Translations under genes and position numbers: made by a program | Notes under the pieces: model-generated | The model's input: the letters and a program-made list of their open reading frames with translations, nothing else | Told to the model about the DNA's origin: nothing | Databases searched by the model: none | DNA from: an uncultured Clostridia bacterium | GTDB lineage: Bacteria; Bacillota; Clostridia; Christensenellales; Aristaeellaceae | Reading direction: 5' to 3' | Length of the DNA stretch: 64,000 bases | NCBI GenBank assembly: GCA_947166385.1 | Contig: CAMVEB010000017.1 | Coordinates: 4,853 to 68,852 of the forward strand | Part shown: one piece after another, positions 1 to 64,000 of the stretch | Position numbering within the stretch: position 1 is the stretch's first letter | Layout of the letters: the number at the start of each line of letters is the position of its first letter

Positions 1-1
1 C

Positions 2-580
2 GACGCGCAGAACGGCTTCCCGGAGGCCAAAGCCTTTGAACAGTTTGGCGTAGAACTGGGATTCACGGCAAAAGAAAGCCGCCGGGCCTGGCGGGAAGCT
101 TCCAGGGCTCTGGAGCAGCGGAAAAAGGCGGAAGATCGATCCCAGAAAGAGCTGGCCGGAAAGCCGGGCATCAAAGTTCTGGCAGCCGGGCACAGCTACA
201 TCCTGTCCGATCCCTATCTGGGCAAACCGATTCTGGATAATCTGGACGCTGCCGGGGTCGTGACCCTGCGGGCGGACGCGCTGGAGCCCGAAACGGCACG
301 GAAGGCCTGCGCCAGATTCTCCCCTACGTGCCGCTGGATTGTCAGCGAGGAAATCGTCGGCGGCGTGCTGCTGTGGAAAGAGAAGGCAGACGGAATCATC
401 CTGGTCAGCGCTTTCCCCTGCGGACCTGATTCCATGACCAACGAACTGCTGATCCGGCGAATCAGGGGTGTTCCCATCCTGACCCTGGTACTGGATGCCC
501 AGAGCGGGATGGCAGGGATCGAAACACGCATTGAGAGTTTTCTGGACATCATCCGGTTTCAGAAGGGGGCCATGGTATGA
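2..580 (+). CDS. 5'-truncated acyl-CoA dehydratase activase-related (DUF2229-like) protein
   Basis: Frame open from nt 2 (DAQNGFPEAKAFEQFG...KVLAAGHSYILSDPYLGKPILD...) into ORF 260..580; C-terminal 'DGIILVSAFPCGPD...PILTLVLDAQSGMAGIETRIESFLD' is typical of the family. Confidence 0.75.
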   Translation, partial: DAQNGFPEAKAFEQFGVELGFTAKESRRAWREASRALEQRKKAEDRSQKELAGKPGIKVLAAGHSYILSDPYLGKPILDNLDAAGVVTLRADALEPETARKACARFSPTCRWIVSEEIVGGVLLWKEKADGIILVSAFPCGPDSMTNELLIRRIRGVPILTLVLDAQSGMAGIETRIESFLDIIRFQKGAMV

Positions 581-1644
581 AACAGCATCGGAAAGTCGCC
601 CTTCCCCGGTACGGTGAATACAACTGCGCTCTGAAATATATTGTGGAACAGGGATTCGAAACCGAGTGTATCCTCCCGCCCCCGCTGTCCAGGCGGACGG
701 AGGATCTGGGGGCACGGAACAGTCCGGATCTGGTATGTACGCCGTTCAAGACCACACTGGGCAGCATGATCGAAGCCCTGGAGGCCGGCGCGGATACCAT
801 TATCATGGTTCACGGCGCCTGCAGGCTGAATTATTTCGGTGAGCTGCAGGAACAGATTCTTCGGGATCTGGGCTATCATTTTGATTTCATCAACTTATCC
901 CTGTTCAACACCGGAAAAAAACGGGATATTCTCCGTGCGCTGAGGGCCATCAATCCCCGCCGCAGCATGATCAGAGCGGGCAGGTCCCTGTATGAAGCTG
1001 CCAGGATGGTGGAGCACCTGGATGACACCACTTCGTTCTACTATCAGAACTGCGGATTTGATCCGACAGGGCAGTACCGGAAGATCTACTGGAGATTTAT
1101 CTCCGATATGTATGCCGCACAAAGCCTTCCGGATATCCAGGAAGGATACAGAAATGCAGTCCGTGCCTTTGAGGATGTCGCCCTGAGCAAGCCCCCGGAT
1201 CCGATCCGCATTGGAATTATCGGTGATTACTATACCGTGATGGATCCTTTTTCCAACCTGGAAATCGAGCAGAAACTGGCGGATATGGGGGTGGAAGTGC
1301 ACCGGCTGATGAACATCACAAACGATATGCTGCGAAACAGCAACAAGAACAAGCAGGCGAAAATCCGCGAATTCAGCGAGTTTTCCATGGGGGCCAGCTC
1401 CACCACTGATATCTGGCAGGCACAGAATTTTGCCGAAAGAAACTTTGACGGCCTGATTCAGGTTAAATCCGCCTGCTGCATGCCGGAGACAGATATCATG
1501 CCGGTGCTTGCCAATCTCTCCCAGGATTACAAAATCCCCGTGCTTTATCTGACCTATGACTCGCAGACCAGCGATGTCGGCCTGATGACACGGCTGGAAG
1601 CCTTTTATGACATGGTAGAAATGAGAAGGAAGGTGACGCTTTGA
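577..1644 (+). CDS. 2-hydroxyacyl-CoA dehydratase-like reductase subunit (DUF2229-related)
   Basis: 355 aa; 'SPDLVCTPFK', 'GACRLNYF', 'IRIGIIGDYY', 'SACCMPE', 'YDSQTSDVGLMTRLEAFYDM'; ATGA coupling to upstream gene. Confidence 0.75.
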   Translation: MKQHRKVALPRYGEYNCALKYIVEQGFETECILPPPLSRRTEDLGARNSPDLVCTPFKTTLGSMIEALEAGADTIIMVHGACRLNYFGELQEQILRDLGYHFDFINLSLFNTGKKRDILRALRAINPRRSMIRAGRSLYEAARMVEHLDDTTSFYYQNCGFDPTGQYRKIYWRFISDMYAAQSLPDIQEGYRNAVRAFEDVALSKPPDPIRIGIIGDYYTVMDPFSNLEIEQKLADMGVEVHRLMNITNDMLRNSNKNKQAKIREFSEFSMGASSTTDIWQAQNFAERNFDGLIQVKSACCMPETDIMPVLANLSQDYKIPVLYLTYDSQTSDVGLMTRLEAFYDMVEMRRKVTL

Positions 1645-2597
1645 ACGCGAAAAACGCATTCCTGGGCATTGATGTAGGCTCGATCTCCACCAAAGCCGTC
1701 ATCATCGATGACAGCAACGCCATGCTGGCGCAGGAGTATATCTGGACGGAAGGAAACCCGATTGGCGCCGTGAAGAAGCTCCTGGGTCTGCTGGAAAAGC
1801 AGTTTGACCGGGACGCCTGGCAGATTGTCGGCGTCGGAGCGACCGGCAGCGCAAGAAGAATGGTCGGATCCATAGTCGGGGCAACGATTGTCAAGAATGA
1901 GATTACCGCTCACGCGGTCGGAACCACAACCTTCCACCCGGAGGTTCGAACCATTCTGGAGATCGGCGGACAGGATTCCAAAATCATTCTGGTGGAAAAC
2001 GGCATTGCGGTTGATTATGCCATGAATACGCTTTGCGCCGCCGGAACAGGAGCTTTTCTTTCCAGCCAGGCAAGGCGTCTGGGCATCGAAGTGGAGGAGA
2101 TGGGGCACTATGCCCTGCAATCCACTCATCCGACGATGATCGCAGCGCGCTGCACAGTGTTCGCCGAATCGGATCTGGTTCATAAAATACAGATGGGCCA
2201 TCCGAGGGAAGACATCATCGCCGGTGTCTGCCGGGCTGTCGCTTCCAATTATCTTAACAACGTAGGGAAAGGGAAAAAAATCTGTTCTCCGGTCGTGTTT
2301 CAGGGCGGAGTCAGCAAAAACATCGGCGTTGTCCGCGCGTTTGAGGATCTGCTCAGGTGCTCGGTGATCGTGGATGAAAACGGTCATCTGATGGGAGCCA
2401 TGGGAGCAGCGATTCTCGCAAAACGCAGTCTGAAGAGGACGCTGTTTGATTTTTCTGTGGAGAAGATGGAGTTTGTCACCCGGGAGCGCGGCTGCGGAGG
2501 TTGTTCCAACAACTGCGAGGTCATCTGTGTATACCGGAACGGCGTTCTGATCGATTTCTGGGGCAACCGCTGTGAACGCGGTGCCGCCCGCGCATAA
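1641..2597 (+). CDS. CoA-substrate-specific enzyme activase (HgdC/BcrAD ASKHA ATPase) with C-terminal Cys motif
   Basis: 'LGIDVGSISTK', 'NEITAHA', 'EIGGQDSK', 'MNTLCAAGTGAFL', 'ARCTVFAESD', 'FQGGVSKN'; tail 'CGGCSNNC...GNRC'. Confidence 0.9.
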   Translation: MNAKNAFLGIDVGSISTKAVIIDDSNAMLAQEYIWTEGNPIGAVKKLLGLLEKQFDRDAWQIVGVGATGSARRMVGSIVGATIVKNEITAHAVGTTTFHPEVRTILEIGGQDSKIILVENGIAVDYAMNTLCAAGTGAFLSSQARRLGIEVEEMGHYALQSTHPTMIAARCTVFAESDLVHKIQMGHPREDIIAGVCRAVASNYLNNVGKGKKICSPVVFQGGVSKNIGVVRAFEDLLRCSVIVDENGHLMGAMGAAILAKRSLKRTLFDFSVEKMEFVTRERGCGGCSNNCEVICVYRNGVLIDFWGNRCERGAARA

Positions 2598-2616
2598 ATA
2601 AATGAGGAAAGAACTT

Positions 2617-3525
2617 ATGTTTGGACACAGACCCGATGGAAAACGAGTAAAGAAACTGGACCCCATCATTCAAATGACCTCCTATCTGATGCCGATGCGC
2701 TGCGATGCCCAGGTGTTCCTGGAGCACAAGGCGGACTATGAGAAAATGAGCCGTTACATCGCGCAGAAAAGTCAGGAAGGACAGAAGACAACCTTCATGC
2801 AGATCCTGGTGGCTGCCTATGTCCGGGCCGTCAGTAGAAATCCGGAAGTCAACCGCTTTATTTTCAACAAGCAGTATTATTCCCGCAACAACTGCTCCGT
2901 GTCCTATACCATTCTGAAAAACCCGCAGGACACCAACAGCAGCGAGGATACGGTCCGCATCCTTTTTGACCTGACAGACACCATCTTCGATGTCAGGGAC
3001 CGGATGAATGACGCGGTGGAAAAAAGCCGGACAGCGGAAACCGACGGATTTGTCATCAAACTGGCTCAGGGGCTCCTGGCTGTTCCGGGTCTCGCCACGC
3101 TGATCGTTGGCCTGGTCAGGCTGCTGGACCGGTACGGAATCGCTCCGGCCGTCCTGATTCGGGAACTGCCGCTGTACAGCGGCCTGTATGTGACCAACAA
3201 CGGTTCCATCGGTCTTCACCATCCCCTGCATCATATCTATAACTTCGGCAATGTCAGCCTGTTCTTCGGGATGGGCAGCATCCTGAAGGAAGCTGTCGTC
3301 ATGCCGGACGGGAAGGCCAGAATGCGGCGTGTCCTGCCGGTGGGAATCACGGCGGATGAACGGGTCTGTTCCGGCGCACATTACGCGGCCTTCTTCTTTG
3401 ACGTGATCCACCTGATGGATCACCCGGAGGAGCTGGAAAACCCGCCCGAAGAAGTCCGCTTCGATCCGGGCGTGGAATACCATGTGCCCAAGATACGCAG
3501 TTCCCGGGAGGTCGAACCTGCGTAA
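2617..3525 (+). CDS. Stand-alone 2-oxoacid dehydrogenase E2-like acyltransferase (catalytic domain only)
   Basis: No lipoyl domain; 'LYVTNNGSIG' and 'VGITADERVCSG' align to the E2 motifs 'FTISNxG' and 'DHRxxDG'; start set at ATG 2617 by GAGG RBS. Confidence 0.7.
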   Translation: MFGHRPDGKRVKKLDPIIQMTSYLMPMRCDAQVFLEHKADYEKMSRYIAQKSQEGQKTTFMQILVAAYVRAVSRNPEVNRFIFNKQYYSRNNCSVSYTILKNPQDTNSSEDTVRILFDLTDTIFDVRDRMNDAVEKSRTAETDGFVIKLAQGLLAVPGLATLIVGLVRLLDRYGIAPAVLIRELPLYSGLYVTNNGSIGLHHPLHHIYNFGNVSLFFGMGSILKEAVVMPDGKARMRRVLPVGITADERVCSGAHYAAFFFDVIHLMDHPEELENPPEEVRFDPGVEYHVPKIRSSREVEPA

Positions 3526-3561
3526 AGCAATGTTTTTTCGTCGTACTGCCTTCCCGGGTCA

Positions 3562-3637
3562 TTGACACGGTTTCTGCGGTGGAGTAAACTGCTGCAGAAG
3601 GCAAGAGCGTCTTCGGGCATTGCCCGGAGGCGTTTTT
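3562..3637 (+). promoter_or_regulatory. Sigma-A promoter plus ANTAR-like hairpin/terminator leader of the AGCS gene
   Basis: TTGACA 3562-67, 17 nt, TAAACT 3585-90; hairpin AAGGC-AAGAGC-GTCTT 3598-3613 overlaps terminator stem 3607-18/3622-33 followed by T-run to 3637. Confidence 0.65.
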
Positions 3638-3673
3638 CTGTATTCCATTTCATCCGGAAGGCAGGGAAGGAAG

Positions 3674-5206
3674 ATGAAGGGATTTCTCGACATTGTCGCC
3701 GATGTGAACAGTGCTGTAAACGGCGTGGTATGGGGTATTCCCGCCCTGGCGCTGCTGGCGTTCGTCGGTGTCCTGATGACGGTGCTGACCAAAGTGTTCC
3801 AGGTGTCCCATCTTGGCCATTGGCTGAAGAAGACCATCGGTGCGGTATTTAAGGACAAGCACGTTACCACGCACACCCGGGACAGGAGTATTTCCCAGTT
3901 CCAGAGCCTGTGTACCGCGCTGGCCGCTACCGTCGGAACCGGCAACATTGTCGGCGTGGCCGGCGCCATCCTCGTGGGCGGGCCCGGTGCGGTATTCTGG
4001 ATGTGGGTCATGGCTTTCCTGGGGATGATGACCAATTATTCCGAAAATGTGCTCGGCATCTATTACCGCCGGAAAAACTCCAGGGGCGAATGGTCCGGCG
4101 GCGCCATGTATTACCTGCGGGACGGGCTGGGCGCCCAGAAGGGCTGCAAAACCATCGGCAAGGTCCTGGCCGGTTTGTTTGCGGCTTTCTGCCTGATCGC
4201 CTCCTTCGGAATCGGCAACATGACCCAGGTCAACTCGATCTCCGGCAACATGCATGCCGTCTTTGGCGTCCCCGCCTGGGTCACCGGCACCGTCATCACG
4301 ATTCTGGTCGGCCTGGTGGTTGTGGGCGGCCTGAAGCGGATCGCCTCCGTCACGGAGAAAATAGTGCCCTTCATGGTGATCCTCTATATGGTCGGAACCA
4401 TTGCGATCTTCTTTATCAATATTTCGCAGATTGGCGCCGTGTTCGCCTCCATCTTCCGGAGCGCCTTCGGCATGGAAGCTGCCGCCGGCGGCCTCGTCGG
4501 CTACGGCATCAAGCTTGCCATTGAGATGGGGATGAAGCGGGGCGTATTCTCCAATGAAGCCGGTCTTGGCTCCTCCGTCATGGTGCATTCCAACTCCAAT
4601 GTCAGAGAGCCTGTCAAGCAGGGGATGTGGGGAATCTTTGAGGTGTTCGCCGACACGATCGTCGTCTGCACCCTGACCGCTTTTTCTGTGCTTTCCTCCG
4701 GCCTGATCAATCTGGAGACCGGCAAACTTGTCAGCGAAACATATGTCAACAGTGCCGGCGTTTCCCTGACCCTGAGCAAAGCCAATCTTGTTTCCTCCGT
4801 CTTTGACAAGCAGTTTGGCTTTATCGGCTCCGCTTTCATCGCTGTCTCCATCATGCTCTTTGCCTTTTCCACCGTGCTCGGATGGAGCCATTACGGCACG
4901 AAGGCCTGCGAATACCTGCTGGGAGAAAAGCGGACCATTCCCTATCAGATCATCTTTGTGCTGCTGGTGTTCGGCGGCGCTGTCATGGGGGACAACCTGG
5001 CCTGGGATCTGGCCGATACCTTCAACGGCCTGATGATGATTCCGAACCTGATCGGTGTCATCGCGCTTTCCGGAGAGGTGGCAAAAATCACCAGGAACTA
5101 TGTGAACCGGCACATCCGCGGGCTGAAGGAAAAGCCGATCTATTCCGCTTTCCCGGATATCCAGGCCGAGCAGGAAGCCGCGCCGGATACCGGTGCGGAT
5201 GACTGA
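3674..5206 (+). CDS. Alanine/glycine:cation symporter (AGCS) family amino-acid transporter
   Basis: 'TALAATVGTGNIVGVA', 'GGPGAVFWMW', 'GGAMYY', 'RGVFSNEAGLGS', 'FAFSTVLGWSHYG'; start ATG 3674. Confidence 0.93.
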   Translation: MKGFLDIVADVNSAVNGVVWGIPALALLAFVGVLMTVLTKVFQVSHLGHWLKKTIGAVFKDKHVTTHTRDRSISQFQSLCTALAATVGTGNIVGVAGAILVGGPGAVFWMWVMAFLGMMTNYSENVLGIYYRRKNSRGEWSGGAMYYLRDGLGAQKGCKTIGKVLAGLFAAFCLIASFGIGNMTQVNSISGNMHAVFGVPAWVTGTVITILVGLVVVGGLKRIASVTEKIVPFMVILYMVGTIAIFFINISQIGAVFASIFRSAFGMEAAAGGLVGYGIKLAIEMGMKRGVFSNEAGLGSSVMVHSNSNVREPVKQGMWGIFEVFADTIVVCTLTAFSVLSSGLINLETGKLVSETYVNSAGVSLTLSKANLVSSVFDKQFGFIGSAFIAVSIMLFAFSTVLGWSHYGTKACEYLLGEKRTIPYQIIFVLLVFGGAVMGDNLAWDLADTFNGLMMIPNLIGVIALSGEVAKITRNYVNRHIRGLKEKPIYSAFPDIQAEQEAAPDTGADD

Positions 5207-5317
5207 TTCCTCCTGTCAGAAAGATTGACAATCGGCGCAGACTGATTTATATTGATTCCACAAAACACTCTGGCATCCGGAGACCCGGAACCGAAAGCGG
5301 AAGAGGGACATGGAGAT

Positions 5318-7195
5318 ATGAATCATAGCTGTGATCAGCGGAAAATCATAGCCGTCTGTACTTCCTGGGAAGATGTGGAGAATCTGAACCTTGTCCTGAA
5401 TCGGCTGATTCAGGCAACGGAATCCCAGGAATTCCTCCCCTTGTGTATCGCGTTTGACAGAAGCGGGGTGGAATCCAGGGGAGAAGAAAGCATCCGGGAA
5501 TTCATCTCTGCTTTTGACATCCCGAATCTGGCCGGTTTTTTACTCTTCGGCGAAATGATCCGGTCAGACGAAATCAACCACAACCTTATCCGGCTTGCAC
5601 ATCGGAAAAACCTGCCTGTTTTCATGCTGGAACGAGAGTATGAAGGCTGCATCAATATGGCTTTTTCCTACAGGGACGGGTTTGAGACAGTTGCCCGCCA
5701 TCTGGTGGAAGAACACGGATGCGGCGATATTGTCATGGTTGCGGGCATCCAGGGCAACTCCTACTCGGAGGAGCGGATCAGTCTCTGCCGGCAAATTCTG
5801 GAGGAGCACGGGAAAACGCTTCCTCCGGAAAAAGTCATCTACGGAGAGTACTGGGACGAGCCGACCTATAAGGCGCTGGACAGGTATTTTTCCTCTGGCG
5901 GCAGGGTTCCGGAAGCTTTTCTCTGCGCCAATGATGCCATGGCCATCGCCGTCTGCATTTACCTGTCCGAAAGAAACATCCGGGTTCCGGAACAGGTCAG
6001 GGTGGCCGGTTTTGACGGGATCCTCCCCGGAGAAAGCCATGTGCCTGCCATCACCACCGCCAGGCCGGATTTTGCCTTTATGTTCGGAAAAATGATGGAC
6101 CGGATCAAATCCTGGCGTCCGGAGGAAACAGGAAAGACAGAGCTGTGGCCCATTCCCTTTGAGTTCATTCAGCGGGAATCGTGTGGATGCGTGCAGGGAA
6201 ACACTTTCCTTTCCACCAAAAAAAGCGGAGAGCTGAAAATTGACAACCTGATCTATACCCGGCATATCCGGGCCATGGGGAATTTTATCCGCAAAACTCT
6301 CAGCATGAACTCTCTGGACAAGCTGTCCGAGCAGCTTTCAGCCCTCTTCTCCGGATGGCCGAACCCGTATTATTTTGCCGCTGTGCTGGATGAGAATGAC
6401 CGGACCCGGGCCCGATGCGTACTGCACGGCCGGCATGGCCTGTTTGCCTCCGGATCCTCTTTCAGCTGGAAAGATTCTCCGGTCATTGATGAGGTATCGG
6501 TTCGCGGAGATCCTTCCATCCAGATCCTGATGGCCCAGTTGCTGCAGACGGAAGAAGAAACCCTGGGGTATCTTGTTTCCGGCATGCAGACATGGAATCT
6601 GCGTGAACAGGAACGGTTTGAAGAGGAAGCGCTGTTCCTGTCCGCGGCGCTCAACGCGGTCATCAGTAACAGGCGTCTGGCCAAAGCAAACAACGCCATT
6701 CTCTGGATGGCGGAGCATGATTACCTGACAGGATTGTATAACCGCCGGGGATTCCTGCGGGAGCTGGAGCGCAGGCTCCTGCTTCCGGAAAACCGGGAAA
6801 AGACCCTGACCCTGTTTGCCATGGATATGGACCGTCTGAAAACCATCAATGATGTCTATGGGCACCAGGAAGGGGATTATGCCATTAAGAGCCTGGCAAA
6901 AGCCCTGGAGCAGATCATGGAAAAGAAGGGGATCTGTGCCAGGTACGGCGGAGATGAATTCTCTTTCGCGATCCTGGAGGAGGCATCGCATGTCCCGGAT
7001 CCGGAAGCCATCAGGAGCCAGATCGAATCAGCTGCCCGGGAAATCTGCGGTCCGAAACCTTATCTGATTTCCGCCAGCCTCGGCGCTTGTTCCTGCCCGG
7101 TCGGCAGTCATCCGTCCCTGGATCAGATCCTGGCGGACGCAGACAGGGCCCTTTATACGGATAAGAGCATCCGCAAAGCGGAGCAGAAAGAATAG
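5318..7195 (+). CDS. Diguanylate cyclase with N-terminal LacI/periplasmic-binding-type sensor domain
   Basis: 'ARYGGDEF', 'DYLTGLYNRRG', 'DMDRLKTINDVYGH'; N-terminal 'AFLCANDAMAI...VAGFDG' LacI effector fold without HTH; promoter TTGACA 5225 / TATATT 5248. Confidence 0.85.
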   Translation: MNHSCDQRKIIAVCTSWEDVENLNLVLNRLIQATESQEFLPLCIAFDRSGVESRGEESIREFISAFDIPNLAGFLLFGEMIRSDEINHNLIRLAHRKNLPVFMLEREYEGCINMAFSYRDGFETVARHLVEEHGCGDIVMVAGIQGNSYSEERISLCRQILEEHGKTLPPEKVIYGEYWDEPTYKALDRYFSSGGRVPEAFLCANDAMAIAVCIYLSERNIRVPEQVRVAGFDGILPGESHVPAITTARPDFAFMFGKMMDRIKSWRPEETGKTELWPIPFEFIQRESCGCVQGNTFLSTKKSGELKIDNLIYTRHIRAMGNFIRKTLSMNSLDKLSEQLSALFSGWPNPYYFAAVLDENDRTRARCVLHGRHGLFASGSSFSWKDSPVIDEVSVRGDPSIQILMAQLLQTEEETLGYLVSGMQTWNLREQERFEEEALFLSAALNAVISNRRLAKANNAILWMAEHDYLTGLYNRRGFLRELERRLLLPENREKTLTLFAMDMDRLKTINDVYGHQEGDYAIKSLAKALEQIMEKKGICARYGGDEFSFAILEEASHVPDPEAIRSQIESAAREICGPKPYLISASLGACSCPVGSHPSLDQILADADRALYTDKSIRKAEQKE

Positions 7196-7204
7196 ATATC
7201 TCCG

Positions 7205-9079
7205 TTATTCCGCCTCCGCCTTGCTGAACTGCGTCTCATACAGTTCCTGGTATGTCCCTCCGGCATGAACCAGGTCTTTGTGTCTGCCGCGTTCAACGAT
7301 TTGCCCGTCCCGGACAACGAGAATCTCATCCGCCGCAAGGATCGTGGAGAGCCTGTGGGCAATCAGGATCGAAGTTCTCTCTTCAATCAGGGGATTGATC
7401 GCGGCCTGAATCGCCGCCTCGGAAATCGAATCCAGAGCGGAAGTCGCTTCGTCAAAAATCAGCAGAGCAGGATCTTTCAGCAATACTCTGGCAATGGAAA
7501 TCCGCTGTTTTTCCCCGCCTGACAGCTTGAGTCCGCGGTTGCCGACCATGGTATCCAGGCCTTCCGGCTGCTTTGTGATAAACTCGTAGATATTGGCTTT
7601 TTTACAGGCTTCGATCATATCCTCTTCCGTCGCTTCGGGGTTGGCATACAGCAGGTTCTGGCGGATCGTTCCGTTGAACAGATACGTTTCCTGGGTCACA
7701 ACGCCGACTTCATCCCGGAGAGAATGAAGGGTCAGATCCCGGACATCCGTCCCGTCAAAGGAAACCTTTCCGCCCGTCGGATCCCAGAGTCTCGGAATCA
7801 GGTTCACAATCGTGCTTTTGCCGCTTCCGCTCGGACCGACAATGGCCACGCAGTCCCCGCTGTGCAGGGTGAAGCTGATATCTTTCAGGATCAGGCGCTC
7901 CCCGTCATAGGAAAAGTTGACATGGTCAAAAACAATTTCACCTTTCGCGTTCGTCAGTTCCCTGGCGCCCGGCCGGTCGTCAATCTCCGGCTTCATGTCG
8001 TAGTATTCAAAAATCCGTGTAAACATGGCCATGGACCGGATCCAGTCCACCTGAATGTTCAGCAGGCTGTTCACAGGCCCATACATGCGCCCGAGCAGCG
8101 CCACAAGCACGGTAATGTCGCCGACGCTCAGGCTGCTGTCATATTTCATCATCAGAATGCCGCCAACCAGGTACAGCAGCATCGGCCCGATAGTGGTCAG
8201 AGTGCTGAGCAGCATAAAAAACCAGCGGCCCGCCATTTTCTCGCGGATGTTCAGCCGGATCATTTTCCCGTTGGCTTCTTCATAGCGGGTGTATTCCGCC
8301 TGTTCCCGGCCGAATAATTTGACCAGAAGCTGCCCGCTGACAGAAAGCGTCTCATTCAGAATACCGTTGATTTCATCGTTGCACGCCTGAGCTTCCCCGG
8401 CCAGTTTCCATCGCCTTTTCCCCGCCATCCTGGTGGGAAGGGTAAACAGCGGCACCACGGCTATCCCCACCAGCGCCAGGATCCAGTTTTTCCGGAACAT
8501 TGCGATCACCGCCACCACCAGCGTGATCGTATTGGACAGGATGCTCGTAAAGGTATTCGTGACGACCGATTCCACCCCGGAAATATCGCTGGTCATCCGG
8601 GTGATGATGTCTCCCTGGTTAGCCGAGGTGAAAAAGCGCTGCGACATCTTCTGCAGATGTCGGTACATCTGATTCCGCATATCAAAGGAGATATGCTGCG
8701 CAATCCAGTTGTTCAGATACGTTTCCCCGACTCCGATCAGATTCGAGGCGAGATTCAGCGCCAGGGAAACCAGAATCAGCTTAATCAGGGCGGATATACC
8801 GGCTCCGAACCAGCCTCCCATCTTCTTCCCCGTCAGCACATCGATGATGTTGCCGGTCAGGATGGACGGAAACAGGCTGCAGACAGAGGAAACAGCAATG
8901 CAGCCCAGCACCAGGGTCAGCTGCTTCCAGTACGGCTGCAGGTAGGAGAAGACTCTCTTCAGGAGTTCTTTGGTAATCCTGGGTGTATTCTTTTTTTCCT
9001 CTTCCGTAAGGTAATTCGCTCTTCCGCGGGGACCGCCGGGACCTGGCACAGTAGCACCTCCTCCTCTTTTTGTCCTCAT
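7205..9079 (-). CDS. ABC exporter, fused permease and ATPase (multidrug/MdlB-like)
   Basis: TM domain plus 'GPSGSGKST', 'LSGGEKQR', 'LLIFDEATSALD'; start moved to ATG 9079. Confidence 0.9.
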   Translation of the reverse strand: MRTKRGGGATVPGPGGPRGRANYLTEEEKKNTPRITKELLKRVFSYLQPYWKQLTLVLGCIAVSSVCSLFPSILTGNIIDVLTGKKMGGWFGAGISALIKLILVSLALNLASNLIGVGETYLNNWIAQHISFDMRNQMYRHLQKMSQRFFTSANQGDIITRMTSDISGVESVVTNTFTSILSNTITLVVAVIAMFRKNWILALVGIAVVPLFTLPTRMAGKRRWKLAGEAQACNDEINGILNETLSVSGQLLVKLFGREQAEYTRYEEANGKMIRLNIREKMAGRWFFMLLSTLTTIGPMLLYLVGGILMMKYDSSLSVGDITVLVALLGRMYGPVNSLLNIQVDWIRSMAMFTRIFEYYDMKPEIDDRPGARELTNAKGEIVFDHVNFSYDGERLILKDISFTLHSGDCVAIVGPSGSGKSTIVNLIPRLWDPTGGKVSFDGTDVRDLTLHSLRDEVGVVTQETYLFNGTIRQNLLYANPEATEEDMIEACKKANIYEFITKQPEGLDTMVGNRGLKLSGGEKQRISIARVLLKDPALLIFDEATSALDSISEAAIQAAINPLIEERTSILIAHRLSTILAADEILVVRDGQIVERGRHKDLVHAGGTYQELYETQFSKAEAE

Positions 9080-9138
9080 TATACCGTGGATCGTCTCAGG
9101 TGAACGCCTGAATACATGAAAAAAGCAGAAAAACGAGG

Positions 9139-9235
9139 TTGACAAAGCGGATTTTTTCAGGTATCATGCACATCCACACGCTTGCAGGATCAGACTCCGT
9201 AAGCCTCTGCGAATTGACATAACCGGCAGAGGCTT
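9139..9235 (+). promoter_or_regulatory. helD promoter and 5' leader hairpin
   Basis: TTGACA 9139-44, 17 nt, TATCAT 9162-67; inverted repeat AAGCCTCTGC 9201-10 / GCAGAGGCTT 9226-35. Confidence 0.55.
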
Positions 9236-9264
9236 CTTATTCGTTTTGCCGGGAAAGGATCGCT

Positions 9265-11466
9265 ATGGAACCACTCAGACTGCCGGATCATCCGGCCGCA
9301 AAAGAAGAATACCTGCATCTCCAGCAAGCCTGCGACACGATTGACAGGGAAATCGGGGAAATGGAAGCCCTGACAGGCGCGAAAGCCGGGGGCGTCATGG
9401 ATGTCCGGATGAAGGAAGATCCCGATCAGCAGGAGGAAGTCACAATCCAGCTGTTCCGTGCCCAGCTGGATCGGCTGAGGCAGCTGAGCATGGCCTCGGC
9501 CCAGGCCTATTTTGCCCGACTGGATTTTATTCCGTCCGGGAGTGTCCCGGAAACCTGGTATCTGGGGCGCTGGAGCGTGCTGGATCCTGCCACGCTGAAT
9601 CCCGTGATCGTCGACTGGCGCTCCCCTGTCGCCAATCTCTATTACTCCGGTCAGATCGGAAAAATGGACTACACCGCCCCCGACGGACGCGTGGAGGGGG
9701 AACTGACGCTGAAGCGAATGCTGACCGTCTCCCAACGCCGGCTGATCAGCCTTTTTGACAGCGGCATCGTTTCCCAGGAAGCTTACCTGCAGGAGGTGCT
9801 GGGTAGCATTTCCACGGATCGGCTGCGGGAAATCGTAACCACCATTCAGGCCGAACAGAACATTGTCATCCGCCATCCCCTGAATGCTCATCTGCTGGTG
9901 CAGGGCGCTGCCGGCAGCGGAAAAACAACTATCGCGCTGCACCGGATCGCCTATCTGCTGTATACCTTTCAGAAAACGCTGAAGCCGGAAAACATGATGA
10001 TCCTGGCGCCCAATCCGCTTTTCCTTTCCTATATTTCCCAGGTCCTTCCGGACCTGGGCGTGGAGCGCGTTGTCCAGACCACCTTTGAGGGCTGGTGCCG
10101 CGAAGGGATGGGACGGCGCATGCCGAAAATCCTGCGGGACAGCCGGTTGGAGCGCAACCTGTCGCTGGCGGAAGCGGAGCGGCGGGAAGCAGGCAGCCTG
10201 CTCCGTCTGAAAGGATCCCTCGCCACGATGAAGAAACTGGAAAGCTATCTGGACCAGCTGCAGAAAGCCATCCTTCCGGAGAACGGTTTTAAGATGGCCG
10301 GTGTCACCCTGATGGACCGGGCCGAGCTGGAAAATGTCTTTCTCCGGGATCTTCGTTACTTCCCGCTGGAGCAGCGGATCGGCGAACTGAAAAAAATCAT
10401 CCGGAAAAGGGTGCAGGCTGCGGCAGCACTCCTGAAAGACCGCTATGCTGCCGGAGCGGAACAGATGGCAGACGGACTCAGGGCTTCCATGCGGGACGGC
10501 GAACAGCGCCGCCGGAAGATCTGTGATCTGTATGCGGTTCGCGATCAGCGGTACCGAGAAATTGATGCCCGGGCCGAAGCATATCTCAACGGTTATCGGG
10601 AAAAGTTCACACTGCCGGATCTGACCGGCCTTTATCGTGTCTTCCTGCGGGATGGCCTTCCCGAAGCCGGCCCGTTTCCGGAGAATACGGATCTGCGGCA
10701 GGAGGATCTGCCAATGCTGGTCATGATCTGCAAAGCGCTCTATGGGCTGAAAACAAAGCAGATGAAGCATATCGTCATCGATGAATGCCAGGATTTCTCC
10801 CCTTTCCAGATTGAGCTGTTGAAGCAGGCAAATCCCGCGGCTACTTTCACCCTGGTCGGGGATCTGTATCAGGGAATTCGTTCGGATGAAGGAATCAGAA
10901 GCTGGGAGGAATGGAAAGGGCCTGTTTTTGATCACCGTGCGGACCTGAAGCAGTTGACTGTCAGCTACCGGAATACCACGGAAATCATGTCCATGGCCCA
11001 GACCGTCGCAGCCAGGTATCCTATTGACGGGATCCGGGAAACCCGACCGGTCCTGCGCCATGGGGAACCCCCGCAGATCATCGGGGCGGAAAATGAAAAA
11101 GCGCGCCTGTCCATGATCCGGAATCAGGTCCGCGCCTGGCTGCAGGAGGGCTTCCACAGCATCGCGCTGATCGAAAAAACAGCCGATCAGGCGCGGAAGC
11201 TGTTCCGGCAGATCGGCCCGGATCTGGATGCTCATCTGCTGTCCGAGTCGGATTCCGAATACAGGGGCGGCGTGATGATTCTGCCGGCCGGGATCGCCAA
11301 AGGCATGGAATTCGACTGTGTCGGCATCTGCGATGCCTCTGCGGACAACTTCCCGGATGATGAGTTTCTCTGTCGGATTCTGTATGTGATCATGACCCGT
11401 CCGCTGCACCGCCTGTGCGTGTGGCACAGGGGAGCCCCCTCCCCAATGCTGCCGCAGCAGCGTTGA
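9265..11466 (+). CDS. helD: HelD-family RNA polymerase recycling ATPase (UvrD-like)
   Basis: 'YFARLDF', 'VDWRSPVANLYY', 'LREIVTTIQAEQN', 'VQGAAGSGKTTIALHRIAYLLY', 'IDECQD', 'AKGMEFD'. Confidence 0.85.
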   Translation: MEPLRLPDHPAAKEEYLHLQQACDTIDREIGEMEALTGAKAGGVMDVRMKEDPDQQEEVTIQLFRAQLDRLRQLSMASAQAYFARLDFIPSGSVPETWYLGRWSVLDPATLNPVIVDWRSPVANLYYSGQIGKMDYTAPDGRVEGELTLKRMLTVSQRRLISLFDSGIVSQEAYLQEVLGSISTDRLREIVTTIQAEQNIVIRHPLNAHLLVQGAAGSGKTTIALHRIAYLLYTFQKTLKPENMMILAPNPLFLSYISQVLPDLGVERVVQTTFEGWCREGMGRRMPKILRDSRLERNLSLAEAERREAGSLLRLKGSLATMKKLESYLDQLQKAILPENGFKMAGVTLMDRAELENVFLRDLRYFPLEQRIGELKKIIRKRVQAAAALLKDRYAAGAEQMADGLRASMRDGEQRRRKICDLYAVRDQRYREIDARAEAYLNGYREKFTLPDLTGLYRVFLRDGLPEAGPFPENTDLRQEDLPMLVMICKALYGLKTKQMKHIVIDECQDFSPFQIELLKQANPAATFTLVGDLYQGIRSDEGIRSWEEWKGPVFDHRADLKQLTVSYRNTTEIMSMAQTVAARYPIDGIRETRPVLRHGEPPQIIGAENEKARLSMIRNQVRAWLQEGFHSIALIEKTADQARKLFRQIGPDLDAHLLSESDSEYRGGVMILPAGIAKGMEFDCVGICDASADNFPDDEFLCRILYVIMTRPLHRLCVWHRGAPSPMLPQQR

Positions 11467-11483
11467 TCCTTCTCTGTGCCCCT

Positions 11484-12230
11484 TTACAGCACAATGGCGC
11501 CGGCGAGCAGCAGCAGGCAGAACACTACTGTTCCAAGGTCCACGTAAGAGAAGGGATACCGTTTATATCCGGATGTCCGGGTGCGCAGGTGGAATCCGCG
11601 CACCTCCGCCGCCGCGGCAGTCTGGTCCGTCCGGCGGACGGAGGAAATCAGCAGCGGCGCGCACAGCGGCAGCATCATCGACAGTTTTTTCAGTCCTTTT
11701 GCCTTGTCAAACGCCACGCCCCGGGCCGTCTGCGCCTCCATGATCTCCGCCATTTCCTCCAGGAACTGGGGAATAAAGCGGATGGCTGTGGAAAGGGTAA
11801 AAGCGTAGGGATACGGCACATGCAGCACCTGCACCAGCGCGTTGGTCAGATCGCTGATCCGCGTCACAGCCAGCACCAGTGCCAGCGGCATGCAAACCAC
11901 AACCAGACGGAGGACCACTTTTCCTGCGGTCAGCAGGCCCTGATCCGTAATAATCCAGAACACAGGGGTTCCTTTTCTCGTCAGCAGCACCTGCAGCAGG
12001 AACAGGAAAACCGCGATTTTCAGCAGCCCCCGGAAGATGTTCCATGTCCGGTCAGCCACCCCAGCGATAATGCCGATCAGCATATCTACCGCCAGCAGAC
12101 CGACCAGGAACAACAGCCGGTCTGTGATGAAAGCCGCCGCGCAGATGATAATCGTCAGGAATATTTTCGTGATGGGATTCAGCCGGTGGATCAGAGAATT
12201 CCCCGGCACATACTGAAACAGATTATTCAT
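11484..12230 (-). CDS. ecfT: ECF transporter transmembrane T component
   Basis: 'SLIHRLNPITK', 'AIRFIPQF', 'AQTARG', 'AEVRGF' (conserved Arg motifs). Confidence 0.9.
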   Translation of the reverse strand: MNNLFQYVPGNSLIHRLNPITKIFLTIIICAAAFITDRLLFLVGLLAVDMLIGIIAGVADRTWNIFRGLLKIAVFLFLLQVLLTRKGTPVFWIITDQGLLTAGKVVLRLVVVCMPLALVLAVTRISDLTNALVQVLHVPYPYAFTLSTAIRFIPQFLEEMAEIMEAQTARGVAFDKAKGLKKLSMMLPLCAPLLISSVRRTDQTAAAAEVRGFHLRTRTSGYKRYPFSYVDLGTVVFCLLLLAGAIVL

Positions 12231-13053
12231 GCGGCACGCTCCTCTTCTTCCTGCGGGCCATTACAGCTTCCGCCATGGCTTCCGGGGTGCAGGCGTTTTC
12301 AAATCCGTCTCCGAGCCTCATCCCCAGGCCGATCATCTGGGGCGGCAGGACAGAGGCCTTCTCCAGCAGTTCCGCATCCCGGAATATTCCCGGCACCGGT
12401 CCGTCCGCCAGCAGCTGTCCGCCGGCCATGATCAGCGCCCGGTGTGCGTAATCCAGCACCACTTCCATGTCATGGCACACCATGATTACGGTAACCTGTT
12501 TTTCCTCGTTCATCCGGCGGATCCGGTTCATAATATGGCAGCACTCCCGATAATCCAGGCCTGTGGTGGGTTCGTCCAGGATCAGGATTTCCGGTTCAAC
12601 TGCCAGGATGGAAGCCAGAGCCACCAGCTGCCGCTGTCCCCGGCTGAGAGAGAAAGGCTCTTCCTCTCCCGTAAAGGAGAATTCCTTCAATACTTCTTCC
12701 GTTCTGGCCTGCAGGGCTTCCTCCCCTTCTCCGCCGCAGACCGTTCTCAGTCCGAACAGAATTTCCTCTCGAACGGAGTTCCTGCAGATCTGCCGGTCGG
12801 GATTCTGGAACAGGAAACCGACCTTTCGCGCGCGTTCGCTGACCTGGCTCGTCGCGGCGTCTGCATCGTCGATCAGCACCTGGCCGGAGGTGGGTTTCAG
12901 CAGTCCGTCCAGCAGGCGCACCGTGGTGGTTTTCCCGGCGCCGTTCGCGCCCAGAATCGCGGCAAACTCACCCTTCTCAAGCCGGAAGGAAAGATCGCGC
13001 ACGGAAGGCTGATGATCCTTGTAGGCAAAACTGACATGTTTCATCTCAATCAT
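12223..13053 (-). CDS. ecfA: ECF transporter ATPase (A' component)
   Basis: 'GANGAGKTT', 'FQNPDRQI', 'LSRGQRQ', 'LDEPTTGLD'; true start ATG 13053 coupled to upstream stop. Confidence 0.9.
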   Translation of the reverse strand: MIEMKHVSFAYKDHQPSVRDLSFRLEKGEFAAILGANGAGKTTTVRLLDGLLKPTSGQVLIDDADAATSQVSERARKVGFLFQNPDRQICRNSVREEILFGLRTVCGGEGEEALQARTEEVLKEFSFTGEEEPFSLSRGQRQLVALASILAVEPEILILDEPTTGLDYRECCHIMNRIRRMNEEKQVTVIMVCHDMEVVLDYAHRALIMAGGQLLADGPVPGIFRDAELLEKASVLPPQMIGLGMRLGDGFENACTPEAMAEAVMARRKKRSVPHE

Positions 13054-13889
13054 GGAATCAGCCTCCTGATCATGGCTTCCGCCTCTTCCGTATTGATGCA
13101 CACCGGCTGTTCTTCCCCGGTCCGGGCGGAAAGAATCCGACTCAGGGTAGTCACCCGGGGACAGTTCACCCCGAGTTCCTGCAGTTCCTCCGCACGGGCC
13201 AGTACTTCCCGTGTTTCTCCCTGCCGGACGATGCGGCCTTCGCTGAGCACCGCCAGCTGTTTCGTGAATTCGCACAGCAGCATGATTTTCTGCTCGATCA
13301 GCACAATGGTGATACCCTGTTCTTCATTCAGTACCTTCAGCAGGCTGAAGACCTGCCGGCTGCTTCGGGGATCCAGTTCCCCGGTCGGTTCATCCAGCAC
13401 CAGGATCCGGGGTTTCAGCGCGATGATGGATGCGATGGCCACTTTCTGCCGTTGTCCTCCGGAAAGCGAGGCAATGCTTCTCTCCCGCAGTTCGGAAATG
13501 CCGACGCTTTGCAGCGCTTCCTCTATCCGGGCAGGTATTTCCTCCCGGGATACGCCGAAGTTTTCCAGTCCGTACAGCAGTTCATCTTCCACCATCGGGG
13601 AGATGATCTGGCTTTCCACATCCTGGAACACCATCCCAACCAGGCGGGACAGATCATTGATGGATGTGTCCACGGTGTCCAGTCCTTTCACTCTTGCGCT
13701 TCCGTAGAAATTGCCCGGATAATGATGGGGAATCATCCCGGTCAGGACCCGGGCTAGCGTGGTTTTCCCCGCGCCGGCCGGGCCGATAATCCCCAGGAAT
13801 CCCCCTTCCGGAACGGACAGGTTGATTTCCTGCAGGGCAGGTTTTTTTTCTCCCTTGTAGGTAAAGGATAAATCCTGTATCTGGATCAT
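13050..13889 (-). CDS. ecfA: ECF transporter ATPase (A component)
   Basis: 'GPAGAGKTT', 'VFQDVESQI', 'LSGGQRQK', 'LDEPTGELD'. Confidence 0.9.
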   Translation of the reverse strand: MIQIQDLSFTYKGEKKPALQEINLSVPEGGFLGIIGPAGAGKTTLARVLTGMIPHHYPGNFYGSARVKGLDTVDTSINDLSRLVGMVFQDVESQIISPMVEDELLYGLENFGVSREEIPARIEEALQSVGISELRERSIASLSGGQRQKVAIASIIALKPRILVLDEPTGELDPRSSRQVFSLLKVLNEEQGITIVLIEQKIMLLCEFTKQLAVLSEGRIVRQGETREVLARAEELQELGVNCPRVTTLSRILSARTGEEQPVCINTEEAEAMIRRLIP

Positions 13890-13919
13890 GAGGCAAGGCT
13901 CCTTCCCATGTCAGATCGG

Positions 13920-14459
13920 TCAGCGGTTCAGAACTTTCTTCAGCGGCAGGTACAGCAGCTGCACCAGTACGCTGCCGATCGCGGCGGTTCCCAGGACGAT
14001 CGGGATATAGGCGACCAGGCCGCTGGTTTCCATATGCATGAACAGGAACAGGCAGACCACAAAGCTCCCGCCTGAAATGACAGTGGAAACAAAGGTGGAC
14101 AGCAGGGGGTTCAGATCCATCTTTTTGAATTGAAGCGGCACTTTCATCATGAAGAACATGGCCACAGCGCCCAGCAGTTCCGAGATGAAATTCAGCCACG
14201 GTGTTCCCGGCAGAAACTGGCAGATTGCCCCTGCCAGGATCCCGATAATCGCGCATCCGGGAAGCTTCGGTTTCACCAGAAGAATGGCGAGGCAATAGGA
14301 CGCGATGATGAAATTCGGTTTCATCCCGAAGAAGTTGACAACACTGCCGACAAACATTTTGAGCACCGCGCCGGCTGCCAGCAGCACCGCCACAATGATC
14401 AGATCCTGAACGGAAAATCCTTTGGTTCCTTCTGTTTTGACAAGTCTCTTCTCTGCCAT
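13920..14459 (-). CDS. trpP: ECF S component, TrpP (tryptophan transporter)-like
   Basis: 179 aa hydrophobic; 'GMKPNFII...IIGILAGAICQFLPGTPWLNFISELLG' resembles Bacillus TrpP/YhaG 'GMKPDMM...VIGIVTGIISAL...GQIPNIIDK'; lies under a Trp T-box. Confidence 0.7.
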   Translation of the reverse strand: MAEKRLVKTEGTKGFSVQDLIIVAVLLAAGAVLKMFVGSVVNFFGMKPNFIIASYCLAILLVKPKLPGCAIIGILAGAICQFLPGTPWLNFISELLGAVAMFFMMKVPLQFKKMDLNPLLSTFVSTVISGGSFVVCLFLFMHMETSGLVAYIPIVLGTAAIGSVLVQLLYLPLKKVLNR

Positions 14460-14507
14460 GAGTTTTCATTCCTTTCTTCTTTCTGTATTGATTTCTGTGT
14501 TTCTGTT

Positions 14508-15650
14508 TCAGGCCAGCTCCGAATAGCTGCCCAGATAGGAGAACTGTTCCAGGGTAACATCCAGTTCCTCGATCAGCCGCGTAAAAGCTGGAGAATAAAC
14601 GGATGCGTCAATATCGAAATAGAACATAAACTCAAAATCCCTTCCCGGCATGGGACGGCTTTCCAGCTTGGTCAGGTTAATCCCCTGGGCATTGAACCTT
14701 CCCAGCAGCTGGTACAGGGAACCGGGACGGTTGGGCAGCACCAGCATCAGGCTGGTATGGTCCGCCCCGGGATAGATTTCCGGCTGCCTGGCAATACAGA
14801 TAAACCGCGTGTGGTTATTGCTGTTGTTCTGGATTTCCGTCTCCAGAATATTCAGTCCGTACAGCGGCGCGCAGGCGGCGGAGGAAATGGCCGCCGCGTC
14901 ATTCCGACCGTTCCCGGCGATCATCTGAGCCGCGGCTGCCGTATTGCGGCAGATGTTGACCTGCCAGCTGCTGTGGGCTTCCAGGTAACGCGAACATTGT
15001 TGAATCGCCTGCTCATGAGAATAAATTTCCCGAATATCTTCGGGGCGTACCCCTGGCCGGGCCATCAGGGTATGATCAATCTTGACCCGGACGGAGCGAA
15101 CGATGTAGAAGCGCCTGCTGATCATCTGGTCATAAACGCTGTTCACAGAACCCGCCAGGCTGTTCTCAATCGGCAGGATGCCATAGCGGCACAGTCCCTG
15201 ATCGATCGCGTTGAAGACGCTTTCAAAATCCCTGCAGTATAGAATCGACGGGGAGGAAAAGATTTTCTCACACGCCTTCTGGGAGTAAGCGCCCTCCACG
15301 CCCTGGCAGGCTACAGTCGCCTTGCCGGGAAAGAGCTCTGACGTTTCCCGGAGCGCGGCCCGGATCTGCTTCCCAAGGGGGCTTTCCGGCCGACCGTCCA
15401 GCATCTGGCTGGTGCGGCTCTGCGCCATCAGGAATCCGAACAGAGCACGGACTCCGTTCTCGTGTTCCGCTCCCGCCTTTTCCCCGACCCGGTTCAGAAG
15501 ATTTCTCTCCCGTTCGGAGTCCAGCACCGGAATCCCATGCTCCCGTTTATAGCAGCCGACCTGCCTGGTCAGTTCCATCCGTTCGCTGTAAAGACGGACC
15601 AGTTCGTCATCCACCCGGTCTATTTCCGTACGCAGTTCCTGAATATCCAT
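14508..15650 (-). CDS. pheA: Bifunctional chorismate mutase / prephenate dehydratase
   Basis: CM2 'LRTEIDRVDDELVRL'; PDT 'QGVEGAYS', 'LPIENSLAGSV', 'SHEQAIQQC', 'NHTRF'; ACT 'PGSL...INLTKLESRP'; start ATG 15650. Confidence 0.93.
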   Translation of the reverse strand: MDIQELRTEIDRVDDELVRLYSERMELTRQVGCYKREHGIPVLDSERERNLLNRVGEKAGAEHENGVRALFGFLMAQSRTSQMLDGRPESPLGKQIRAALRETSELFPGKATVACQGVEGAYSQKACEKIFSSPSILYCRDFESVFNAIDQGLCRYGILPIENSLAGSVNSVYDQMISRRFYIVRSVRVKIDHTLMARPGVRPEDIREIYSHEQAIQQCSRYLEAHSSWQVNICRNTAAAAQMIAGNGRNDAAAISSAACAPLYGLNILETEIQNNSNNHTRFICIARQPEIYPGADHTSLMLVLPNRPGSLYQLLGRFNAQGINLTKLESRPMPGRDFEFMFYFDIDASVYSPAFTRLIEELDVTLEQFSYLGSYSELA

Positions 15651-15798
15651 TCCATGCTCCCCCAATTTCATTCTTTTCCGATTTCCGGTCAATTTCCGTT
15701 GCGCCATCGTGTTTTCAGGCGGATTCTCCCAAGAGGCAGTTCCCTGTATGCCATCTGTCCGGCTCCTTTCGGATCATTCTGTCTCCTCTCCGGAACAG

Positions 15799-16066
15799 AA
15801 AAAACCTGTCCCGGCAATTTTGCTGGGACAGGCTGATTCTGATCATACCTGCGGTGCCACCCGGCTTGACGCTTGCGCGCCCTCTCACTGCGTACTGCAT
15901 ACGCGGACCTTTGATGACGGAGGGTCATCTCCGTCTCACATACTCGGCCATGCCTTTCTGCTCGCCCTCAGAAGTCCATTCCCTTTCCGGTTCCTGCCGC
16001 CTTCCACCGCCCGGCGGCTCTCTGTAAAGGATACCCGGAAAAGTACTCACTCTTCCTCAACGGTTT
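15799..16066 (-). ncRNA. T-box riboswitch, tryptophan specifier (UGG)
   Basis: Minus strand: AGUA, ACAGAGAG and GGUGGAA boxes; GAA-UGG-A-CUUC-UGA (specifier = + strand 15976-78); antiterminator GGG-UGGC-ACC-GC (15851-62); terminator CCTGTCCCAGCAAAATTGCCGGGACAGG-TTTTTT (15799-15832). Confidence 0.9.
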
Positions 16067-16071
16067 ATCGA

Positions 16072-16100
16072 ATCGTATCACATTCTTCAGGTCTTTGCAA
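16072..16100 (-). promoter_or_regulatory. Sigma-A promoter of the T-box/pheA/ECF operon
   Basis: TTGCAA (16095-100), 17 nt, TG-n-TACGAT (16072-77) on the minus strand. Confidence 0.7.
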
Positions 16101-16146
16101 TAGCTTTTTCCATCCGGATTGTTTTTACGCTGTATTCAGTATTCCC

Positions 16147-17754
16147 TTATTTTCCCAGCGTTTTCAAAGCTGCCCGGATGAACCCGACAAATAACGGATG
16201 CGGCTTGTTCGGGCGGCTCTTGAACTCCGGATGGAACTGTACCCCGACAAAAAAGTCTTCTCCCGGAATCTCCACAGTTTCCACCAGGTGTCCGTCCGGT
16301 GACCGCCCGCTGAGCTTCAGTCCGGCCTGTTCCAGTACTTCCCTGTATTCATTGGCAAATTCGTAGCGGTGACGGTGCCGTTCACTGATTTCCGTTTTTC
16401 CGTAGCACCGGGCAATCACGGTTCCCTCTTCCAGTCTGCAGGGATACTTCCCGAGCCGCAGCGTTCCTCCCTTATCAATCTCTTCATGCTGACCCGGCAT
16501 GAAATGAATCACCTGATCCGGAGCGTCGGGATCAAACTCATGAGAGTTAGCGCCGGTCAGTCCGGCCTTGTTCCGGGCAAATTCGATCACGGCGATCTGC
16601 ATCCCCAGGCAAATCCCGAAATACGGAATATGGTGTTCCCGGGCATACCGCGCCGTCTCCACCATGCCTTCGATTCCCCGCCCGCCGAAACCGCCTGGAA
16701 CGATAATCCCCTGGATTCCGGTCATCCGGCTATCGATGTTGTCCGCTGTCAGCGTCACCGAGTCAATCCAGTCGATTTCCACCTTGGCATCCAGCGCGTA
16801 TCCGGCGTGCCGCAGCGCCTCCGCCACGGACAGATAAGCATCATGCAGCTGCACATACTTGCCCACAAGGCCGATTTTCACCGTGTGGTTCTGGTGGCGG
16901 ACCCGCTCCACCATTTCCCGCCATTCCGTCAGGTCTGGTTCCGGGGTTTCCAGTCCCAGTTCCCGGCAGACGATCCCGGACAGATGGGCTTCTTCCAGCA
17001 TCAGCGGCGCGGCGTACAGAATCGGAAGCGTCACATTTTCGATCACGCAGTCGGGTTTCACATTGCAGAAATGGGCAATCTTGTTGAAAATCGACGGATC
17101 CTCGATCTTCTCGTCCGTCCGCAGGACAATGATATTCGGGGTAATCCCCATGCCCTGCATTTCCTTCACGGAATGCTGCGTAGGCTTTGATTTATGTTCC
17201 CCGCTGGCTTTCAGGTACGGCACCAGCGTCACGTGTACATACAGCGCATTTCCGCGGCCGGCTTCCAGCCCGACTTGGCGGATGGCTTCAATAAACGGCT
17301 GGCTTTCAATATCGCCGATCGTTCCGCCGATCTCCGTAATGACCACATCGGCGTCCGTCTTCTCGCCCACCCGGTAAATGAAACGTTTAATCTCATCCGT
17401 CACGTGGGGAATGATCTGTACAGTGGAACCAAGATATCCGCCCTGCCGCTCCTTCTGCAGCACGTTGGAGAATACTTTCCCGGTTGTCAGGTTGGAGTAT
17501 TTGTTCAGATCCTCGTCAATAAAACGTTCATAGTGCCCCAGGTCAAGGTCGGTTTCCGCGCCGTCCTCAGTCACGTAGACTTCCCCGTGCTGGTAGGGGC
17601 TCATGGTTCCGGGATCCACATTAATGTAAGGATCCAGTTTCTGTGCCGCCACCTTCAGACCCCGGGCTTTCAGCAGCCGGCCCAGAGACGCCGCTGTGAT
17701 CCCTTTCCCCAGTCCGGAGACCACGCCCCCGGTCACAAAAATATACTTCGGCAT
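16147..17754 (-). CDS. pyrG: CTP synthase
   Basis: '[18 protein letters not shown]', '[15 protein letters not shown]', 'GICLGMQ', 'VQFHPEF'; start ATG 17754. Confidence 0.97.
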
Positions 17755-17805
17755 ACGGTTCAGCTCCTTCTCTTTTCCGGAAAATCCCGCCTGCATCCCG
17801 GCGGT

Positions 17806-19221
17806 TTACAGATCAATCTCAGTGCTCTCCCCGGATGCGTCCTTCAGCAGGGGGCTAACCCGGTCGAGGAATCGGGTCACCTGCTCCGCACACCGGCCGA
17901 TGTACAGCTTCGGATCCAGGATCTTTTCCATTTCCTCTTCCGAAAGCCCGAATTCCTTTTCCGCCGCCAGCCGCGCCAGCAGGTCGCATTCCCGTCCTTC
18001 GTTCATTCCCGCGGTGGCTTCCATGGAGCAGCGGCGGATGATCTCATGCAGTTCCTGTCGGTTACCGCCCCGTTTGACGGCTTCCATCAGCAGATTTTCG
18101 GTCGCCAGGAACGGCAGGTACTCCCGGATGGTTTTCTCCACGATTTTGTCATTCACCCGCAGTCCGTCCGTCACGTTCTGCGTCAGCCGCAGGATCGCGT
18201 CCGCGCACAGGAACCCTTCCGGCATGGAAATCCGTCGGTTCGCCGAATCGTCCAGCGTCCGCTCCAGCCACTGCGCGGAAGCTGTCAGCGGTGCGTTCAA
18301 GGCATCCGTCATCAGATAGCGGGACAGGGAACAGATCCGTTCGCACCGCATGGGATTCCGCTTATAGGCCATAGCTGAGGAGCCGATCTGGTTTTTCTCA
18401 AAAGGCTCCGCCAGCTGACGGTCATGCTGCAGCAGGCGGATATCATTGGCCATGCGGTATGCGCTCTGGGCGATGGAGGACAAGGCGTTCTGAATGCGGC
18501 TGTCCGTTTTCCGGGGGTAGGTCTGCCCGCACACATCGTAGCAGGCGGAAAACCCGAAAGCGGATGCCAGGGCCCGATTCATCTCATCGATTTTCCCGCC
18601 GTCTCCGTCAAACAGATCCAGAAAACTGGCTTCTGTTCCCGTTGTTCCCCGGCAACCGAGAAAGCAGATATTCTCCAGCACGAAATCAATTTCAGTCAGA
18701 TCCGCCAGAAAATCCTGCATCCAGAGAGTGGCTCGCTTCCCGATGGTCACCGGCTGGGCCGGCTGGTAATGGGTATAACCCAGCGTCGGCATGTCTTTGT
18801 ACTGCGCCGCAAATTTTGCCAGATGGGCCAGTACGTTGAGCAGTTCCCCCCTCAGGTATCGCAGTCCGTCCCGGTACAGGATCAGATCCGCGTTGTCCGT
18901 CACGTAGCAGCTGGTTGCACCAAGATGAATGATTCCCGCCGCGGAAGGCGCTGCCTTCCCATAAGTGTACACATGCGCCATCACGTCGTGACGAACTTCC
19001 TTTTCCCGTTGGCGTACGCATTCATAGTCAATATCTGTCTGATGGGCTTCCAGCTCTGCCACCTGCGCTTCCGTAATCGGAAGCCCGAGCCGGCTCTCCT
19101 CCCTGGCCAGGGCTGTCCAGAGCTTCCGCCAGGTCTGGTACCGGCTGTCCGGCGAGAACAGATGCAGCATATACTCCGAGGCGTATCGGGAAGCCAGAGG
19201 GGATTCATATCGGTCTGTCAT
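17806..19221 (-). CDS. purB: Adenylosuccinate lyase
   Basis: 'RYESPLASRY', 'IIHLGATSCYV', 'GSSAMAYKRNPM' signature; start ATG 19221. Confidence 0.95.
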   Translation of the reverse strand: MTDRYESPLASRYASEYMLHLFSPDSRYQTWRKLWTALAREESRLGLPITEAQVAELEAHQTDIDYECVRQREKEVRHDVMAHVYTYGKAAPSAAGIIHLGATSCYVTDNADLILYRDGLRYLRGELLNVLAHLAKFAAQYKDMPTLGYTHYQPAQPVTIGKRATLWMQDFLADLTEIDFVLENICFLGCRGTTGTEASFLDLFDGDGGKIDEMNRALASAFGFSACYDVCGQTYPRKTDSRIQNALSSIAQSAYRMANDIRLLQHDRQLAEPFEKNQIGSSAMAYKRNPMRCERICSLSRYLMTDALNAPLTASAQWLERTLDDSANRRISMPEGFLCADAILRLTQNVTDGLRVNDKIVEKTIREYLPFLATENLLMEAVKRGGNRQELHEIIRRCSMEATAGMNEGRECDLLARLAAEKEFGLSEEEMEKILDPKLYIGRCAEQVTRFLDRVSPLLKDASGESTEIDL

Positions 19222-19244
19222 TTCTTCATTCCTCCGGATCTTTT

Positions 19245-20522
19245 TCATTCCCTGATAATCATGCTGTCCCGTTCCGCACCGACGGAAATATAGGTGATCG
19301 GACATCCGATGGCCTTCTCGATCATGGTCACATAGGCCCGCGTCGCTTCCGGCAGTTCTTCCCACCGGCGGATTCCGGAAATATCCTGCTGCCATCCCGG
19401 CACCGTCACAGTCACCGGTTCCGCCTGTTTCAGCTCCGTTGGAAACGGAAACTCCTCCGTCTCTTCTCCGTTAATCCGATAGCGTACGCAAACCGGGATT
19501 TCCGTCATATCGCTCAGCACATCCAGCTTGGTCAGGGCTATCTTTGTCGCTCCCTGCATCTCCACGCCATACCGGGTCGCCACCAGGTCAATCGGGCCGA
19601 CCCGCCGGGGACGACCTGTTTTCGCGCCATATTCCTGTCCTGCCTGCCGAAGCCTTTCGGCTTCCTCGCCGAACATCTCGCAGACAAACGGACCTTCTCC
19701 AACGCAGGTGGAGTACGCCTTTACCACCCCGATCACTTCCTCTGCCCGCAGAGAAGGCAGCCCGGCTCCGATCGGTGCGTACGCCGCCAGGGTGTTGGAT
19801 GACGTCGTGTATGGATAGATTCCGTAATCCAGATCCCGCAGTGCGCCCAGCTGCGCTTCAAAAAGCATCCGCTTTCCCTGATCCCTGGCCTTCTTCAGGT
19901 AGCTCCCCGTATCACAGATAAACGGCTTCACCGGTTCGCACCAGTCATGGATCCACGTTTCAAGCATCTCCATGGTATACGGCTCGCTGCCATATACCTT
20001 CGTCAGCGTCAGGTTTTTCCATTCCAGCAGGTCGCGCAGATGTTCCCGTAATTCCGCTGGATGGAACAGTTCCCCGGCCATTACAGTTTTCTTCTGATAC
20101 TTGTCGGAATAGAACGGCGCGATTCCCTGTTTGGTGGAGCCGTACATCTTGTCTGCCAGGCGTTGTTCCTCCAGGGCGTCAAGATCCCGGTGCCACGGCA
20201 GAAGCAGCGATGCCCTGCTGCTGATCTTCAGGTATTCCGGTGTCACGGAAACGCCTTTCGAGGCAACCTCCGCTATTTCTTTCCACAGGTTCTCCGGATC
20301 CAGCGCCACGCCGTTTCCCAGAATGTTCACCACCCCGTCGTGGAAAATTCCGGAGGGCAGCAGGTGAAGGGCGAATTTGCCCTTTTCATTGATCACGGTA
20401 TGTCCCGCGTTGCCGCCGCCCTGATAGCGGATTACAAGATCGTAGTCGGCCGTCAGCAGGTCCACCACCCGGCCCTTTCCTTCGTCCCCCCAGTTAATCC
20501 CGACAATCGCGCAGGTTTTCAT
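19245..20522 (-). CDS. purA: Adenylosuccinate synthetase
   Basis: 'NWGDEGKG', 'YQGGGNAGHT', 'GAKTGRPRRVG', 'TKLDVL'. Confidence 0.96.
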   Translation of the reverse strand: MKTCAIVGINWGDEGKGRVVDLLTADYDLVIRYQGGGNAGHTVINEKGKFALHLLPSGIFHDGVVNILGNGVALDPENLWKEIAEVASKGVSVTPEYLKISSRASLLLPWHRDLDALEEQRLADKMYGSTKQGIAPFYSDKYQKKTVMAGELFHPAELREHLRDLLEWKNLTLTKVYGSEPYTMEMLETWIHDWCEPVKPFICDTGSYLKKARDQGKRMLFEAQLGALRDLDYGIYPYTTSSNTLAAYAPIGAGLPSLRAEEVIGVVKAYSTCVGEGPFVCEMFGEEAERLRQAGQEYGAKTGRPRRVGPIDLVATRYGVEMQGATKIALTKLDVLSDMTEIPVCVRYRINGEETEEFPFPTELKQAEPVTVTVPGWQQDISGIRRWEELPEATRAYVTMIEKAIGCPITYISVGAERDSMIIRE

Positions 20523-21709
20523 TTCGTTTCCTCCAGCAGTTTTCTGATCCGTTCCGCGGCAGTCTTTGTCTCTTCCGGCTTACCGAAGGAAGACAGGCGG
20601 AAATAGCCCTCCCCACAGGCGCCGAAGCCCTCGCCGGGCGTCCCAATCACCTGAATCTCGTTCAGCAGCAGGTCAAAGAAATCCCAGCTCTTCATCCCGT
20701 TCGGGCATGCCATCCAGATATACGGAGCGTTCTTTCCACCCCAGTACCGGATGCCGGTCTGGTCCAGCGCGTCCATCAGAACCTGGGCATTCTGTTTGTA
20801 AATCCGGATATTCTCCTGGATCTGCTCCAGCCCCTCGTCCGAGAAAACCGCGATCCCCGCCTTCTGCAGGAGGTAGGAGATCCCGTTCGTCTTCGTTGTC
20901 CGGTTCCGCACCCACATGGCGTTCAGGTTCATGCCGTCCCGCTCCAGTGCTTTCGGGATCACGGTGTAGCCGAGCCGTGTACCGGTAAATCCGGCCGTTT
21001 TGGACAGCGAGCAGATTTCGATGGCGCAGGTTTCCGCACCGGGAATCTCAAAAATGCTGTGCGGCAGATCCCCTTCAATGAAAGCCTCGTAGGCCGCGTC
21101 AAAAAGAATGACCGCGCCGTGCCGGTTGGCATAGCCTACCCAGCTTTGCAGCTGTTCCCGGCTGTAAACCGCGCCGGTGGGGTTGTTCGGGGAACACAGG
21201 TAGATCAGGTCCGCCGCTGTGTCATCCCCTGGCAGGGGCAGGAAGTCATTCTCCGGTCCGGCGTTCAGGAAGAAGGTCTTCCGCCCGGCCATCACGCTGG
21301 CATCCACATACGCCGGATAGGCGGGCTGCGTGATCAGCGCCGGGGAACCCGCGTCAAACAGATCCAGGATATCCCCCAGTTCATCGCTTGCTCCGCTGGA
21401 AACAAAGATTTCCTCCGGATCCGGATGCACGCCTCTCCGGCTGTAGTAGCCCGCAACGGCGGCCCGGAATTCCGGGATCCCGCATTCCGGCGTATACCCA
21501 TGAAAAGTTTCTTCCTTCGCCTGGTCGTCTGCCGCGCTGTGCAGCGCCTGGATTGCTGCCCGGCACAGCGGCAGCGAAACGTCCCCGATTCCCAGGCGGT
21601 ACAGAGGCTTTTCCGGATGTTCGGCCCGGTACGCGGCCACTTTCTGTGATATCCCGAAGAACAGGTAGGATTCCTTCAGGTTCCTGTAATTTCCATTCGG
21701 TTTCAGCAT
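20519..21709 (-). CDS. dapL: LL-diaminopimelate aminotransferase
   Basis: 'YLFFGI', 'LGIGDV', 'YPAYVD', 'CSPNNPTG', 'DAAYEAFI', 'SLSKTAGFTGTR', 'GTPGEGFG'. Confidence 0.9.
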   Translation of the reverse strand: MLKPNGNYRNLKESYLFFGISQKVAAYRAEHPEKPLYRLGIGDVSLPLCRAAIQALHSAADDQAKEETFHGYTPECGIPEFRAAVAGYYSRRGVHPDPEEIFVSSGASDELGDILDLFDAGSPALITQPAYPAYVDASVMAGRKTFFLNAGPENDFLPLPGDDTAADLIYLCSPNNPTGAVYSREQLQSWVGYANRHGAVILFDAAYEAFIEGDLPHSIFEIPGAETCAIEICSLSKTAGFTGTRLGYTVIPKALERDGMNLNAMWVRNRTTKTNGISYLLQKAGIAVFSDEGLEQIQENIRIYKQNAQVLMDALDQTGIRYWGGKNAPYIWMACPNGMKSWDFFDLLLNEIQVIGTPGEGFGACGEGYFRLSSFGKPEETKTAAERIRKLLEETK

Positions 21710-21720
21710 GTTGTCCTCCC

Positions 21721-23589
21721 TTATTCCACCGTGACGCTTTTCGCCAGGTTTCTCGGCTTGTCCACATCCAGCCCGCGGTTAACGCTGGTATAGTATCCAA
21801 GCAGCTGCAGCGGCACCACGGCCAGCGACGCCATGAAGTGTTCGTCCGTCTTTGGAATATACACCGTGAAGTTTACCGAATCCTCCAGGTCAAAATTGCC
21901 GTTTGTCGTGATACCCAGCAGATAGCCTCCCCGGGACTTGCATTCCATCATGTTGGAAACGGTTTTTTCATACAGGGCCTTCTGCGTCAGCACACCGATG
22001 ATCAGCGTATTGTTTTCCACCAGACTGATCGTTCCGTGTTTCAGTTCCCCGGCGGCGTAGGCTTCCGAATGAATGTAGCTGATCTCCTTCATCTTCAGGC
22101 TGCCTTCCAGGCTGATGGCATAGTCCAGCCCCCGGCCGATGAAGAAAATATCCCGGGTATTGGCCATCTTGGAGGAAAACCACTGCAGTCGTTCCTTCTC
22201 CTCCAGGATCCGGCTGATTTTTTCCGGAATCAGGGCCAGTTCCCCCAGCAGCCGCTCCGCTTCCTCCGCTGTCATTTTCTCCCGGATCCGGGCCATATGG
22301 ATTGCCAGCACATCCGAAGCAATCAGCTGGGCGCTGTAGGCTTTGGTCGTCGCCACGGCAATTTCCGGCCCCGCCAGGGTATACAGTACATGATCCGCTT
22401 CCCGCGCGATTGTGGATCCGATGACGTTCACGATAGCAAGTGTCTGGGCGCCCCGTTCCTTGGCAACCCGCAGTGCCGCAAGGCTGTCCGCCGTCTCCCC
22501 GGACTGAGAAATGATGATCACCAGGGTTCCCCCGCTGATTGGAATGCTGCGGTAGCGGAATTCCGAGGCCAGCTCCACCCGAACCGGGATTCCGGCCAGG
22601 TCCTCCATCACGTACTGAGCCGCCATGCCGACATGCCACGCGGACCCGCAGGCCACAATGACGATCTGTTCAATCGAACGGATCGCGTCCTCTGTCAGTC
22701 CCGTCTGGGACAGGTCGACCCATCCGTCCTTCACGATGCTGTTCAGTGTATCCCGCACAGCTCCCGGCTGCTCATGGATCTCTTTCAGCATGAAATGCTC
22801 AAATCCGCCCTTTTCCGCCGCTTCCGCGTCCCAGGTAATCTCCGTCAGCGGCATCTCAACCTCGTCCCCGTTCAGGTCATAGAACAGAGCCTTCCCCGGT
22901 GAAACCCGGGCCACCTGCAGGTTATCAATGTAATAGACCTGCCGGGTATATTTCAGAATGGCCGGTACGTCGGATGCCAGGTAGGCTTCCCCGTCCTCCG
23001 CCCCGATAATCAGCGGAGAATCTTTTCTCGCCGCGAAGATCTCATCCGGATAGTCCTTGAACATAAGCGCTAGGGCATAACTTCCCCGAATTCGCACCAT
23101 CGTCCGGGTAATGGCGTCCACCGGGCCGATTTTGTATTTTTTGTAGTAGTAGTCCACCAGCTTCACAGCCACTTCCGTGTCGGTGTCGCTGTAGAAGACG
23201 TATCCGTGCCGCAGCAGTTTTTCCTTCAACTCCGTATAGTTCTCAATGATCCCGTTGTGCACGCCCACCACATCGGATTCCACGGCACCGCTTCCGGATC
23301 CGGAGCAGTTCCCGCTGACATGGGGATGCGCGTTGACAATGCTGGGATCCCCGTGGGTAGCCCACCGGGTATGTCCGATCCCGCAGCATCCCGCCAGGGC
23401 CCGGCCCTGGTCGGTCTTGTCTGCCAGATGATACAGTTTCCCCGTCGCCTTGACAACCTCCGCCAGTGCTGCCCCGTTGCGTACAGCCAGCCCGGCGGAA
23501 TCATACCCCCGGTACTCCAGCCGGGAAAGGCTGTCCAGCAGAATGGGCGCCGCCTGCCGGCGCCCTGTGTATCCGACAATTCCGCACAT
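21721..23589 (-). CDS. glmS: Glutamine-fructose-6-phosphate transaminase
   Basis: 'MCGIVGY', 'EYRGYDSAG', 'GHTRWATHG', 'SQSGETAD', 'EAYAAGELKHG', 'DVDKPRNLAKSVTVE'; start ATG 23589. Confidence 0.97.
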   Translation of the reverse strand: MCGIVGYTGRRQAAPILLDSLSRLEYRGYDSAGLAVRNGAALAEVVKATGKLYHLADKTDQGRALAGCCGIGHTRWATHGDPSIVNAHPHVSGNCSGSGSGAVESDVVGVHNGIIENYTELKEKLLRHGYVFYSDTDTEVAVKLVDYYYKKYKIGPVDAITRTMVRIRGSYALALMFKDYPDEIFAARKDSPLIIGAEDGEAYLASDVPAILKYTRQVYYIDNLQVARVSPGKALFYDLNGDEVEMPLTEITWDAEAAEKGGFEHFMLKEIHEQPGAVRDTLNSIVKDGWVDLSQTGLTEDAIRSIEQIVIVACGSAWHVGMAAQYVMEDLAGIPVRVELASEFRYRSIPISGGTLVIIISQSGETADSLAALRVAKERGAQTLAIVNVIGSTIAREADHVLYTLAGPEIAVATTKAYSAQLIASDVLAIHMARIREKMTAEEAERLLGELALIPEKISRILEEKERLQWFSSKMANTRDIFFIGRGLDYAISLEGSLKMKEISYIHSEAYAAGELKHGTISLVENNTLIIGVLTQKALYEKTVSNMMECKSRGGYLLGITTNGNFDLEDSVNFTVYIPKTDEHFMASLAVVPLQLLGYYTSVNRGLDVDKPRNLAKSVTVE

Positions 23590-23613
23590 GCGCAAATCCT
23601 CCTCAAACAAATC

Positions 23614-23696
23614 AAAAAACAGGTGAATGTGCCGTCCTGCCTGACCTCATTGCCTGTCCGCGAAGGATTTTATCATGAATGATTCTTTCTTGTCAA
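23614..23696 (-). promoter_or_regulatory. Promoter plus ANTAR-like hairpin/terminator leader of the glmS operon
   Basis: TTGACA (23691-96), 18 nt, TAAAAT (23667-72); GGC-AATGAG-GTC (23643-54) overlapping an imperfect terminator ACAGG..AATG...CATT..CCTGT-TTTTT. Confidence 0.7.
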
Positions 23697-23731
23697 TACA
23701 TTATAATACAACAATACATTCTGAAGACAAC

Positions 23732-23767
23732 AGGGAACAGGCGCCGCGTCTGCGGCGCCTGTTCCCT
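23732..23767 (-). terminator. Strong hairpin downstream of amtB-PII
   Basis: 16-bp perfect stem AGGGAACAGGCGCCGC / GCGGCGCCTGTTCCCT with 4-nt loop; U-tract is weak. Confidence 0.65.
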
Positions 23768-23774
23768 CCCACTG

Positions 23775-25481
23775 TCAGTCGGATTGCAGTGCGTCGTACC
23801 CTTCCTCTCCTGTACGGACGCGTACCACATTCTCCACATCGGTAATAAAAATCTTGCCGTCTCCGATATGTCCCGTATGCAGGACATTCCTGGCCGTCTC
23901 GATCACCTCGCACACCGGCACCTTGCTCACCACGATATCCACCTGCACTTTCGGCAGCAGCGTCACTTCCACCGGTGTGCCGCGGTAGTACTCGGGCTTT
24001 CCTTTCTGTGCACCGTATCCCATGACGTTGGTAACAGTCATACCGGTAATTCCGATCCGGTTCATCGCTGTCTTCAGGCTCTCCAGACTGGCCGGACGAC
24101 AGATGATCTGAACCCGGGTATACACCGGTTCATCCGGCGCCTTCTCCTTCGCTTTCCGGACTGGTGTTTCCGCTGCGGCCGCAGCCGGAGCAGCTGTCGG
24201 AATAACCTCCCCGCCGCCGACGCTTTCTTCCGGAAGCATCGCGATTCCGGCGTACGCTGTCGGAAGTCCGTGTTCGCTGCGGTCCAGACCCATCACTTCA
24301 TCCGCGGAATCAGCCCGCAGACCGATTGCCTTTTTGATCAGCAGGAATACGACCGTAATAATCACTGCCGTCCAGGCGATCACCGTCAGCACCCCGAGGC
24401 ACTGAACTCCCAGGAATTTGAATCCGCCGCCGTAGAAAACACCTTTCATCGTGGTTTGTCCGGTAGCAAAGAAACCGGTCAGGATCGTGCCCAGCGCGCC
24501 GCATACACCGTGAACGGAAATTGCGCCGACCGGATCGTCGATTTTCACCACCCTGTCGAAAAAGCTCACAGCCAGCACCACGGCAAACCCGCAGACCACA
24601 CCGATCACGGCTGCTCCGAAGGGATCCACAGCGTCGCATCCCGCTGTGATGCCCACCAGCCCCGCCAGCGCTGCGTTGAAGGTCATGGAAACATCCGGCT
24701 TGCCGTACCTGATCCAGGTAAAGAGCATGGTGACCAGCGTCGCCAGGGCCGCCGACAGGTTCGTATTGAAGAACACCAGGCTGGCGGAGCCGATCAGCTC
24801 GTCGCTGTCCATCCCCACGGTGGAAGCGCCGTTGAAGCCGAACCAGCAGAACCAGAGGATGAATACCCCCAGCGCGGCAATGGACAGGTTGTGTCCCAGG
24901 ATGGCCCGGGGCTTTCCGTCCTTTCCGTATTTACCGATCCGGGGCCCCAGGATCTTCGCTCCGACCAGGGCGCAAACACCGCCGACCATGTGTACCGCCG
25001 TGGATCCGGCAAAATCATGGAATCCCATTTCCGCCAGCCAGCCGCCGCCCCAGATCCAGTGTCCGCTGACCGGATAAATAAACAGGGAAATCGCCGCGGA
25101 ATAGATGCAGTATGCTGAGAATTTGGTTCGCTCCGCCATCGATCCGGATACAATCGTTGCCGACGTCGCACAGAAAACCGTCTGGAAAATGGCAAACGCC
25201 CACAGCGGAACCCCCGCTGGCAGCACGCTTTCGTATTCCTTCATGATGAAAGGATCAATCCATCCGAAGACCGCCGTGCCTGTCCCGAACATAATCCCGA
25301 ATCCGAACAACCAGTACAGCGGGGTGCCGATGCAGAAATCCATCAGGTTCTTCATCAGGATATTACCGGTATTCTTGGCCCGGGTAAATCCGGCTTCGCA
25401 CATGGCAAACCCGGCCTGCATGAAGAAAACCAGCGCTGCGCCCAGCAGCACCCAGATTGTGTTCGCGGGAGAGTACATCAT
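23775..25481 (-). CDS. amtB: Ammonium transporter fused to a C-terminal PII (GlnK-like) domain
   Basis: Amt motifs 'FMQAGFAM', 'DFAGSTAVH', 'LWFCWFGFN', 'DDPVGAISVHG'; Ala/Pro linker; PII 'GITGMTV', 'YYRG', 'TGHIGDGKIF', 'RVRTGE'. Confidence 0.93.
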   Translation of the reverse strand: MMYSPANTIWVLLGAALVFFMQAGFAMCEAGFTRAKNTGNILMKNLMDFCIGTPLYWLFGFGIMFGTGTAVFGWIDPFIMKEYESVLPAGVPLWAFAIFQTVFCATSATIVSGSMAERTKFSAYCIYSAAISLFIYPVSGHWIWGGGWLAEMGFHDFAGSTAVHMVGGVCALVGAKILGPRIGKYGKDGKPRAILGHNLSIAALGVFILWFCWFGFNGASTVGMDSDELIGSASLVFFNTNLSAALATLVTMLFTWIRYGKPDVSMTFNAALAGLVGITAGCDAVDPFGAAVIGVVCGFAVVLAVSFFDRVVKIDDPVGAISVHGVCGALGTILTGFFATGQTTMKGVFYGGGFKFLGVQCLGVLTVIAWTAVIITVVFLLIKKAIGLRADSADEVMGLDRSEHGLPTAYAGIAMLPEESVGGGEVIPTAAPAAAAAETPVRKAKEKAPDEPVYTRVQIICRPASLESLKTAMNRIGITGMTVTNVMGYGAQKGKPEYYRGTPVEVTLLPKVQVDIVVSKVPVCEVIETARNVLHTGHIGDGKIFITDVENVVRVRTGEEGYDALQSD

Positions 25482-25514
25482 GATCCTCACTTCCGTTTCA
25501 GGTTATTTCCAACG

Positions 25515-25596
25515 AAAAAAGGCGCCGGGTGCTTCCACGCACCCTTGCGCCTTGTTGGATGGTCGTTATTGTATACAGTATCCATCTTCCTGTCAA
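25515..25596 (-). promoter_or_regulatory. Promoter plus ANTAR-like hairpin/terminator leader of amtB-PII
   Basis: TTGACA (25591-96), 17 nt, TACAAT (25568-73); GCGC-AAGGGT-GCGT (25537-50) overlapping terminator GGCGC..GGGTGC-GTGGAA-GCACCC.GCGCC-TTTTTT. Confidence 0.8.
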
Positions 25597-25643
25597 GTGA
25601 AAAACAACTGAAATACAAAAGATCAAAAATCTTTCTCTTTTCG

Positions 25644-27050
25644 TCAGCGCCAGGAGCAAAGGAACCGGTGTGCTTCCCGCGCGGCCGCCTGTCCGTCCGC
25701 CAGCGCACGAACCACCAGGCTCTGCCCTGTCCGCATGTCTCCGGCGCTGAACAGTTTTCCGCCCAGGCAGTGGGATCCGTCCTCCGGCATCAGCCTTCCC
25801 CTGGGATCCGTCGCCAGTCCGAATTGCTTCGGGATCTTTTCCTCGCAGCCTGTGAATCCGGCTGCGATCAGCATCAGTTCGCACGGCAGGATTTCTTCCG
25901 ATCCCGGCACAGGTTCCATCTTCCCTGCCGGTGTTCTCCGCAGTTTCACGATTTCCGCACCGGTCATCTTATTCTGGTCGTCCGTCAGAATCCGCTTGAC
26001 CGTCGTCTCGTAAACCCGCGGATCGCTGCCCTGCACAGCCACGGCCTCCGTCTGGCCGTAGTCCGTCCGCAGCGTCCTCGGCCACTCCGGCCAGGGATTG
26101 CCGGATGTCCGGATGGCCGGGGGAGCCGGCATCATCTCCAGCTGGGTCACGGAGGCGCACCCCTGGCGCAGCACGGTACCCACGCAGTCGTTTCCCGTAT
26201 CCCCGCCGCCGACGACAATCACATGCCTGCCCTCCGCGAACCGGCAGTTCTCGCCCCGCAGCAGCGCTTTCGTGGTCTTGGTCAGATAGTCCACCGCGAA
26301 GCAGATGCCTTCCGCATCCATGTGTTCAGCGTTCAGCGTCCTGGGTTTTCTGGACCCGCCGCACAGTATCACGGCATCATAAGCCTCCAGTTCTTCCGGG
26401 TCCGCTTCCCGTCCGGTCCGGAAAACCACACCTTCCTCCTCCATCAGCCGGATTCGCCTTTCCACAATGCCCTTCGGCAGCTTCATGTTCGGAATCCCGT
26501 ACATCAGTAGCCCGCCGGGCCGGTCTGCCCGTTCAAACACAGTCACCGCGTGTCCCATTCGGTTCAGCAGATCCGCCGCCGCCAGTCCCGCCGGGCCGCT
26601 GCCGATGACAGCCGCCTGTTTTCCGGTTCGCACAGTGGGAACCCGCCGCCTGATCCAGCCCTTCTCGAATCCTTTTTCAATCAGATACAGCTCGTTGTCC
26701 CGGTTCGTCACACCGTCGTCCGCCAGGTTGCAGGCTTTTTCGCACAGAGCCGGGCAAACCCGTCCCGTGAATTCCGGAAAAGGCGCTGTTTCCAGCAGGC
26801 GTTCCAGCGCTTCCTTTTCCAGTCCCCGGTACAGCAGGTCGTTCCATTCCGGAATCAGGTTGTGCAGCGGGCATCCAAAGGCTGACTGGCAGAACGGAAC
26901 CCCGCAGTTCATGCAGCGCGAAGCCTGACAGGCCCGCTCTTCCGCTCCCTGTGGAATATGCAGGTCTTCATAGTCGGAAAGCCTCTCCCGGGCGTCCCGG
27001 AACAGGTTCTCCTTCCGGGCATACTCCAGAAAACCGGTTGCTTTGCCCAT
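25644..27050 (-). CDS. gltD: Glutamate synthase small (NAD(P)H) subunit
   Basis: 'MGKATGFLEY', 'RCMNCGVPFC', 'FPEFTGRVCPALCE', 'GSGPAGLAAA', 'GGGDTGNDC', 'AGDMRTGQSLVV'. Confidence 0.95.
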   Translation of the reverse strand: MGKATGFLEYARKENLFRDARERLSDYEDLHIPQGAEERACQASRCMNCGVPFCQSAFGCPLHNLIPEWNDLLYRGLEKEALERLLETAPFPEFTGRVCPALCEKACNLADDGVTNRDNELYLIEKGFEKGWIRRRVPTVRTGKQAAVIGSGPAGLAAADLLNRMGHAVTVFERADRPGGLLMYGIPNMKLPKGIVERRIRLMEEEGVVFRTGREADPEELEAYDAVILCGGSRKPRTLNAEHMDAEGICFAVDYLTKTTKALLRGENCRFAEGRHVIVVGGGDTGNDCVGTVLRQGCASVTQLEMMPAPPAIRTSGNPWPEWPRTLRTDYGQTEAVAVQGSDPRVYETTVKRILTDDQNKMTGAEIVKLRRTPAGKMEPVPGSEEILPCELMLIAAGFTGCEEKIPKQFGLATDPRGRLMPEDGSHCLGGKLFSAGDMRTGQSLVVRALADGQAAAREAHRFLCSWR

Positions 27051-27053
27051 TGC

Positions 27054-30000
27054 TCAAGCCCCCTTCATATAGGCCAGGTATTCATCGGAAATAACAGCCC
27101 GGAATTTTGGCAGATATTCCCGGAACGACGCCAGGATTTCCGCGGCCTTTCGGGATCCCGTCGCTTTCTCGTGCATGGTCAGCAGGCGTTCCAGTTCCCC
27201 GGCTTCCTCCGGCGCCACCGGATACATCCGGACATGTCCGGAATTCAGGTGATCCTTCAGTCTGTCGTTTTCATCCAGCACCCAGGCAATCCCGCCGCTC
27301 ATGCCGGCTGCAAAGTTGTCCCCCGCAGGGCCCAGGATAGCCACCCGGCCGCCGGTCATATACTCGCATCCGTGATCCCCGACGCCTTCCGCCACGGCCC
27401 ACGCGCCCGAATTCCTCACAGCGAACCGTTCTCCGGCCATACCGGCAACAAAGGCATATCCGCCGGTTGCTCCGTACAGGGCCACATTGCCGATCAGCGT
27501 ATCCTCCTGCCGCCAGATACTGTCCGCCGGCGGACAGACCGCCAGTGTTCCGCCGGATAATCCCTTGCCCAGGTAATCGTTTGCCACGCCGAACAGCGTG
27601 ATTGTCTGTCCTGCCGGCAGGAAAGCGCCGAAGGACTGACCGCCGCACCCCAGCGCCTGGATGTTTCTTTCCCCTTTGAGCATCGTTCCGAAGGCCCGGT
27701 CCGTTGTCATCAGGTGCACATGGTTCTGGAAAAGCCGCGCATCCGTCCGCTCCGCCAGATGGAAATCATGCTTCGCTTCCGGGCGGAAGTATGTATTCCG
27801 CGCAAAACCGATCAGGTCGCTCAGATCCATTCTGGCATCTGTTTTCATTTTCAGCAGGTCGCTGCGTCCCACCAGCTCGTTCACCGTGCGCGCGCCCAGC
27901 TTTGCCATGATCTCCCGCAGCTGCTCCGCGATAAACAGCATGAACCGTTCCACATACTCCGGTTTCCCGGCAAACTTCTTCCGCAGTTCCGGGTTCTGTG
28001 TGGCGATGCCAAAGGGGCAGGTTCCCAGGTGGCATACCCGCATCATCCGGCACCCCATGGTGACCAGCGGTGCCGTAGCAAACCCAAACTCTTCCGCCCC
28101 CAGCAGCAGCGCCACCGCCACATCATGGCCGGTCATCAGCTTTCCGTCCGTCTCCAGCGTCACCGTCTGCCGCAGCCGGTTCCGGCACAGCACCTGGTGA
28201 GCCTCCGCCAGGCCGATCTCCCACGGCAGTCCCGCATGGTGCACGCTGCTCAGCGGCACCGCGCCGGTCCCGCCTTCCCCGCCAGAGATCAGGATCCCGC
28301 CCGCGCCGGCCTTGGCCACGCCGCTGGCGATTGTTCCCACGCCGGTAGAAGAAACCAGTTTGACGGTAATCTTTGCGTTTTCATTGGCGCATTGCAGGTC
28401 GTAAATCAGTTCCGCCAGATCCTCAATCGAGTAGATATCGTGGTGAGGAGGCGGAGAAATCAGCGAGATTCCCGGTGTGGAGCAGCGGGTTCTCGCCACG
28501 CTGTCCGTTACCTTGGCCCCAGGCAGGTGTCCGCCCTCTCCCGGCTTTGCTCCCTGGGCCATCTTAATCTGAATCTCCTTTGCACTCAGCAGGTATTCCC
28601 GCGTCACGCCGAACCGGCCGGAGGCCACCTGCTTGATCGCGGAATTCAGGTCCGTCCCGAACCGTTCAGGCAGTTCCCCGCCTTCTCCGCTGTTGGATTT
28701 CCCGCCCAGGTGGTTCATCGCCCGGGCCATGCATTCGTGCGCCTCCTGCGATATCGAGCCATAGCTCATGGCGCCGGTCCGGAAGCGCTTTACAATGGAT
28801 TCCGCGCTCTCTACTTCTTCCAGCGGCACTTCCCGGCAGGCTTCAAACCGGAATTCCAGCATCGAGCGGATCGTCCGCGGCCCGTCGTTTTCCACCTGCG
28901 CGGCATACCGGTCAAACAGTTCCCGGCTGTCGGTCATCACCGCCTGCTGCAGCAGATGAATCGTCTCCGGGGAATACAGGTGTTCTTCCGCCTGCGGCCC
29001 GGTCCGCAGCCGGTGTATACCGATCGCCGGCAGACCTTTCCCGTCCTCGCCGAACGCTTCTGCGTGATGGAATCGGCTGTCCGCCTCCACCCTGTCCAGA
29101 TCCGTCCCCCCCAGGGTGCACGGGGTGTTTGTGAAGTATTTTTCAACAAATGGCCTGTCCAGTCCCACGGTTTCAAACAGTTGCGCGCTCTGGTAAGCCT
29201 GCAGGGTGGAAACGCCCATCTTGGATGCGATCTTCAGCACCCCGGCCGTCAGTGCCCGATCATAGTTTCGCAGGGCGGTCTCCGGCTCCGTCGTAATTGC
29301 GCCGTTCTTGCACAGATTCAGGATCCAGGCGTGCGCCAGGTAGGGATTCACCGCCCGCGCGCCGAATGCCGTCAGCAGCGCCAGATGATGAACATCCCGC
29401 GGTTCTCCGCTCTCCAGCACCACGGAAACAGCCGTTCTTTTCTTGATCCGGATCAGGTGCTGCTCCAGCGCGGACACCGCCAGCAGCGACGGAATCGCCA
29501 GGTGCTCCGCGTCCACACCCCGGTCGGAAAGGATCAGGATGTTGATCCTGTCCCGGCAGGCCTGATCGCAGGCCGCAAACAGGGACTCCAGCGCGTCCCG
29601 GAGATTCCCGTCTGTCGGATACAGAATGGAAACCGTGCGCACGGCAAACGCCGGATGCCGGATCTCCCGGATTCTCCGGAATTCTTCCTCTGTCAGGACC
29701 GGGGAAGGCAGTTCCAGCACCGTACAGTTCTCCGGTTCATGGGACAGCAGGTTCCCGTCGTCCCCGATATAGATGGAACAGTCTGTTTTGATTTCTTCCC
29801 GCAGTGCGTCGATCGGGGGGTTTGTCACCTGCGCGAACCGCTGTTTGAAGTAGTCAAACAGCGGGGGATGCGTCTTCGACAGCGCCGCCAGGGGTTCATC
29901 CGCCCCCATGGATACGATGGGTTCCGTCCCGTTTTCCGCCATCGGCCGCAGGATGTCCTGTACGTCTTCCCATGTATAGTGGAAAGCCTTGGCCAGCCGT

Positions 30001-31370
30001 TTCATGCGGTTTTCTACGGCGGTTTCCGTTTCTTTCTCCGCCTTCGGCAGATCCTCCAGTCGGATCACGTTCCGTGTCCATTCTCCGTAGGGATACGCCT
30101 GGGCATAGCGGGTCTTGACCTCGCTGCTCTCGGTCAGCCTGCCGCTTTCCAGATCCGCTTCCAGCACATCCCCGGCCTTCAGTTTCCACCGGCGCACTAT
30201 GTGCGCGTTTTCCTCAAACAGCACCCCCGCTTCCGAGGAAAGGATCAGCCGGTGGTCATCCGTCAGTGCGCAGCGCAGCGGACGCAGGCCGTTCCGGTCC
30301 AGGGAAGCGCATATTTTTTCCCCGTCGGTGTAAAGCACCGCCGCCGGTCCGTCCCACGGTTCCATCATCGTGGCATAGTAGCGGTAAAGATCCCGCCAGG
30401 CCGTTTCTCTTTCCACCCCCTGCCAGGGTTCCGGCATCAGGATCATCCCGGCCAGGGACAGGGGGATCCCGTTCATCGTCAGGAATTCCAGCGCGTTATC
30501 CAGCATCTGGCTGTCGCTTCCGCCTTCCGCGACCACCGGAAGCACCCGCTGCATCTCCTTTCCCATCACGGCGGAGCGCATGGTTTCCTCCCGGGCTTTC
30601 ATCCGGTCATGATTGCCCCGGATGGTGTTGATTTCCCCGTTGTGCAGCAGCATCCGATGCGGATGTGCCTTGCTCCAGGATGGAAAGGTATTCGTGGAAA
30701 ACCGGGAATGGACCATCGCCATCCGGCTCGTGTACCGGGCGTCCTGCAGGTCGTCATAGAAAGACCGCAGCTGGTTGACCAGCATCATTCCCTTGTAAAC
30801 CACTGTCCGGCTGGAAAGGGAGCAGATGTAGGTATCCGTGTCCTGTTTTTCAAAAACGCGCCGCAGGATATACAGCTGCCTGTCAAAATCCTGTCCGGCT
30901 TTTGTTTCCCCGGGACGCCTCAGAAAGCACTGGCGGATCCGCGGCATCGTGCTGCGTGCGCCGGGGCCCAGCTGCGCCGGATGGCACGGAACCACCCGCC
31001 AGCCCAGCACCGGAATCCGTTCCGCTTTCGCCACCTGCTCAAAGATCCTGCAGGCGTTCTCCGCGGCTACCTCGTCCTCCGGCAAAAAAAACATCCCCAC
31101 GCCGTAATCTCCCGGCCGGCCCAGGGAAATTCCCTCCTCCTGGGCCCACGCGGAAAAAAGGCTGTGGGGCAGTTCCGTCAGAATCCCGACCCCGTCGCCG
31201 GTGGTTCCCTGCGCGTCGCTTCCGGCCCGGTGGGCCAGGCGCTCCACGATGGAAAGCGCCTGGTCCACGGTCCGGTGCGTGGCGCGGCCGTTCAGGTCCG
31301 CCACTGCGCCGACACCGCAGTTTTCATGTTCCAGTTCTTCCTGGTAAAGGGGATATTGTCGGTCCCGCAT
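27054..31370 (-). CDS. gltB: Glutamate synthase large subunit
   Basis: 'ENCGVGAV', 'HSRFSTNTFPSW', 'HNGEINT', 'MEPWDGP', 'IKQVASGRFGV', 'QGAKPGEGGHLPG', 'CRMMRVCHLGTCPFG', GXGXG domain. Confidence 0.97.
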   Translation of the reverse strand: MRDRQYPLYQEELEHENCGVGAVADLNGRATHRTVDQALSIVERLAHRAGSDAQGTTGDGVGILTELPHSLFSAWAQEEGISLGRPGDYGVGMFFLPEDEVAAENACRIFEQVAKAERIPVLGWRVVPCHPAQLGPGARSTMPRIRQCFLRRPGETKAGQDFDRQLYILRRVFEKQDTDTYICSLSSRTVVYKGMMLVNQLRSFYDDLQDARYTSRMAMVHSRFSTNTFPSWSKAHPHRMLLHNGEINTIRGNHDRMKAREETMRSAVMGKEMQRVLPVVAEGGSDSQMLDNALEFLTMNGIPLSLAGMILMPEPWQGVERETAWRDLYRYYATMMEPWDGPAAVLYTDGEKICASLDRNGLRPLRCALTDDHRLILSSEAGVLFEENAHIVRRWKLKAGDVLEADLESGRLTESSEVKTRYAQAYPYGEWTRNVIRLEDLPKAEKETETAVENRMKRLAKAFHYTWEDVQDILRPMAENGTEPIVSMGADEPLAALSKTHPPLFDYFKQRFAQVTNPPIDALREEIKTDCSIYIGDDGNLLSHEPENCTVLELPSPVLTEEEFRRIREIRHPAFAVRTVSILYPTDGNLRDALESLFAACDQACRDRINILILSDRGVDAEHLAIPSLLAVSALEQHLIRIKKRTAVSVVLESGEPRDVHHLALLTAFGARAVNPYLAHAWILNLCKNGAITTEPETALRNYDRALTAGVLKIASKMGVSTLQAYQSAQLFETVGLDRPFVEKYFTNTPCTLGGTDLDRVEADSRFHHAEAFGEDGKGLPAIGIHRLRTGPQAEEHLYSPETIHLLQQAVMTDSRELFDRYAAQVENDGPRTIRSMLEFRFEACREVPLEEVESAESIVKRFRTGAMSYGSISQEAHECMARAMNHLGGKSNSGEGGELPERFGTDLNSAIKQVASGRFGVTREYLLSAKEIQIKMAQGAKPGEGGHLPGAKVTDSVARTRCSTPGISLISPPPHHDIYSIEDLAELIYDLQCANENAKITVKLVSSTGVGTIASGVAKAGAGGILISGGEGGTGAVPLSSVHHAGLPWEIGLAEAHQVLCRNRLRQTVTLETDGKLMTGHDVAVALLLGAEEFGFATAPLVTMGCRMMRVCHLGTCPFGIATQNPELRKKFAGKPEYVERFMLFIAEQLREIMAKLGARTVNELVGRSDLLKMKTDARMDLSDLIGFARNTYFRPEAKHDFHLAERTDARLFQNHVHLMTTDRAFGTMLKGERNIQALGCGGQSFGAFLPAGQTITLFGVANDYLGKGLSGGTLAVCPPADSIWRQEDTLIGNVALYGATGGYAFVAGMAGERFAVRNSGAWAVAEGVGDHGCEYMTGGRVAILGPAGDNFAAGMSGGIAWVLDENDRLKDHLNSGHVRMYPVAPEEAGELERLLTMHEKATGSRKAAEILASFREYLPKFRAVISDEYLAYMKGA

Positions 31371-31383
31371 GTTCCATCCTCCC

Positions 31384-31920
31384 CTATCGGTTCTTTTGCT
31401 TTTCCTCTTGGATGATGCTGGCAGCGTACTCAGCCATTTTGATGCTGTGGTCCATCGCCTGTTTCTGAAGCAGGTGATGCGCCTCCGGTTCTGTAAGATG
31501 CAGCTGTTTCATCAGGATTTCCTTGGCCTGCTCCACCAGTTCCTTCTCCGCGCCGGCCCGACGGGGCATCTGCCGCCGGTGAAGCTGGTTCAGCATTTCA
31601 ATCGCCCCGGCGATGGTCTGTCCCGTAGTCGGAACCGGCAGCCGGAAAACTTCCGGCGATTCGCAGTTCTCCAGGATGGCCGGTTTGGCGATCCAGAGGA
31701 TCTGTACCCGTTCGCCGTAGTCCCAGACCAGCTCCTCCGGCTTGCAGTCAGGGATCTGTCCCAGATAGATCAGGATGCTGTCCTCGCTTTCAGACAGTGC
31801 TCTCCTCAGGCTGCTTCCCGATGTACAGCAGCGGTATACGGAATAACCGGAGGAAGCAAGCAGCCGGGCTATCTGATCGCGGGTCGTTTCCGATATGCCG
31901 GCGATGATCATTCGCGCCAC
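31384..31920 (-). CDS. ANTAR-domain antitermination regulator with degenerate receiver domain (NitR-like)
   Basis: C-terminal 'LVEQAKEILMKQLHLTEPEAHHLLQKQAMDHSIKMAEYAASII' matches ANTAR (IxxAKxxLMxxxxxxExxAxxxLxxxSM); position glnA-[this gene]-gltB-gltD as for clostridial nitR; GTG start with GGAGG RBS. Confidence 0.85.
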   Translation of the reverse strand: MARMIIAGISETTRDQIARLLASSGYSVYRCCTSGSSLRRALSESEDSILIYLGQIPDCKPEELVWDYGERVQILWIAKPAILENCESPEVFRLPVPTTGQTIAGAIEMLNQLHRRQMPRRAGAEKELVEQAKEILMKQLHLTEPEAHHLLQKQAMDHSIKMAEYAASIIQEEKQKNR

Positions 31921-31965
31921 TGGATCTTCCTCCTTTGATTCAGATTGGGCTCCCCTGATTCGTCA

Positions 31966-33297
31966 TCAGTACATCACGATATACCGTTCAATCTCCCAGC
32001 GGCTGACATGGGTGCGATACGCATCCCATTCCTTTTCCTTGCCTTCCACATACTGCCCCAGCACATGCTCGCCCAGTGCCTTGCAGATCACATCGTCTGC
32101 CTTCAGGCATTCCACCGCGTCCTTCAGGGTGCCGGGCAGGGAGCGGATGCCTTTCGCTTCCCGCGTTTCCGCGTCCATGGCAAAGATGTTTTCCGTAATC
32201 TCGTCCGGGGGCGTCAGTCCTTTCCGGATGCCGTCCAGTCCTGCTGCCAGGCACACTGCCATGTTCAGGTAGGGGTTGCAGCTGGGATCCGGGCACCGGA
32301 GTTCCACGCGCGTTCCCATCCCGCGGGCAGCGGGAATCCGGATCAGAGCGGACCGGTTGCTCGCGCTCCAGGCCAGGTAGCACGGCGCCTCATATCCGGG
32401 AACCAAGCGCTTGTAGCTGTTCACCAGCGGGTTGGTCACCGCCGCCATGCCGCGGATATGCTCCAGAATCCCGGCGATGAAGGAATATGCTTCCTTACTC
32501 AGTCCCCGGCTGTCAGCGGGATCGGCAAACACGTTCTTTCCGTCCTTGAACAGGCTCATGTTTGTGTGCATGCCGCTGCCGTTGATTCCGAATACAGGCT
32601 TCGGCATGAATGTCGCGTGCAGTCCATTCTTCTGGGCCAGGGTCTTGACCGCCAGCTTGAACGTCATGATATTGTCCGCCGCTGTCAGCGCGTCGGCATA
32701 TTTGAAGTCGATCTCATGCTGTCCTGCTGCCACTTCATGGTGGCTGGCCTCGATTTCGAATCCCATCTGTTCCAGCGCCAGGCAGATCTCACGCCGGGTG
32801 CTCTCGCCATGGTCCAGCGGCCCCAGGTCAAAGTATCCGGCTTCGTCGGATGTCGCGGTCGTGGGTTTTCCCTGCTCATCCGTCTGGAAGAGGAAGAATT
32901 CCATTTCCGGCCCGACATTGAAGGAATATCCCATGTCCGCCGCTTCCTGCAGTACCTTCTTCAGAACCCCGCGGGGATCTCCTGCGAAGGGCGTCCCATC
33001 CGGGTTGTAAACGTCGCAGATCAGCCGGGCCACTTTCCCGTGCTGCGGCCGCCAGGGCAGAATCGCGAAGGTATCCAGATCCGGCCGCAGGTACTGATCA
33101 CTCTCGTTGATGCGCACAAATCCTTCGATAGAGCTGCCGTCAATCATAATTTCATTGTTGACAGCCTTTTCGATCTGGCTCGCCGTGATTGCCACGTTCT
33201 TCAGCTGGCCGAAAATATCGGTAAACTGCATGCGGATAAACTCCACGTCGCCTTCCCGAACCATCCGGATAATGTCCTCTTTCGTGTACTTGCTCAT
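31966..33297 (-). CDS. glnA: Type I glutamine synthetase
   Basis: '[14 protein letters not shown]', 'DGSSIEGF', '[10 protein letters not shown]', '[15 protein letters not shown]', '[13 protein letters not shown]', 'ELRCPD'; start ATG 33297. Confidence 0.97.
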
Positions 33298-33345
33298 ACA
33301 TGAAACCCCCTTCAAACAATTCTGCCGGTTCCTGCGGCATAAATC

Positions 33346-33427
33346 AAAAACAGGCAAGTCCAGCCATGATCCATGGCTCCCTTGCCTTGTATGCGGGGAT
33401 CATATCACCCGTTTTTTTCGCTGTCAA
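33346..33427 (-). promoter_or_regulatory. Promoter plus ANTAR-like hairpin/terminator leader of the glnA operon
   Basis: TTGACA (33422-27), 17 nt, TATGAT (33399-404); GGC-AAGGGA-GCC (33375-86) overlapping terminator AGGCAAG..AGCCATG-GAT-CATGGCT..CTTGCCT-GTTTTT. Confidence 0.85.
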
Positions 33428-33491
33428 GCGTTTCTTCGCGTTTTGAATTGTTTTCCCTTTGTATTCACTGCGGCATCCTCCAGCTTGCTGC

Positions 33492-33571
33492 TTGACAAGC
33501 CCTGACCGGAATGATACCATACCTGCCAACAAGGCAAGGGTGTCCTGTGATGGGGATATCCTTCCTTTTTT
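33492..33571 (+). promoter_or_regulatory. Promoter plus ANTAR-like hairpin/terminator leader of asnB-guaA
   Basis: TTGACA 33492-97, 17 nt, TACCAT 33515-20; GGC-AAGGGT-GTC 33533-44 overlapping terminator stem 33536-45/33554-63 (plus AAGG/CCTT) and T-run to 33571. Confidence 0.8.
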
Positions 33572-33607
33572 GTTTCCTCCCCAATTCTGACTCAGGAGGC
33601 GATCCGT

Positions 33608-35188
33608 ATGTGTTCTATCTTCGGTCTGACCAGTGCCAGGGTACCCCGGGAGCTGATGGAAACCTGCTTTAACCGCACCTTGTCCCGTGGGCCGGATATG
33701 AGCCGTCTGGAGGACATTCCCGGCGGAGTCCTCGGTTTCCACCGGCTGGCCATCATGGGTCTGAACGAGCGGGGCATGCAGCCCTTTCATCTCGGCGGCG
33801 ACAGGGTGGTCTGCAACGGGGAGCTGTACGGTTTCCGTCCCTTGCGCGAGCGTCTGATGGAAACATATGAGATCAAAGGGGAATCCGATTGTGAAATCCT
33901 TCTCCCTCTGTATCATGAGTACGGGGTGGAGATGTTCAAAACGCTGGATGCCGAGTTTGCGCTGATCCTCTATGACAGCGAGCGGAGCAAAGTGATTGCC
34001 GCCCGGGATCCGATCGGCATCCGCCCGTTGTATTACGGCCGGCTGGAGGATGGGGAATGGGCCTTCGCCAGCGAACCGAAGAACCTCATGGATCTTTGTG
34101 ATACGATTCTCCCCTTCCCGCCCGGGCATTACTGGATGGACGGGGAATTCGTTCAGTATGCGGATCCCGCTTATGTAGGATATTTCACCATGAAAACCGA
34201 GCCGGATGTCTGTGCCAAGCTCCGCCGCCTGCTGATGGACGGGGTTGAAAAAAGGCTGGACGCGGACGCGCCGGTCGGTTTCCTGCTCTCCGGCGGCCTG
34301 GATTCGTCCCTCGTCTGTGCCATCGCCCAGCGGTTTCTGCCCCATCCGATCCGCACTTTTGCCATCGGCATGGATCTCGATGCGATTGACCTGAAGTATG
34401 CCCGCATGGTCGCGGATTATATCGGCAGCGAGCATACTGAAGTCATCATCAGTGAAAAGGATGTCCTCGAAGCGCTCCCGACGGTGGTGGAGCTCCTCGC
34501 CACCTGGGATATCACCACCATCCGCGCTTCCATCGGTATGTACCTGGTCTGCAAATGGATCCATGAACATACGGATATCCGCGTCCTGCTGACCGGGGAA
34601 ATCTCCGATGAGCTCTTTGGGTATAAATATACGGATTTCGCCCCATCCGCCGCCGCCTTCCAGGAGGAAGCGGAAAAACGCATCCGGGAGCTCCACGTTT
34701 ACGATGTTCTCCGGGCGGATCGCTGCATCTCCGTCAACAGTCTGGAAGCCCGTGTCCCCTTCGGTGATCTGAAGTTTGTCCGCTATGCCATGAGCATTGA
34801 TCCCGAGTTGAAAATGAACAACCACAATATGGGCAAGTATCTGATCCGTAAGGCCTTCGCCGAGGATCACATCCTTCCGGATGAAATCCTCTGGCGCCAG
34901 AAGGCCGCTTTCTCCGATGCGGTGGGCCATTCCATGGTAAACGATCTGAAGAACTTTGCCGAAAGAACCTATACCGACAAGGAATTTGCCGAAAAATCGG
35001 CGAAATATGATTACTGCCCTCCTTTCACCAAGGAGAGCCTGCTGTACCGGGAGCTGTTTGAGCAGTTTTATCCCGGTCAGTCGCATATGATTCCCGATTT
35101 CTGGATGCCAAATAAAACTTGGCCCGGTTGTGATGTGGATGATCCTTCCGCCAGAGTCCTGGCAAACTACGGGGACAGCGGCAAATAA
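33608..35188 (+). CDS. asnB: Asparagine synthetase B (glutamine-hydrolysing)
   Basis: 'MCSIFG', 'RGPD', 'FHRLAIMG', 'CNGELY', '[11 protein letters not shown]', 'LLSGGLDSS', '[10 protein letters not shown]', 'LEARVPF'. Confidence 0.95.
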
Positions 35189-35216
35189 TCATCCGGGCCG
35201 GAAAACGGAGGCAAAA

Positions 35217-36761
<1,545 letters not shown>

Positions 36762-36786
36762 TGTCCGGAAACATCCATCTCCTTAT

Positions 36787-37149
36787 TTATGTTTGATCAG
36801 GGTAATCATAAAAATGCCCCTTATGGAAATTCTCATTTCCCAGCGGTTTTGCCGTCAGCTTGAAGATCACGCATCCGTCTGGACATACGACCGTCTTCGA
36901 ATACTTGCCGTCGCCGCCCAGGTTTTCAAGATCTCCTCCGCTGCGTACAGCCTCCATCAGAGGATACAGCATCATCATTGTCTTTGAACAGATTCCGTAT
37001 CCATCCTTGTTGACCGGGCACCCATATGTGCAGGTATATTGGTCGCCGATTTCTTCTCCGTTCCGGCAATACCGCTCTGTATGATCACCATGCAAAAAGC
37101 CCGTTACTTCTACCCTGAACTCATATTCTTCGTCATACCACTTTTTCAT
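36787..37149 (-). CDS. TIGR04076-family protein
   Basis: 'MKKWYDEEYEF...YCRNGEEIGD...GICSKTMMMLYP...VCPDGCVIFKL'; start ATG 37149. Confidence 0.65.
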   Translation of the reverse strand: MKKWYDEEYEFRVEVTGFLHGDHTERYCRNGEEIGDQYTCTYGCPVNKDGYGICSKTMMMLYPLMEAVRSGGDLENLGGDGKYSKTVVCPDGCVIFKLTAKPLGNENFHKGHFYDYPDQT

Positions 37150-37225
37150 GTTTTTTCCCCCTGCGTACAAATTTTCTTGATCTGTTTCCTGTCCTGATTG
37201 ACAGTTTTCCCGCCGATGTGTCATC

Positions 37226-38968
37226 TTAAATCATTGTTTTCCATCTTTCCCTTAACCAGTGCGCAGCCATTTTGGGCCTGCGGTCCCGGGTGAAAAGGCC
37301 CTTCCGGTTCCCTCCCACGCGCATCGGGCCCTGGCAGGTGGAGAAATCAGCAAAGTTCCACGGCATTTCACCGATGACAAACTCACGCTCATCCAGGCAT
37401 TCGCTGATCGCTTCATAGTACGCCGTCTGGTATTCTTCCGTAAACATTTCTGCCACAGCGCCGTGCAGCCCGGCAATGGTATCCGCACCGTACTCGGAAA
37501 GGATCACCGGCTTGTGCTGTTTTTCCCACCAGTCCAGTTCAGCCCGGAATGCGTATTTCGCCGCTTCCAGATCTCCGCTCAGGTTGTACCATCCGTAGTA
37601 CCGGTTGATCAGTACAACATCCATGGCAGGAATCACCTGATCCCGTTCATATCGGTTCTGGCATCCCACCACTGTCACAGGCCGGTTCTGGGGATCGGCT
37701 TCGTGGGCCTTTTCATACAGTGGCTGCCAGTACTCCCTGGCCTTTTCCGGATAGGTGTCCGTATCTGGTTCATTTCCAAGGCTCCACATGACGACGCAGG
37801 GATGGTTTTTGTCCCGGTTGATCATGTCCAGCAGAACCTGCCGATGGTATTCTCCCAGGTTCCATCCGTACTGTTCGCTGGCCCACATCCCCACCGCGGG
37901 GGTTTCATCCACAATGACGATCCCTTCCCGGTCGCACAGTTGGTACATCTCTTCTGCATATGGATAATGGCTGGTTCGGAAACAGTTGGCATTCAGCCAG
38001 TGATACAGGTTGATATCCGTTACGTTCAGACAGTTATCCGTTCCCCTCCCGTGAAGGGCACTGTCCTCATGTTTGCACGGTCCGTGGAATCGGAAGGGCT
38101 TCCCGTTGATCAGGAAGCGCGTCCCTTCCACCCGTACTTCCCGGATGCCAAAGGGCTGTTCATACAGATCCTCCCCGAAAGTGAACCGGGCCGTATACAG
38201 ATAAGGGATGCCCGGCCATGGTTCCCACAGTTTCGGCTGTGGAATGGTCAGGATACCTTCCCGCCCTTCCTGGCGGGCAACCGTGTTTCCCTCCGCATCT
38301 AGGATTTCTGCCCGAAGCTCCCTGTCAGCCCCTTCTGTCTCAACCCGGAAGCTCACTTCTCCGTTCATCGAAGGTACCAGTGTGATATCCCGGATATAGT
38401 TTTTCGGCATGGCGACCATGCGGACTGGCCGCTGGATGCCTGTATAGTTGAAAAAGTCAAAAGCCGGCCGGTTTATTCCCCGTTCTTCCTGGAGCTTTTT
38501 GCCCGCTTCCACCGCTGAAATCCCCGGGTTGTCAGATCCGAAGAACGCAACTTCCCCTTCCGTACCGATCGGCAGCGTGGCATGATTGATTCTGTTATCC
38601 GTCTCAACAACCAATTCAGCGGTTTCCCCTGCCTCCAGGATGCCGTCCAGTTCAGCTTCAAATGGCAGGAATCCGCCCCTGTGTGCCGCAATTTCCCGGC
38701 CGTTCAGCAGGACCCTCGCATTGTGGGCCACCGCATCAAAGCGCAGGCACACGCGCATCCCTTTCCAACTGAGCGGGATTGTAATCTTCCGGCGGTATTC
38801 GGTCATCCCCGCATAGTTCCGGAATCTCGGATCCGGACTTTGATCGTTATACGATGCGGGTACCGCGATCGGCTGCCAGCCTTCTTCTCCCTGAAAACGG
38901 AAATCCCATACGCCGCCCAGGTCGATCATCATCCGGGACGCGTTGTTCTGCGGATATAATGTGCTCAT
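37226..38968 (-). CDS. uidA: GH2 beta-glucuronidase (uronidase)
   Basis: 'VPASYND', 'FDFFNYTGIQR', 'KHED', 'FRTSHYPY', 'WSLGNEP' (acid/base), 'SEYGAD' (nucleophile), 'GGNRKGLFTRDRRPK' (NxK uronate motif); no signal peptide. Confidence 0.85.
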   Translation of the reverse strand: MSTLYPQNNASRMMIDLGGVWDFRFQGEEGWQPIAVPASYNDQSPDPRFRNYAGMTEYRRKITIPLSWKGMRVCLRFDAVAHNARVLLNGREIAAHRGGFLPFEAELDGILEAGETAELVVETDNRINHATLPIGTEGEVAFFGSDNPGISAVEAGKKLQEERGINRPAFDFFNYTGIQRPVRMVAMPKNYIRDITLVPSMNGEVSFRVETEGADRELRAEILDAEGNTVARQEGREGILTIPQPKLWEPWPGIPYLYTARFTFGEDLYEQPFGIREVRVEGTRFLINGKPFRFHGPCKHEDSALHGRGTDNCLNVTDINLYHWLNANCFRTSHYPYAEEMYQLCDREGIVIVDETPAVGMWASEQYGWNLGEYHRQVLLDMINRDKNHPCVVMWSLGNEPDTDTYPEKAREYWQPLYEKAHEADPQNRPVTVVGCQNRYERDQVIPAMDVVLINRYYGWYNLSGDLEAAKYAFRAELDWWEKQHKPVILSEYGADTIAGLHGAVAEMFTEEYQTAYYEAISECLDEREFVIGEMPWNFADFSTCQGPMRVGGNRKGLFTRDRRPKMAAHWLRERWKTMI

Positions 38969-38988
38969 CTTGTTTCTCCTCTCCGGTT

Positions 38989-40098
38989 TCAGCTCCACAG
39001 CTCCGGGTCCTTGCCACAGAGTTTCATCAGGGCCTCCACCAGGAAATAATCCCCATAAATGATATTGGTGTGCCGTCCGGCCCCATCGTCATGGTAGCTG
39101 GCCGTGCAGTGGGTCAGAATGCCGCAGTGGCTGTTTCCCCAGTCGGCGCAGTGATTCAGCAACCCGTCCACCAGCTGCTCTGCGTATCGTTTCCACTTTT
39201 GTTCTCCCGTCAGTGCGGCTGTTTCCTGCATCCCGCAGGCAGCAATGGCCCCGGCCAGGTTATCAATCCGCTCTTCCTCCGGCGGTTGGCAGAAATCGCA
39301 GTCCGTCAGTCCGTCCGGCCGGATGTGCGCAGCGAAATTCTCCGCGATGTTCTCCGCTGCTTCCAGATAGCGTTTTTTCCCCAGATGGCGGTAAGCCAGT
39401 GCAAACCCGTACAGTCCCCAGGCCTGTCCCCGGCTCCACTGGCTTCCGAGGGCATAACCCTGTCCCGGATGTTCCCGGACGCGATCCCCGGTTTCCGGAT
39501 CAAATTCAATAATATGGCTGACTGAGCCATTCTCCCGCAGAAATTCCCGCAGGGTCGTATCCGCGTGTAGCCCGGCTGTATTCCTGAACCGCGGATCTCC
39601 TGTGTCCCGGCTTGCGCGGTACAGAAGCGTCAGGTTCATCATGCAGTCGATGATCGCATAGCCGACCCGCTCAGGCTCATTCCACGCCCGGATAAAACCT
39701 GTCGGATTGAAACGGCCCATCAGCAGCGAGGCTGCGTGCAGCAGGTCTGTTTCCGCCTGTTCGTCCCCGGTCAGTTTCGCGTCCGCCCCGCAGGACGGCA
39801 GATACATAAATCCCACGTCATGATTCAGTTTCCGGAAGCTGCGAAATTCGTCCGTCAGCAGCTTTCCAACCCGCCGGGCCTCATCCCTGAAAAAACCGTC
39901 CCCGGTCAGGCACCACAGCTGCCACATCAGTCCCGGCCAGAAACCGCCCGTCCACCAGCTGTTCCCGTCATAGGGATTGGAGATCCATATCCCGTCCGTG
40001 CTTTTGTACGGGATGATTCCGTCTCCGGCAGCTGTTTCAGCAGTCTTCCGGTATTTTTCTGCAATCCTGTTCAGCGCTTCCTCATAATGATTCGGCAA
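38989..40098 (-). CDS. GH88 unsaturated glucuronyl hydrolase
   Basis: 'WWTGGFWPGLMW', 'HDVGF', 'IIDCMMNL', 'QWSRGQAW', 'IIYGDYFLVEAL'; TTG start 40098 after GGAGGAGG. Confidence 0.88.
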   Translation of the reverse strand: MPNHYEEALNRIAEKYRKTAETAAGDGIIPYKSTDGIWISNPYDGNSWWTGGFWPGLMWQLWCLTGDGFFRDEARRVGKLLTDEFRSFRKLNHDVGFMYLPSCGADAKLTGDEQAETDLLHAASLLMGRFNPTGFIRAWNEPERVGYAIIDCMMNLTLLYRASRDTGDPRFRNTAGLHADTTLREFLRENGSVSHIIEFDPETGDRVREHPGQGYALGSQWSRGQAWGLYGFALAYRHLGKKRYLEAAENIAENFAAHIRPDGLTDCDFCQPPEEERIDNLAGAIAACGMQETAALTGEQKWKRYAEQLVDGLLNHCADWGNSHCGILTHCTASYHDDGAGRHTNIIYGDYFLVEALMKLCGKDPELWS

Positions 40099-41884
40099 GT
40101 TTCCGCACCTCCTCCGGCAGATCTTTCGGCAGACATTCTCCGGTGTCCGTAAACACCGCGCACAGCAGGGTATGCTCTCCCGGCTCCAGATCACTGTGCA
40201 GGGTCGGCAGAACACACCGGGGTTCCATCAGGTTCGTATTGGGCTCGGTATGGATCACTTCTCCGCCGGTATAGCCCTTCAGAGCATAAATGACGCTGGT
40301 TCCGCGCGTTCCCCACGCCGCTGCTTTGGCTTCGTCAGCCGCTGTTTTCGTAAAGATCCGGTCACAGGGTCTTTCCCCCGCCCAGTCCTTCGCTACAGAA
40401 AACGCGCCTTCGGCCGCTTCCAGCTGAACCTGTGTCCGAATAACATGTTTCCGAACGTGCCACATGCCTGTCGGCGCAATCACAGTATCGATTGTCACGT
40501 CGTTGGCCGGAGACCAGGTAAACGTCACCCGGTCCTCCGCCAGCATGTAACGTTCACAGCCGCTGCGCACATGCCACAGGTCGTTTCCCTTCGCCCGTAC
40601 CGCCAGCATGGAATCATATGCGCCGCGGTTCAGTGCCGACTCCTCTTTTGCCACGGAAAAGGCAAACAGGGTGGAATAAGCGAACTTCTCGTATTTCTCG
40701 TCCTCATGCATATGCTCCCAGGCATGGTTGCCTGCCGTGTATGCCACAACCTGCCTGTTTTCTGCGTCCCGGGTCAGCAGCAGCCTCACCTGGGAATCAA
40801 GGAAATGTTCCGGCGGGAAATACGCTTCCTCCTCTGTCTGCCAGAAAGGATGATTTTCCGGCAGTGCCAGGATCCAGAATGTCTTCATGGCCCAGTAAGG
40901 CGATCCCTGTGCGTTGTATCCCTCCGCGGCGCACAGGTTGGGATACCCGTATCCCACTGTCAGCGCCCCGCCCCGGTCAAAAATCGGCTTTCCCAGCCAG
41001 AACCGCAGGTTATTCAGCAGCAGATGTTTTATCTGTCCCGGGGACAGTTCGCCGCACTGAACCCCGGCAAAGGCCATGGCCGCCCAGAAGGAGCTCTGGC
41101 AGAAGCGGTAAGTCAGGCTTCTTCCGTATGGCAGTCCCCTGCCCTCCCGGTCAAACCAGCAGGCAAATCGCGGCGCGATCATCGCCGCACGTTCACGAAA
41201 CCGTGCACACCGCTCCGGATCTTCCCGCTCCATGGCCGTGGCATAGAGCAGGCTGTAGAAATGGAAGCCCCACAGGGTGTAGTAATCCCGTTTTGTCGGA
41301 TAATCGAAATACCAGCCGTCTGCCGTATAATGGCTTTCCATCAGATCCAGGTCTTCCTTCAGCTTTGCCTCGTCCATCGCCAGCCCGTTTTTCCGGAATC
41401 CGATGTTCACCAGGATCCGGAAAAAGCGCCAGTTGTTCTTTGGCATATCGTATTGGTTGATCTGGTTCAGCCAGTGATAAAGATGCCGCTGCTGTTCTTC
41501 ATCCAGGGATCTCAGGAAGTATTTCGGTGCAAAAATCATCCCGCAGCCAATCACGGCCATTTCCACCATCCGCTGGTCACAGTCTCCGATGTCGCCCCAG
41601 TATTCCGCATCCTCGGGGTCTGTTCCCCGGATCAGGCCTTCCTTCCACTGCGGCCAGAGAGCTTCCGCTTCCGGGCATTTTCCCGCCAGCATCGGCACCA
41701 GCGCCCACAGAGCCCGGCTCCAGCATTCCATCCCGGCCACGTCCTCGCTGTAATGGGCAGATCCGCTTCCCACAAAAATCCTGGCTTTTCCGGGAGTCAT
41801 GCACTTTGTCAGCGGCTGCAGGATCTCCGCGGCCGCCCGTCTCAGGTCCTGCCGTGTAAGCAGTGGATTGTATCCTCCGGTCAT
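40082..41884 (-). CDS. DUF2264-domain protein (GH154-like putative glycosidase)
   Basis: 'ME.wsRALWAL', 'DQRMVEMA', 'NNWRFF', 'DYYTLWGFHFY', 'PYGRSLTYRF', 'E.YNAQGSPYWA', 'KYEKFAYS'. Confidence 0.8.
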   Translation of the reverse strand: MTGGYNPLLTRQDLRRAAAEILQPLTKCMTPGKARIFVGSGSAHYSEDVAGMECWSRALWALVPMLAGKCPEAEALWPQWKEGLIRGTDPEDAEYWGDIGDCDQRMVEMAVIGCGMIFAPKYFLRSLDEEQQRHLYHWLNQINQYDMPKNNWRFFRILVNIGFRKNGLAMDEAKLKEDLDLMESHYTADGWYFDYPTKRDYYTLWGFHFYSLLYATAMEREDPERCARFRERAAMIAPRFACWFDREGRGLPYGRSLTYRFCQSSFWAAMAFAGVQCGELSPGQIKHLLLNNLRFWLGKPIFDRGGALTVGYGYPNLCAAEGYNAQGSPYWAMKTFWILALPENHPFWQTEEEAYFPPEHFLDSQVRLLLTRDAENRQVVAYTAGNHAWEHMHEDEKYEKFAYSTLFAFSVAKEESALNRGAYDSMLAVRAKGNDLWHVRSGCERYMLAEDRVTFTWSPANDVTIDTVIAPTGMWHVRKHVIRTQVQLEAAEGAFSVAKDWAGERPCDRIFTKTAADEAKAAAWGTRGTSVIYALKGYTGGEVIHTEPNTNLMEPRCVLPTLHSDLEPGEHTLLCAVFTDTGECLPKDLPEEVRKLAESL

Positions 41885-41924
41885 TCTTTAAACCTCCCGC
41901 TTGTTCGCTGGAATGCCTCCCGTC

Positions 41925-42791
41925 TCAGCCTTTCAGTCCCGATGTGGCAATCCCCTCGATAAAATATCGCTGCAGGCACAGGAAGACAATTGATACCGGC
42001 AGCAGCGAGCAAAGCGAAGCGGCCATGATCAGATGGTAATCGCTTGAATTCTCCTGGATAAAGCGGCGCAGACCCACCTGGACTGTCTTGTTGACGTCCC
42101 GGGTCAGGTAGATCATCGGGCCCATATAGTCGTTCCAGGTGTTCACAAACGTAAAGATCACCAGCGTCGCGATCGCCGCCTTGGACAGCGGCAGCATAAT
42201 CCGCGCCCAGATGCCGTATTCGCTCAGTCCGTCCAGCCGGGCCGCTTCGCACAGCTCCGTGGGGATCGACCGGTAGAACTGGCGCATCAGAAATACGCCG
42301 AACGCGGAAAAAGCCTGCAGCACCACCATCGCCCACAGCGTATCGTACAGTCCCATCGAACGCATCATGATAAACTGCGGCAGCATGTAGGCCTGCCACG
42401 GCACCGCGATTGTCCCGATATAGCACAGGAACAGCACATCCCGGCCCCGGAAGTTCAGTTTCGCAAACGCGTACGCCGCGAACGAGGATGTCAGCGTCTG
42501 CAATACCGTCACCACGATCGCGATAAACGCGGTGTTCTTGAAGTATGTCAGCAGCGGCACGCGCTGCCAGATCAGGGAATAGTTCTCCCAGTGGAACGTC
42601 TCCGGGATCCAGCGCATCGGGAAGGCAAACACTTCCCGATCCAGTTTCAGCGAGGAGGAGATCATCCAGACGAAGGGGATCAGTGTAAATACCGCCAGAG
42701 CAATCAGCAGCACCCAGATGATCACCCGCAGCACCTTGCGCAGGGTCGGATTGTCTTTCCGGATTTCTCTGCCATGAACAGCCGTTTCCAT
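41925..42791 (-). CDS. Carbohydrate ABC transporter permease (MalG/UgpE type)
   Basis: 'PFVWMISSSLK', EAA loop 'ELCEAARLDG', 'TWNDYMGP'. Confidence 0.92.
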   Translation of the reverse strand: METAVHGREIRKDNPTLRKVLRVIIWVLLIALAVFTLIPFVWMISSSLKLDREVFAFPMRWIPETFHWENYSLIWQRVPLLTYFKNTAFIAIVVTVLQTLTSSFAAYAFAKLNFRGRDVLFLCYIGTIAVPWQAYMLPQFIMMRSMGLYDTLWAMVVLQAFSAFGVFLMRQFYRSIPTELCEAARLDGLSEYGIWARIMLPLSKAAIATLVIFTFVNTWNDYMGPMIYLTRDVNKTVQVGLRRFIQENSSDYHLIMAASLCSLLPVSIVFLCLQRYFIEGIATSGLKG

Positions 42792-42807
42792 CTTGTCTCC
42801 TCCTTTC

Positions 42808-43764
42808 TCAGTCGTTCGAGAATTTCTTCTCGGAGCTGAACTGAATGATCGTCACCGCCAGCACGATCACCAGCAGCACCATGGAGATGGCGCTGGCCTG
42901 ACCGTACCGTACCTTGACGAACGCCTCGTCGTAGATGTAGGTCACCAGCATCTTGGTGGATCTTCCAGGCCCGCCGTCCGTCATGATGGCCACCACGTCG
43001 TAGATCTTGAAGCAGGATATCACCATCATCACGGAAACGAAGAACGTCGTGGGCTTCAGCTGTGGCAGCGTCACATGCAGGAACTGCTGCCATCTGCTCG
43101 CCCCGTCAACGGTGGCGGCCTCCATCAGCTCCCGCGGAATTCCCTGCAGTGCCGCCAGGTACAGCACCATGTAGTATCCCATATTCCGCCATACACTCAC
43201 CAGGATGATGGACCAGATCGCCATGGTGCTGTCCGCGGTCCATCCTTTGTTGAAGTCGATCCCCAGCGCCATGATCAGCTGGTTTACCGGACCGTCCTTC
43301 ATCAGCATGAAGGACCAGCATACGCAGATCGCCACCATGGAGGAAACATAGGGGAAGAAGAAAACCGTCCGGAAAAATACGGCGCCCCGGATCTTGTTCA
43401 GCAGCAGGGCCAGCGCCAGCGCGCAGATAATCGTCAGCGGCACCGTCACTACCGTGTAGTACACCGTATTTTTCAGCGCAATTCCGAGATCCGCCCGGTT
43501 GAAGAAATACTCGATTCCTTTCTCCGCCACTTTCTTTGTCGCGAAGATCGTCGCGTAATTATCCAGCCCGACGAATTTCAGCTTGGAGATATCCCCGCCG
43601 TTCCACTCAAACAGGGACAGCGCGATTGCGCAGATCACCGGAACCAGCGTAAACACGGCAAACCCGATAAAGTTCGGGGCCAGGAAGGAATAAGCAACCA
43701 GCGTGTTTTTCCGCTCCAGTTTGCCCATTCTGTACCGGACCTTCTTCACTTCCGCCTGACTCAT
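42808..43764 (-). CDS. Carbohydrate ABC transporter permease (MalF/UgpA type)
   Basis: 'FVGLDNY', 'WRNMGYYM', 'LQGIPRELMEAATVDGA', 'TDGGP'. Confidence 0.92.
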   Translation of the reverse strand: MSQAEVKKVRYRMGKLERKNTLVAYSFLAPNFIGFAVFTLVPVICAIALSLFEWNGGDISKLKFVGLDNYATIFATKKVAEKGIEYFFNRADLGIALKNTVYYTVVTVPLTIICALALALLLNKIRGAVFFRTVFFFPYVSSMVAICVCWSFMLMKDGPVNQLIMALGIDFNKGWTADSTMAIWSIILVSVWRNMGYYMVLYLAALQGIPRELMEAATVDGASRWQQFLHVTLPQLKPTTFFVSVMMVISCFKIYDVVAIMTDGGPGRSTKMLVTYIYDEAFVKVRYGQASAISMVLLVIVLAVTIIQFSSEKKFSND

Positions 43765-43792
43765 GTGTCATCGTTTCCTTTCCCTTGTTCTG

Positions 43793-43826
43793 AAAAAGGC
43801 AGGGAGGGTCAGCAGCCCTCCCTGCC
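43793..43826 (-). terminator. Hairpin plus U-run between the SBP and permease genes (mRNA stabiliser / partial terminator)
   Basis: 11-bp stem GGCAGGGAGGG (43798-808) / CCCTCCCTGCC (43816-26); A5 at 43793-97 is U5 on the minus strand. Confidence 0.7.
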
Positions 43827-43847
43827 AGGGGTCGGTTAGTTTCTGGT

Positions 43848-45092
<1,245 letters not shown>

Positions 45093-45124
45093 GAACGGTT
45101 CCTCCTCCATTTCATCTCTTCGGG

Positions 45125-45296
45125 AATGTTATCGGTTTCATAACCAGAGGAATGCCAATGGACTTCCTCCCTGCCAATTCACCGGTTCTTCCCGTTCGTT
45201 TGTCTGAATATTAGAGCTTTTTGCCCTGATTGTCAAGCCTTTTGCGAAAATTATTTTAGGTTTATCCTTTCTTTCTAAATGTTATCGGTAACATTT
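45125..45296. promoter_or_regulatory. LacI-type operators and divergent promoters
   Basis: Palindrome AAATGTTA-TCGG-TAACATTT 45277-96 and related AATGTTATCGGTTTCAT 45125-41; minus-strand TTGACA (45231-36), 17 nt, TAATAT (45208-13); plus-strand TTGTAT 45301 / TATAGT 45324. Confidence 0.7.
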
Positions 45297-45349
45297 TCCC
45301 TTGTATTTTTGTTCCCTTCGTGCTATAGTGAAACAGAGGTGAATGCTCG

Positions 45350-46393
45350 ATGAGCAAAGTGACCATTTATGATATCGCGCGCGAGGCCGGCGTCTCCACC
45401 GCCACCGTCACCCGCGTCGTCCGCCGGGATCCGCATGTGAAGGAAGCCACCCGCCTGAAGGTCCAGCAGGTGATCGACGCCCACGCCTACACACCCAGTC
45501 TTTCCGCCCAGAATCTGGAAGGCGGCCGGACCCGTACCCTGGCGGTGGTGCTTCCCGTCATTTCCAACCTGTATTTCAACCGGATCCTGGATGCTGCCTA
45601 CTGGGAGGCCGAGAAGAACGGCTGCAGCGTCCGCCTTTTCCAGACCATGGAGAATCAGGCCATCTCACCCGAACTGGTCAGCGAATTGATCCGCTGCCGC
45701 ATGGATGGCGTCCTGTTTGCCGGGAGCATCTGGTCGGCGGACCGGGATGACCTGAACAATGCCCTGGAGAAGCTTGGCAGGTACATGCCTGTCGCTACAA
45801 TCTGTCCGCCGGATGTCTCCCTGGAATGTATCTGTATCCAGAGTGATCTGGTCAACTGCTCACGTCTGCCCGTCCGCCATCTGCACACCCTGGGGCACAG
45901 GCGCATCGCTTTCCTCGGCGGTTCCATGCACAGCAAGGACACCTCCCGCCGCGGCGTCGGTTTCCTGGAACAGCTCCGCCTGATGGATCTGCCGGATGAT
46001 CCTGCTTATCATGTGGACGCGGGTTATGATATGGAAAGCGGAGAGCGGGCCATTCTCCGCATGCTGTCCGGCCTGGACTCGTCCCGCCGGCCCACCGCCA
46101 TCGTGACCTTTAACGACCTTGTTGCCCTCGGTGTGATGAAACAGCTCAAGAAAATGGGCTTTTCCCTTCCGCAGGATATGGCGATCATCGGCTGTGACAA
46201 CCAGTTTTTCTGCGCCTATACGGATCCTGCCCTCACCTCTGTGGATCTGCATCCGGAGGAAATGGCGCAGAGTGCTGTTCGGGAGTTGCTTCTCGCGCGC
46301 GAATCCACTTCCCGCTCCTTCGCCATGATCCGGGAAGCGACCCTGGTTGTTCGGGAAAGCTGCGGCGCACATTTGGGCTTCCGTAAACTTTGA
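45350..46393 (+). CDS. LacI-family transcriptional regulator
   Basis: 'VTIYDIAREAGVSTATVTRV' HTH, 'YTPSLSAQNL', 'FNDLVALG', 'AIIGCDN', 'PALTSV'. Confidence 0.95.
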   Translation: MSKVTIYDIAREAGVSTATVTRVVRRDPHVKEATRLKVQQVIDAHAYTPSLSAQNLEGGRTRTLAVVLPVISNLYFNRILDAAYWEAEKNGCSVRLFQTMENQAISPELVSELIRCRMDGVLFAGSIWSADRDDLNNALEKLGRYMPVATICPPDVSLECICIQSDLVNCSRLPVRHLHTLGHRRIAFLGGSMHSKDTSRRGVGFLEQLRLMDLPDDPAYHVDAGYDMESGERAILRMLSGLDSSRRPTAIVTFNDLVALGVMKQLKKMGFSLPQDMAIIGCDNQFFCAYTDPALTSVDLHPEEMAQSAVRELLLARESTSRSFAMIREATLVVRESCGAHLGFRKL

Positions 46394-46411
46394 TACAGGA
46401 GGTATTTCACG

Positions 46412-47227
46412 ATGATAACCATCCTTGTTCAGTCCGCTGACGGCCTGGTACTGGCATCTGCAGAGCATCCGGAGGAAGCCTGGCTTTCTGTGGACCGGGT
46501 ATATCAACCCGGTGACGTCGTCCGAATCTCCGGGCCAAATCATCTGCAGGTTCAGCTTGACCAGTCCCTTCTCCCCGGAGAAGTCTACCTTCCGGAGGGA
46601 ACCATGACCTGGGCAGTCCCCGCAGGCGAGCACCGTCTTGCCTATGCGCCAGGCCTGTTTGATGCCCCACGCCATTTCATTCTGGCAAAAGCCGTTCCGG
46701 AGCATGCATTGTCCGCGTCCCGTGTCCTGTCCTGCAATCCTGCCGATCTGCGGGGAGACACGGATTTCTTTCCTCATTGCACCGCCAATGTTGAAACCAG
46801 GAATGAAGCCTGTTTCTGCGCGCGCAATATCATTGACGGCATCCGTCTGAACACCTTTCACGGAGAATGGCCTTTCCAGAGCTGGGGCATTGGCGCCCGG
46901 GAAGATGCCTGGTGCTGCCTGGACCTGGGACGCGTGGTTGTCGCGGAAAAAATGGCTCTGACCCTGCGGGCGGATTTCCCGCATGACGCTTACTGGACTT
47001 CGGGCCATGTCATTTTGTCCGATGGAACTGATATCTCCTTCGATTTGCGAAAAGCCGCGGACCGGCAATGGATCGGCCTGCAAAACAGGGAAATCCGCTG
47101 GCTCCGCTTGGAACGTCTCATAAAAAGCAATGACCCCTCCGCCTTCCCCGCTTTACGTCAATGGGAGGTTTACGGAAGAGATGTCAGCGAAAGCATGCCG
47201 GAAGGATATGCTTATCACAGTCTTTGA
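46412..47227 (+). CDS. Conserved protein, probable galactose-binding-like / carbohydrate-binding C-terminal domain
   Basis: 271 aa, RBS AGGAGG; 'ANVETRNEACFCARNIIDG...GEWPFQSWG...DLGRVV...LTLRADFPHD' resembles an F5/8-type beta-sandwich. Confidence 0.55.
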   Translation: MITILVQSADGLVLASAEHPEEAWLSVDRVYQPGDVVRISGPNHLQVQLDQSLLPGEVYLPEGTMTWAVPAGEHRLAYAPGLFDAPRHFILAKAVPEHALSASRVLSCNPADLRGDTDFFPHCTANVETRNEACFCARNIIDGIRLNTFHGEWPFQSWGIGAREDAWCCLDLGRVVVAEKMALTLRADFPHDAYWTSGHVILSDGTDISFDLRKAADRQWIGLQNREIRWLRLERLIKSNDPSAFPALRQWEVYGRDVSESMPEGYAYHSL

Positions 47228-47315
47228 CCGCGAACCGGAACGGGAAAAAGAAGCAATCCGAATTCTGGAAGAACACATCCGTCAATTCAACAAACTTTAC
47301 GGGAGGTCATTATGA
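47208..47315 (+). CDS. Possible 35-aa small ORF
   Basis: GGAAGGAT-ATG; MLITVFDREPEREKEAIRILEEHIRQFNKLYGRSL*; its stop overlaps the next ATG (ATGA). Confidence 0.35.
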   Translation: MLITVFDREPEREKEAIRILEEHIRQFNKLYGRSL

Positions 47316-47926
47316 ATCAGCTGTTATCAAAAATCGGAGCCATCATTGTGACGGTCACGGTATTTCTTTTCGCGATATGCATCGTCTGCGATTTTCCTTT
47401 CGGTTCCTATGTCGTCTGTATGTTCCTGCCGATCGGATATATCATGATGTGCGCCGGATTTCAGCATGAAAGCACTGACAAAACGAAAGTCTCCGCGAAC
47501 ATCGGACTGGTTCTGGCGGCGGTCTATGCTGTGCTGATCCTGCTGGTCTATTATGCGCAGACAACCACAGTCCGGCTGGAAGAGCTGAACGGCCAGGCTG
47601 CCCGGGTCCTGAACTACCAGAATGGCGGACTGCTGTTCAATTATGATCTGTTGGGCTATGGCATAATGGCGCTTTCCACCTTTTTCATCGGTCTGTCTGT
47701 TCAGGCCAAAAGCAAGGCGGATTTATGGTTGAAATGGTTGATGATTATCCATGGAGTTTTCTTCCTCAGCTGTTTCTTCATGCCGATGACCGGGATGTTC
47801 ACCCAGATGGCTGACGGAAACAAAGGAAAGGGCGGGGGCATCGCATTGCTGTTCTGGTGTGTATATTTTCTTCCGATTGGTGTGCTGGCCTACAGGCATT
47901 TCAGTGCCGATCAGAAGACGGCCTGA
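47312..47926 (+). CDS. Hypothetical integral membrane protein
   Basis: 204 aa, about six hydrophobic segments, GGAGG RBS. Confidence 0.75.
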   Translation: MNQLLSKIGAIIVTVTVFLFAICIVCDFPFGSYVVCMFLPIGYIMMCAGFQHESTDKTKVSANIGLVLAAVYAVLILLVYYAQTTTVRLEELNGQAARVLNYQNGGLLFNYDLLGYGIMALSTFFIGLSVQAKSKADLWLKWLMIIHGVFFLSCFFMPMTGMFTQMADGNKGKGGGIALLFWCVYFLPIGVLAYRHFSADQKTA

Positions 47927-47933
47927 TGTCCGG

Positions 47934-50900
47934 TTACAGCGCAAGCCCCTTGCGTCCAAGTTCCGAAATCCTGCGGCAATAGTTGTCGCTCCGTTTCTGG
48001 ATATCATCCTGATATACTTCAAGCTCCGGCATGGAGACCGCGAAGAAATCATACTCCACCTTGTCAAACAGATGCTGTTCACCGAACAAGACCAGCTGAT
48101 GGAAAGCTTTGCGCGCCCTTTCCCTCTCCCCCAGGGCCAGGAAGGCAAGCCCCTGATAATAGATATAATCGGAAGGCTGGTCGTTGTAATACCGCACGGA
48201 CGCCGGTACGGAAGATCCCTGGGCGGCCCGGGAGAAAGCTTCCCGGGCTTCCGCTTCATTCCCCTGTGCGCGCGCCGCCAGACCCATCAGATAATACGCC
48301 TGGTTGTCAGGCACGTTATCCAGTTTCCCCTCGCCCAGATTCGGAGGATAGGAAAGCGTACGGCGTGCATATTCCGCTGCCCGGACCGGATCATGGTCTG
48401 CCAGTGCTTTTTCCGCAAGGGCGAACAGGGCCTTTTTGTATTCGTCCGCCACCTTGCCTTCCCCGCCTTCCCACACGTGGAACGTATAGTTCATCAGCAG
48501 CTCCAGCGCTTTTTCATGCTGCCCGTCTCTGTTCAGCAGCGTGATATAGGCCAGCATGAGAGCAGTACGGTCCGGAAGCAGATTCCGGTGCGCTTCCAGC
48601 AGAGCCAGCCGGTCCGCGACAGGCTGATCCAGCCTGTCCATCAGCTGATCCTGTTCCAGCAGGAACCGGCTGTTATCCGGTTCCAGCCGGCAGGCTTCAG
48701 CGATTTCACCGGCGGCAAGGGATCGGTCCCCGTGGTTGTAATAGGCAATGGACAGATTCCGGTGCGCCGGCGCCAGCTCAGGCATTTCATGAGCAGCCGT
48801 CTCCCAGTGACGGATTGCTTCGGCATACTGCTTTTTATCATACAGTAGTTCTCCCAGGGCATAATGCGCCTTCGGCGCGGCAGGGAGCAGAGCGATCACG
48901 GTTTCCAGAATCGACCTCTCGATGACCCGGTTCGGGAAAACAAAATCTGTGGAAAGGCTTTCGGCTTTTCCGGCGGCAAGGATTGCTTTCTCCCGCTGTC
49001 CCATCTTTTCATACGCATATGCCATCGTCCAGTATTTCATCGGGTGTTCCTCTGCAGCGTTTTTCAGCACTGCCAGAGCATCCTCATAGAAACCGAAGGC
49101 AATGAAATCAAAGGCGGTATTCAGCATTTCTTCCGTACGGCCGCCGGTCGCTTTTTCAAAGGCACCCCGGTCCTCACTGCGCCACAGGAGGCTGAGATAC
49201 AGGGGATCGATTGCCAGGCTTTCCGCCAGGAAGCGCTGGGTTTCCGGTGAATCCGGATCTGTATGGGTCAGCACAGAGGCTTTCAGCGAACGAACCTTCA
49301 TGTTGTGCCAGTTCCGGATCAGGCTTTCCTCCACGAAACGCAGCGCGTCCGTCAGACGTCCCTGTTTGACGGCGATACAGGCCAGGTGGAAATAAGCCGG
49401 CCCGGCAGTCTCCGCGGACCAGGTCGCCTTGAAGAAGGCGTCAAAGGCTTCCGAAATCTGCCCTGTGCTCTCAAGCGCCAGTCCCAGGTTGAAATAAGGT
49501 TCGCCGGCGTACGGATTGGGGTTGCGCCACGTCTGTTTTTTCACAGCGGCCCGGAAATAAGGAATGCTTTCTTCTGCCTGCGCGTTCCGGAGGAGCCAGA
49601 GGCCATAGGCATTGTTCAGGCGGAGATCCGTCGGATCCCGGCGAAGCCCTTCCAGATAGTAGTCAGAAGGCAGGAAGGTAGCATGACGGTACTGTTCCAG
49701 ATGCTGTCCGGCCAGGTAGAGTTCCTCTGCGGAGCGCAGCTCTTCCGGCGGTTTCAGCGCTTCGGCGGGTGCCGGGATCGGCCGGTTCTCACGGATGTAT
49801 TCCGTGTATTCGCACAGCGTGTTTCCAGCGCTGTCGGCCACGGTGACAGCATAGTCGTAAAGTCCTGTCAGGGTTTCCGTGAAGGCTTCCCGTGGGGAAA
49901 GATCAGCGGTGTTTTCATAAACTGCCTTTCCGCCGACGATAATCCGGATCCTGGCGCCCGGATATTCCCCGGTTGCATAGACCTTCAGCCGGGCTGAAGA
50001 AGCCCGCCGCGCCAGCGCATCGTTGGCCTCTTTGCCGAATGCGAAAGGATCCGGCTCCAGCACACGGTTTTCTGCGTCCAGGTAGTCAATGCCCAGGATG
50101 ATGTCCTTTGTGGCATTGCTGACCCGGCCGACGGATTTATAGGGCATAAAGTACTGGACGAAGCGCTTTTCCTCCTGCGGCTTGAGCCAGGTGAAATCCG
50201 GCTGGTTGTCGCAGTACATACCGGTCATCAGCTCAATATAGGGGCCATCCTCGTCCGTCAGGTTCCGGTCCCAGGTTTTTCCGAAATCGCCGCAGCCCCA
50301 GGTCCATTGCTTTTTGCCCGGACTCACATGGTGATCCGCCACATGAAGCAGGCCTGCCTCCCGGCTCTCGTCATAATTCCCCACAAAGTCGAAGTCGGAA
50401 TGGGCCGCCATGTAGGAAGTCGGCACGCGGATGTTTTTGTACCGGGAAATATCCACACCCGCCGAATAGTCTGCTTTGTAGTATTCCCCCGTGGCAATCG
50501 GAAAAGTGGAAACAGCGCGCTTGCCATGATCCATGACGGCGTTGACGTCCGGTGGGAAGACGGAGAACGTATAGTCGTTGACAGAAACGGCAGGATTTGC
50601 CCACCAGAGGAAGGTCTGGGGAAAATCGGTGGGATTGAACAGCTGTCCTCTGATTTCGATATAAGCCTTATCCGGATACAGCGTAAAAGTCATGTTGGCT
50701 TTGGTGCCGTTCATCCGATCGGTTTCTCCCAGAATGACGGAGGCGGACCCGTCCGGTGCCTCCCGCAGCGTACAGTCTACCGGCATGAAGGTACTGGGCC
50801 GGTGATGCTGGGGCCAGTTGAACTCGATGCCTCCGGAGATCCATGGTCCGGCCAGGCCGACCAGCGCCGGCTTGATGACCCGGTTGTAATAAACGAAATC

Positions 50901-51179
50901 ATATCCGTTGGTTTTGTCCAGCGCGCGCTGAATCCGGCCTCCCAGTTCGGGCAGCACCATGACGTACAGATAGTCGTTCTCCAGGATCACAGCCCGGTAA
51001 TCCACATCCTCTTTTGCGTCGCTGATTTTCTCGCAGATCGGTACAGGATACACCTTCCCCGTTGATCCCTGATATGCTCTTTTCTCAATAAAAATCGGAT
51101 TCTTTTCCATTTCCTCAACGCGATAGGTGGGGATGCTAACCGTTTGCCGGTAAACTCTGGCTTTATTCTCGCTCATCAT
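47934..51179 (-). CDS. DUF5107 + TPR repeat protein (YphG-like)
   Basis: 'YQGSTGKVYP', 'LENDYLYVMVLPELGGRI', 'GPWISGGIEFNWPQHHRP', 'PGKKQWTWG', followed by TPR-like helices; start ATG 51179; no signal peptide. Confidence 0.8.
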   Translation of the reverse strand: MMSENKARVYRQTVSIPTYRVEEMEKNPIFIEKRAYQGSTGKVYPVPICEKISDAKEDVDYRAVILENDYLYVMVLPELGGRIQRALDKTNGYDFVYYNRVIKPALVGLAGPWISGGIEFNWPQHHRPSTFMPVDCTLREAPDGSASVILGETDRMNGTKANMTFTLYPDKAYIEIRGQLFNPTDFPQTFLWWANPAVSVNDYTFSVFPPDVNAVMDHGKRAVSTFPIATGEYYKADYSAGVDISRYKNIRVPTSYMAAHSDFDFVGNYDESREAGLLHVADHHVSPGKKQWTWGCGDFGKTWDRNLTDEDGPYIELMTGMYCDNQPDFTWLKPQEEKRFVQYFMPYKSVGRVSNATKDIILGIDYLDAENRVLEPDPFAFGKEANDALARRASSARLKVYATGEYPGARIRIIVGGKAVYENTADLSPREAFTETLTGLYDYAVTVADSAGNTLCEYTEYIRENRPIPAPAEALKPPEELRSAEELYLAGQHLEQYRHATFLPSDYYLEGLRRDPTDLRLNNAYGLWLLRNAQAEESIPYFRAAVKKQTWRNPNPYAGEPYFNLGLALESTGQISEAFDAFFKATWSAETAGPAYFHLACIAVKQGRLTDALRFVEESLIRNWHNMKVRSLKASVLTHTDPDSPETQRFLAESLAIDPLYLSLLWRSEDRGAFEKATGGRTEEMLNTAFDFIAFGFYEDALAVLKNAAEEHPMKYWTMAYAYEKMGQREKAILAAGKAESLSTDFVFPNRVIERSILETVIALLPAAPKAHYALGELLYDKKQYAEAIRHWETAAHEMPELAPAHRNLSIAYYNHGDRSLAAGEIAEACRLEPDNSRFLLEQDQLMDRLDQPVADRLALLEAHRNLLPDRTALMLAYITLLNRDGQHEKALELLMNYTFHVWEGGEGKVADEYKKALFALAEKALADHDPVRAAEYARRTLSYPPNLGEGKLDNVPDNQAYYLMGLAARAQGNEAEAREAFSRAAQGSSVPASVRYYNDQPSDYIYYQGLAFLALGERERARKAFHQLVLFGEQHLFDKVEYDFFAVSMPELEVYQDDIQKRSDNYCRRISELGRKGLAL

Positions 51180-51346
51180 TTTCACCTCATCGTTCTGTTT
51201 CCGCTTCCATAACGATACATCTTTCATCGGGCAAAAGCAAGCAGGACGCTGATGGAAATACCGGCCCAGTAGCCAAAGCCTGTCATGTATGGTAAAATCA
51301 CAAGCGGCGCGAACCGACAATCTCCATGCAGGAAAGGAATGAGAGC

Positions 51347-52006
51347 ATGACAGTTTTCGAAGCGATCGATGCCAGGCATTCTGTCCGGGCATACCAGAAT
51401 AAGCCGATTGATCAGGAGACACGACGGCAGCTGAACTGGTTTGTGGAGAAATGCAACCAGGAGTCGGGCCTCCGCATCTTCATTCGCTATGATGATCCGG
51501 ACGGGTTTGATTCCCGGCTGGCGCATTACGGACGTTTCCGGAATGTGAACAACTATATTGTCCTGGCCGGGAAAAAGACGGACGACTTCGATTTTGTCTG
51601 CGGCTATTACGGAGAAAAGATCGTTCTCTTTGCGCAGCAGCATGGACTGAACACCTGCTGGGCCGCGCTGACATTCAATAAAAAAACGGTCAGAAAGCTG
51701 ATCCCGGACGGAGAAGCGCTGTGCATGATCATTGCGCTGGGATACGGGGAGACGCAGGGAATCAGCCGGAAAAGTAAAACTCCGGATGAGGTTGCGGAAG
51801 GAGTCACGGATCAGCCGTGGTTCGCAAAGGGGATCGATGCTGCCCTGAAAGCTCCGACAGCGGTCAATCAGCAGAAGTTCCTGTTCAGCATGAAGGACGG
51901 AACACCGTTTGTCCGGATCAAAGGCTGGGGATCCTATACGAAGGTCGATCTGGGGATTGTGGCGTATCATTTTGAGGTGGCATCCGGGAAGAAAGTGAAT
52001 CATTAA
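51347..52006 (+). CDS. Nitroreductase-family protein
   Basis: 'EAIDARHSVRAY', 'GLNTCW', 'KAPTAVNQQKF', 'VDLGIVAYHFE'; start ATG 51347. Confidence 0.85.
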   Translation: MTVFEAIDARHSVRAYQNKPIDQETRRQLNWFVEKCNQESGLRIFIRYDDPDGFDSRLAHYGRFRNVNNYIVLAGKKTDDFDFVCGYYGEKIVLFAQQHGLNTCWAALTFNKKTVRKLIPDGEALCMIIALGYGETQGISRKSKTPDEVAEGVTDQPWFAKGIDAALKAPTAVNQQKFLFSMKDGTPFVRIKGWGSYTKVDLGIVAYHFEVASGKKVNH

Positions 52007-52075
52007 GCATCCGTTTGCTGTGACAGCATGGCCGGTCGTCCCCTTTCATTCTGTATCTGGTTTGAGATACCTTTT

Positions 52076-52107
52076 CGAGAGGAACTTTTTTCGAGAGGAA
52101 CTTTTTT
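52076..52107. repeat. Perfect 16-nt tandem duplication
   Basis: CGAGAGGAACTTTTTT at 52076-91 and 52092-107. Confidence 0.85.
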
Positions 52108-52419
52108 CAGTTCTGCTCATTCCTGCTTCTGCCTTATTTTTGCACAAACAGTGTCCAGCCGTTCCTGCACCGCCTCCATGTCATCGAATGGACAAATAAG
52201 AACGCCGGCTGCTTGAGCCGGTGTTTGCCTTCTCAGCTTGAGAACTGTCCCCCACGGTTCCGTGATGATAGTATAGCACAAATTTGGATGGGACACAAGT
52301 TAAAATTTTAATTTTTTGTTAATTTTGTTGTTGTAATGATTGTAAATTGATTGTCATCTAAATACGGTAACGCTTGGAACGCACAGAACGCACAAAGCTG
52401 CATTTTTCCTGTTTCCGCC

Positions 52420-52503
52420 TTCCATATCCGATCCGCTTGTGATACGATGATGCCGCAAACTGGCAAGGGCGTCGGTGCACGGTTGGCATCGGCGTATTTT
52501 TTT
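52420..52503 (+). promoter_or_regulatory. Promoter plus ANTAR-like hairpin/terminator leader of purC
   Basis: TTCCAT 52420-25, 17 nt, TG-n-TACGAT 52443-48; ACTGGC-AAGGGC-GTCGGT 52459-76 overlapping terminator stem 52469-78/52486-95 and T7 at 52497-503. Confidence 0.75.
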
Positions 52504-52519
52504 GTGGGAGGCGGACAGA

Positions 52520-53233
52520 ATGAACAAGGTTGCACAGGTTTATGAAGGGAAAGCCAAGAAAGTATTTTCGACAGAAGACCCGGAACTGCTGATTGTTTCT
52601 TACAAAGATGATGCCACTGCTTTTAACGGGCTCAAGAAGGGACAGATTGAAGGGAAAGGAATTATCAATAACCGGATGAGCAATATTCTGATGGATATGC
52701 TGAACAAAGCCGGAATTCCGACCCATCTGGTGCAGGAGCTCAACGAAAGGGAAACGCTGGTCCGGAAGGTGGAGATTGTCCCGCTGGAGGTCATCATCCG
52801 CAATATTGCCGCCGGATCTTTTGCAAAGCGCTACGGCGTTACCGAGGGAAGCCCGCTGAAAGCGCCGACCCTTGAGTTTTCCTATAAAAACGATGACTTG
52901 GGCGATCCGCTGATTAACTCGTATCATGTAATCGCGCTGGGACTGGCCACTCAGGAAGAAATCGATACCATCCGGGATCTGGCTTTCCGTGTGAACGATG
53001 AACTGAAACGTTTCTGGCTCTCCCGCGGTGTGACGCTGGTCGATTTCAAGATTGAATTCGGACGGCTTGCAGACGGCACAATCATCCTGGCGGACGAAAT
53101 CAGCCCGGATACATGCCGGCTGTGGGACAGTAAAACCGGTAACAAGCTGGACAAGGATCGCTTCCGCCGTGACCTGGGCGGGGTAGAGGAAGCCTATCAG
53201 GAAGTCATGAGGCGGATCGAATCCCAGGTGTAA
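52520..53233 (+). CDS. purC: SAICAR synthase
   Basis: 'YEGKAKKVF', 'YKDDATAFNG', 'IVPLEVIIRN', 'FSYKNDDLGDP', 'LVDFKIEFG', 'LADEISPDTCRLWD', 'LDKDRFR'; start ATG 52520. Confidence 0.97.
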   Translation: MNKVAQVYEGKAKKVFSTEDPELLIVSYKDDATAFNGLKKGQIEGKGIINNRMSNILMDMLNKAGIPTHLVQELNERETLVRKVEIVPLEVIIRNIAAGSFAKRYGVTEGSPLKAPTLEFSYKNDDLGDPLINSYHVIALGLATQEEIDTIRDLAFRVNDELKRFWLSRGVTLVDFKIEFGRLADGTIILADEISPDTCRLWDSKTGNKLDKDRFRRDLGGVEEAYQEVMRRIESQV

Positions 53234-53285
53234 AAAGGATGTTGCCGGATTCCTGCCAACAGCGTTTCAGGGGAGGTTGGGTACG

Positions 53286-54104
53286 ATGGGACACGTTGTG
53301 ACGAATGACGGAGTCATGCTTCACTATGAAGAGTATGGAGAAGGAGACAGAATCATTCTCTCTGCTCAGGCAGGGGTCTTTTATCCGCACGGAATTCATC
53401 AGGCGCTGGCGGATCGCGGGTATCATGTGTTTTGCATGACGCTGCGCGGATTTGCGCCGTCTTCCTATGTATCAGAGGATTACGGCGAAGCCTGGTATGA
53501 TGTGTTTGCCGGCGATGTGGTCTGTCTGGCGGATCGCCTGGGAATCGGCAGCTTTTTTTATCTCGGAGCTTCCCACGGCGCAGGTGTCGGCTGGCATTTA
53601 CTGTGGAAGCATGCGAAGCGGATCAGAGCGTTTATTGCCATTGTTCCCGGGCCGCACAGTCTGGAGGAGGGCGTCATGTCCTACCGGCAGATGCTCCTGC
53701 AGGGGATCATCTCCGCTCCGCCGCCGTTTGACCCGCCGATCGATAATGATCCGGAGCGGGAAAAGCGGCGGGAAGCCTGGCACCGCTGGCTCGAATCTCT
53801 CCCTGAACCGGATGAACGGGAGAAGCAGGTTGATTACGGCCGTCCGCTGATGAGCTGCGGCACAGAAAAAAAGCTGCGGGAGGTTCTGGCCTCCATGAAC
53901 ACCCGGACACTGATTCTGGGCGGTATCGACGATCCGATCAGCACACCGGAGCTGATGATGCGGACGGCGAAGTGCCTGCCGCACTGCAAACTGGTCATTT
54001 ACGCCAACTGCGGGCACAACATCGATACGGATATGCCGGAAGAACTGGCGGAAGAAGCAGACCGGTTTCTGGCTCATACTTTCTGTCTGAACAGTCCATG
54101 TTGA
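53286..54104 (+). CDS. Alpha/beta hydrolase
   Basis: 'LHYEEYGEG', nucleophile elbow 'GASHG', 'LILGGIDDPI', 'NCGHN'. Confidence 0.8.
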   Translation: MGHVVTNDGVMLHYEEYGEGDRIILSAQAGVFYPHGIHQALADRGYHVFCMTLRGFAPSSYVSEDYGEAWYDVFAGDVVCLADRLGIGSFFYLGASHGAGVGWHLLWKHAKRIRAFIAIVPGPHSLEEGVMSYRQMLLQGIISAPPPFDPPIDNDPEREKRREAWHRWLESLPEPDEREKQVDYGRPLMSCGTEKKLREVLASMNTRTLILGGIDDPISTPELMMRTAKCLPHCKLVIYANCGHNIDTDMPEELAEEADRFLAHTFCLNSPC

Positions 54105-54658
54105 TTGCAGCAGCAGTACAGCCATCCTGATCCGCGGAAAAAGAATCTTGCTTCCGCGTTCCCTTCCGGATACAGCGCTTTGATTTCACAGCGATCAGGC
54201 GTCATGTACGCCACAAATGGCAGATAATGTCCCTTCTTCATCAGATGATCCGAAGAAATGTAGATTTCATCTTCCACTCTCTGAACGGTCATCCGGTGGA
54301 TCTCGTCCGGCTCTTCCGCTTCCAGTGCCGGAAGCTGGATTCCGCAGCAGGAGATCAGTGCGTCTCCTCTGGCAAACAGGACGTTCCCGCAGACCGGACA
54401 GATATAGAACAGGCTTTTCAGCATATTGGCTGATCTGTTTCTGTTGACAACAGCCTGGCCGCACAGCAGCTCCGAAACAGAGACATGCAGCGCCTGGCCG
54501 AGGGGCTCCAGCATGGAAACATCCGGAAATCCGTGCCCTGTTTCCCATTTTGATACGGTCTTATCGCTTACACAAAGCTGCTCCGCCAGTTCTGCCTGCG
54601 TCATCCGGTACTTCTCGCGAAGCATCCTGATCGTCGCGCCTGTTACGTAATGATCCAT
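54074..54658 (-). CDS. XRE helix-turn-helix regulator fused to a desulfoferrodoxin/superoxide-reductase-like domain
   Basis: 'IRMLREKYRMTQAELAEQLCVSDKTVSKWETG.GFPD'; 'YICPVCGN...SCCG'; 'EIH', 'HLMKKGHY', 'CNQHGLF'. Confidence 0.85.
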   Translation of the reverse strand: MDHYVTGATIRMLREKYRMTQAELAEQLCVSDKTVSKWETGHGFPDVSMLEPLGQALHVSVSELLCGQAVVNRNRSANMLKSLFYICPVCGNVLFARGDALISCCGIQLPALEAEEPDEIHRMTVQRVEDEIYISSDHLMKKGHYLPFVAYMTPDRCEIKALYPEGNAEARFFFRGSGWLYCCCNQHGLFRQKV

Positions 54659-54745
54659 CCGTCATCACTCCCTTCCGGACGAGCATAGCAAAAAGCACTG
54701 TCTTCCGCAACCTACGCTCCGTAGAGACGTTTCATATCAATCCGG

Positions 54746-54811
54746 ATCCCGGAAACAGCTTGATTGTGAAAGCGTCCTGATATGTATCATAAACCGGTAC
54801 CGAAAGCGAAA
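54746..54811 (+). repeat. Copy A of a duplicated ~66-bp promoter-like segment
   Basis: ATCCCGGA-AACAGCTTGATTGTGAAAGCGTCCTGATATGTATCATAAACCGGTACCGAAAGCGAAA; matches 56696-56761 with 6 substitutions and 2 single-base indels by eye. Confidence 0.85.
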
Positions 54812-54846
54812 ACAAACCTTGGATACTGTGCCCGGAGGTCAAGCAT

Positions 54847-55905
54847 ATGAAAGCCTTTCAGCAGGAAATCCTGAATTGTCTCGGTGAACACCGCGCCCGG
54901 GTTCCGGATCTGCAACAGCAGGATATCGTGAAATTCATCTTTCAGGCCATGTTGGGGCCGGGACATCTGCTGGCCGGCAAGGACAGGATCATAACCACGA
55001 TTGTCCAGGAGATGGATACCCTTCAGCCGGACCGCGATGAGCAGCTGCTGGAGCGATTAAGCCCGGACTGGTGTCGTCTGAATCTGCGGCGAGCCATGGC
55101 AGAGCATCATTCACCTCAGATGATTGCCGGATTCATGATGGATTCCGGCGATACCCTGCCCTTTTCGAGACAGGATGTATACAGCTTCTGCGTCAATCTT
55201 TCAGAATCAGATCAGCCTCTGCTGCCTGATTGGCAGGCGCTGGAGATGATTATGAATGAAGACTGGCTGCCATCCCATTCTCCATCGTACCGAAAACAAT
55301 ATCATCCTGCATACCGTGTCATCTCAGCCAGCTGGGCACCCTGTATGGAAGCCGTCTGTGCCATTGCCGGCAGGCTGTCCTGCACAGAACGTCTGTTGGT
55401 GACAATAGACGGACCCTGCGCATCCGGAAAAACCACACTGGCGCAAAAACTGGCCGGTGTTTTCCGGGCGGCTGTGATCCATACGGACGACTTCGTCATC
55501 CCCCACGCCCGAAAAACAGCGGAAAGGCTGGCGCTTCCCGGCGGAAACTGTGATGCCAACCGGATCGTCAGGGAGATTCTGGCTCCGTGGAAAAACGGAA
55601 ATCCTGTCAGGTATCGTCGGTACGACTGCAAACAGGACTGTCTCCTGCCGGAAGAAACGCTGGCGGATCATTCCCTGCTGATTCTGGAAGGCTGCTACAG
55701 CAATCTCCCTGCAATCCGGGCTTTTGCGGGAATTCGCCTGTTTTTGAATATATCGGAAGAAACCCGAATGGCCCGACTGAGAAAGAGAGAATCGCCGGAA
55801 TCGTTCCGGCGATTTGAAAACACATGGATCCCGTTGGAGAACGCTTATTTTGGTGCTTTCCGCCTCCCGGATTGTTCAGACGATATGTTCTGTATACAGA
55901 CGTAA
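54847..55905 (+). CDS. Two-domain protein with C-terminal uridine kinase/phosphoribulokinase-like P-loop domain
   Basis: 'TIDGPCASGKTTLA', 'IHTDDF', 'LILEGCYS'; N-terminal 'QDIVKFIFQAMLGPGHL...SHSPSYRKQYHPAYRV' uncharacterised domain. Confidence 0.7.
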   Translation: MKAFQQEILNCLGEHRARVPDLQQQDIVKFIFQAMLGPGHLLAGKDRIITTIVQEMDTLQPDRDEQLLERLSPDWCRLNLRRAMAEHHSPQMIAGFMMDSGDTLPFSRQDVYSFCVNLSESDQPLLPDWQALEMIMNEDWLPSHSPSYRKQYHPAYRVISASWAPCMEAVCAIAGRLSCTERLLVTIDGPCASGKTTLAQKLAGVFRAAVIHTDDFVIPHARKTAERLALPGGNCDANRIVREILAPWKNGNPVRYRRYDCKQDCLLPEETLADHSLLILEGCYSNLPAIRAFAGIRLFLNISEETRMARLRKRESPESFRRFENTWIPLENAYFGAFRLPDCSDDMFCIQT

Positions 55906-55935
55906 CATGCTCGACTATCTGTATGATCGGCTTCA

Positions 55936-56583
55936 TCAACCGAAATAATCCCGGTATGCGTCATATCCCGTATGAATGCTTTCCTCCGGCTGATAGCTGA
56001 GGATCTGGTGGAATGGTTCCAGGCTGTTCACGGGACTGTATCCCTGATCCCGCAGGGCCAGATAAGCGCTGAGCGTTTTCTCTTTTCCCGCGATCACAAT
56101 CCAGTCAAACCGGGCCTCTTCCGGCTGATCCCGGTTTTCTTCATGATAATGGATCAGTCCATGCTTTTCGATCAGGGCGTATGCCTCGTCCTTTACCATT
56201 TCGAAATCCTCGTGTTTCATCGGAGGCGAAAGAGCAAGTCTCTTGCAGCCTCCTGCCACGCATTCACAAAACGCGGTAATCATGCCGAGAATGAATGACC
56301 GCTTGTCCGGAGCCTTTTCTCCGGCACTGCTGTTTGGAAATCCACCGGTCTCCCGGATTCGCTCCAGCAGGTTGTAAACCCCATCCTCTGACAGGACGCC
56401 CCGCTTCAGGTCCGCCGGCAGCTTTCCGGCTTCATCCGCTTCATAGTCCTCTTTCCACAGAGGGCTTTCATAATATGCTTCCAGTTCGCGAATCAGGGGG
56501 CTGACCTGCTCCGCCTGATTCAATACGGCAGCAATCTGTTCCATGAGGTCTTCATAGTGTTTAATCCGTTCCGTCTGTGTCAT
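55936..56583 (-). CDS. DUF4298-like domain fused to an unknown C-terminal domain
   Basis: 'ERIKHYE...LEAYYESPLWKEDYEADEAGKLPADLKRGVLSEDGVYNLL'. Confidence 0.65.
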   Translation of the reverse strand: MTQTERIKHYEDLMEQIAAVLNQAEQVSPLIRELEAYYESPLWKEDYEADEAGKLPADLKRGVLSEDGVYNLLERIRETGGFPNSSAGEKAPDKRSFILGMITAFCECVAGGCKRLALSPPMKHEDFEMVKDEAYALIEKHGLIHYHEENRDQPEEARFDWIVIAGKEKTLSAYLALRDQGYSPVNSLEPFHQILSYQPEESIHTGYDAYRDYFG

Positions 56584-56695
56584 ACAGTCCTCCGCCGGAG
56601 CTCCCGCCGCTTTCTGTCGGTTTCCGGCGCTTTCGTACGCCGGATATTTCCCAAAGTATTATCCTCCGGAACAAAAGATCTGACAAGAGAAAAAA

Positions 56696-56761
56696 ATCCC
56701 GGAGAACAGCTTGATTGCGAAGCGTCCTGATATGTATAATAAGCCGGTACCGGAAGTGGAA
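56696..56761 (+). repeat. Copy B of a duplicated ~66-bp promoter-like segment
   Basis: ATCCCGGAGAACAGCTTGATTGCG-AAGCGTCCTGATATGTATAATAAGCCGGTACCGGAAGTGGAA; contains TATAAT and the palindrome CCGGTACCGG. Confidence 0.85.
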
Positions 56762-56783
56762 TGGAAAGGAAGGAATCCGTTAT

Positions 56784-57626
56784 ATGCTGCTGGGCGGAAC
56801 TGTTGTCGGAAACTGTGCCGGTCCGCGGGAATGGGAAGATCTGCTCGTCCGTTCCCGTTTCAAAGCCGTGACCGCGCCTTTTGACTGCCATACCCCCCGG
56901 GAGGATACAGAGGCTTATCGGGCTGCCTGTGAGCGCCACGGGGTCAAAATCGCGGAAATCGGCGTCTGGAAAAACATCTTTGATCCGGATCCGGCCGCAG
57001 CAGAAGCGGCCATGACGTACGCGAAAGGGCAGCTCGCCCTGGCGGATGAGCTGGGAATCCCCTGCTGCGTCAATATTGCCGGCACCGGCAGCGCTGCCGG
57101 ATGGGATGCCGCCGATCCATCCAACTTTTCCGATGAAATGTATGAGCGGATCATCGCGAGCGTCCGGGAAATCCTGGATCACGTCTCGCCGGAGGCAGCC
57201 TGCTACTGCCTCGAGCCAATGCCCTGGATGGTTCCGGACAGTCCGGAAGCATACCTGCAGCTGATCCGGGATGTGGACCGGCCGCGGTTCGCGGTGCATA
57301 TGGATTTTGTGAACATGATCAACTGTCCCCGCCGTTATCTGGCGTCGGAGCTGTTCATTGAGCAATGTTTCCGGGATCTCGGGCCCCTGATCAGGAGCAC
57401 GCATATCAAGGATATCCGGATGGATCCGGTCAGGCTGACCACCTTTCTGGAGGAATGCTCCCCCGGGGAAGGCGCTCTGGACTTCCGCAGGGTGCTGCCC
57501 ATTCTGGACAGGTATCTCCCTGCCGACGCGCCGGTTCTGCTGGAGCACATGACCACCTTTGAGGAATACAGCCGGGCTTATGACTTTCTGAAATCCATTG
57601 CCGATGAAATCGGCATCATCCTATAA
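56784..57626 (+). CDS. Sugar phosphate isomerase/epimerase (xylose-isomerase-like TIM barrel)
   Basis: 'YCLEPMPW', 'VHMDFVN', 'THIKD', 'GEGALDF', 'LLEH' metal-ligand pattern; start ATG 56784. Confidence 0.8.
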   Translation: MLLGGTVVGNCAGPREWEDLLVRSRFKAVTAPFDCHTPREDTEAYRAACERHGVKIAEIGVWKNIFDPDPAAAEAAMTYAKGQLALADELGIPCCVNIAGTGSAAGWDAADPSNFSDEMYERIIASVREILDHVSPEAACYCLEPMPWMVPDSPEAYLQLIRDVDRPRFAVHMDFVNMINCPRRYLASELFIEQCFRDLGPLIRSTHIKDIRMDPVRLTTFLEECSPGEGALDFRRVLPILDRYLPADAPVLLEHMTTFEEYSRAYDFLKSIADEIGIIL

Positions 57627-57641
57627 CCGGGAGGAAATATC

Positions 57642-58526
57642 ATGGCAGACATCGGGAATTCGAACCTCATCTCCAGGGACTACCTGGATTCCCTGCTGAT
57701 CGAAACGCGTTATATGGATTCGTGCACGCCGGAGATCGCCTTTGAGCTTTATGGGCAGAAGGCCGCTTCGCCGATCATGACCGCCGCCCTCTCCCACCTG
57801 GATCACTTTATGTTCCCCGGCGCGGCGGACGCTCTGGCCAGGGGGGCAAAGAACGCCGGGGCGATCCTCTGGTACGGCATGGCGGAAGAGGAGGAGATCG
57901 AAAGGCTGGCTGCCTTTGGCGCGCCGATGATCGAAATCATCAAGCCCTATGCGGACAGGGATCTCCTTTTCCGGAAGATGGAGCATGCCGGAAAGCTGGG
58001 TCTGCTGGCGGTCGGCATTGATATCGACCATCCCTTTGCGGAGGATGGTTCCCCCGATCGCGTGGATGGCGTGGAAATGGCGCCCCTCAGGACCTCTGAG
58101 CTGGAGGAGATCACCCGGAGCGTTTCTCTCCCGGTCATCGTCAAGGGTGTGCTGAGCCTTCGCGACGCGGAGCGCTGCCTGGGCGCCGGTGCGGCCGGCC
58201 TGGTCCTCTCCCATCATAATAACCGGATCCGTTACGCCGTCCCGCCTCTGGCTGTCCTGCCGGAAATCGCGGACCTGGCGGGCGGAAGCGTTCCGTTGTT
58301 CGTGGATTGCGAAATCCGGACCGGCATGGATGCTTTCAAGGCGCTCGCCCTGGGCGCAACCGGCGTCTGCATCGGCCGCCCGCTGATGGCCGCCATCCGG
58401 GAAGACCGCGAAAATGGCGTCCGGGATTACCTGCTGAAGGCAAACAGCGAGCTGAAAAAGGCCATGGCCTATACCGGCTGCACCGCTTTGAACAGGATGG
58501 ACCGCACGGTCATCCACAGGCTTTGA
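57642..58526 (+). CDS. FMN-dependent alpha-hydroxy-acid oxidase/dehydrogenase family protein
   Basis: 'SPIMTAALS', 'PVIVKGVLS..DA', 'VLSHH', 'IRTGMDAFKALALGA.GVCIGR'. Confidence 0.8.
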   Translation: MADIGNSNLISRDYLDSLLIETRYMDSCTPEIAFELYGQKAASPIMTAALSHLDHFMFPGAADALARGAKNAGAILWYGMAEEEEIERLAAFGAPMIEIIKPYADRDLLFRKMEHAGKLGLLAVGIDIDHPFAEDGSPDRVDGVEMAPLRTSELEEITRSVSLPVIVKGVLSLRDAERCLGAGAAGLVLSHHNNRIRYAVPPLAVLPEIADLAGGSVPLFVDCEIRTGMDAFKALALGATGVCIGRPLMAAIREDRENGVRDYLLKANSELKKAMAYTGCTALNRMDRTVIHRL

Positions 58527-58541
58527 AGAGGAATCGCGCAT

Positions 58542-59405
58542 ATGCTGACGAAAGAAAAGAAAAACACTCTCCGGGAATGGCTGCTGATCACGGCGGGCAT
58601 CCTGATCCTGACCGCAGGCGTCTACTTCTTCAAGTTTCCGAACCATTTCTCCACCGGCGGAGTCACCGGCATCGCCATTGTGCTCGGCCGCTACATTCCG
58701 GATATCACTCCCGCGACACTGGTCACTGTCATCAACGTCTTCCTGCTGATCCTCGGTTTTGCGGTCCTGGGGAAGTCCTTCGGCATCCGCACGGTTTATG
58801 CTTCTCTCCTGATGTCCGGCCTCCTGGAGCTGCTGGAAGTTCTGGTTCCCCTGGATGCCCCGCTGACCTCCCAGCCCCTGGTGGAGCTGATGTTTGCCGT
58901 CGGCCTTCCGGCTGTCGGGTCTGCCATTCTCTTCAACGTGGACGCGTCTTCCGGCGGTACGGACATCATCGCCATGATCCTGCGGAAGTTCACTTCCCTC
59001 AATATCGGGATCGCGCTTCTCTGCAGCGATATCATTATCACCGTCTCCGCCTGCTTTGCCTTCGGGATGGAGACCGGTCTGTTCTCAATTCTCGGTCTGA
59101 TTATCAAGTCCCTCTTCATGGATGTGGTCACGGACAACCTGATGATCAAGAAGTGCTTCCAGATCATCACATCCGATCCGCTGCCGATTGAGGATTTCAT
59201 CACCGGCACCCTGCACCGGGGCGCCACCCAGCTGCACGGTGAAGGCGTCTATTCCCACGAAGGCAAAACGGTGCTTCTGACGGTGGTCTCCCGCCATGAG
59301 GCGGTGCTCCTGCGGAACTTTATCCGCAAAAGCGATCCCGCCGCTTTCCTGATCATCACTTCCAGCACCGAGATCATCGGAAAAGGATTCCGCGGAGTCA
59401 ACTGA
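58542..59405 (+). CDS. YitT-family membrane protein
   Basis: 'FSTGGVTGIA', 'SSGGTDIIA', 'HRGATQLHGEGVYS', 'DPAAFLII...GKGF'. Confidence 0.9.
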   Translation: MLTKEKKNTLREWLLITAGILILTAGVYFFKFPNHFSTGGVTGIAIVLGRYIPDITPATLVTVINVFLLILGFAVLGKSFGIRTVYASLLMSGLLELLEVLVPLDAPLTSQPLVELMFAVGLPAVGSAILFNVDASSGGTDIIAMILRKFTSLNIGIALLCSDIIITVSACFAFGMETGLFSILGLIIKSLFMDVVTDNLMIKKCFQIITSDPLPIEDFITGTLHRGATQLHGEGVYSHEGKTVLLTVVSRHEAVLLRNFIRKSDPAAFLIITSSTEIIGKGFRGVN

Positions 59406-59434
59406 CTCCGCGGTTTTCTTTCGGGCAGACGCCC

Positions 59435-60631
59435 CTATTCCTCCCGGATCTGTCCGATCCCGATCAGCGAGGTGACGGTCCTCACAAACGCTTTTTTGTT
59501 GAATACCGCCAGCTTGTTCAGCATCCTTCCCCGGAAAACCAGAGCCATCGTGTTTCCACCGTCCAGGTTCAGGGCTTGCGTCACTCCGCGCGCTTTCATG
59601 ATTTCCGCCACCCGCTGCAGCATGTCGCCCCTGCTGTCCGTCATCCGCCCCTGGACGGACAGCAGCAGGTAATGGTTCGGTTCGATCATGCCCAGCGCGT
59701 GCCGCGGTTCAATATTCCGGTAATAAGTATAAACCAGTTCATTGATGACTCCGTCCCGAAGCAGGATCGGCCCGAAGCTGAACACATTGACAGCGCCCTC
59801 TTCCAGCAGTTCCTCCGCCATCTTCTCGTTGCATTCGTATACCTGCAGCCGCCCGTCCGGATACTGAACCATCATGTCCAGGTTCGGCAGATGGTGTCCT
59901 GTCTTCCGGTTGGTTTTCCGGCTGATCAGCTGTCCTTCCCGGATGATGATCCCGGTATTTTCCTTCGTATCCATGCGCGCCGCGAAAAAGTCATCCGAGA
60001 ATCCCAGCACAAAGCCCGCGTCCTGCGCGATCACGTCGGGATACCGGTACCGTTTCCCCGGATGGTCCGGATCCGTCTGCACAGTCCGGAACCGTTCTCC
60101 GTCCCGGGTTCGGATCTCTGTCTCAAACCATACCAGCGGAACGGATTCGTCCTTCAGGCGCGTAATGATGATCTGCAGCTTCCCGTTCAGGTATATCCAC
60201 AGCCCCGCTTCATCGTTTTCATAAACGTATTCTTCCCCGCCGGCCGCAAACCCCTCCGCGTCCCGTTCCGGCCAGTCCGGTTCCGGCTTTTTCTCCTGTT
60301 CCGCCAGCGGGGACATCGTCGGGTACGGCTTCCTCGCCGCGTCCGGAGAGAACAGCACCTCCCAGGTCTTCTCGTCCACTTCGCCGGTCTCCGGCAGTCC
60401 GTTGTCCCGCTGGAATTCCCGCACTGCCTGCGCGGTGGATTTCGTGTATGCCTTTGTCAGCGGGCCGGATTTCAGGTATCGCAGCGCCAGCAGCCGTTCC
60501 TTGACCTCAAGCACCGCGCTGCCCCGGTCTCCTTCTTTCAGCGGAAGGCCCTCCGCTGCCGTTGCTGCTATCACAACGGTCATTGCCAGCAGAATCCCCA
60601 GCAGAAGCATCCGTCTTCCCCGCGTTTTCAC
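59435..60631 (-). CDS. Secreted peptidoglycan-binding + phosphodiester glycosidase (NAGPA-like) protein
   Basis: Signal peptide; 'LKEGDRGSAV..VKERL..L.Y...T.QAVREFQRDNGLPETG.VD..TW'; 'PRHALG', 'ALNLDGGNT'. Confidence 0.8.
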   Translation of the reverse strand: MKTRGRRMLLLGILLAMTVVIAATAAEGLPLKEGDRGSAVLEVKERLLALRYLKSGPLTKAYTKSTAQAVREFQRDNGLPETGEVDEKTWEVLFSPDAARKPYPTMSPLAEQEKKPEPDWPERDAEGFAAGGEEYVYENDEAGLWIYLNGKLQIIITRLKDESVPLVWFETEIRTRDGERFRTVQTDPDHPGKRYRYPDVIAQDAGFVLGFSDDFFAARMDTKENTGIIIREGQLISRKTNRKTGHHLPNLDMMVQYPDGRLQVYECNEKMAEELLEEGAVNVFSFGPILLRDGVINELVYTYYRNIEPRHALGMIEPNHYLLLSVQGRMTDSRGDMLQRVAEIMKARGVTQALNLDGGNTMALVFRGRMLNKLAVFNKKAFVRTVTSLIGIGQIREE

Positions 60632-60819
60632 CCGGCTCCCTCCCTTGACTCAGATGAGCTCCGACCGTCTCCATTCTGACACACTCCTGTCTTTTTTTCA
60701 ATCTTTCCTCCGTCGGCTGGCCGAATTTCTTGCCTTTCCGTCCCGGATGCGTATAATGGATATCATCGTTGTCAGTACAAATGCGGAGGCTTCCCCGCTT
60801 CTGGAAAGGACCGTCGCTT

Positions 60820-61785
60820 ATGAGCTATATTCAGGTGGATCACCTCCGGAAAACCTTCACCGTCCGCCGGAAAAGGGAAAAAGATTCCCTGACCCGGGAA
60901 AAGCAGCAGATCCGGGCGCTGGATGATCTTTCCTTCGGGATCGATCAGGGGGAAATGGTCGGATATATCGGTCCCAACGGTGCCGGCAAATCCACCACCG
61001 TCAAGATCCTGTCCGGCATCCTGACGCCGGACAGCGGCTCGGTCTCCGTCGGCGGTCTCGTTCCGTGGGAAAGCCGCCGCGAGCATGTCCGCCATCTCGG
61101 CGTGGTCTTCGGTCAGCGTATGCAGCTCTGGTGGGATGTCCCGATCCTGGATTCTTATTCTCTGCTGAAGGATATCTACCGCGTTCCGGAGGAGGCTTAC
61201 CGCAAAAGGCTGGATGAGCTCGCCGAGGCGCTGCAGCTCGGCCCCCTGCTCCGGACGCCGCTGCGTCTTCTGAGCCTCGGCCAGCGGATGCGGGCGGAGC
61301 TTTGCGGCTCCCTGCTGCATCAGCCGGAGCTGCTCTTTCTGGATGAGCCCACCATCGGTCTGGATTCCGTCAGCAAGCTTTCTCTCCGTGAATTCCTGCA
61401 GTACGAGAATCAGCGCCACGGGACAACCATTCTCCTCACAACCCATGATATGGAGGATATTGCCGCGCTCTGTTCCCGCGTCATGGTGCTGGGTCACGGA
61501 CGCAAGCTTTTTGACGGGGATTTTAACTCCCTGCTCAGCCGCTATGATACCGCCCGCACCGTGCTGGTTCGCTATGAGGATGCCGGCCTCGTTCCTCCGC
61601 TGCCGTCTCCGCTCTCCTTCACGCGGGAGGGGGATAGCCTGAAGGTGGTTTACTCCCCGCGCGAAATTCCCACGGCGGACCTGCTCGCCTGCCTGCAGCA
61701 GGCCGGCCCTATCCGGGAGCTGATCATTCAGCCGCAGAATATCGATCATATGATCGCAGAAATGTACCGGGAGATGGCGCTATGA
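60820..61785 (+). CDS. ABC-2 type transporter ATP-binding protein
   Basis: 'GPNGAGKSTT', 'VVFGQRMQLWWD', 'LSLGQRMRAE', 'LDEPTIGLD'; start ATG 60820. Confidence 0.92.
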   Translation: MSYIQVDHLRKTFTVRRKREKDSLTREKQQIRALDDLSFGIDQGEMVGYIGPNGAGKSTTVKILSGILTPDSGSVSVGGLVPWESRREHVRHLGVVFGQRMQLWWDVPILDSYSLLKDIYRVPEEAYRKRLDELAEALQLGPLLRTPLRLLSLGQRMRAELCGSLLHQPELLFLDEPTIGLDSVSKLSLREFLQYENQRHGTTILLTTHDMEDIAALCSRVMVLGHGRKLFDGDFNSLLSRYDTARTVLVRYEDAGLVPPLPSPLSFTREGDSLKVVYSPREIPTADLLACLQQAGPIRELIIQPQNIDHMIAEMYREMAL

Positions 61786-62573
61786 AAAGTTATCTGTCCG
61801 TCTTCCGCCTGCGCCGGCGGATGGAGCTGCAGTACCGGGGCGCCATGCTGGGAGGGATTCTGTGCCAGATGTTTTTCGGCCTGATCCTTATCGCCGTTTA
61901 CCGCGCGCTGTATGACTCCCGGCCCCAGCCCTTCCCGCTCTCCCGCGTCGTCACCTATGTCTGGCTGCAGCAGGCGTTTTTCAGGATGCTCGTGGCTTCC
62001 GATCCGGATCTGCTGGACAAGATCCGTTCCGGCGGAATCGCGTATGATCTCTGCCGCCCGCTCAGCCTTTACGGGTTCTATTATGTCCGCATCCTGGCCC
62101 AGAAAATGATGGGCAGCCTGATGCGGGCGGTTCCGATGCTGCTTTTCGCGGCTCTCCTGCCGGATGGCTGGGGCATTTCCCTGCCCGCTTCCCCGGCCGG
62201 GCTCCTGCTGGGGCTGACTGCTCTCTGCCTCGGTTTGCTCTGCGTTTCCGCCCTGGAGAATATCACCATGGGGATCACCATGCGCACCCTGGACCCCCGC
62301 GGCATTCAGGGGATGCTGAATCTCCTGATGATGACCTTCTGCGGCAATATTCTCCCGCTCACGCTCTTCCCGGACAGCTGGCAGCCCGTGATCACCTTCC
62401 TGCCCTTTGCCCAGCTGCTGGATGCGCCGATCCGGCTCTATACCGGCGAGTATCTGCCGGAGTTCGCGCCGCGCGTCCTCGCGCTGCAGGCAGGCTGGAC
62501 GGTGCTGCTGGTTCTGCTGGGGCTCCTGCTCTGGCGGCGCAACCAGAAGCGACTCATTCTGCAGGGAGGCTGA
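61782..62573 (+). CDS. ABC-2 family (DUF990-type) permease
   Basis: 'QYRG', 'YVWLQQ', 'IRSGGIAYDLCRPLS', 'GNILPLTLFP', 'LPF'. Confidence 0.85.
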   Translation: MKSYLSVFRLRRRMELQYRGAMLGGILCQMFFGLILIAVYRALYDSRPQPFPLSRVVTYVWLQQAFFRMLVASDPDLLDKIRSGGIAYDLCRPLSLYGFYYVRILAQKMMGSLMRAVPMLLFAALLPDGWGISLPASPAGLLLGLTALCLGLLCVSALENITMGITMRTLDPRGIQGMLNLLMMTFCGNILPLTLFPDSWQPVITFLPFAQLLDAPIRLYTGEYLPEFAPRVLALQAGWTVLLVLLGLLLWRRNQKRLILQGG

Positions 62574-62577
62574 AGAT

Positions 62578-63378
62578 ATGAACACCATTCGTCTTTATCT
62601 GCGTTCAATGGGCATGCTGCTCCGTAGTCAGCTGCAGTATCCCGTCTCCTTCTTTCTGCAGACCCTGGCCCAGCTGGTGATGGAAGGCGGCGAGATGATG
62701 GCCCTGATTTTGGTCATCGACCGTTTTGACCATCTTCACCAGTGGACCTCCGGCGACCTGTTTTTCTTCTTTGGCATCATGTCCGTCACGTTCTATCTCA
62801 CGGAGTGCTTCGGCCGCGGTGTGACCGGGGAATTTCCCTCCATGGTCCGGACCGGCCGGCTGGACACGCTGCTTCTGCGTCCCCGGGGCGTTCTGACGCA
62901 GGTGCTCTGCAGCGCCGTCGATCCCCGCCGAGTCACCTGCATCGCCGTTGGCGTCACCGCCCTGGTCATCGGCTGCCGGCTGGCCGCCGTCCGCTGGACC
63001 TTCCTGAAGGCGCTCCTTTTCCTGGAGGCTGTCCTTTTGGGGAGCATGCTGATTCTCGCCCTTTTCCTGATCGAGGCCATCTTCTGCATCCACAGCGTCA
63101 AGTCCGTGGAGCTGGTGAACGCCCTGACCTACGGCGGCCGCAGCGCCTGCGAATACCCGGTCACCGTGTATCCCCGCCCGCTGCGGATCCTCTTTTCCAC
63201 CGTTGCTCCCTTCGCGCTGGTGCTCCAGGTGCCGGCCGCCGCCATCCTGGATAAGCCGCTTTTCGGTCTCCCGTTCTGGGCGGCATTCCTTTGTCCGCTC
63301 TCCGGCGTGGTCATCTTCGGCATCATCTACCTGCTCTTTCAGCAGGCCATGCGCTTCTATCGTTCCACCGGCAGCTGA
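62578..63378 (+). CDS. ABC-2 family (DUF990-type) permease
   Basis: 'QLQYP..F', 'G.LD.LLLRP', 'YPVTVYP', 'FYRSTGS*'; start ATG 62578. Confidence 0.85.
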   Translation: MNTIRLYLRSMGMLLRSQLQYPVSFFLQTLAQLVMEGGEMMALILVIDRFDHLHQWTSGDLFFFFGIMSVTFYLTECFGRGVTGEFPSMVRTGRLDTLLLRPRGVLTQVLCSAVDPRRVTCIAVGVTALVIGCRLAAVRWTFLKALLFLEAVLLGSMLILALFLIEAIFCIHSVKSVELVNALTYGGRSACEYPVTVYPRPLRILFSTVAPFALVLQVPAAAILDKPLFGLPFWAAFLCPLSGVVIFGIIYLLFQQAMRFYRSTGS

Positions 63379-63413
63379 CCGGATCCCCCTGTTCTTCCGA
63401 GGAGGAAAATGCT

Positions 63414-64000
63414 TTGGCCAAAAAACACATGTTCACCACCCGGCGGGTTAAAATCGGAACAGGCAAACGCCAGGTTCGCCTGCTGGTACTCATCCCGCGG
63501 ACCCGGAAGCCGGGAAAGGTTCCCGGCGTCCTCTGGATCCACGGCGGCGGTTACCAGTCCGGCTCCGCGAAGGAAGTCTTCCTCACCCGGGCGCTCTCGA
63601 TGGTTGTCCGCTTCGGCATGGTGCTGGTCGCCCCGGATTACCGGCTCTCCAGGCATCATCCCTACCCGGCCGGTCTGCATGACTGCTATGCCGCTCTGCT
63701 CTGGCTGAAGGAGCATGCCGAAGAGCTGAATGTCCGCTCCGACCAGATCATGATCGGCGGAGAAAGCGCCGGCGGCGGCATGACCGTGGCGCTCTGCATG
63801 CTGGCCCGGGACCGCGGCGATGTCCGTATCGCCTTCCAGATGCCGCTCTATCCGATGCTGGATGACCGGGATACCGATTCCTCCCGGGATAACCACGCGC
63901 GGAACTGGAACACAAAACGCAATCATAAAGCGTGGAAACACTATCTCCGCGATGCCTACGGCACCGAGCTGATTCCCCGCTACGCTGCCCCCGCCCGCTG
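63414..64000 (+). CDS. Alpha/beta hydrolase (HSL-type esterase/lipase), 3'-truncated by window end
   Basis: Not in the ORF track (no stop in window): TTG 63414 after GGAGG; 'LWIHGGGY', 'APDYRL', 'PYPAGLHDCY', 'IGGESAGGG', 'LYPMLDDR'. Confidence 0.88.
   Translation, partial: MAKKHMFTTRRVKIGTGKRQVRLLVLIPRTRKPGKVPGVLWIHGGGYQSGSAKEVFLTRALSMVVRFGMVLVAPDYRLSRHHPYPAGLHDCYAALLWLKEHAEELNVRSDQIMIGGESAGGGMTVALCMLARDRGDVRIAFQMPLYPMLDDRDTDSSRDNHARNWNTKRNHKAWKHYLRDAYGTELIPRYAAPAR

Follow-up and report, generated by a model that had tools for sequence, protein, structure and literature searches.

Hexaloop attenuators upstream of nitrogen-assimilation and nitrogen-using operons in a rumen Clostridia bacterium: a candidate ANTAR antitermination regulon

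We analysed a window of 64,000 nucleotides (the whole stretch of DNA under study) from an uncultured rumen Clostridia bacterium, in which six transcription units are preceded by the same hairpin-plus-terminator design. The genes were identified by searches with Pfam and NCBIfam profiles.

3674..5206, plus strand: AGCS, alanine/glycine:cation symporter (PF01235, TIGR00835)
16147..23589, minus strand: glmS-dapL-purA-purB-pyrG operon (Pfam; TIGR03542 for DapL)
23775..25481, minus strand: ammonium transporter amtB fused to a P-II domain (PF00909, PF00543)
25644..31370, minus strand: gltB and gltD, glutamate synthase (Pfam)
31384..31920, minus strand: ANTAR regulator with a pseudo-receiver, 178 aa (PF03861, AlphaFold model, Foldseek, orthologue alignment)
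31966..33297, minus strand: glnA, type I glutamine synthetase (PF00120, PF03951, TIGR00653)
33608..36761, plus strand: asnB (glutamine-dependent asparagine synthase) and guaA (GMP synthase) (Pfam)
52520..53233, plus strand: purC (SAICAR synthetase), second paralogue (PF01259)

The profile searches placed the ANTAR gene, the sole one in the genome, between glnA and gltB with all three on the minus strand, which is the NitR-like position assigned to it by an earlier reading of this DNA (the sequence-only reading). The links to lysine, purine and pyrimidine synthesis proposed at the same time are also real, as dapL, pyrG, guaA, purA and purB truly lie inside the operons (Pfam, TIGR03542). There are two purC paralogues per genome. 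The regulon had been described as six-membered; the six leaders are there, but six is not the total, because gdhA, purF-carAB, a PPDK_N protein and an ABC transporter beyond the window are further members, and the regulon comprises at least 10 leaders.

The promoters of the six units are as follows.

3562..3590, plus strand: AGCS promoter, TTGACA-17-TAAACT (read from the sequence by eye)
23667..23696, minus strand: glmS promoter, TTGACA-18-TAAAAT (consensus scan, 11/12)
25568..25596, minus strand: amtB promoter, TTGACA-17-TACAAT (consensus scan, 11/12)
33399..33427, minus strand: glnA promoter, TTGACA-17-TATGAT (consensus scan, 11/12)
33492..33520, plus strand: asnB promoter, TTGACA-17-TACCAT (consensus scan, 10/12)
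52440..52448, plus strand: possible extended -10 of purC (TGATACGAT) without a consensus -35 (visible in the sequence)

A sigma-A promoter had been claimed for every leader. This was confirmed at the exact coordinates by the scan for glnA, amtB, glmS and asnB, and by eye for AGCS. At purC the consensus scan returned no promoter and only the extended -10 was seen; the purC promoter is weak. In the other five window leaders the distance from the -10 box to the hairpin is 6-17 nt.

All six hairpins quoted in the sequence-only reading were found in the sequence, each with an intrinsic terminator.

3597..3614, plus strand: AGCS hexaloop hairpin GAAGGC-AAGAGC-GUCUUC, loop position 4 = A (sequence, RNAfold)
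3607..3637, plus strand: AGCS leader terminator with T-run, its 5' arm being the 3' half of the hairpin (terminator search, RNAfold)
23643..23654, minus strand: glmS hexaloop hairpin GGC-AAUGAG-GUC (sequence, RNAfold)
23614..23657, minus strand: glmS leader terminator (imperfect) with T6 (RNAfold, -11.6 kcal/mol)
25537..25550, minus strand: amtB hexaloop hairpin GCGC-AAGGGU-GCGU (sequence)
25515..25553, minus strand: amtB leader terminator with T6 (terminator search, RNAfold)
33375..33386, minus strand: glnA hexaloop hairpin GGC-AAGGGA-GCC (sequence)
33346..33387, minus strand: glnA leader terminator with T5 (terminator search, RNAfold, -21.8 kcal/mol)
33533..33544, plus strand: asnB hexaloop hairpin GGC-AAGGGU-GUC (sequence; best covariance-model match in the genome)
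33533..33571, plus strand: asnB leader terminator with T6 (terminator search, RNAfold)
52459..52476, plus strand: purC hexaloop hairpin ACUGGC-AAGGGC-GUCGGU (sequence, RNAfold)
52469..52503, plus strand: purC leader terminator with T7 (RNAfold, scan)

In six of six window leaders a hairpin of 3-6 bp carries a C-G-closed hexaloop, and its bases double as the 5' arm of the terminator. For glnA, glmS, purC and AGCS, RNAfold put the terminator at -12 to -30 kcal/mol and the isolated hairpin at -5.5 to 0 kcal/mol, and 8-13 bases of each hairpin re-paired within the terminator. The amtB terminator hairpin reached -22.6 kcal/mol (whole-leader fold, -29.7 kcal/mol), and the whole AGCS leader folded at -29 kcal/mol (RNAfold), a value to which a further helix outside the terminator stem contributes. 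Since the hairpin bases pair into a far more stable terminator, the two folds are mutually exclusive, as had been proposed, in all six leaders (for asnB and amtB the overlap was taken by eye from the RNAfold fold).

The loops match the EutV site AGCAANGRRGCUY, which likewise shares bases with the 5' arms of terminators (PMC3369931). An exact fit is seen for the glmS loop AAUGAG and for the purF leader (AGCAAGGGAGCU). Over 80 distinct instances the loop consensus is C-AAGGGN-G, with the closing C-G pair and A2 invariant, G4 invariant as well (G4 being a selection criterion) and A1 present in ~90%, G replacing it in some 10 leaders of amtB. U or C is common at position 6. The A1/G4 signature previously ascribed to all window leaders is present in five of the six, the AGCS loop AAGAGC having A at position 4. 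Stems exchange GC/GU/AU and GC/CG pairs, statistics that are biased because the instances were chosen for at least 3 bp, and the G-U pair in 42/80 instances argues for an element that acts as RNA and not as DNA.

When 100 leaders were compared, the hairpin started at a median of 12 nt past the -10 box, and tandem P1/P2 hairpins 5-12 nt apart were not found as a leader design. A second hairpin downstream was seen in only 5/100; an upstream one in 12/100 was rejected, as it is the extended -10 promoter element itself. With one hexaloop per leader, the elements fall outside the classical dual-hairpin definition of an ANTAR target (Ramesh 2012), and from that definition they have the A1/G4 hexaloop (5/6 window leaders), the closing pairs and the overlap with the terminator 5' arm. 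EutV antitermination needed both hairpins (PMC3369931, PMC8934654). The minimal ANTAR site is a single hexaloop, whose G4 is flipped out when an ANTAR dimer binds it (Walshe 2022, PMC8934654), and its counterparts here are one G4 hexaloop hairpin and, by sequence alignment, an ANTAR protein with the G4-contact residues.

That protein scores 62.9 bits against PF03861 (cut-off 27.3). Its AlphaFold model (pLDDT 86) has a receiver-like (beta-alpha)5 fold with five strands and helices, and the best Foldseek matches were EutV-RNA (6WW6), Rv1626 and AmiR, with CheY-like folds found too. The Pfam Response_reg profile did not match the protein, and in the orthologue alignment the phospho-acceptor Asp is absent, an invariant Gly54 following strand 3. 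An ANTAR domain above cut-off joined to a receiver fold without the acceptor Asp places the protein in the pseudo-receiver (AmiR-like) class. The EutV contacts R142, K149, E160 and Y164 align with K126, K133, E144 and H148, of which the last three are invariant in homologues, while position 126 is K or R.

Conservation of the leaders was assessed on orthologues from up to 41 genomes of the genus. The element lies upstream of amtB in 28/29, glnA in 26/30, asnB in 11/12, purF in 15/18, glmS in 19/30 and AGCS in 18/29 orthologues. Hairpin variants at glnA include GAC/GUC and GGC/GUC, and AGCS orthologues show GAC-AAGGGC-GUC, with loops AAGGGC or AAAGGC. The purC leader, present in 1-2 of 30 orthologues, is lineage-specific. 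Four further families of the order have leader matches 2-7 kb from glnA-ANTAR operons (5 observed, about 0.6 expected), and these operons also carry pyrG-guaA or purA-dapF.

With a probability of roughly three in four, the leaders are protein-dependent transcription attenuators that are read by an ANTAR antiterminator and join nitrogen assimilation to nitrogen use. The support for this is the anatomy of the leaders (loops and exclusive folds), their conservation, their linkage to the ANTAR gene, and the fold and contact residues of the protein; computationally, the ANTAR-type regulon of the sequence-only reading is thus upheld, with the window protein presumably binding these hairpins. The transcript would start a few bases 5' of the mini-hairpin, whose hexaloop is the putative ANTAR recognition site. 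By default the RNA would adopt the far stabler terminator and the polymerase would halt 5' of the gene. An active pseudo-receiver ANTAR dimer would bind the hexaloop upon its exit from the polymerase and withhold bases required by the terminator 5' arm, allowing read-through. One regulator could thereby co-ordinate uptake and assimilation (amtB-PII, glnA, gltBD, gdhA) and the enzymes that pass nitrogen on (glmS, dapL, asnB, purF, purC, purA/B, guaA, pyrG, carAB). By analogy with NitR, its activity would rise upon nitrogen limitation, but the sign of the nitrogen signal is uncertain because gdhA shares the regulon with GS/GOGAT. As the receiver lacks the acceptor Asp, the signal would come not by phosphorylation but via a ligand or a partner protein, for which glutamine synthetase and P-II are our guesses.

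Could the hairpins be chance resemblances, short GC-rich stems on ordinary terminators? The bare word GGCAANGNNG occurred 14 times in the window (14.1 expected), and a loose motif (a terminator arm bearing any C-G-closed RA.G.. hexaloop) was no more frequent (8/424) than permuted-loop controls (2-9/424). A tighter motif (leader position, then a T-run) rose above six controls (11 matches versus 1-5). The covariance-model scan of the genome that had been proposed recovered asnB, glnA and amtB as top matches and picked up the gdhA leader, with E-values of just 0.009-0.1. Among the best 26 matches, six are leaders with overlapping terminators (asnB, glnA, amtB, AGCS, purC, gdhA), and none of the coding-sequence matches has one. 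Because the bare word and loose motif are not enriched, what makes the leaders significant is their context, their conservation and the functions of the genes, not the word itself. On these grounds chance is hardly credible and is effectively refuted by the comparative data: the element recurs ahead of the same genes across dozens of genomes as well as in other families, the genes that follow it form a functionally coherent set, and it is always on the sense strand directly after the promoter.

The other two explanations accept the leaders as genuine and question the regulator. In one, the hairpin is an antiterminator read by another RNA-binding factor, and the ANTAR protein has other targets or none here. 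One genome (G025) has a hairpin-terminator leader 5' of glnA but yielded no ANTAR gene, though it is only 93% complete, and the single hairpin contrasts with the two that EutV needs, though one suffices for ANTAR binding (PMC3369931, PMC8934654). Given loops that match the ANTAR consensus exactly, leaders that adjoin ANTAR genes in five families and conserved RNA-contact residues, we consider another factor unlikely. In the other explanation, co-regulation occurs mainly on DNA, and the terminators, having no regulator of their own, damp transcription constitutively or stabilise the RNA 5' end. Direct repeats (TGTWTT-N5-TGTWTT) that could bind a transcription factor lie upstream of the -35 at the promoters of glnA/asnB, amtB and glmS, and the genome has two more promoters with such boxes. 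A genome of the same family (G057) has the boxes at glnA, where it has no attenuator, and lacks an ANTAR gene; this joint absence of gene and attenuator also agrees with the ANTAR reading. Such a factor would leave unexplained the conserved loop amid variable stems and terminators, as well as the hairpins without a clear box at AGCS, purC, gdhA and purF, and both layers can coexist, as with Geobacter GnfM/GnfR (PMC2995071). Control mainly at the DNA level is also improbable.

The ANTAR reading has close precedents. EutV/EutW of the Enterococcus faecalis eut operon shares the hexaloop mini-hairpin, the consensus and the overlap with the terminator 5' arm (PMC3369931, PMC8934654), and EutV likewise has a receiver-like domain, coiled coil and ANTAR domain, with conserved G4-contacting residues. 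The present system differs from it in having one hairpin at the transcript 5' end instead of P1 plus P2, a receiver without the acceptor Asp and no kinase nearby, His in place of Tyr164, and nitrogen assimilation and biosynthesis instead of ethanolamine catabolism as targets. In Clostridium saccharobutylicum, NitR of the glnA-nitR-gltAB cluster is described as inducing GS/GOGAT on nitrogen limitation (Stutz 2007, cited in PMC6316151). The order glnA-ANTAR-gltB-gltD and the presumed GS/GOGAT induction are common to both, whereas here the element also precedes the amtB, asnB-guaA, glmS-dapL-purAB-pyrG, purF-carAB, gdhA, purC and AGCS units.

A regulon of this scope had been thought undescribed. 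This is only partly so, since earlier work with a dual-hairpin model had predicted ANTAR nitrogen regulons in Desulfotomaculum acetoxidans, Mahella australiensis and Alkaliphilus metalliredigens, with several leaders per genome 5' of GS, GOGAT, Amt/P-II and asparagine synthase (Ramesh 2012, PMC3369931, Table S2). That paper reports no matches for glucosamine, amidophosphoribosyl, carbamoyl, purine, CTP or GMP synthase or glutamate dehydrogenase genes, and what is new is confined to the breadth of the regulon and the single-hairpin architecture of the attenuator. Our data would thus extend a known kind of regulon and suggest a single-hairpin form of ANTAR attenuation. More tentatively, and with slightly less than even confidence, single-hexaloop ANTAR attenuators may act order-wide in gut and rumen Clostridia as a global nitrogen-distribution switch, in which a pseudo-receiver controlled by GS or P-II sets assimilation and nearly all biosynthetic enzymes that transfer glutamine or aspartate nitrogen, replacing the glmS ribozyme, purine/glycine riboswitches and TnrA/GlnR-type control. 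No Rfam family matched in the window, and neither the glmS ribozyme (RF00234) nor the purine riboswitch (RF00167) was found in the genome.

In AmiR/AmiC and NasT/NasS, a partner protein restrains the ANTAR regulator. These regulators share with the window protein a pseudo- or non-phosphorylated receiver fused to ANTAR and, probably, control by sequestration; the genes adjacent to the window regulator include no AmiC- or NasS-like partner. Geobacter GnfK/GnfR also combines an ANTAR regulator that antiterminates nitrogen-assimilation and -fixation genes with a DNA-level layer, but GnfR is a phosphorylated two-component regulator from a proteobacterium, with nitrogen fixation at the centre of its regulon (PMC2995071).

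The window (contig C17, 4853-68852) comes from a genome of 4.33 Mb in 96 contigs (54% G+C, 94.6% complete), and the public assemblies nearest to it are rumen MAGs from the RUG and RGIG series, named as uncultured 'Clostridia/Clostridiales'. Genes were called by hexamer scoring; greedy longest-ORF calls erred at asnB and at the ANTAR gene. Pfam and NCBIfam bore out the gene identities and the glnA-ANTAR-glt order proposed in a sequence-only reading of this DNA, including DapL (466 bits on TIGR03542, cut-off 365):

3674-5206, plus strand: AGCS
23589 down to 16147, minus strand: glmS-dapL-purA-purB-pyrG
23775-25481, minus strand: amtB-P-II fusion
33297 down to 25644, minus strand: glnA-ANTAR-gltB-gltD
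33608-36761, plus strand: asnB-guaA
52520-53233, plus strand: purC

The gene 46 nt past AGCS (5252-7195, plus strand) may be transcribed together with it, and its product joins a periplasmic-binding-like domain to a GGDEF diguanylate cyclase; c-di-GMP is bound by NasT, another ANTAR protein (PMC10783516).

The same reading had proposed that AGCS, glmS, amtB, glnA, asnB and purC share one leader design, in which a promoter is followed by a six-nucleotide-loop hairpin overlapping a terminator. All six quoted hairpins were found in the sequence, starting 6-17 nt past the -10 box. A consensus scan placed strong sigma-70-type promoters exactly as claimed at 33427 (glnA), 25596 (amtB), 23696 (glmS) and 33492 (asnB), and the AGCS promoter (TTGACA-17-TAAACT) lies at 3562, but purC is weak: the scan found no consensus promoter there and only an extended -10 element (TGATACGAT) is present. 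The G4 conserved in ANTAR sites is missing at AGCS, whose loop is AAGAGC. The proposed exclusive folds agreed with RNAfold, in which 8-13 bases of each hairpin re-pair into the terminator. The hairpin alone scored -5.5 to 0 kcal/mol (glnA, glmS, purC and AGCS) and the leader terminators -12 to -30 kcal/mol; an automated terminator finder misses the glmS and purC leaders. Because the hairpin bases pair into a far more stable terminator, termination is the predicted default state, with the two folds predicted to exclude each other.

Two checks suggested with the sequence-only reading gave mixed results. The rate of the motif exceeded controls when GCAAKRRNGY was combined with a third base pair, leader position and a T-run (11 matches versus 1-5 in six permuted-loop controls), but the bare word was not enriched in the window (14 found versus 14.1 expected), and under a looser definition, a terminator arm bearing a C-G-closed hexaloop RA.G.., matches were no commoner than in permuted-loop controls. 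A covariance model of 80 distinct instances ranked asnB, glnA and amtB at the top of the genome (E-values 0.009-0.1), but at 22 nt it is too short for genome-wide significance alone, in the genome or the order, and is useful only with context. Among its 26 best matches, six were leaders with an overlapping terminator (asnB, glnA, amtB, AGCS, purC and gdhA), and none of the coding-sequence matches had one. Noise was too high both in a scan by folding and in one for loosely defined hairpins followed by a T-run. The decisive evidence for the element is comparative.

Within the genus, we counted the hexaloop hairpin with a T-run upstream of orthologous genes in up to 41 genomes. It was present at amtB in 28/29 orthologues, at glnA in 26/30, at asnB in 11/12, at purF in 15/18, at glmS in 19/30 and at AGCS in 18/29; the other three purF genes lie directly behind gltD, within the glnA-ANTAR-glt operon. 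At purC it is lineage-specific (1-2/30). Two purC paralogues occur in 32 of the 41 genomes searched, here at window 52520-53233 and at C5:63124-63801 of the same genome; the window copy belongs to a group of 65-78% identity and only in this lineage does that paralogue carry the hairpin leader. At several AGCS orthologues (loci L180, L185 and L202-L204) a glycine-riboswitch-like leader (CTCTCAGGCAAAAGGAC) replaces the ANTAR-type hairpin, so that at this gene one regulatory RNA has been swapped for another within the genus.

The closing C-G and loop A2 were constant in all 80 distinct instances, as was G4, although G4 had been required for choosing them, and about 90% had A1. Variation was seen at loop position 6, in the stems and in the terminators. 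Stem pair 2 was G-U in 42, G-C in 24 and A-U in 14 instances and pair 3 was G-C in 52 and C-G in 24, pairing statistics that are biased because instances were selected for at least 3 bp.

Beyond the window, further leaders were found in the same genome:

C20:44689: gdhA, same leader design
C20, near 10627: purF-orf-carA-carB, same leader design
C19: PPDK_N protein of 858 aa, same leader design
C60: ABC_sub_bind transporter, same leader design
C44: ThDP enzyme with amino-acid ABC transporter, looser fit
C12: small membrane protein, looser fit

Thus all six members of the regulon as first proposed are present, but six was too few: with gdhA, purF-carAB and the others, the predicted regulon comprises at least 10 leaders. 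Its genes include nearly all glutamine amidotransferases (glmS, asnB, purF, guaA, pyrG, carA and gltB) and the aspartate-nitrogen steps purC and purA/B. No glmS ribozyme or purine riboswitch was found in the genome, and no Rfam family matched anywhere in the window.

The genome carries a single ANTAR gene (31384-31920, minus strand), with no second copy found. The model of its 178-aa product (pLDDT 86) has a receiver-like domain of (beta-alpha)5 fold, then a long helix and an ANTAR domain of three helices, and its top structural matches are RNA-bound EutV (6WW6), Rv1626 and AmiR. An invariant Gly54 stands after strand 3 with no phospho-acceptor Asp, and the protein has no match to the Pfam receiver domain; therefore it is of the pseudo-receiver type, as is AmiR. 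Two cysteines of this domain, C32 and C59, are invariant across homologues. In EutV the flipped-out G4 is held by Arg142, Lys149, Glu160 and Tyr164 (PMC8934654), which align to Lys126, Lys133, Glu144 and His148 of this protein. Among homologues, residue 126 is either Lys or Arg and the other three do not vary.

An ANTAR gene is present in 35 of 60 genomes of the order (≥90% complete), and its adjacency to glnA is kept in five families. In four other families (genomes G027, G035, G060 and G066) covariance-model matches lie 2-7 kb from the ANTAR gene (5 observed versus an estimated 0.6 or so by chance), with the same hairpin-terminator design, before glt-glnA-ANTAR operons and glnN. The glnA-ANTAR operon extends into pyrG-guaA in G060 and purA-dapF in G027. 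Tandem hairpin-terminator units about 70-150 nt apart, which are serial attenuators, occur at locus L235 of G027 (about 9876 and 9949, plus strand, before the type III glutamine synthetase gene glnN) and at L236 of G035 (about 2225 and 2073, minus strand). When the presence of the ANTAR gene was compared with that of the leader, one genome lacked both, as expected, and one broke the pattern. G057, a 99% complete genome of the same family with no ANTAR gene, has a glnA promoter without an attenuator. In G025 (93% complete) a hairpin-terminator leader (GAGAAC-AAAGGC-GUUCUU) precedes glnA (L258, contig C13) and the search found no ANTAR gene; either the gene lies in a gap of the assembly or this genome truly departs from the pattern. 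No amtB match was found in five ANTAR-less genomes of the order (G057, G084, G025, G030 and G036).

The classical ANTAR substrate consists of two hexaloop hairpins 5-12 nt apart (PMC3369931), and both are required for antitermination in the EutV system, whereas the leaders here carry one. The median distance from the -10 box to the start of the hairpin is 12 nt. A second hexaloop upstream was rejected, as the few candidates coincide with the extended -10 element (GTGATAGGATAC), and no conserved second hexaloop was found downstream. A single hairpin fits the minimal site as redefined by Walshe et al. (2022), one hexaloop bound by an ANTAR dimer (PMC8934654). These authors raised the question whether nature has targets with a single hexaloop, and which genes such targets would control. 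The leaders open it to direct test, being a large and conserved natural collection in which a lone hexaloop is positioned to determine whether transcription terminates. About 100 aligned natural variants are available for deriving rules of ANTAR-RNA recognition.

Our main reading, to which we give about three chances in four, is that the leader RNA would terminate by default and that an ANTAR dimer would relieve this by capturing the nascent hexaloop near the 5' end, the bound dimer keeping the 5' arm of the terminator from pairing. The frequent G-U pairs and strictly sense-strand orientation argue that the element would act as RNA, and led us to reject a DNA operator. We also rejected GGA loops of the CsrA type, because the loops do not conserve GGA, and a glutamine riboswitch, T-box or glmS ribozyme, because Rfam gave no matches. 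NitR has been described to induce GS/GOGAT on nitrogen limitation (Stutz 2007, as cited in PMC6316151); by analogy, ANTAR-dependent read-through would be expected when nitrogen or glutamine is scarce; the inclusion of gdhA makes it less certain which way the signal acts. Given a receiver that cannot be phosphorylated and the wide retention of the ANTAR gene next to glnA, the signal would be expected from a ligand or from a partner protein, for instance GS or P-II.

The sequence-only reading knew of no such regulon. This holds for the nitrogen sinks but not for assimilation: ANTAR regulons for GS, GOGAT, Amt/P-II and asparagine synthase, with GS-ANTAR pairs in Clostridia, were predicted in 2012 (PMC3369931, Table S2), and there is experimental work on NitR and on Geobacter GnfR. 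Absent from Table S2 are glutamate dehydrogenase genes and those for glucosamine, amidophosphoribosyl, carbamoyl, purine, CTP or GMP synthase, a 2025 antiterminator review contains no mention of glutamine and no description of an ANTAR regulon linked to GS, and our literature searches found no regulon of such scope. New are the scope, which joins nitrogen sinks to assimilation, the single-hexaloop attenuator and its standing in for the riboswitches usual at such genes. In other Firmicutes these are the glmS ribozyme, purine riboswitches or glycine riboswitches, whose place the ANTAR leader occupies here. If true, the regulon would give uncultured rumen Clostridia a simple logic of nitrogen economy, in which assimilation enzymes are raised together with those competing for glutamine or aspartate nitrogen when it is scarce.

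Finally, the -35 boxes of three promoter regions are overlapped or closely preceded by TGTWTT-N5-TGTWTT direct repeats:

33449-33465: glnA/asnB
about 25600-25625, minus strand: amtB
about 23697-23725, minus strand: glmS

The repeats recur at two further promoters of the genome (C2:40985 and C60:2745), are conserved in the genus and are probably the site of a putative DNA-binding nitrogen regulator. They are also present at glnA of G057, which has neither ANTAR gene nor attenuator, and point to a second layer of control by a putative DNA-binding factor parallel to the leaders.

Follow-up and report, generated by a model that had tools for sequence, protein, structure and literature searches.

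Single-hairpin leaders at nitrogen-metabolism operons of a Clostridia genome as putative ANTAR-type transcription attenuators

ANTAR antitermination is taught as requiring two tandem hexaloop hairpins. AmiR of Pseudomonas aeruginosa, a protein of about 190 aa, has a receiver-like N-domain that cannot be phosphorylated, together with a coiled coil and the ANTAR domain, and is controlled by a protein partner, AmiC. For EutV, both hairpins are required in vivo, and an EutV monomer that still bound RNA failed to antiterminate (PMC3369931, PMC8934654). The minimal EutV binding motif was redefined as a single hexaloop, with the EutV dimer contacting one hexaloop at a time, while two hairpins were kept for antitermination (Walshe 2022, PMC8934654). 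As a premise, the tandem P1 + P2 requirement, which the original prediction on this DNA had treated as established, is in this respect dated; a 2025 review still describes named ANTAR targets as having dual hairpins (PMC12591593). In Geobacter, GnfR binds an RNA that bears CAGGCAAGGGCGCC, and not the mutated site (PMC2995071). NitR of Clostridium saccharobutylicum, an ANTAR protein whose gene accompanies those for GS/GOGAT, is said to induce these genes by antitermination when nitrogen is limiting (Stutz 2007, as cited in PMC6316151).

Here we analysed a 64,000-nucleotide stretch of DNA from an uncultured rumen Clostridia bacterium, referred to as the window. Leaders were read directly and the whole genome was then searched with a covariance model, R1, built from leaders; the features of the window are given below.

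3562..3638, + strand: leader of AGCS (alanine/glycine:cation symporter-like), direct reading, R1 E=0.004
3562-3567 (TTGACA) and 3585-3590 (-10 TAAACT), + strand: AGCS promoter
3597-3614, + strand: AGCS hairpin GAAGGC-AAGAGC-GUCUUC; terminator and U-run end at 3638
23614..23696, - strand: glmS operon leader, R1 E=2.3e-5; promoter 23696-23667
23654-23643, - strand: glmS hairpin GGC-AAUGAG-GUC; weak terminator and U-run end at 23614
25515..25596, - strand: amtB-glnK leader, R1 E=0.005; promoter 25596-25568
25550-25537, - strand: amtB hairpin GCGC-AAGGGU-GCGU, within the terminator
31384..31920, - strand: NitR-like ANTAR gene, 178 aa, pseudo-receiver plus ANTAR, between glnA and gltB
33345..33427, - strand: glnA-ANTAR-gltB-gltD leader, top R1 match (48.5 bits, E=7e-11); promoter 33427-33399
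33389-33372, - strand: glnA hairpin CAAGGC-AAGGGA-GCCAUG, core GGC at 33386-33384; terminator and U-run end at 33345
33492..33571, + strand: asnB-guaA leader, divergent from glnA, R1 E=1.4e-8; promoter 33492-33520
33533-33544, + strand: asnB hairpin GGC-AAGGGU-GUC; terminator 33536-33563, U-run to 33571
52433..52502, + strand: purC leader, R1 E=1.6e-6; extended -10 TGaTACGAT
52459-52476, + strand: purC hairpin ACUGGC-AAGGGC-GUCGGU; terminator and U7

Gene identities were assigned through Pfam. Specifically, the glmS operon reads glmS-aminotransferase-purA-purB-pyrG, amtB-glnK is a single fused ORF with Ammonium_transp and P-II domains, and the gene downstream of the purC leader matches SAICAR_synt.

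All six leaders, when read directly, showed a near-consensus sigma-A promoter followed by a single C-G-closed hexaloop hairpin, and the occurrence of this promoter-proximal hairpin module in six leaders of the window is far beyond chance. In a promoter scan, the glnA, asnB, amtB and glmS promoters matched 10-11 of the 12 consensus positions with spacers of 17-18 nt, and a shuffled-sequence control yielded 0.5-1.2 such sites. The hairpin lies 9-17 nt past the -10 element, and the distances originally claimed were reproduced exactly by counting from the -10 hexamer to the core GGC (to GCGC in amtB): 9 nt in AGCS (TAAACT), 12 nt in glnA (TATGAT), asnB (TACCAT) and glmS (TAAAAT), 13 nt in purC (TACGAT) and 17 nt in amtB (TACAAT). 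One correction concerns the stem, which is longer than the GGC/GNC core first described: extra C-G and A-U pairs follow beyond a 1x1 mismatch, and the hairpin therefore starts nearer the promoter, 8-10 nt after the -10. The consensus across leaders is CAAGGC-AAGGGN-GYCNUG. Five of the six window leaders carry an A1/G4 hexaloop (AAUGAG, AAGGGU twice, AAGGGA and AAGGGC). The exception is AGCS, whose AAGAGC loop carries A in place of G4.

In all six window leaders, the 5' arm of an intrinsic terminator contains the hairpin or overlaps with it, as is true of each of the 33 leaders collected from this genome and about 20 related ones. In glnA, asnB and amtB the entire hairpin is part of that arm; elsewhere, the loop and the 3' strand are. 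The two structures are mutually exclusive and separated by a large energy gap, the hairpin alone folding at -2 to -7 kcal/mol and the overlapping window terminators at -11 to -26 kcal/mol. Specifically, the AGCS hairpin reaches -6.9 kcal/mol against -25.4 for its terminator, while the terminators of glnA, amtB (GGCGC..GGGUGC-GUGGAA-GCACCC.GCGCC followed by U6) and glmS fold at -21.8, -25.7 and, more weakly, -11.3 kcal/mol, respectively.

The leader module was found 5' of glnA in about 19 of 20 related genomes, and the divergent glnA/asnB arrangement recurs in relatives L034, L042 and L052-L054. In an alignment of 31 leaders, every sequence forms the three core pairs and the closing C-G is invariant; the C-G extension pair and the A-U extension pair are each present in 22 leaders, with 4 and 3 double changes, respectively. 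Overall, 80% of cells pair in this set, compared to 27-43% when the partner is slid, and the covariation score of 0.302 (0.161 in shuffles) was reached by none of 500 shuffles. Loop positions 1-2 are invariant and positions 3-5 are at least 90% conserved in the same 31 leaders. When 18 glnA leaders aligned by MAFFT were folded with RNAalifold, the hexaloop hairpin was the sole structure returned; the terminator 3' arms aligned poorly, and terminators were judged one sequence at a time.

Simple hairpin scans of the genome proved too noisy, and a stricter scan together with R1 was used for the count of eight leaders genome-wide: the six in the window, plus those of gdhA and of a PEP-binding-domain gene elsewhere. 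Three further scan candidates that R1 did not confirm were left uncounted, namely C12 -816 (DUF1294-like small membrane protein), C60 +2983 (binding protein) and C44 -4377 (ThDP enzyme). The leader C44 +4654 (GGC-AAAGGC-GCC), 5' of a circularly permuted ATP-grasp gene, was missed by R1; it is a possible member, as the same gene family bears the motif in another Clostridia family (L076). In most relatives only the glnA leader was detected at the threshold used, which suggests that the wide regulon may be confined to the genus. In other Clostridia families, the one-hairpin unit was found 5' of type III glutamine synthetase, sometimes as a tandem pair, and a second single-hairpin attenuator, located after the first and deep in the transcript, indicates that the 5'-end position is not essential.

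The ANTAR gene of the window encodes the sole PF03861 match in the assembly, which is 94.6% complete. Its ANTAR domain scored 62.9 bits (2.3e-17; Pfam cut-off 27.3) and 64.8 bits in the genome search, and the full-length protein gave a profile match to the receiver-plus-ANTAR protein Rv1626 at 2e-10. The phospho-acceptor Asp is replaced, the position of the Asp in DLVIMD reading g-i-l-v-l-a/G, and the acidic pair of the receiver reads A-S / A-G. No conserved Asp was found at the phospho-acceptor position among 15 homologues, and the protein departs in this respect from the phosphorylated response regulators of the EutV, GnfR and Rv1626 type. The gene order is glnA-ANTAR-gltB-gltD, and the glnA leader that heads this cluster bears the motif. 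An ANTAR homologue is present in 23 of 26 motif-positive genomes of the family, compared to 55 of 151 overall; reciprocally, the motif is present in the genomes of 21 of the 23 closest homologues. A single-protein search for related loci returned five close rumen MAGs and ANTAR-domain-only matches in Desulfobacterota, and the leader motif is absent from these Desulfobacterota loci.

All together, these sequence comparisons suggest that the six leaders and their relatives are probably ANTAR-type transcription attenuators that use one hairpin ('P2-only'), and that the genome's only ANTAR protein is most likely what holds this hairpin open. Transcription is predicted, from promoter consensus and conservation, to start about 7 nt after the strong sigma-A -10, and the first 20 nt or so of the RNA would fold into the small hairpin. 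By default, the terminator 3' arm would displace it and transcription would stop before the gene. When nitrogen is limiting, a dimeric NitR-like ANTAR protein would clamp the AAGGGN hexaloop and the closing C-G pair, keeping AAGGG from the CCCUU of the 3' arm and allowing RNA polymerase to read through; a recruitment hairpin (P1) would not be used. As the receiver-like domain lacks a phospho-acceptor, activity is probably set by a partner or ligand rather than by a kinase, candidates being PII/GlnK, glutamine synthetase or glutamine/2-oxoglutarate. The putative regulon would join ammonium uptake and assimilation (amtB-glnK, glnA-gltBD, gdhA) with biosynthesis operons that consume nitrogen donors (asnB-guaA, glmS..pyrG, purC). 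Counting against the single-hairpin reading, only about 10-15 nt of transcription separate the emergence of the hairpin from the termination decision; the missing G4 of the AGCS loop and the weakness of the glmS terminator also weigh against it. Moreover, because EutV needs both hairpins and its RNA-binding monomer is inactive, the sufficiency of one hairpin is putative.

The original prediction of a single-hairpin mode with no room for P1 is supported by the spacing, as 27 of the 33 leaders place the stem 11-13 nt after the -10 and only 8-13 nt lie between the two elements. That true start sites lie further upstream, with a P1 hairpin in RNA overlapping the apparent promoter, is very improbable: some A..G.. 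hairpin does occur within 79 nt upstream in four of 33 leaders, but these four are AU-rich, differently placed and not conserved. The sole conserved elements 5' of the hairpin are the -35 and -10 (TTGACA, a 17-nt spacer and (TG)nTAnnnT), which stand at a fixed distance from it in more than 30 leaders of many genera. The same prediction had also allowed for a second weak hexaloop within the terminator, and this part of it is not supported. A canonical dual-hairpin substrate, with P2 as a cryptic degenerate hairpin inside the terminator such as the apical stem-loop, might be read into the 6-nt apical loops of amtB (GUGGAA) and asnB (UGUGAU), and dual-hairpin model matches 5' of glutamine synthetase and ANTAR genes are reported for other Clostridia (Ramesh 2012, Table S2, PMC3369931). 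We consider it decidedly unlikely, since just one of 33 leaders has another A1/G4 hexaloop hairpin with 3 bp or more (0.9 expected by chance) and the apical loops range from 3 to 8 nt with no conserved residues. In addition, the apical stem of glnA-type leaders is built with the very GYCNUG strand that the extended hairpin needs; the two therefore compete and cannot coexist, and in leader C19 the RNA past the hairpin is too short for another one. The tandem P1 + P2 arrangement of the dual-hexaloop motif is thus not found in these leaders.

The conservation of AAGGGN, which exceeds that of the stem, and its location within the terminator arm of glnA-type leaders could also be explained by a protein that reads the single-stranded AAGGG tract of the terminator 5' arm, in the way that TRAP or PyrR directly obstruct such an arm, the small hairpin being incidental. 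This is unlikely, as 100% of the sequences form the stem, which shows compensatory changes and varied extensions (GCGC/GCGU, AGC/GCU, GAC/GUC, ACUGGC/GUCGGU, AAAGGC/GUCUUU), and as the solved ANTAR-RNA complexes bind structured hexaloops (PMC8934654). Three of the 26 motif-positive relatives have no ANTAR homologue at E<=1e-10, which would suit a small riboswitch, a site for an sRNA or an element recognised by some other protein. Such an identity is nonetheless highly improbable: 18 nt of hairpin cannot accommodate a ligand pocket, Rfam families gave no match to the leaders at the gathering threshold or even at E<=5, motif and single ANTAR gene occur together, the glnA leader heads the operon containing that gene, and the site that GnfR bound in experiments has a core identical to that of the motif.

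It is slightly more likely than not that nitrogen ANTAR regulators of the NitR/GnfR type, throughout Clostridia and perhaps in other bacteria, normally act on one-hairpin attenuators. The two-hairpin rule would in that case be specific to EutV, NasR and AmiR, and a single hexaloop clamped by an ANTAR dimer at the transcript start would suffice to defeat a terminator. Some published 'dual-hairpin' matches before nitrogen genes may then be single or tandem single-hairpin attenuators, and searches with dual-hairpin models may under-count or mis-describe ANTAR regulons. A conserved, natural one-hairpin family offers a direct test system for single-hairpin sufficiency, which could also show what substitutes for the recruitment hairpin and how an ANTAR protein with a kinase-less pseudo-receiver senses nitrogen. 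Its reach would extend over glutamine synthetase, GOGAT, ammonium uptake and several operons consuming nitrogen donors in rumen and gut Clostridia, and the 18-nt element with its small regulator could make a compact nitrogen-responsive switch.

Among the known systems, AmiR resembles the regulator described here in being a small ANTAR protein with an unphosphorylatable receiver-like N-domain. However, the PDB match to AmiR is confined to the ANTAR region (E=2e-6), no AmiC-like gene lies near the ANTAR gene, and the amiE leader is reported to contain two hairpins. The C. saccharobutylicum gene order, glnA-nitR-gltAB, matches glnA-ANTAR-gltBD here; the likeness to NitR lies in this order, in the ANTAR domain and in the putative antitermination of these genes under nitrogen limitation. 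The putative regulon here is wider, including asnB-guaA, glmS..pyrG, purC, gdhA and AGCS. With EutV and the eut leaders of Enterococcus faecalis, as with NasR/nasF and AmiR/amiE, the system shares the ANTAR output domain (PMC3369931, PMC8934654), an A1/G4 hexaloop hairpin whose closing pair is conserved and whose stem spans 3 bp or more, competition of that hairpin with an intrinsic terminator, and a link to nitrogen metabolism. Unlike in the eut leaders, one hairpin stands at the transcript start, P1 and linker being absent, the loop (AAGGGN) is under tighter conservation, and the glnA-type terminator 5' arm takes up the whole hairpin rather than just the 3' half of P2. In the regulator, a pseudo-receiver takes the place of a phosphorylated receiver or NIT domain, and where EutV has the Tyr that stacks on G4, the alignment shows a near-invariant His. 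GnfR of Geobacter sulfurreducens belongs to a different phylum and differs in being a true response regulator activated by the kinase GnfK, in its RpoN-dependent promoters and in a site described as upstream of the terminator hairpin, not embedded in it (PMC2995071). It is likewise an ANTAR regulator of nitrogen genes (nifH, glnK, amtB) whose leaders carry premature terminators, and its bound site, CAGGCAA(N)GGCGCC, is essentially the GGC-AANGGC-GCC motif found here (Ueki and Lovley 2010, PMC2995071), the core GGC-AAGGGC-GCC being identical to the hairpin of relative L042.

The window, with a GC content of 57%, has its nearest public relatives among rumen "Clostridiales/Clostridia bacterium" MAGs, and it carries on the minus strand a nitrogen-assimilation cluster, whose gene identities were assigned through Pfam:

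16147-23610, minus strand: glmS, an aminotransferase gene, purA, purB and pyrG
23775-25490, minus strand: amtB-glnK fusion
25644-27050, minus strand: gltD
27054-31370, minus strand: gltB
31384-31920, minus strand: gene of the ANTAR protein (178 aa)
31966-33300, minus strand: glnA
33608-35188, plus strand: asnB, divergent from glnA and followed by guaA
52475-53233: purC, outside the cluster and further off
3675-5206: AGCS-type symporter gene, outside the cluster and further off

The amtB-glnK gene is one open reading frame of 571 aa, with Ammonium_transp at residues 13-409 and P-II at residues 458-562; its predicted product is a fused transporter–PII protein, rather than the products of two genes. 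Directly after its stop codon lies a strong GC-rich 16-bp hairpin (23732-23767, minus strand) with a T-poor tail (GTTGTCTTCA), and the TGTATT repeats noticed at first reading sit between this hairpin and the glmS promoter.

A near-consensus sigma-A promoter was read directly in all six leaders of the window (AGCS, glmS, amtB-glnK, glnA, asnB and purC), and in four of them a promoter scan scored 10-11 of the 12 consensus positions, a match of which shuffled sequence yields 0.5-1.2 sites. The distances from the -10 element to the hairpin proposed in the original prediction are exact: 9 nt for AGCS, 12 nt for glnA, asnB and glmS, 13 nt for purC and 17 nt for amtB. The hexaloops, all closed by C-G, are AAGAGC, AAUGAG, AAGGGU, AAGGGA, AAGGGU and AAGGGC. 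In each leader an intrinsic terminator, complete with a U-run, overlaps the hairpin; the terminator is the minimum-energy fold in RNAfold (-11 to -26 kcal/mol), while the hairpin alone (first 22-28 nt) reaches -2.3 to -6.9 kcal/mol. The predicted 18-nt hairpin sequence is CAAGGCAAGGGAGCCAUG.

ANTAR protein homologues were detected in 55 of the 151 sampled genomes of the same family, and the flanking sequence, about 4 kb in both directions from the ANTAR gene, was taken from 20 of these 55 genomes, together with five named rumen MAGs. The glnA leader is kept in ~19 of the 20 relatives, in the order TTGAC(A), 17-nt spacer, (TG)nTAnnnT, ~12 nt ending in ..ACAA, GGC-AAGGGN-G(U/C)C and terminator, the 3' arm of which (..CCUUGCC) pairs onto GGCAAGG. 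The distance from the -10 element to the core stem is 11-13 nt in 27 of 33 leaders. Pairs were counted for a six-position stem in 31 aligned leaders: every leader forms the three core pairs (GC/AU/CG/GU, then GU/GC/AU, then an invariant CG), and beyond a 1x1 mismatch a C-G and an A-U pair form in 22 leaders each, with four and three double changes, respectively. Overall, 80% of the stem cells pair, compared to 27-43% when the partners are slid by 1-3 columns, and the covariation score of 0.302 (0.161 in shuffles) was reached by none of 500 shuffles. On the basis of these pair counts and of the covariation, we define the hairpin as CAAGGC-AAGGGN-GYCNUG, starting just 8-10 nt past the -10 element; RNAalifold, run on 18 glnA leaders, independently gives the same structure. 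In two loci with more distant homologues (38-43% identity), L047 (genome G012, positions 2527-2605) and L050 (genome G126), the glnA leader layout is unchanged; there, the hairpin is weaker, (C)AGAGC-AAAGGU-GUGAUG with internal mismatches, and lies within the terminator GAGCAAAGG...CCUUUGCUC.

Two hairpins were defined for ANTAR targets by Ramesh 2012 (PMC3369931), where both features are stated as essential, and the dual-hairpin model recovered many nitrogen regulons, among them sites upstream of clostridial GS and ANTAR genes; nitrogen-gene hits from Desulfotomaculum, Alkaliphilus and Caldicellulosiruptor are listed in its Table S2. We scanned every leader, from the -10 element to the U-run, for a hexaloop with A1 and G4 on a stem of at least 3 bp. 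A second hairpin of this type appeared in one of 33 leaders, against 0.9 expected from shuffles. Within the 79 nt upstream, four of 33 leaders hold some A1/G4 hairpin, AU-rich and at differing positions, and no conserved upstream hairpin was found. These data support the original prediction of a single hairpin per leader. The alternative proposed with it, a cryptic second loop inside the terminator acting as a weak P2, is not supported: the apical loops measure 3-8 nt and share no conserved residues, and in glnA-type leaders the apical stem and the extended hairpin are mutually exclusive because both use the GYCNUG strand. In addition, in leader C19 the RNA left after the hairpin is too short to hold another one. 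In view of the second-hairpin, upstream and apical-loop results, the single-hairpin leaders lack the dual-hairpin feature of the published target motif.

The genome assembly (94.6% complete) holds a single ANTAR domain, encoded by the gene in the window, and the covariance model of the leader finds eight leaders, six in the window and the others before gdhA and a PEP/pyruvate-binding-domain gene. The latter (G000:C19:37338, minus strand) encodes an 810-aa PEP/pyruvate-binding-domain-like protein and has a perfect single-hairpin leader, composed of TTGACA, a 17-nt spacer, TACATT, 7 nt and AGC-AAGGGA-GCU. At E<=1e-4 the model matches 26 of the 151 family genomes, 23 of which have an ANTAR homologue; conversely, among the 23 genomes whose ANTAR homologues are closest, 21 carry the motif. 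At the same threshold most relatives show the glnA leader only, and the three other genomes of the genus show 3-4 matches. Because congeners have multiple matches and most relatives the glnA leader alone, a regulon of this breadth may be characteristic of the genus. A GGC-AA(A/G)GGC-GCC hairpin-terminator leader also precedes a circularly permuted ATP-grasp gene, both in this genome (G000:C44:4654, plus strand) and in another Clostridia family (locus L076), with ..LARYGVKFG.YKNG.. at the N-terminus of the product; this uncharacterised gene may also belong to the nitrogen regulon.

At class level, the model matched five genomes of other families. Three of these matches (loci L075, L078 and L079) lie ahead of type III glutamine synthetase genes, where two attenuators follow one another at locus positions ~1501-1557 and ~20-60 nt further downstream, each with its own terminator and one hexaloop hairpin (AAGGC-AAGGGC-GUCUU in the first, GGC-AA(A/U)GGN-GUC in the second). 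The one-hairpin unit is therefore widespread in Clostridia, and such tandem units could pass for dual hairpins. The same arrangement suggests that the unit may work away from the 5' end, in which case its promoter-proximal place would reflect a short leader, not recognition.

In the mechanism that we propose, the hairpin would fold before the terminator in the nascent RNA. When the protein is absent, the terminator 3' arm would displace the hairpin; when the hexaloop is protein-bound, the AAGGG and GYC nucleotides would be kept back and the terminator would be unable to form. An interval of ~10-15 nt would precede the termination decision, with no P1 to play its proposed recruitment role.

As for the protein, a profile of 15 homologues aligns full-length with Rv1626 (receiver plus ANTAR; E=2e-10) and matches NasR, EutV and AmiR across the ANTAR domain. 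Since all members of the family have other residues in place of the phospho-acceptor Asp and the acidic pair, the receiver is a pseudo-receiver, in which Cys32 and Asp67 are invariant in the 15 homologues.

No description of one-hairpin ANTAR attenuators was found in the open-access literature, and a 2025 review (PMC12591593) describes the ANTAR targets that it names as dual hairpins. In Walshe 2022 (PMC8934654), the EutV dimer engages a single hexaloop at any one time, and the minimal binding motif is recast as one hexaloop, with successive binding of P1 and then P2 kept as a proposal for antitermination. In the same study a EutV Tyr stacks on loop G4, and the near-invariant His148 of the protein encoded at 31384-31920 (minus strand) aligns with it; the stacking aromatic residue is Tyr in EutV, Phe in Rv1626 and Trp in NasR, whereas this NitR-like family has a near-invariant His. 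NitR of C. saccharobutylicum is cited in PMC6316151 as an ANTAR antiterminator of GS/GOGAT genes. Ueki and Lovley 2010 (PMC2995071) reported that GnfR binds RNA with CAGGCAAGGGCGCC and leaves the mutated site unbound; the core of the bound site, GGC-AAGGGC-GCC, is identical to a hairpin of our leader set (relative L042). In conclusion, judged from their sequences, the leaders fall within an established class of control, the ANTAR antitermination of nitrogen genes, and show a variant of its architecture that lacks one defining feature of the published target motif.

Follow-up and report, generated by a model that had tools for sequence, protein, structure and literature searches.

NitR of Clostridium saccharobutylicum and Clostridium acetobutylicum is an ANTAR antiterminator that induces the GS/GOGAT genes on nitrogen limitation (PMC6316151; PMC4676874). 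The gene discussed here has the same setting as NitR (formerly GlnR), directly after glnA and by the glutamate synthase genes (PMC6316151; PMC4676874). Its regulon seems wider, since it would also take in asnB, the glmS operon, purC, purF and gdhA. We place the protein in the NitR family on gene order, domain content and class-wide distribution rather than on an alignment with the NitR sequence. The protein type is an already recognised and widespread clostridial nitrogen regulator.

Several described ANTAR systems are phosphorylated. GnfR-GnfK of Geobacter sulfurreducens also controls nitrogen genes (nifH, glnK, amtB) by ANTAR antitermination (PMC2995071). GnfR was shown experimentally to bind the RNA site CAGGCAAGGGCGCC, and its site CAGGCAA(N)GGCGCC is identical to the GGC-AAGGGN-GCC hairpin sequence of the leaders here (PMC2995071). 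However, GnfR is a genuine response regulator that binds RNA only once GnfK has phosphorylated it, whereas the protein here has neither an acceptor Asp nor a linked kinase. EutV-EutW of Enterococcus faecalis and PdtaR/Rv1626 share the REC + ANTAR architecture and give the best structural matches, but they keep the phospho-Asp and have cognate kinases. Positions 1 and 4 of the ANTAR hexaloop are A and G, respectively (PMC3369931; PMC8934654), and the minimal binding unit is a single hexaloop (PMC8934654). In Eut leaders a pair of hairpins stands at a fixed spacing; each leader here shows a single one.

Other described systems do without phosphorylation. Pseudo-receiver ANTAR proteins such as AmiR are a recognised class (PMC3369931; PMC4395418), and aspartate-less receivers are enriched among ANTAR proteins (PMC4395418). 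AmiR is not phosphorylated but is controlled by the sensor protein AmiC, which is encoded beside it (PMC3369931). The AmiR-AmiC structure from Pseudomonas aeruginosa (1qo0) is a structural match to our protein, with a pseudo-receiver, a long coiled-coil helix and an ANTAR domain, although the structural identity is only 16-17%. We looked for an AmiC- or NasS-like gene beside the ANTAR gene and found none; it is flanked by glnA and gltB. NasT-NasS of Paracoccus and Bradyrhizobium is a REC-ANTAR nitrogen regulator whose nasT and nasS genes are co-transcribed (PMC5424462). It differs in that its partner protein binds nitrate and that it governs nitrate assimilation. NasS, not a kinase, is the sensor that controls NasT. 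A third kind of nitrogen control comes from Bacillus subtilis, where TnrA is controlled through direct binding of feedback-inhibited glutamine synthetase (PMC6316151). TnrA and GlnR are MerR-type DNA-binding proteins, and a contact between GS and an ANTAR protein would resemble them by functional analogy only. GlnR of Bacillus subtilis is also under GS control, and its gene lies in one operon with glnA (glnRA).

The DNA analysed is a stretch of 64,000 nucleotides, which we call the window. It is part of a longer contig in a genome of 4.33 Mb. The host is an uncultured rumen bacterium, Christensenellales-like. The ANTAR gene occupies 31384..31920 on the minus strand and encodes 178 aa from a GTG start, with an AGGAGG box 8 nt 5' of that start. 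Residues 120-170 (31411..31563, minus strand) are the ANTAR RNA-binding domain: they match PF03861 with 62.9 bits (E 2.3e-17) against a gathering cut-off of 27.3 bits and align with the ANTAR domains of EutV, NasR and Rv1626. No other ANTAR match occurs in the whole genome, and an NCBIfam search with the 178-aa protein gave no match.

Upstream lies glnA (31966..33297, minus strand; stop codon 31966-31968), a type I glutamine synthetase of 443 aa with Gln-synt_N and Gln-synt_C matches. The gap between the two genes is 45 nt long (31921..31965, minus strand) and contains the AGGAGG. The earlier note on this DNA had claimed that it holds no terminator, and our scan of the gap agrees, returning no predicted promoter and no terminator-like site. 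The large subunit of glutamate synthase, gltB (27054..31370, minus strand; identified by ORF and by synteny in 43 loci), starts 13 nt past the ANTAR stop, and the small subunit gltD (25644..27050, minus strand; ORF and synteny) follows it. Because a scan of the minus strand from the glnA leader to gltB found no promoter- or terminator-like site, glnA, the ANTAR gene and gltBD are by sequence one predicted transcription unit.

Residues 1-118 (31567..31920, minus strand) form the aspartate-less receiver, or pseudo-receiver, and the start of a long alpha5 helix, as judged by AlphaFold2, Foldseek and hhalign. The Pfam profiles divide the protein in two: ANTAR is matched, while residues 1-119 give no Response_reg match even at E<=10. 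A six-frame Response_reg scan of the whole genome found 37 receivers above the family cut-off, and the pseudo-receiver is not among them. The structure tells a different story. With an alignment of 115 sequences, AlphaFold2 predicts a (beta-alpha)5 domain at pLDDT 94.9, followed by a long helix; this run supersedes one with 17 close sequences only, which reached pLDDT 68. The predicted elements are beta1 3-8, alpha1 11-23, beta2 28-32, alpha2 35-43, beta3 48-53, alpha3 61-71, beta4 72-78, alpha4 80-83 and beta5 91-95, and an unbroken helix from 100 to 140 runs into the ANTAR helices. Searched against the PDB with Foldseek, the model is closest to EutV (6ww6, 6wsh), Rv1626 (1s8n, 1sd5) and AmiR (1qo0). 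CheY-like single-domain receivers match the N-terminal domain at a target-normalised TM-score of about 0.78 and an rmsd of 2.5 Å. Profile comparison points the same way: hhalign aligned the family's N-domain profile over 111 columns with a reference profile of 17 receivers from the same genome (probability 94.8%, E 4.8e-8). Taken singly, 15 of the 115 relatives give a weak Response_reg match, the best at E 1.7e-4. The N-terminal domain is thus clearly a receiver by its predicted fold that Pfam Response_reg misses, and the alpha/beta pattern that the earlier note had read from the letters is borne out.

The catalytic residues are another matter. The earlier note had quoted four strings as the remains of the active site, and all four are there: IIAGIS at residues 5-10, SILIYLG at 48-54, ILWIA at 74-78 and LPVP at 94-97. 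Aligned by hhalign with the genome's own receivers, the acidic pair after beta1 becomes G8-I9, the phospho-acceptor Asp becomes Y52, the beta4 Thr/Ser becomes A78 and the beta5 Lys-Pro becomes V96-P97. Anchoring the alignment instead on the conserved Pro in the loop between beta3 and alpha3 moves the acceptor position to L53, the last beta3 residue in the AlphaFold2 model; by either alignment there is no Asp at the acceptor position. All five catalytic positions are replaced and only the structural Pro97 survives. The protein, as far as its residues tell, cannot be phosphorylated at the canonical site.

Nor is there a kinase at hand. The earlier note saw no histidine kinase in the window, and this can be extended, because a HATPase_c search found none on the window's entire contig; the genome's 38 matches are all on other contigs. 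Kinase genes were looked for in about 100 neighbourhoods of relatives, and none is linked to the ANTAR gene. No partner kinase appears to adjoin the gene, while sequence leaves room for a distant orphan kinase. Since the receiver lacks its catalytic residues and no kinase is nearby, the input would not be canonical phosphorylation, and the view that the nitrogen signal must come some other way is supported.

A kinase encoded elsewhere might still modify the domain covalently at a non-canonical site, for example at Asp58 or Ser/Thr34. Asp58, which stands five residues beyond the canonical acceptor position, is nearly invariant (108 of 115 relatives, 94%), and position 34 is Ser/Thr in 106 of 115 (92%). 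Aspartate-less receivers are also enriched beside Ser/Thr kinase and phosphatase modules (PMC4395418), and the 38 HATPase_c matches elsewhere in the genome would supply candidates. However, the acyl-phosphate chemistry would have to proceed with no Mg-binding acidic pair, Thr or Lys, position 34 is the usual receiver helix N-cap, and the neighbourhoods hold no linked kinase. We consider covalent modification very improbable. Asp58 as a shifted acceptor was rejected as the default reading, with the acidic pair, the Thr and the Lys all missing.

It is important to realize that the loss is not peculiar to this genome. We counted residues in an alignment of 115 diverse relatives, every one of which matches PF03861 ANTAR. 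Neither candidate acceptor column contains Asp or Glu in any of them (0/115), and not one has Lys ahead of Pro97, the Pro itself being present in 115/115. Ser or Thr stands at the beta4 position in 10 of the 115, and the first acidic position is Phe in 88. The absence of the phosphorylation residues is a family trait and no local oddity. The earlier note was right to read a pseudo-receiver, but this is less unusual than it assumed, since the loss is family-wide (0/115) and ANTAR proteins with a pseudo-receiver are already recognised as a class (PMC3369931; PMC4395418). The degree of loss does stand out. Aspartate-less receivers on average keep the first acidic residue in 66% of cases and the Lys in 70% (PMC4395418), whereas this family has lost every catalytic residue, which is beyond the usual. 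Among lower-scoring glnA-linked proteins the loss forms a graded series: some keep Asn/Asp at the acceptor position and the Lys-Pro, and none keeps the beta1 acidic pair.

What the family does keep is informative. Besides Asp58 and Ser/Thr34, other family-specific polar positions are conserved among the 115 relatives (Lys/Arg55 77%, Arg40 71%, Cys32 78%), and several conserved polar residues, among them Lys/Arg55 and Asp58, lie in the loop by the former active site. Because these polar positions are family-specific, the N-domain is judged to be under purifying selection for a role other than phosphotransfer. One such role could be direct sensing of a small metabolite (glutamine, 2-oxoglutarate or the like) in the degenerate pocket, so that the protein would be a one-component sensor. 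Asp58, Lys/Arg55, Arg40 and Cys32 are not required by the fold, and several of them sit in loops on the former active-site side. On the other hand, we came across no report of an amino acid being sensed directly by a receiver-fold domain, and AmiR, a pseudo-receiver ANTAR protein itself, relies on its partner protein AmiC (PMC3369931). We regard direct metabolite sensing as unlikely.

We now turn to the RNA. The glnA promoter and leader (33345..33427, minus strand; promoter TTGACA-17-TGnTATGAT, 11 of 12) contains the hairpin GGC[AAGGGA]GCC at 33386-33375 and an overlapping terminator at 33387-33352, followed by a U-run, all on the minus strand; the motif is conserved in relatives. The divergent asnB promoter and leader (33492..33580, plus strand) has the hairpin GGC[AAGGGT]GTC at 33533-33544, again with an overlapping terminator. 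The gene for the AmtB ammonium transporter (23775..25490, minus strand) encodes a C-terminal PII domain; Pfam matches confirm this fusion, which the earlier note had described. Its promoter and leader (25508..25596, minus strand) carries the hairpin GCGC[AAGGGT]GCGT at 25550-25537 with an overlapping terminator. The glmS-operon promoter and leader (23612..23700, minus strand) has the hairpin GGC[AATGAG]GTC at 23654-23643 and a weak terminator. The purC leader (52440..52505, plus strand) has ACTGGC[AAGGGC]GTCGGT, with the loop at 52465-52470, and a 10-bp terminator; it failed the promoter filter of the looser scan described below and was read directly from the sequence.

The minimum-energy folds of these leaders are terminators. 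They reach -21.8 kcal/mol for glnA (z -2.8), -20.1 for asnB (z -2.8) and -31.8 for amtB-PII (z -5.6), with a fourth at -20.0, and z for the four runs from -2.0 to -5.6. The glmS-operon leader scores weakest (-11.3 kcal/mol, z -0.5). The strict motif ACAAGGC(GC)AAGGG beside a promoter and terminator occurs in 4.3 Mb only at glnA, asnB and amtB-PII, and these sites sit a few nt past strong sigma-70-type promoters, the terminator then following. A looser genome scan for a promoter, a hexaloop hairpin and a terminator adds the glmS operon, gdhA, and genes for a purF-like amidotransferase, a PPDK_N-domain protein and an ilvB-like protein, all but the first outside the window. At least nine leaders of this design are present in the genome.

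What the leaders share is a hairpin of 3-6 bp whose AAGGGN hexaloop is closed by a C-G pair and which sits within the terminator's 5' arm. The stems vary between leaders and between orthologues while the pairing is kept (GGC/GCC, GGC/GTC, GAC/GTC, AGC/GCT, GCGC/GYGY). Whether the loop is C[AAGGGN]G or [AATGAG], A1 and G4 are present and the hairpin overlaps an intrinsic terminator. The distance from the -10 box to the hairpin is only 12-17 nt, and the hairpin starts about 5-10 nt from the predicted 5' end of the transcript. We searched the leaders of glnA, asnB and amtB, together with 40+ orthologous ones, for an upstream P1 hexaloop and found no conserved pairing. We do not claim a dual-hairpin motif, as the upstream pairings in those leaders and orthologues are only 2-4 bp and inconsistent. 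No Rfam family matches in the window at the gathering threshold.

We believe the gene encodes a NitR-type antiterminator: the leaders would terminate by default, binding of the protein would give read-through, and the nitrogen input would be non-covalent. We give this reading a probability of about 0.8. The protein is probably a dimer in which the aspartate-less receiver and the ANTAR domain are joined by the long helix. Made from the glnA operon, the dimer would bind the C-G-closed AAGGGN hexaloop hairpin in the 5' leaders of nitrogen-assimilation genes. Since the hairpin and the terminator's 5' arm have bases in common, termination should be the default and binding should give read-through: the bound hairpin would be stabilised, the terminator blocked, and transcription would go on. 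The putative targets in the window are glnA-nitR-gltBD, asnB, amtB-PII, the glmS operon and purC, with gdhA, purF and others elsewhere. As no canonical phosphorylation seems possible and no partner kinase adjoins the gene, we propose that nitrogen status acts through a sensor protein or a metabolite that binds non-covalently. These steps are modelled on the leader anatomy and on characterised ANTAR systems (PMC3369931, PMC8934654, PMC2995071). What the analysis shows directly is which domains the protein has, that its catalytic residues are gone, that this is conserved in the family, how the genes are linked and how the leaders are built; that this protein binds RNA, which way it regulates and what its input is are inferred. 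Some points count against the antiterminator model. There is one hexaloop per leader against two in the classical EutV model, the glmS terminator is weak, and the nearly invariant Asp58 is a possible site of unusual modification.

Because the ANTAR gene stands behind the glnA leader, the protein would amplify its own synthesis. This raises the question of whether any input is needed at all. The pseudo-receiver could be a dimerisation scaffold that senses nothing, with control exerted by the abundance of the protein through positive feedback and by some other controller of promoter or RNA stability. The gene does lie downstream of the terminator in the glnA leader with no promoter of its own predicted, and in the Clostridium system an antisense RNA takes part in the regulation (PMC6316151). 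But a positive loop by itself cannot read nitrogen status, and we identified no site for a nitrogen-responsive transcription factor. The conservation of non-structural polar residues across the class argues for a binding surface instead. Control by abundance alone strikes us as improbable, and we return to a bound input. The lost phosphorylation chemistry, the conserved polar loop residues and the co-encoding with glnA together narrow the question of the input to a few binding candidates.

Gene order bears on the choice among partner proteins. A full-length relative is present in 152 of 301 sampled Clostridia genomes, about half. In 45 of the 49 Clostridia genomes examined, glnA is directly upstream of the ANTAR relative; this count is made up of 29/29 foreign genomes among the 30 best loci and 16/20 lower-scoring loci. 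A separate search with the close-family alignment, not the diverse one of 115 sequences, gave 43 loci in bins of rumen Clostridia/Christensenellales. Here the order is asnB (divergent), glnA, ANTAR, gltB, gltD, with GlnA 90-96% identical and the ANTAR protein 50-86%. In all three of three distant gut-metagenome relatives (about 25-30% identical) the ANTAR gene follows glnA by about 40 nt and the downstream genes differ. The only neighbour kept across the class is glnA.

Because glnA is the only such neighbour, we favour GS itself as the partner and the leading candidate for the input. When nitrogen is plentiful, feedback-inhibited GS, itself a product of this transcript, would sequester the regulator by binding its pseudo-receiver and so turn RNA binding off. 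We hold this tentatively; it is the reading we prefer for the input, and it is still open to considerable doubt. If true, it would be an RNA-level counterpart of the GS control of GlnR and TnrA, operating in about half of the Clostridia, and it would explain why the ANTAR gene stays by glnA while its other neighbours change.

The main rival to GS is PII, which in this genome forms part of AmtB. In this scheme PII would tether the pseudo-receiver to the membrane while 2-oxoglutarate is low, and would free it for RNA when 2-oxoglutarate is high and ATP is present. A genome scan shows that the AmtB fusion is the only PII domain in this genome, and it is itself within the putative regulon. Several relatives have a PII gene and amtB immediately after the ANTAR gene. 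PII matches occur in 29/29 sampled core-family genomes and in 141 of the 151 genomes with a family match. This co-occurrence is however confounded with the general capacity for ammonium assimilation, and ten genomes with a glnA-linked ANTAR relative have no PII match at E<=1e-3. One of these ten is closed and three are at least 98% complete, and all ten belong to distant subfamilies rather than to the core family. The conserved neighbour, moreover, is glnA and not PII. We think PII a doubtful partner, though one to be taken seriously, and keep GS in first place.

What this work adds to the known regulator is a family that has lost its catalytic residues completely and, in this genome, one such protein facing a regulon of at least nine single-hexaloop leaders. 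The regulator appears to gate the whole entry of ammonium: GS, GOGAT, AmtB, asparagine synthetase and several other glutamine-dependent enzymes lie behind leaders of this kind. Among the bacteria that carry relatives are abundant lineages of the rumen and gut. Metagenomes contain the close family (65-100% identity) in abundance, and a profile search of 1.84 billion representatives returned 382 clusters at E<=1e-10, most of them of 170-185 residues and aligned end to end. Two of the three distant gut relatives fall in protein clusters with Lachnospiraceae-named members.

The hexaloop leader, a promoter followed by a hairpin of the C[AAGGGN]G type and an overlapping terminator, is the proposed target of the ANTAR protein, and its use is not confined to the window. 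Four more genes of the source genome are preceded by a promoter, hexaloop hairpin and terminator (loci L109-L112, at C20:44697(+), C20:10625(-), C19:37335(-) and C44:4371(-) on other contigs). The genes behind them are gdhA, a purF-like glutamine amidotransferase, an 858-aa protein with a PPDK_N domain and an ilvB-like TPP enzyme. Since these leaders share the same design, the genome's single ANTAR protein appears to stand at the top of a nitrogen regulon that spans the genome.

Within the window, glnA and asnB have divergent promoters (33298-33607) that lie just ~65 bp apart, with -35 boxes at 33427 and 33492, and both promoters lead into a hexaloop/terminator leader of their own. The glnA terminator is almost palindromic in some relatives, where it scores on the opposite strand too.

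Glutamine- and ammonium-linked genes are unusually densely clustered over ~22 kb (14508-36761), in the order pheA, pyrG, purB, purA, an aminotransferase, glmS, amtB-PII, gltD, gltB, the ANTAR gene, glnA, asnB and guaA; five of these encode glutamine amidotransferases. AmtB (23775-25490, minus strand) has a PII domain at its C-terminus, and no other PII domain was detected in the genome, which is 94.6% complete. In many sampled Clostridia PII matches lie within open frames of ~570-630 aa, lengths consistent with the same fusion.

In other Clostridia the receiver of glnA-linked ANTAR proteins is in an intermediate state of decay (loci L080, L082, L084-L086, L088 and L089-L108). In some, the acceptor position holds Asn or Asp and the Thr and Lys-Pro are retained, but every one of these intermediates has lost the beta1 acidic pair. 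These graded states suggest that phosphorylation chemistry was lost stepwise within one orthologous lineage.

The pseudo-receiver of the Christensenellales subfamily has several conserved cysteines (C31, C32, C59 and C86 in the ANTAR protein, 31384-31920, minus strand). Among 17 close relatives C32 and C59 are invariant and C86 is mostly retained; family-wide, C32 is conserved at 78%.
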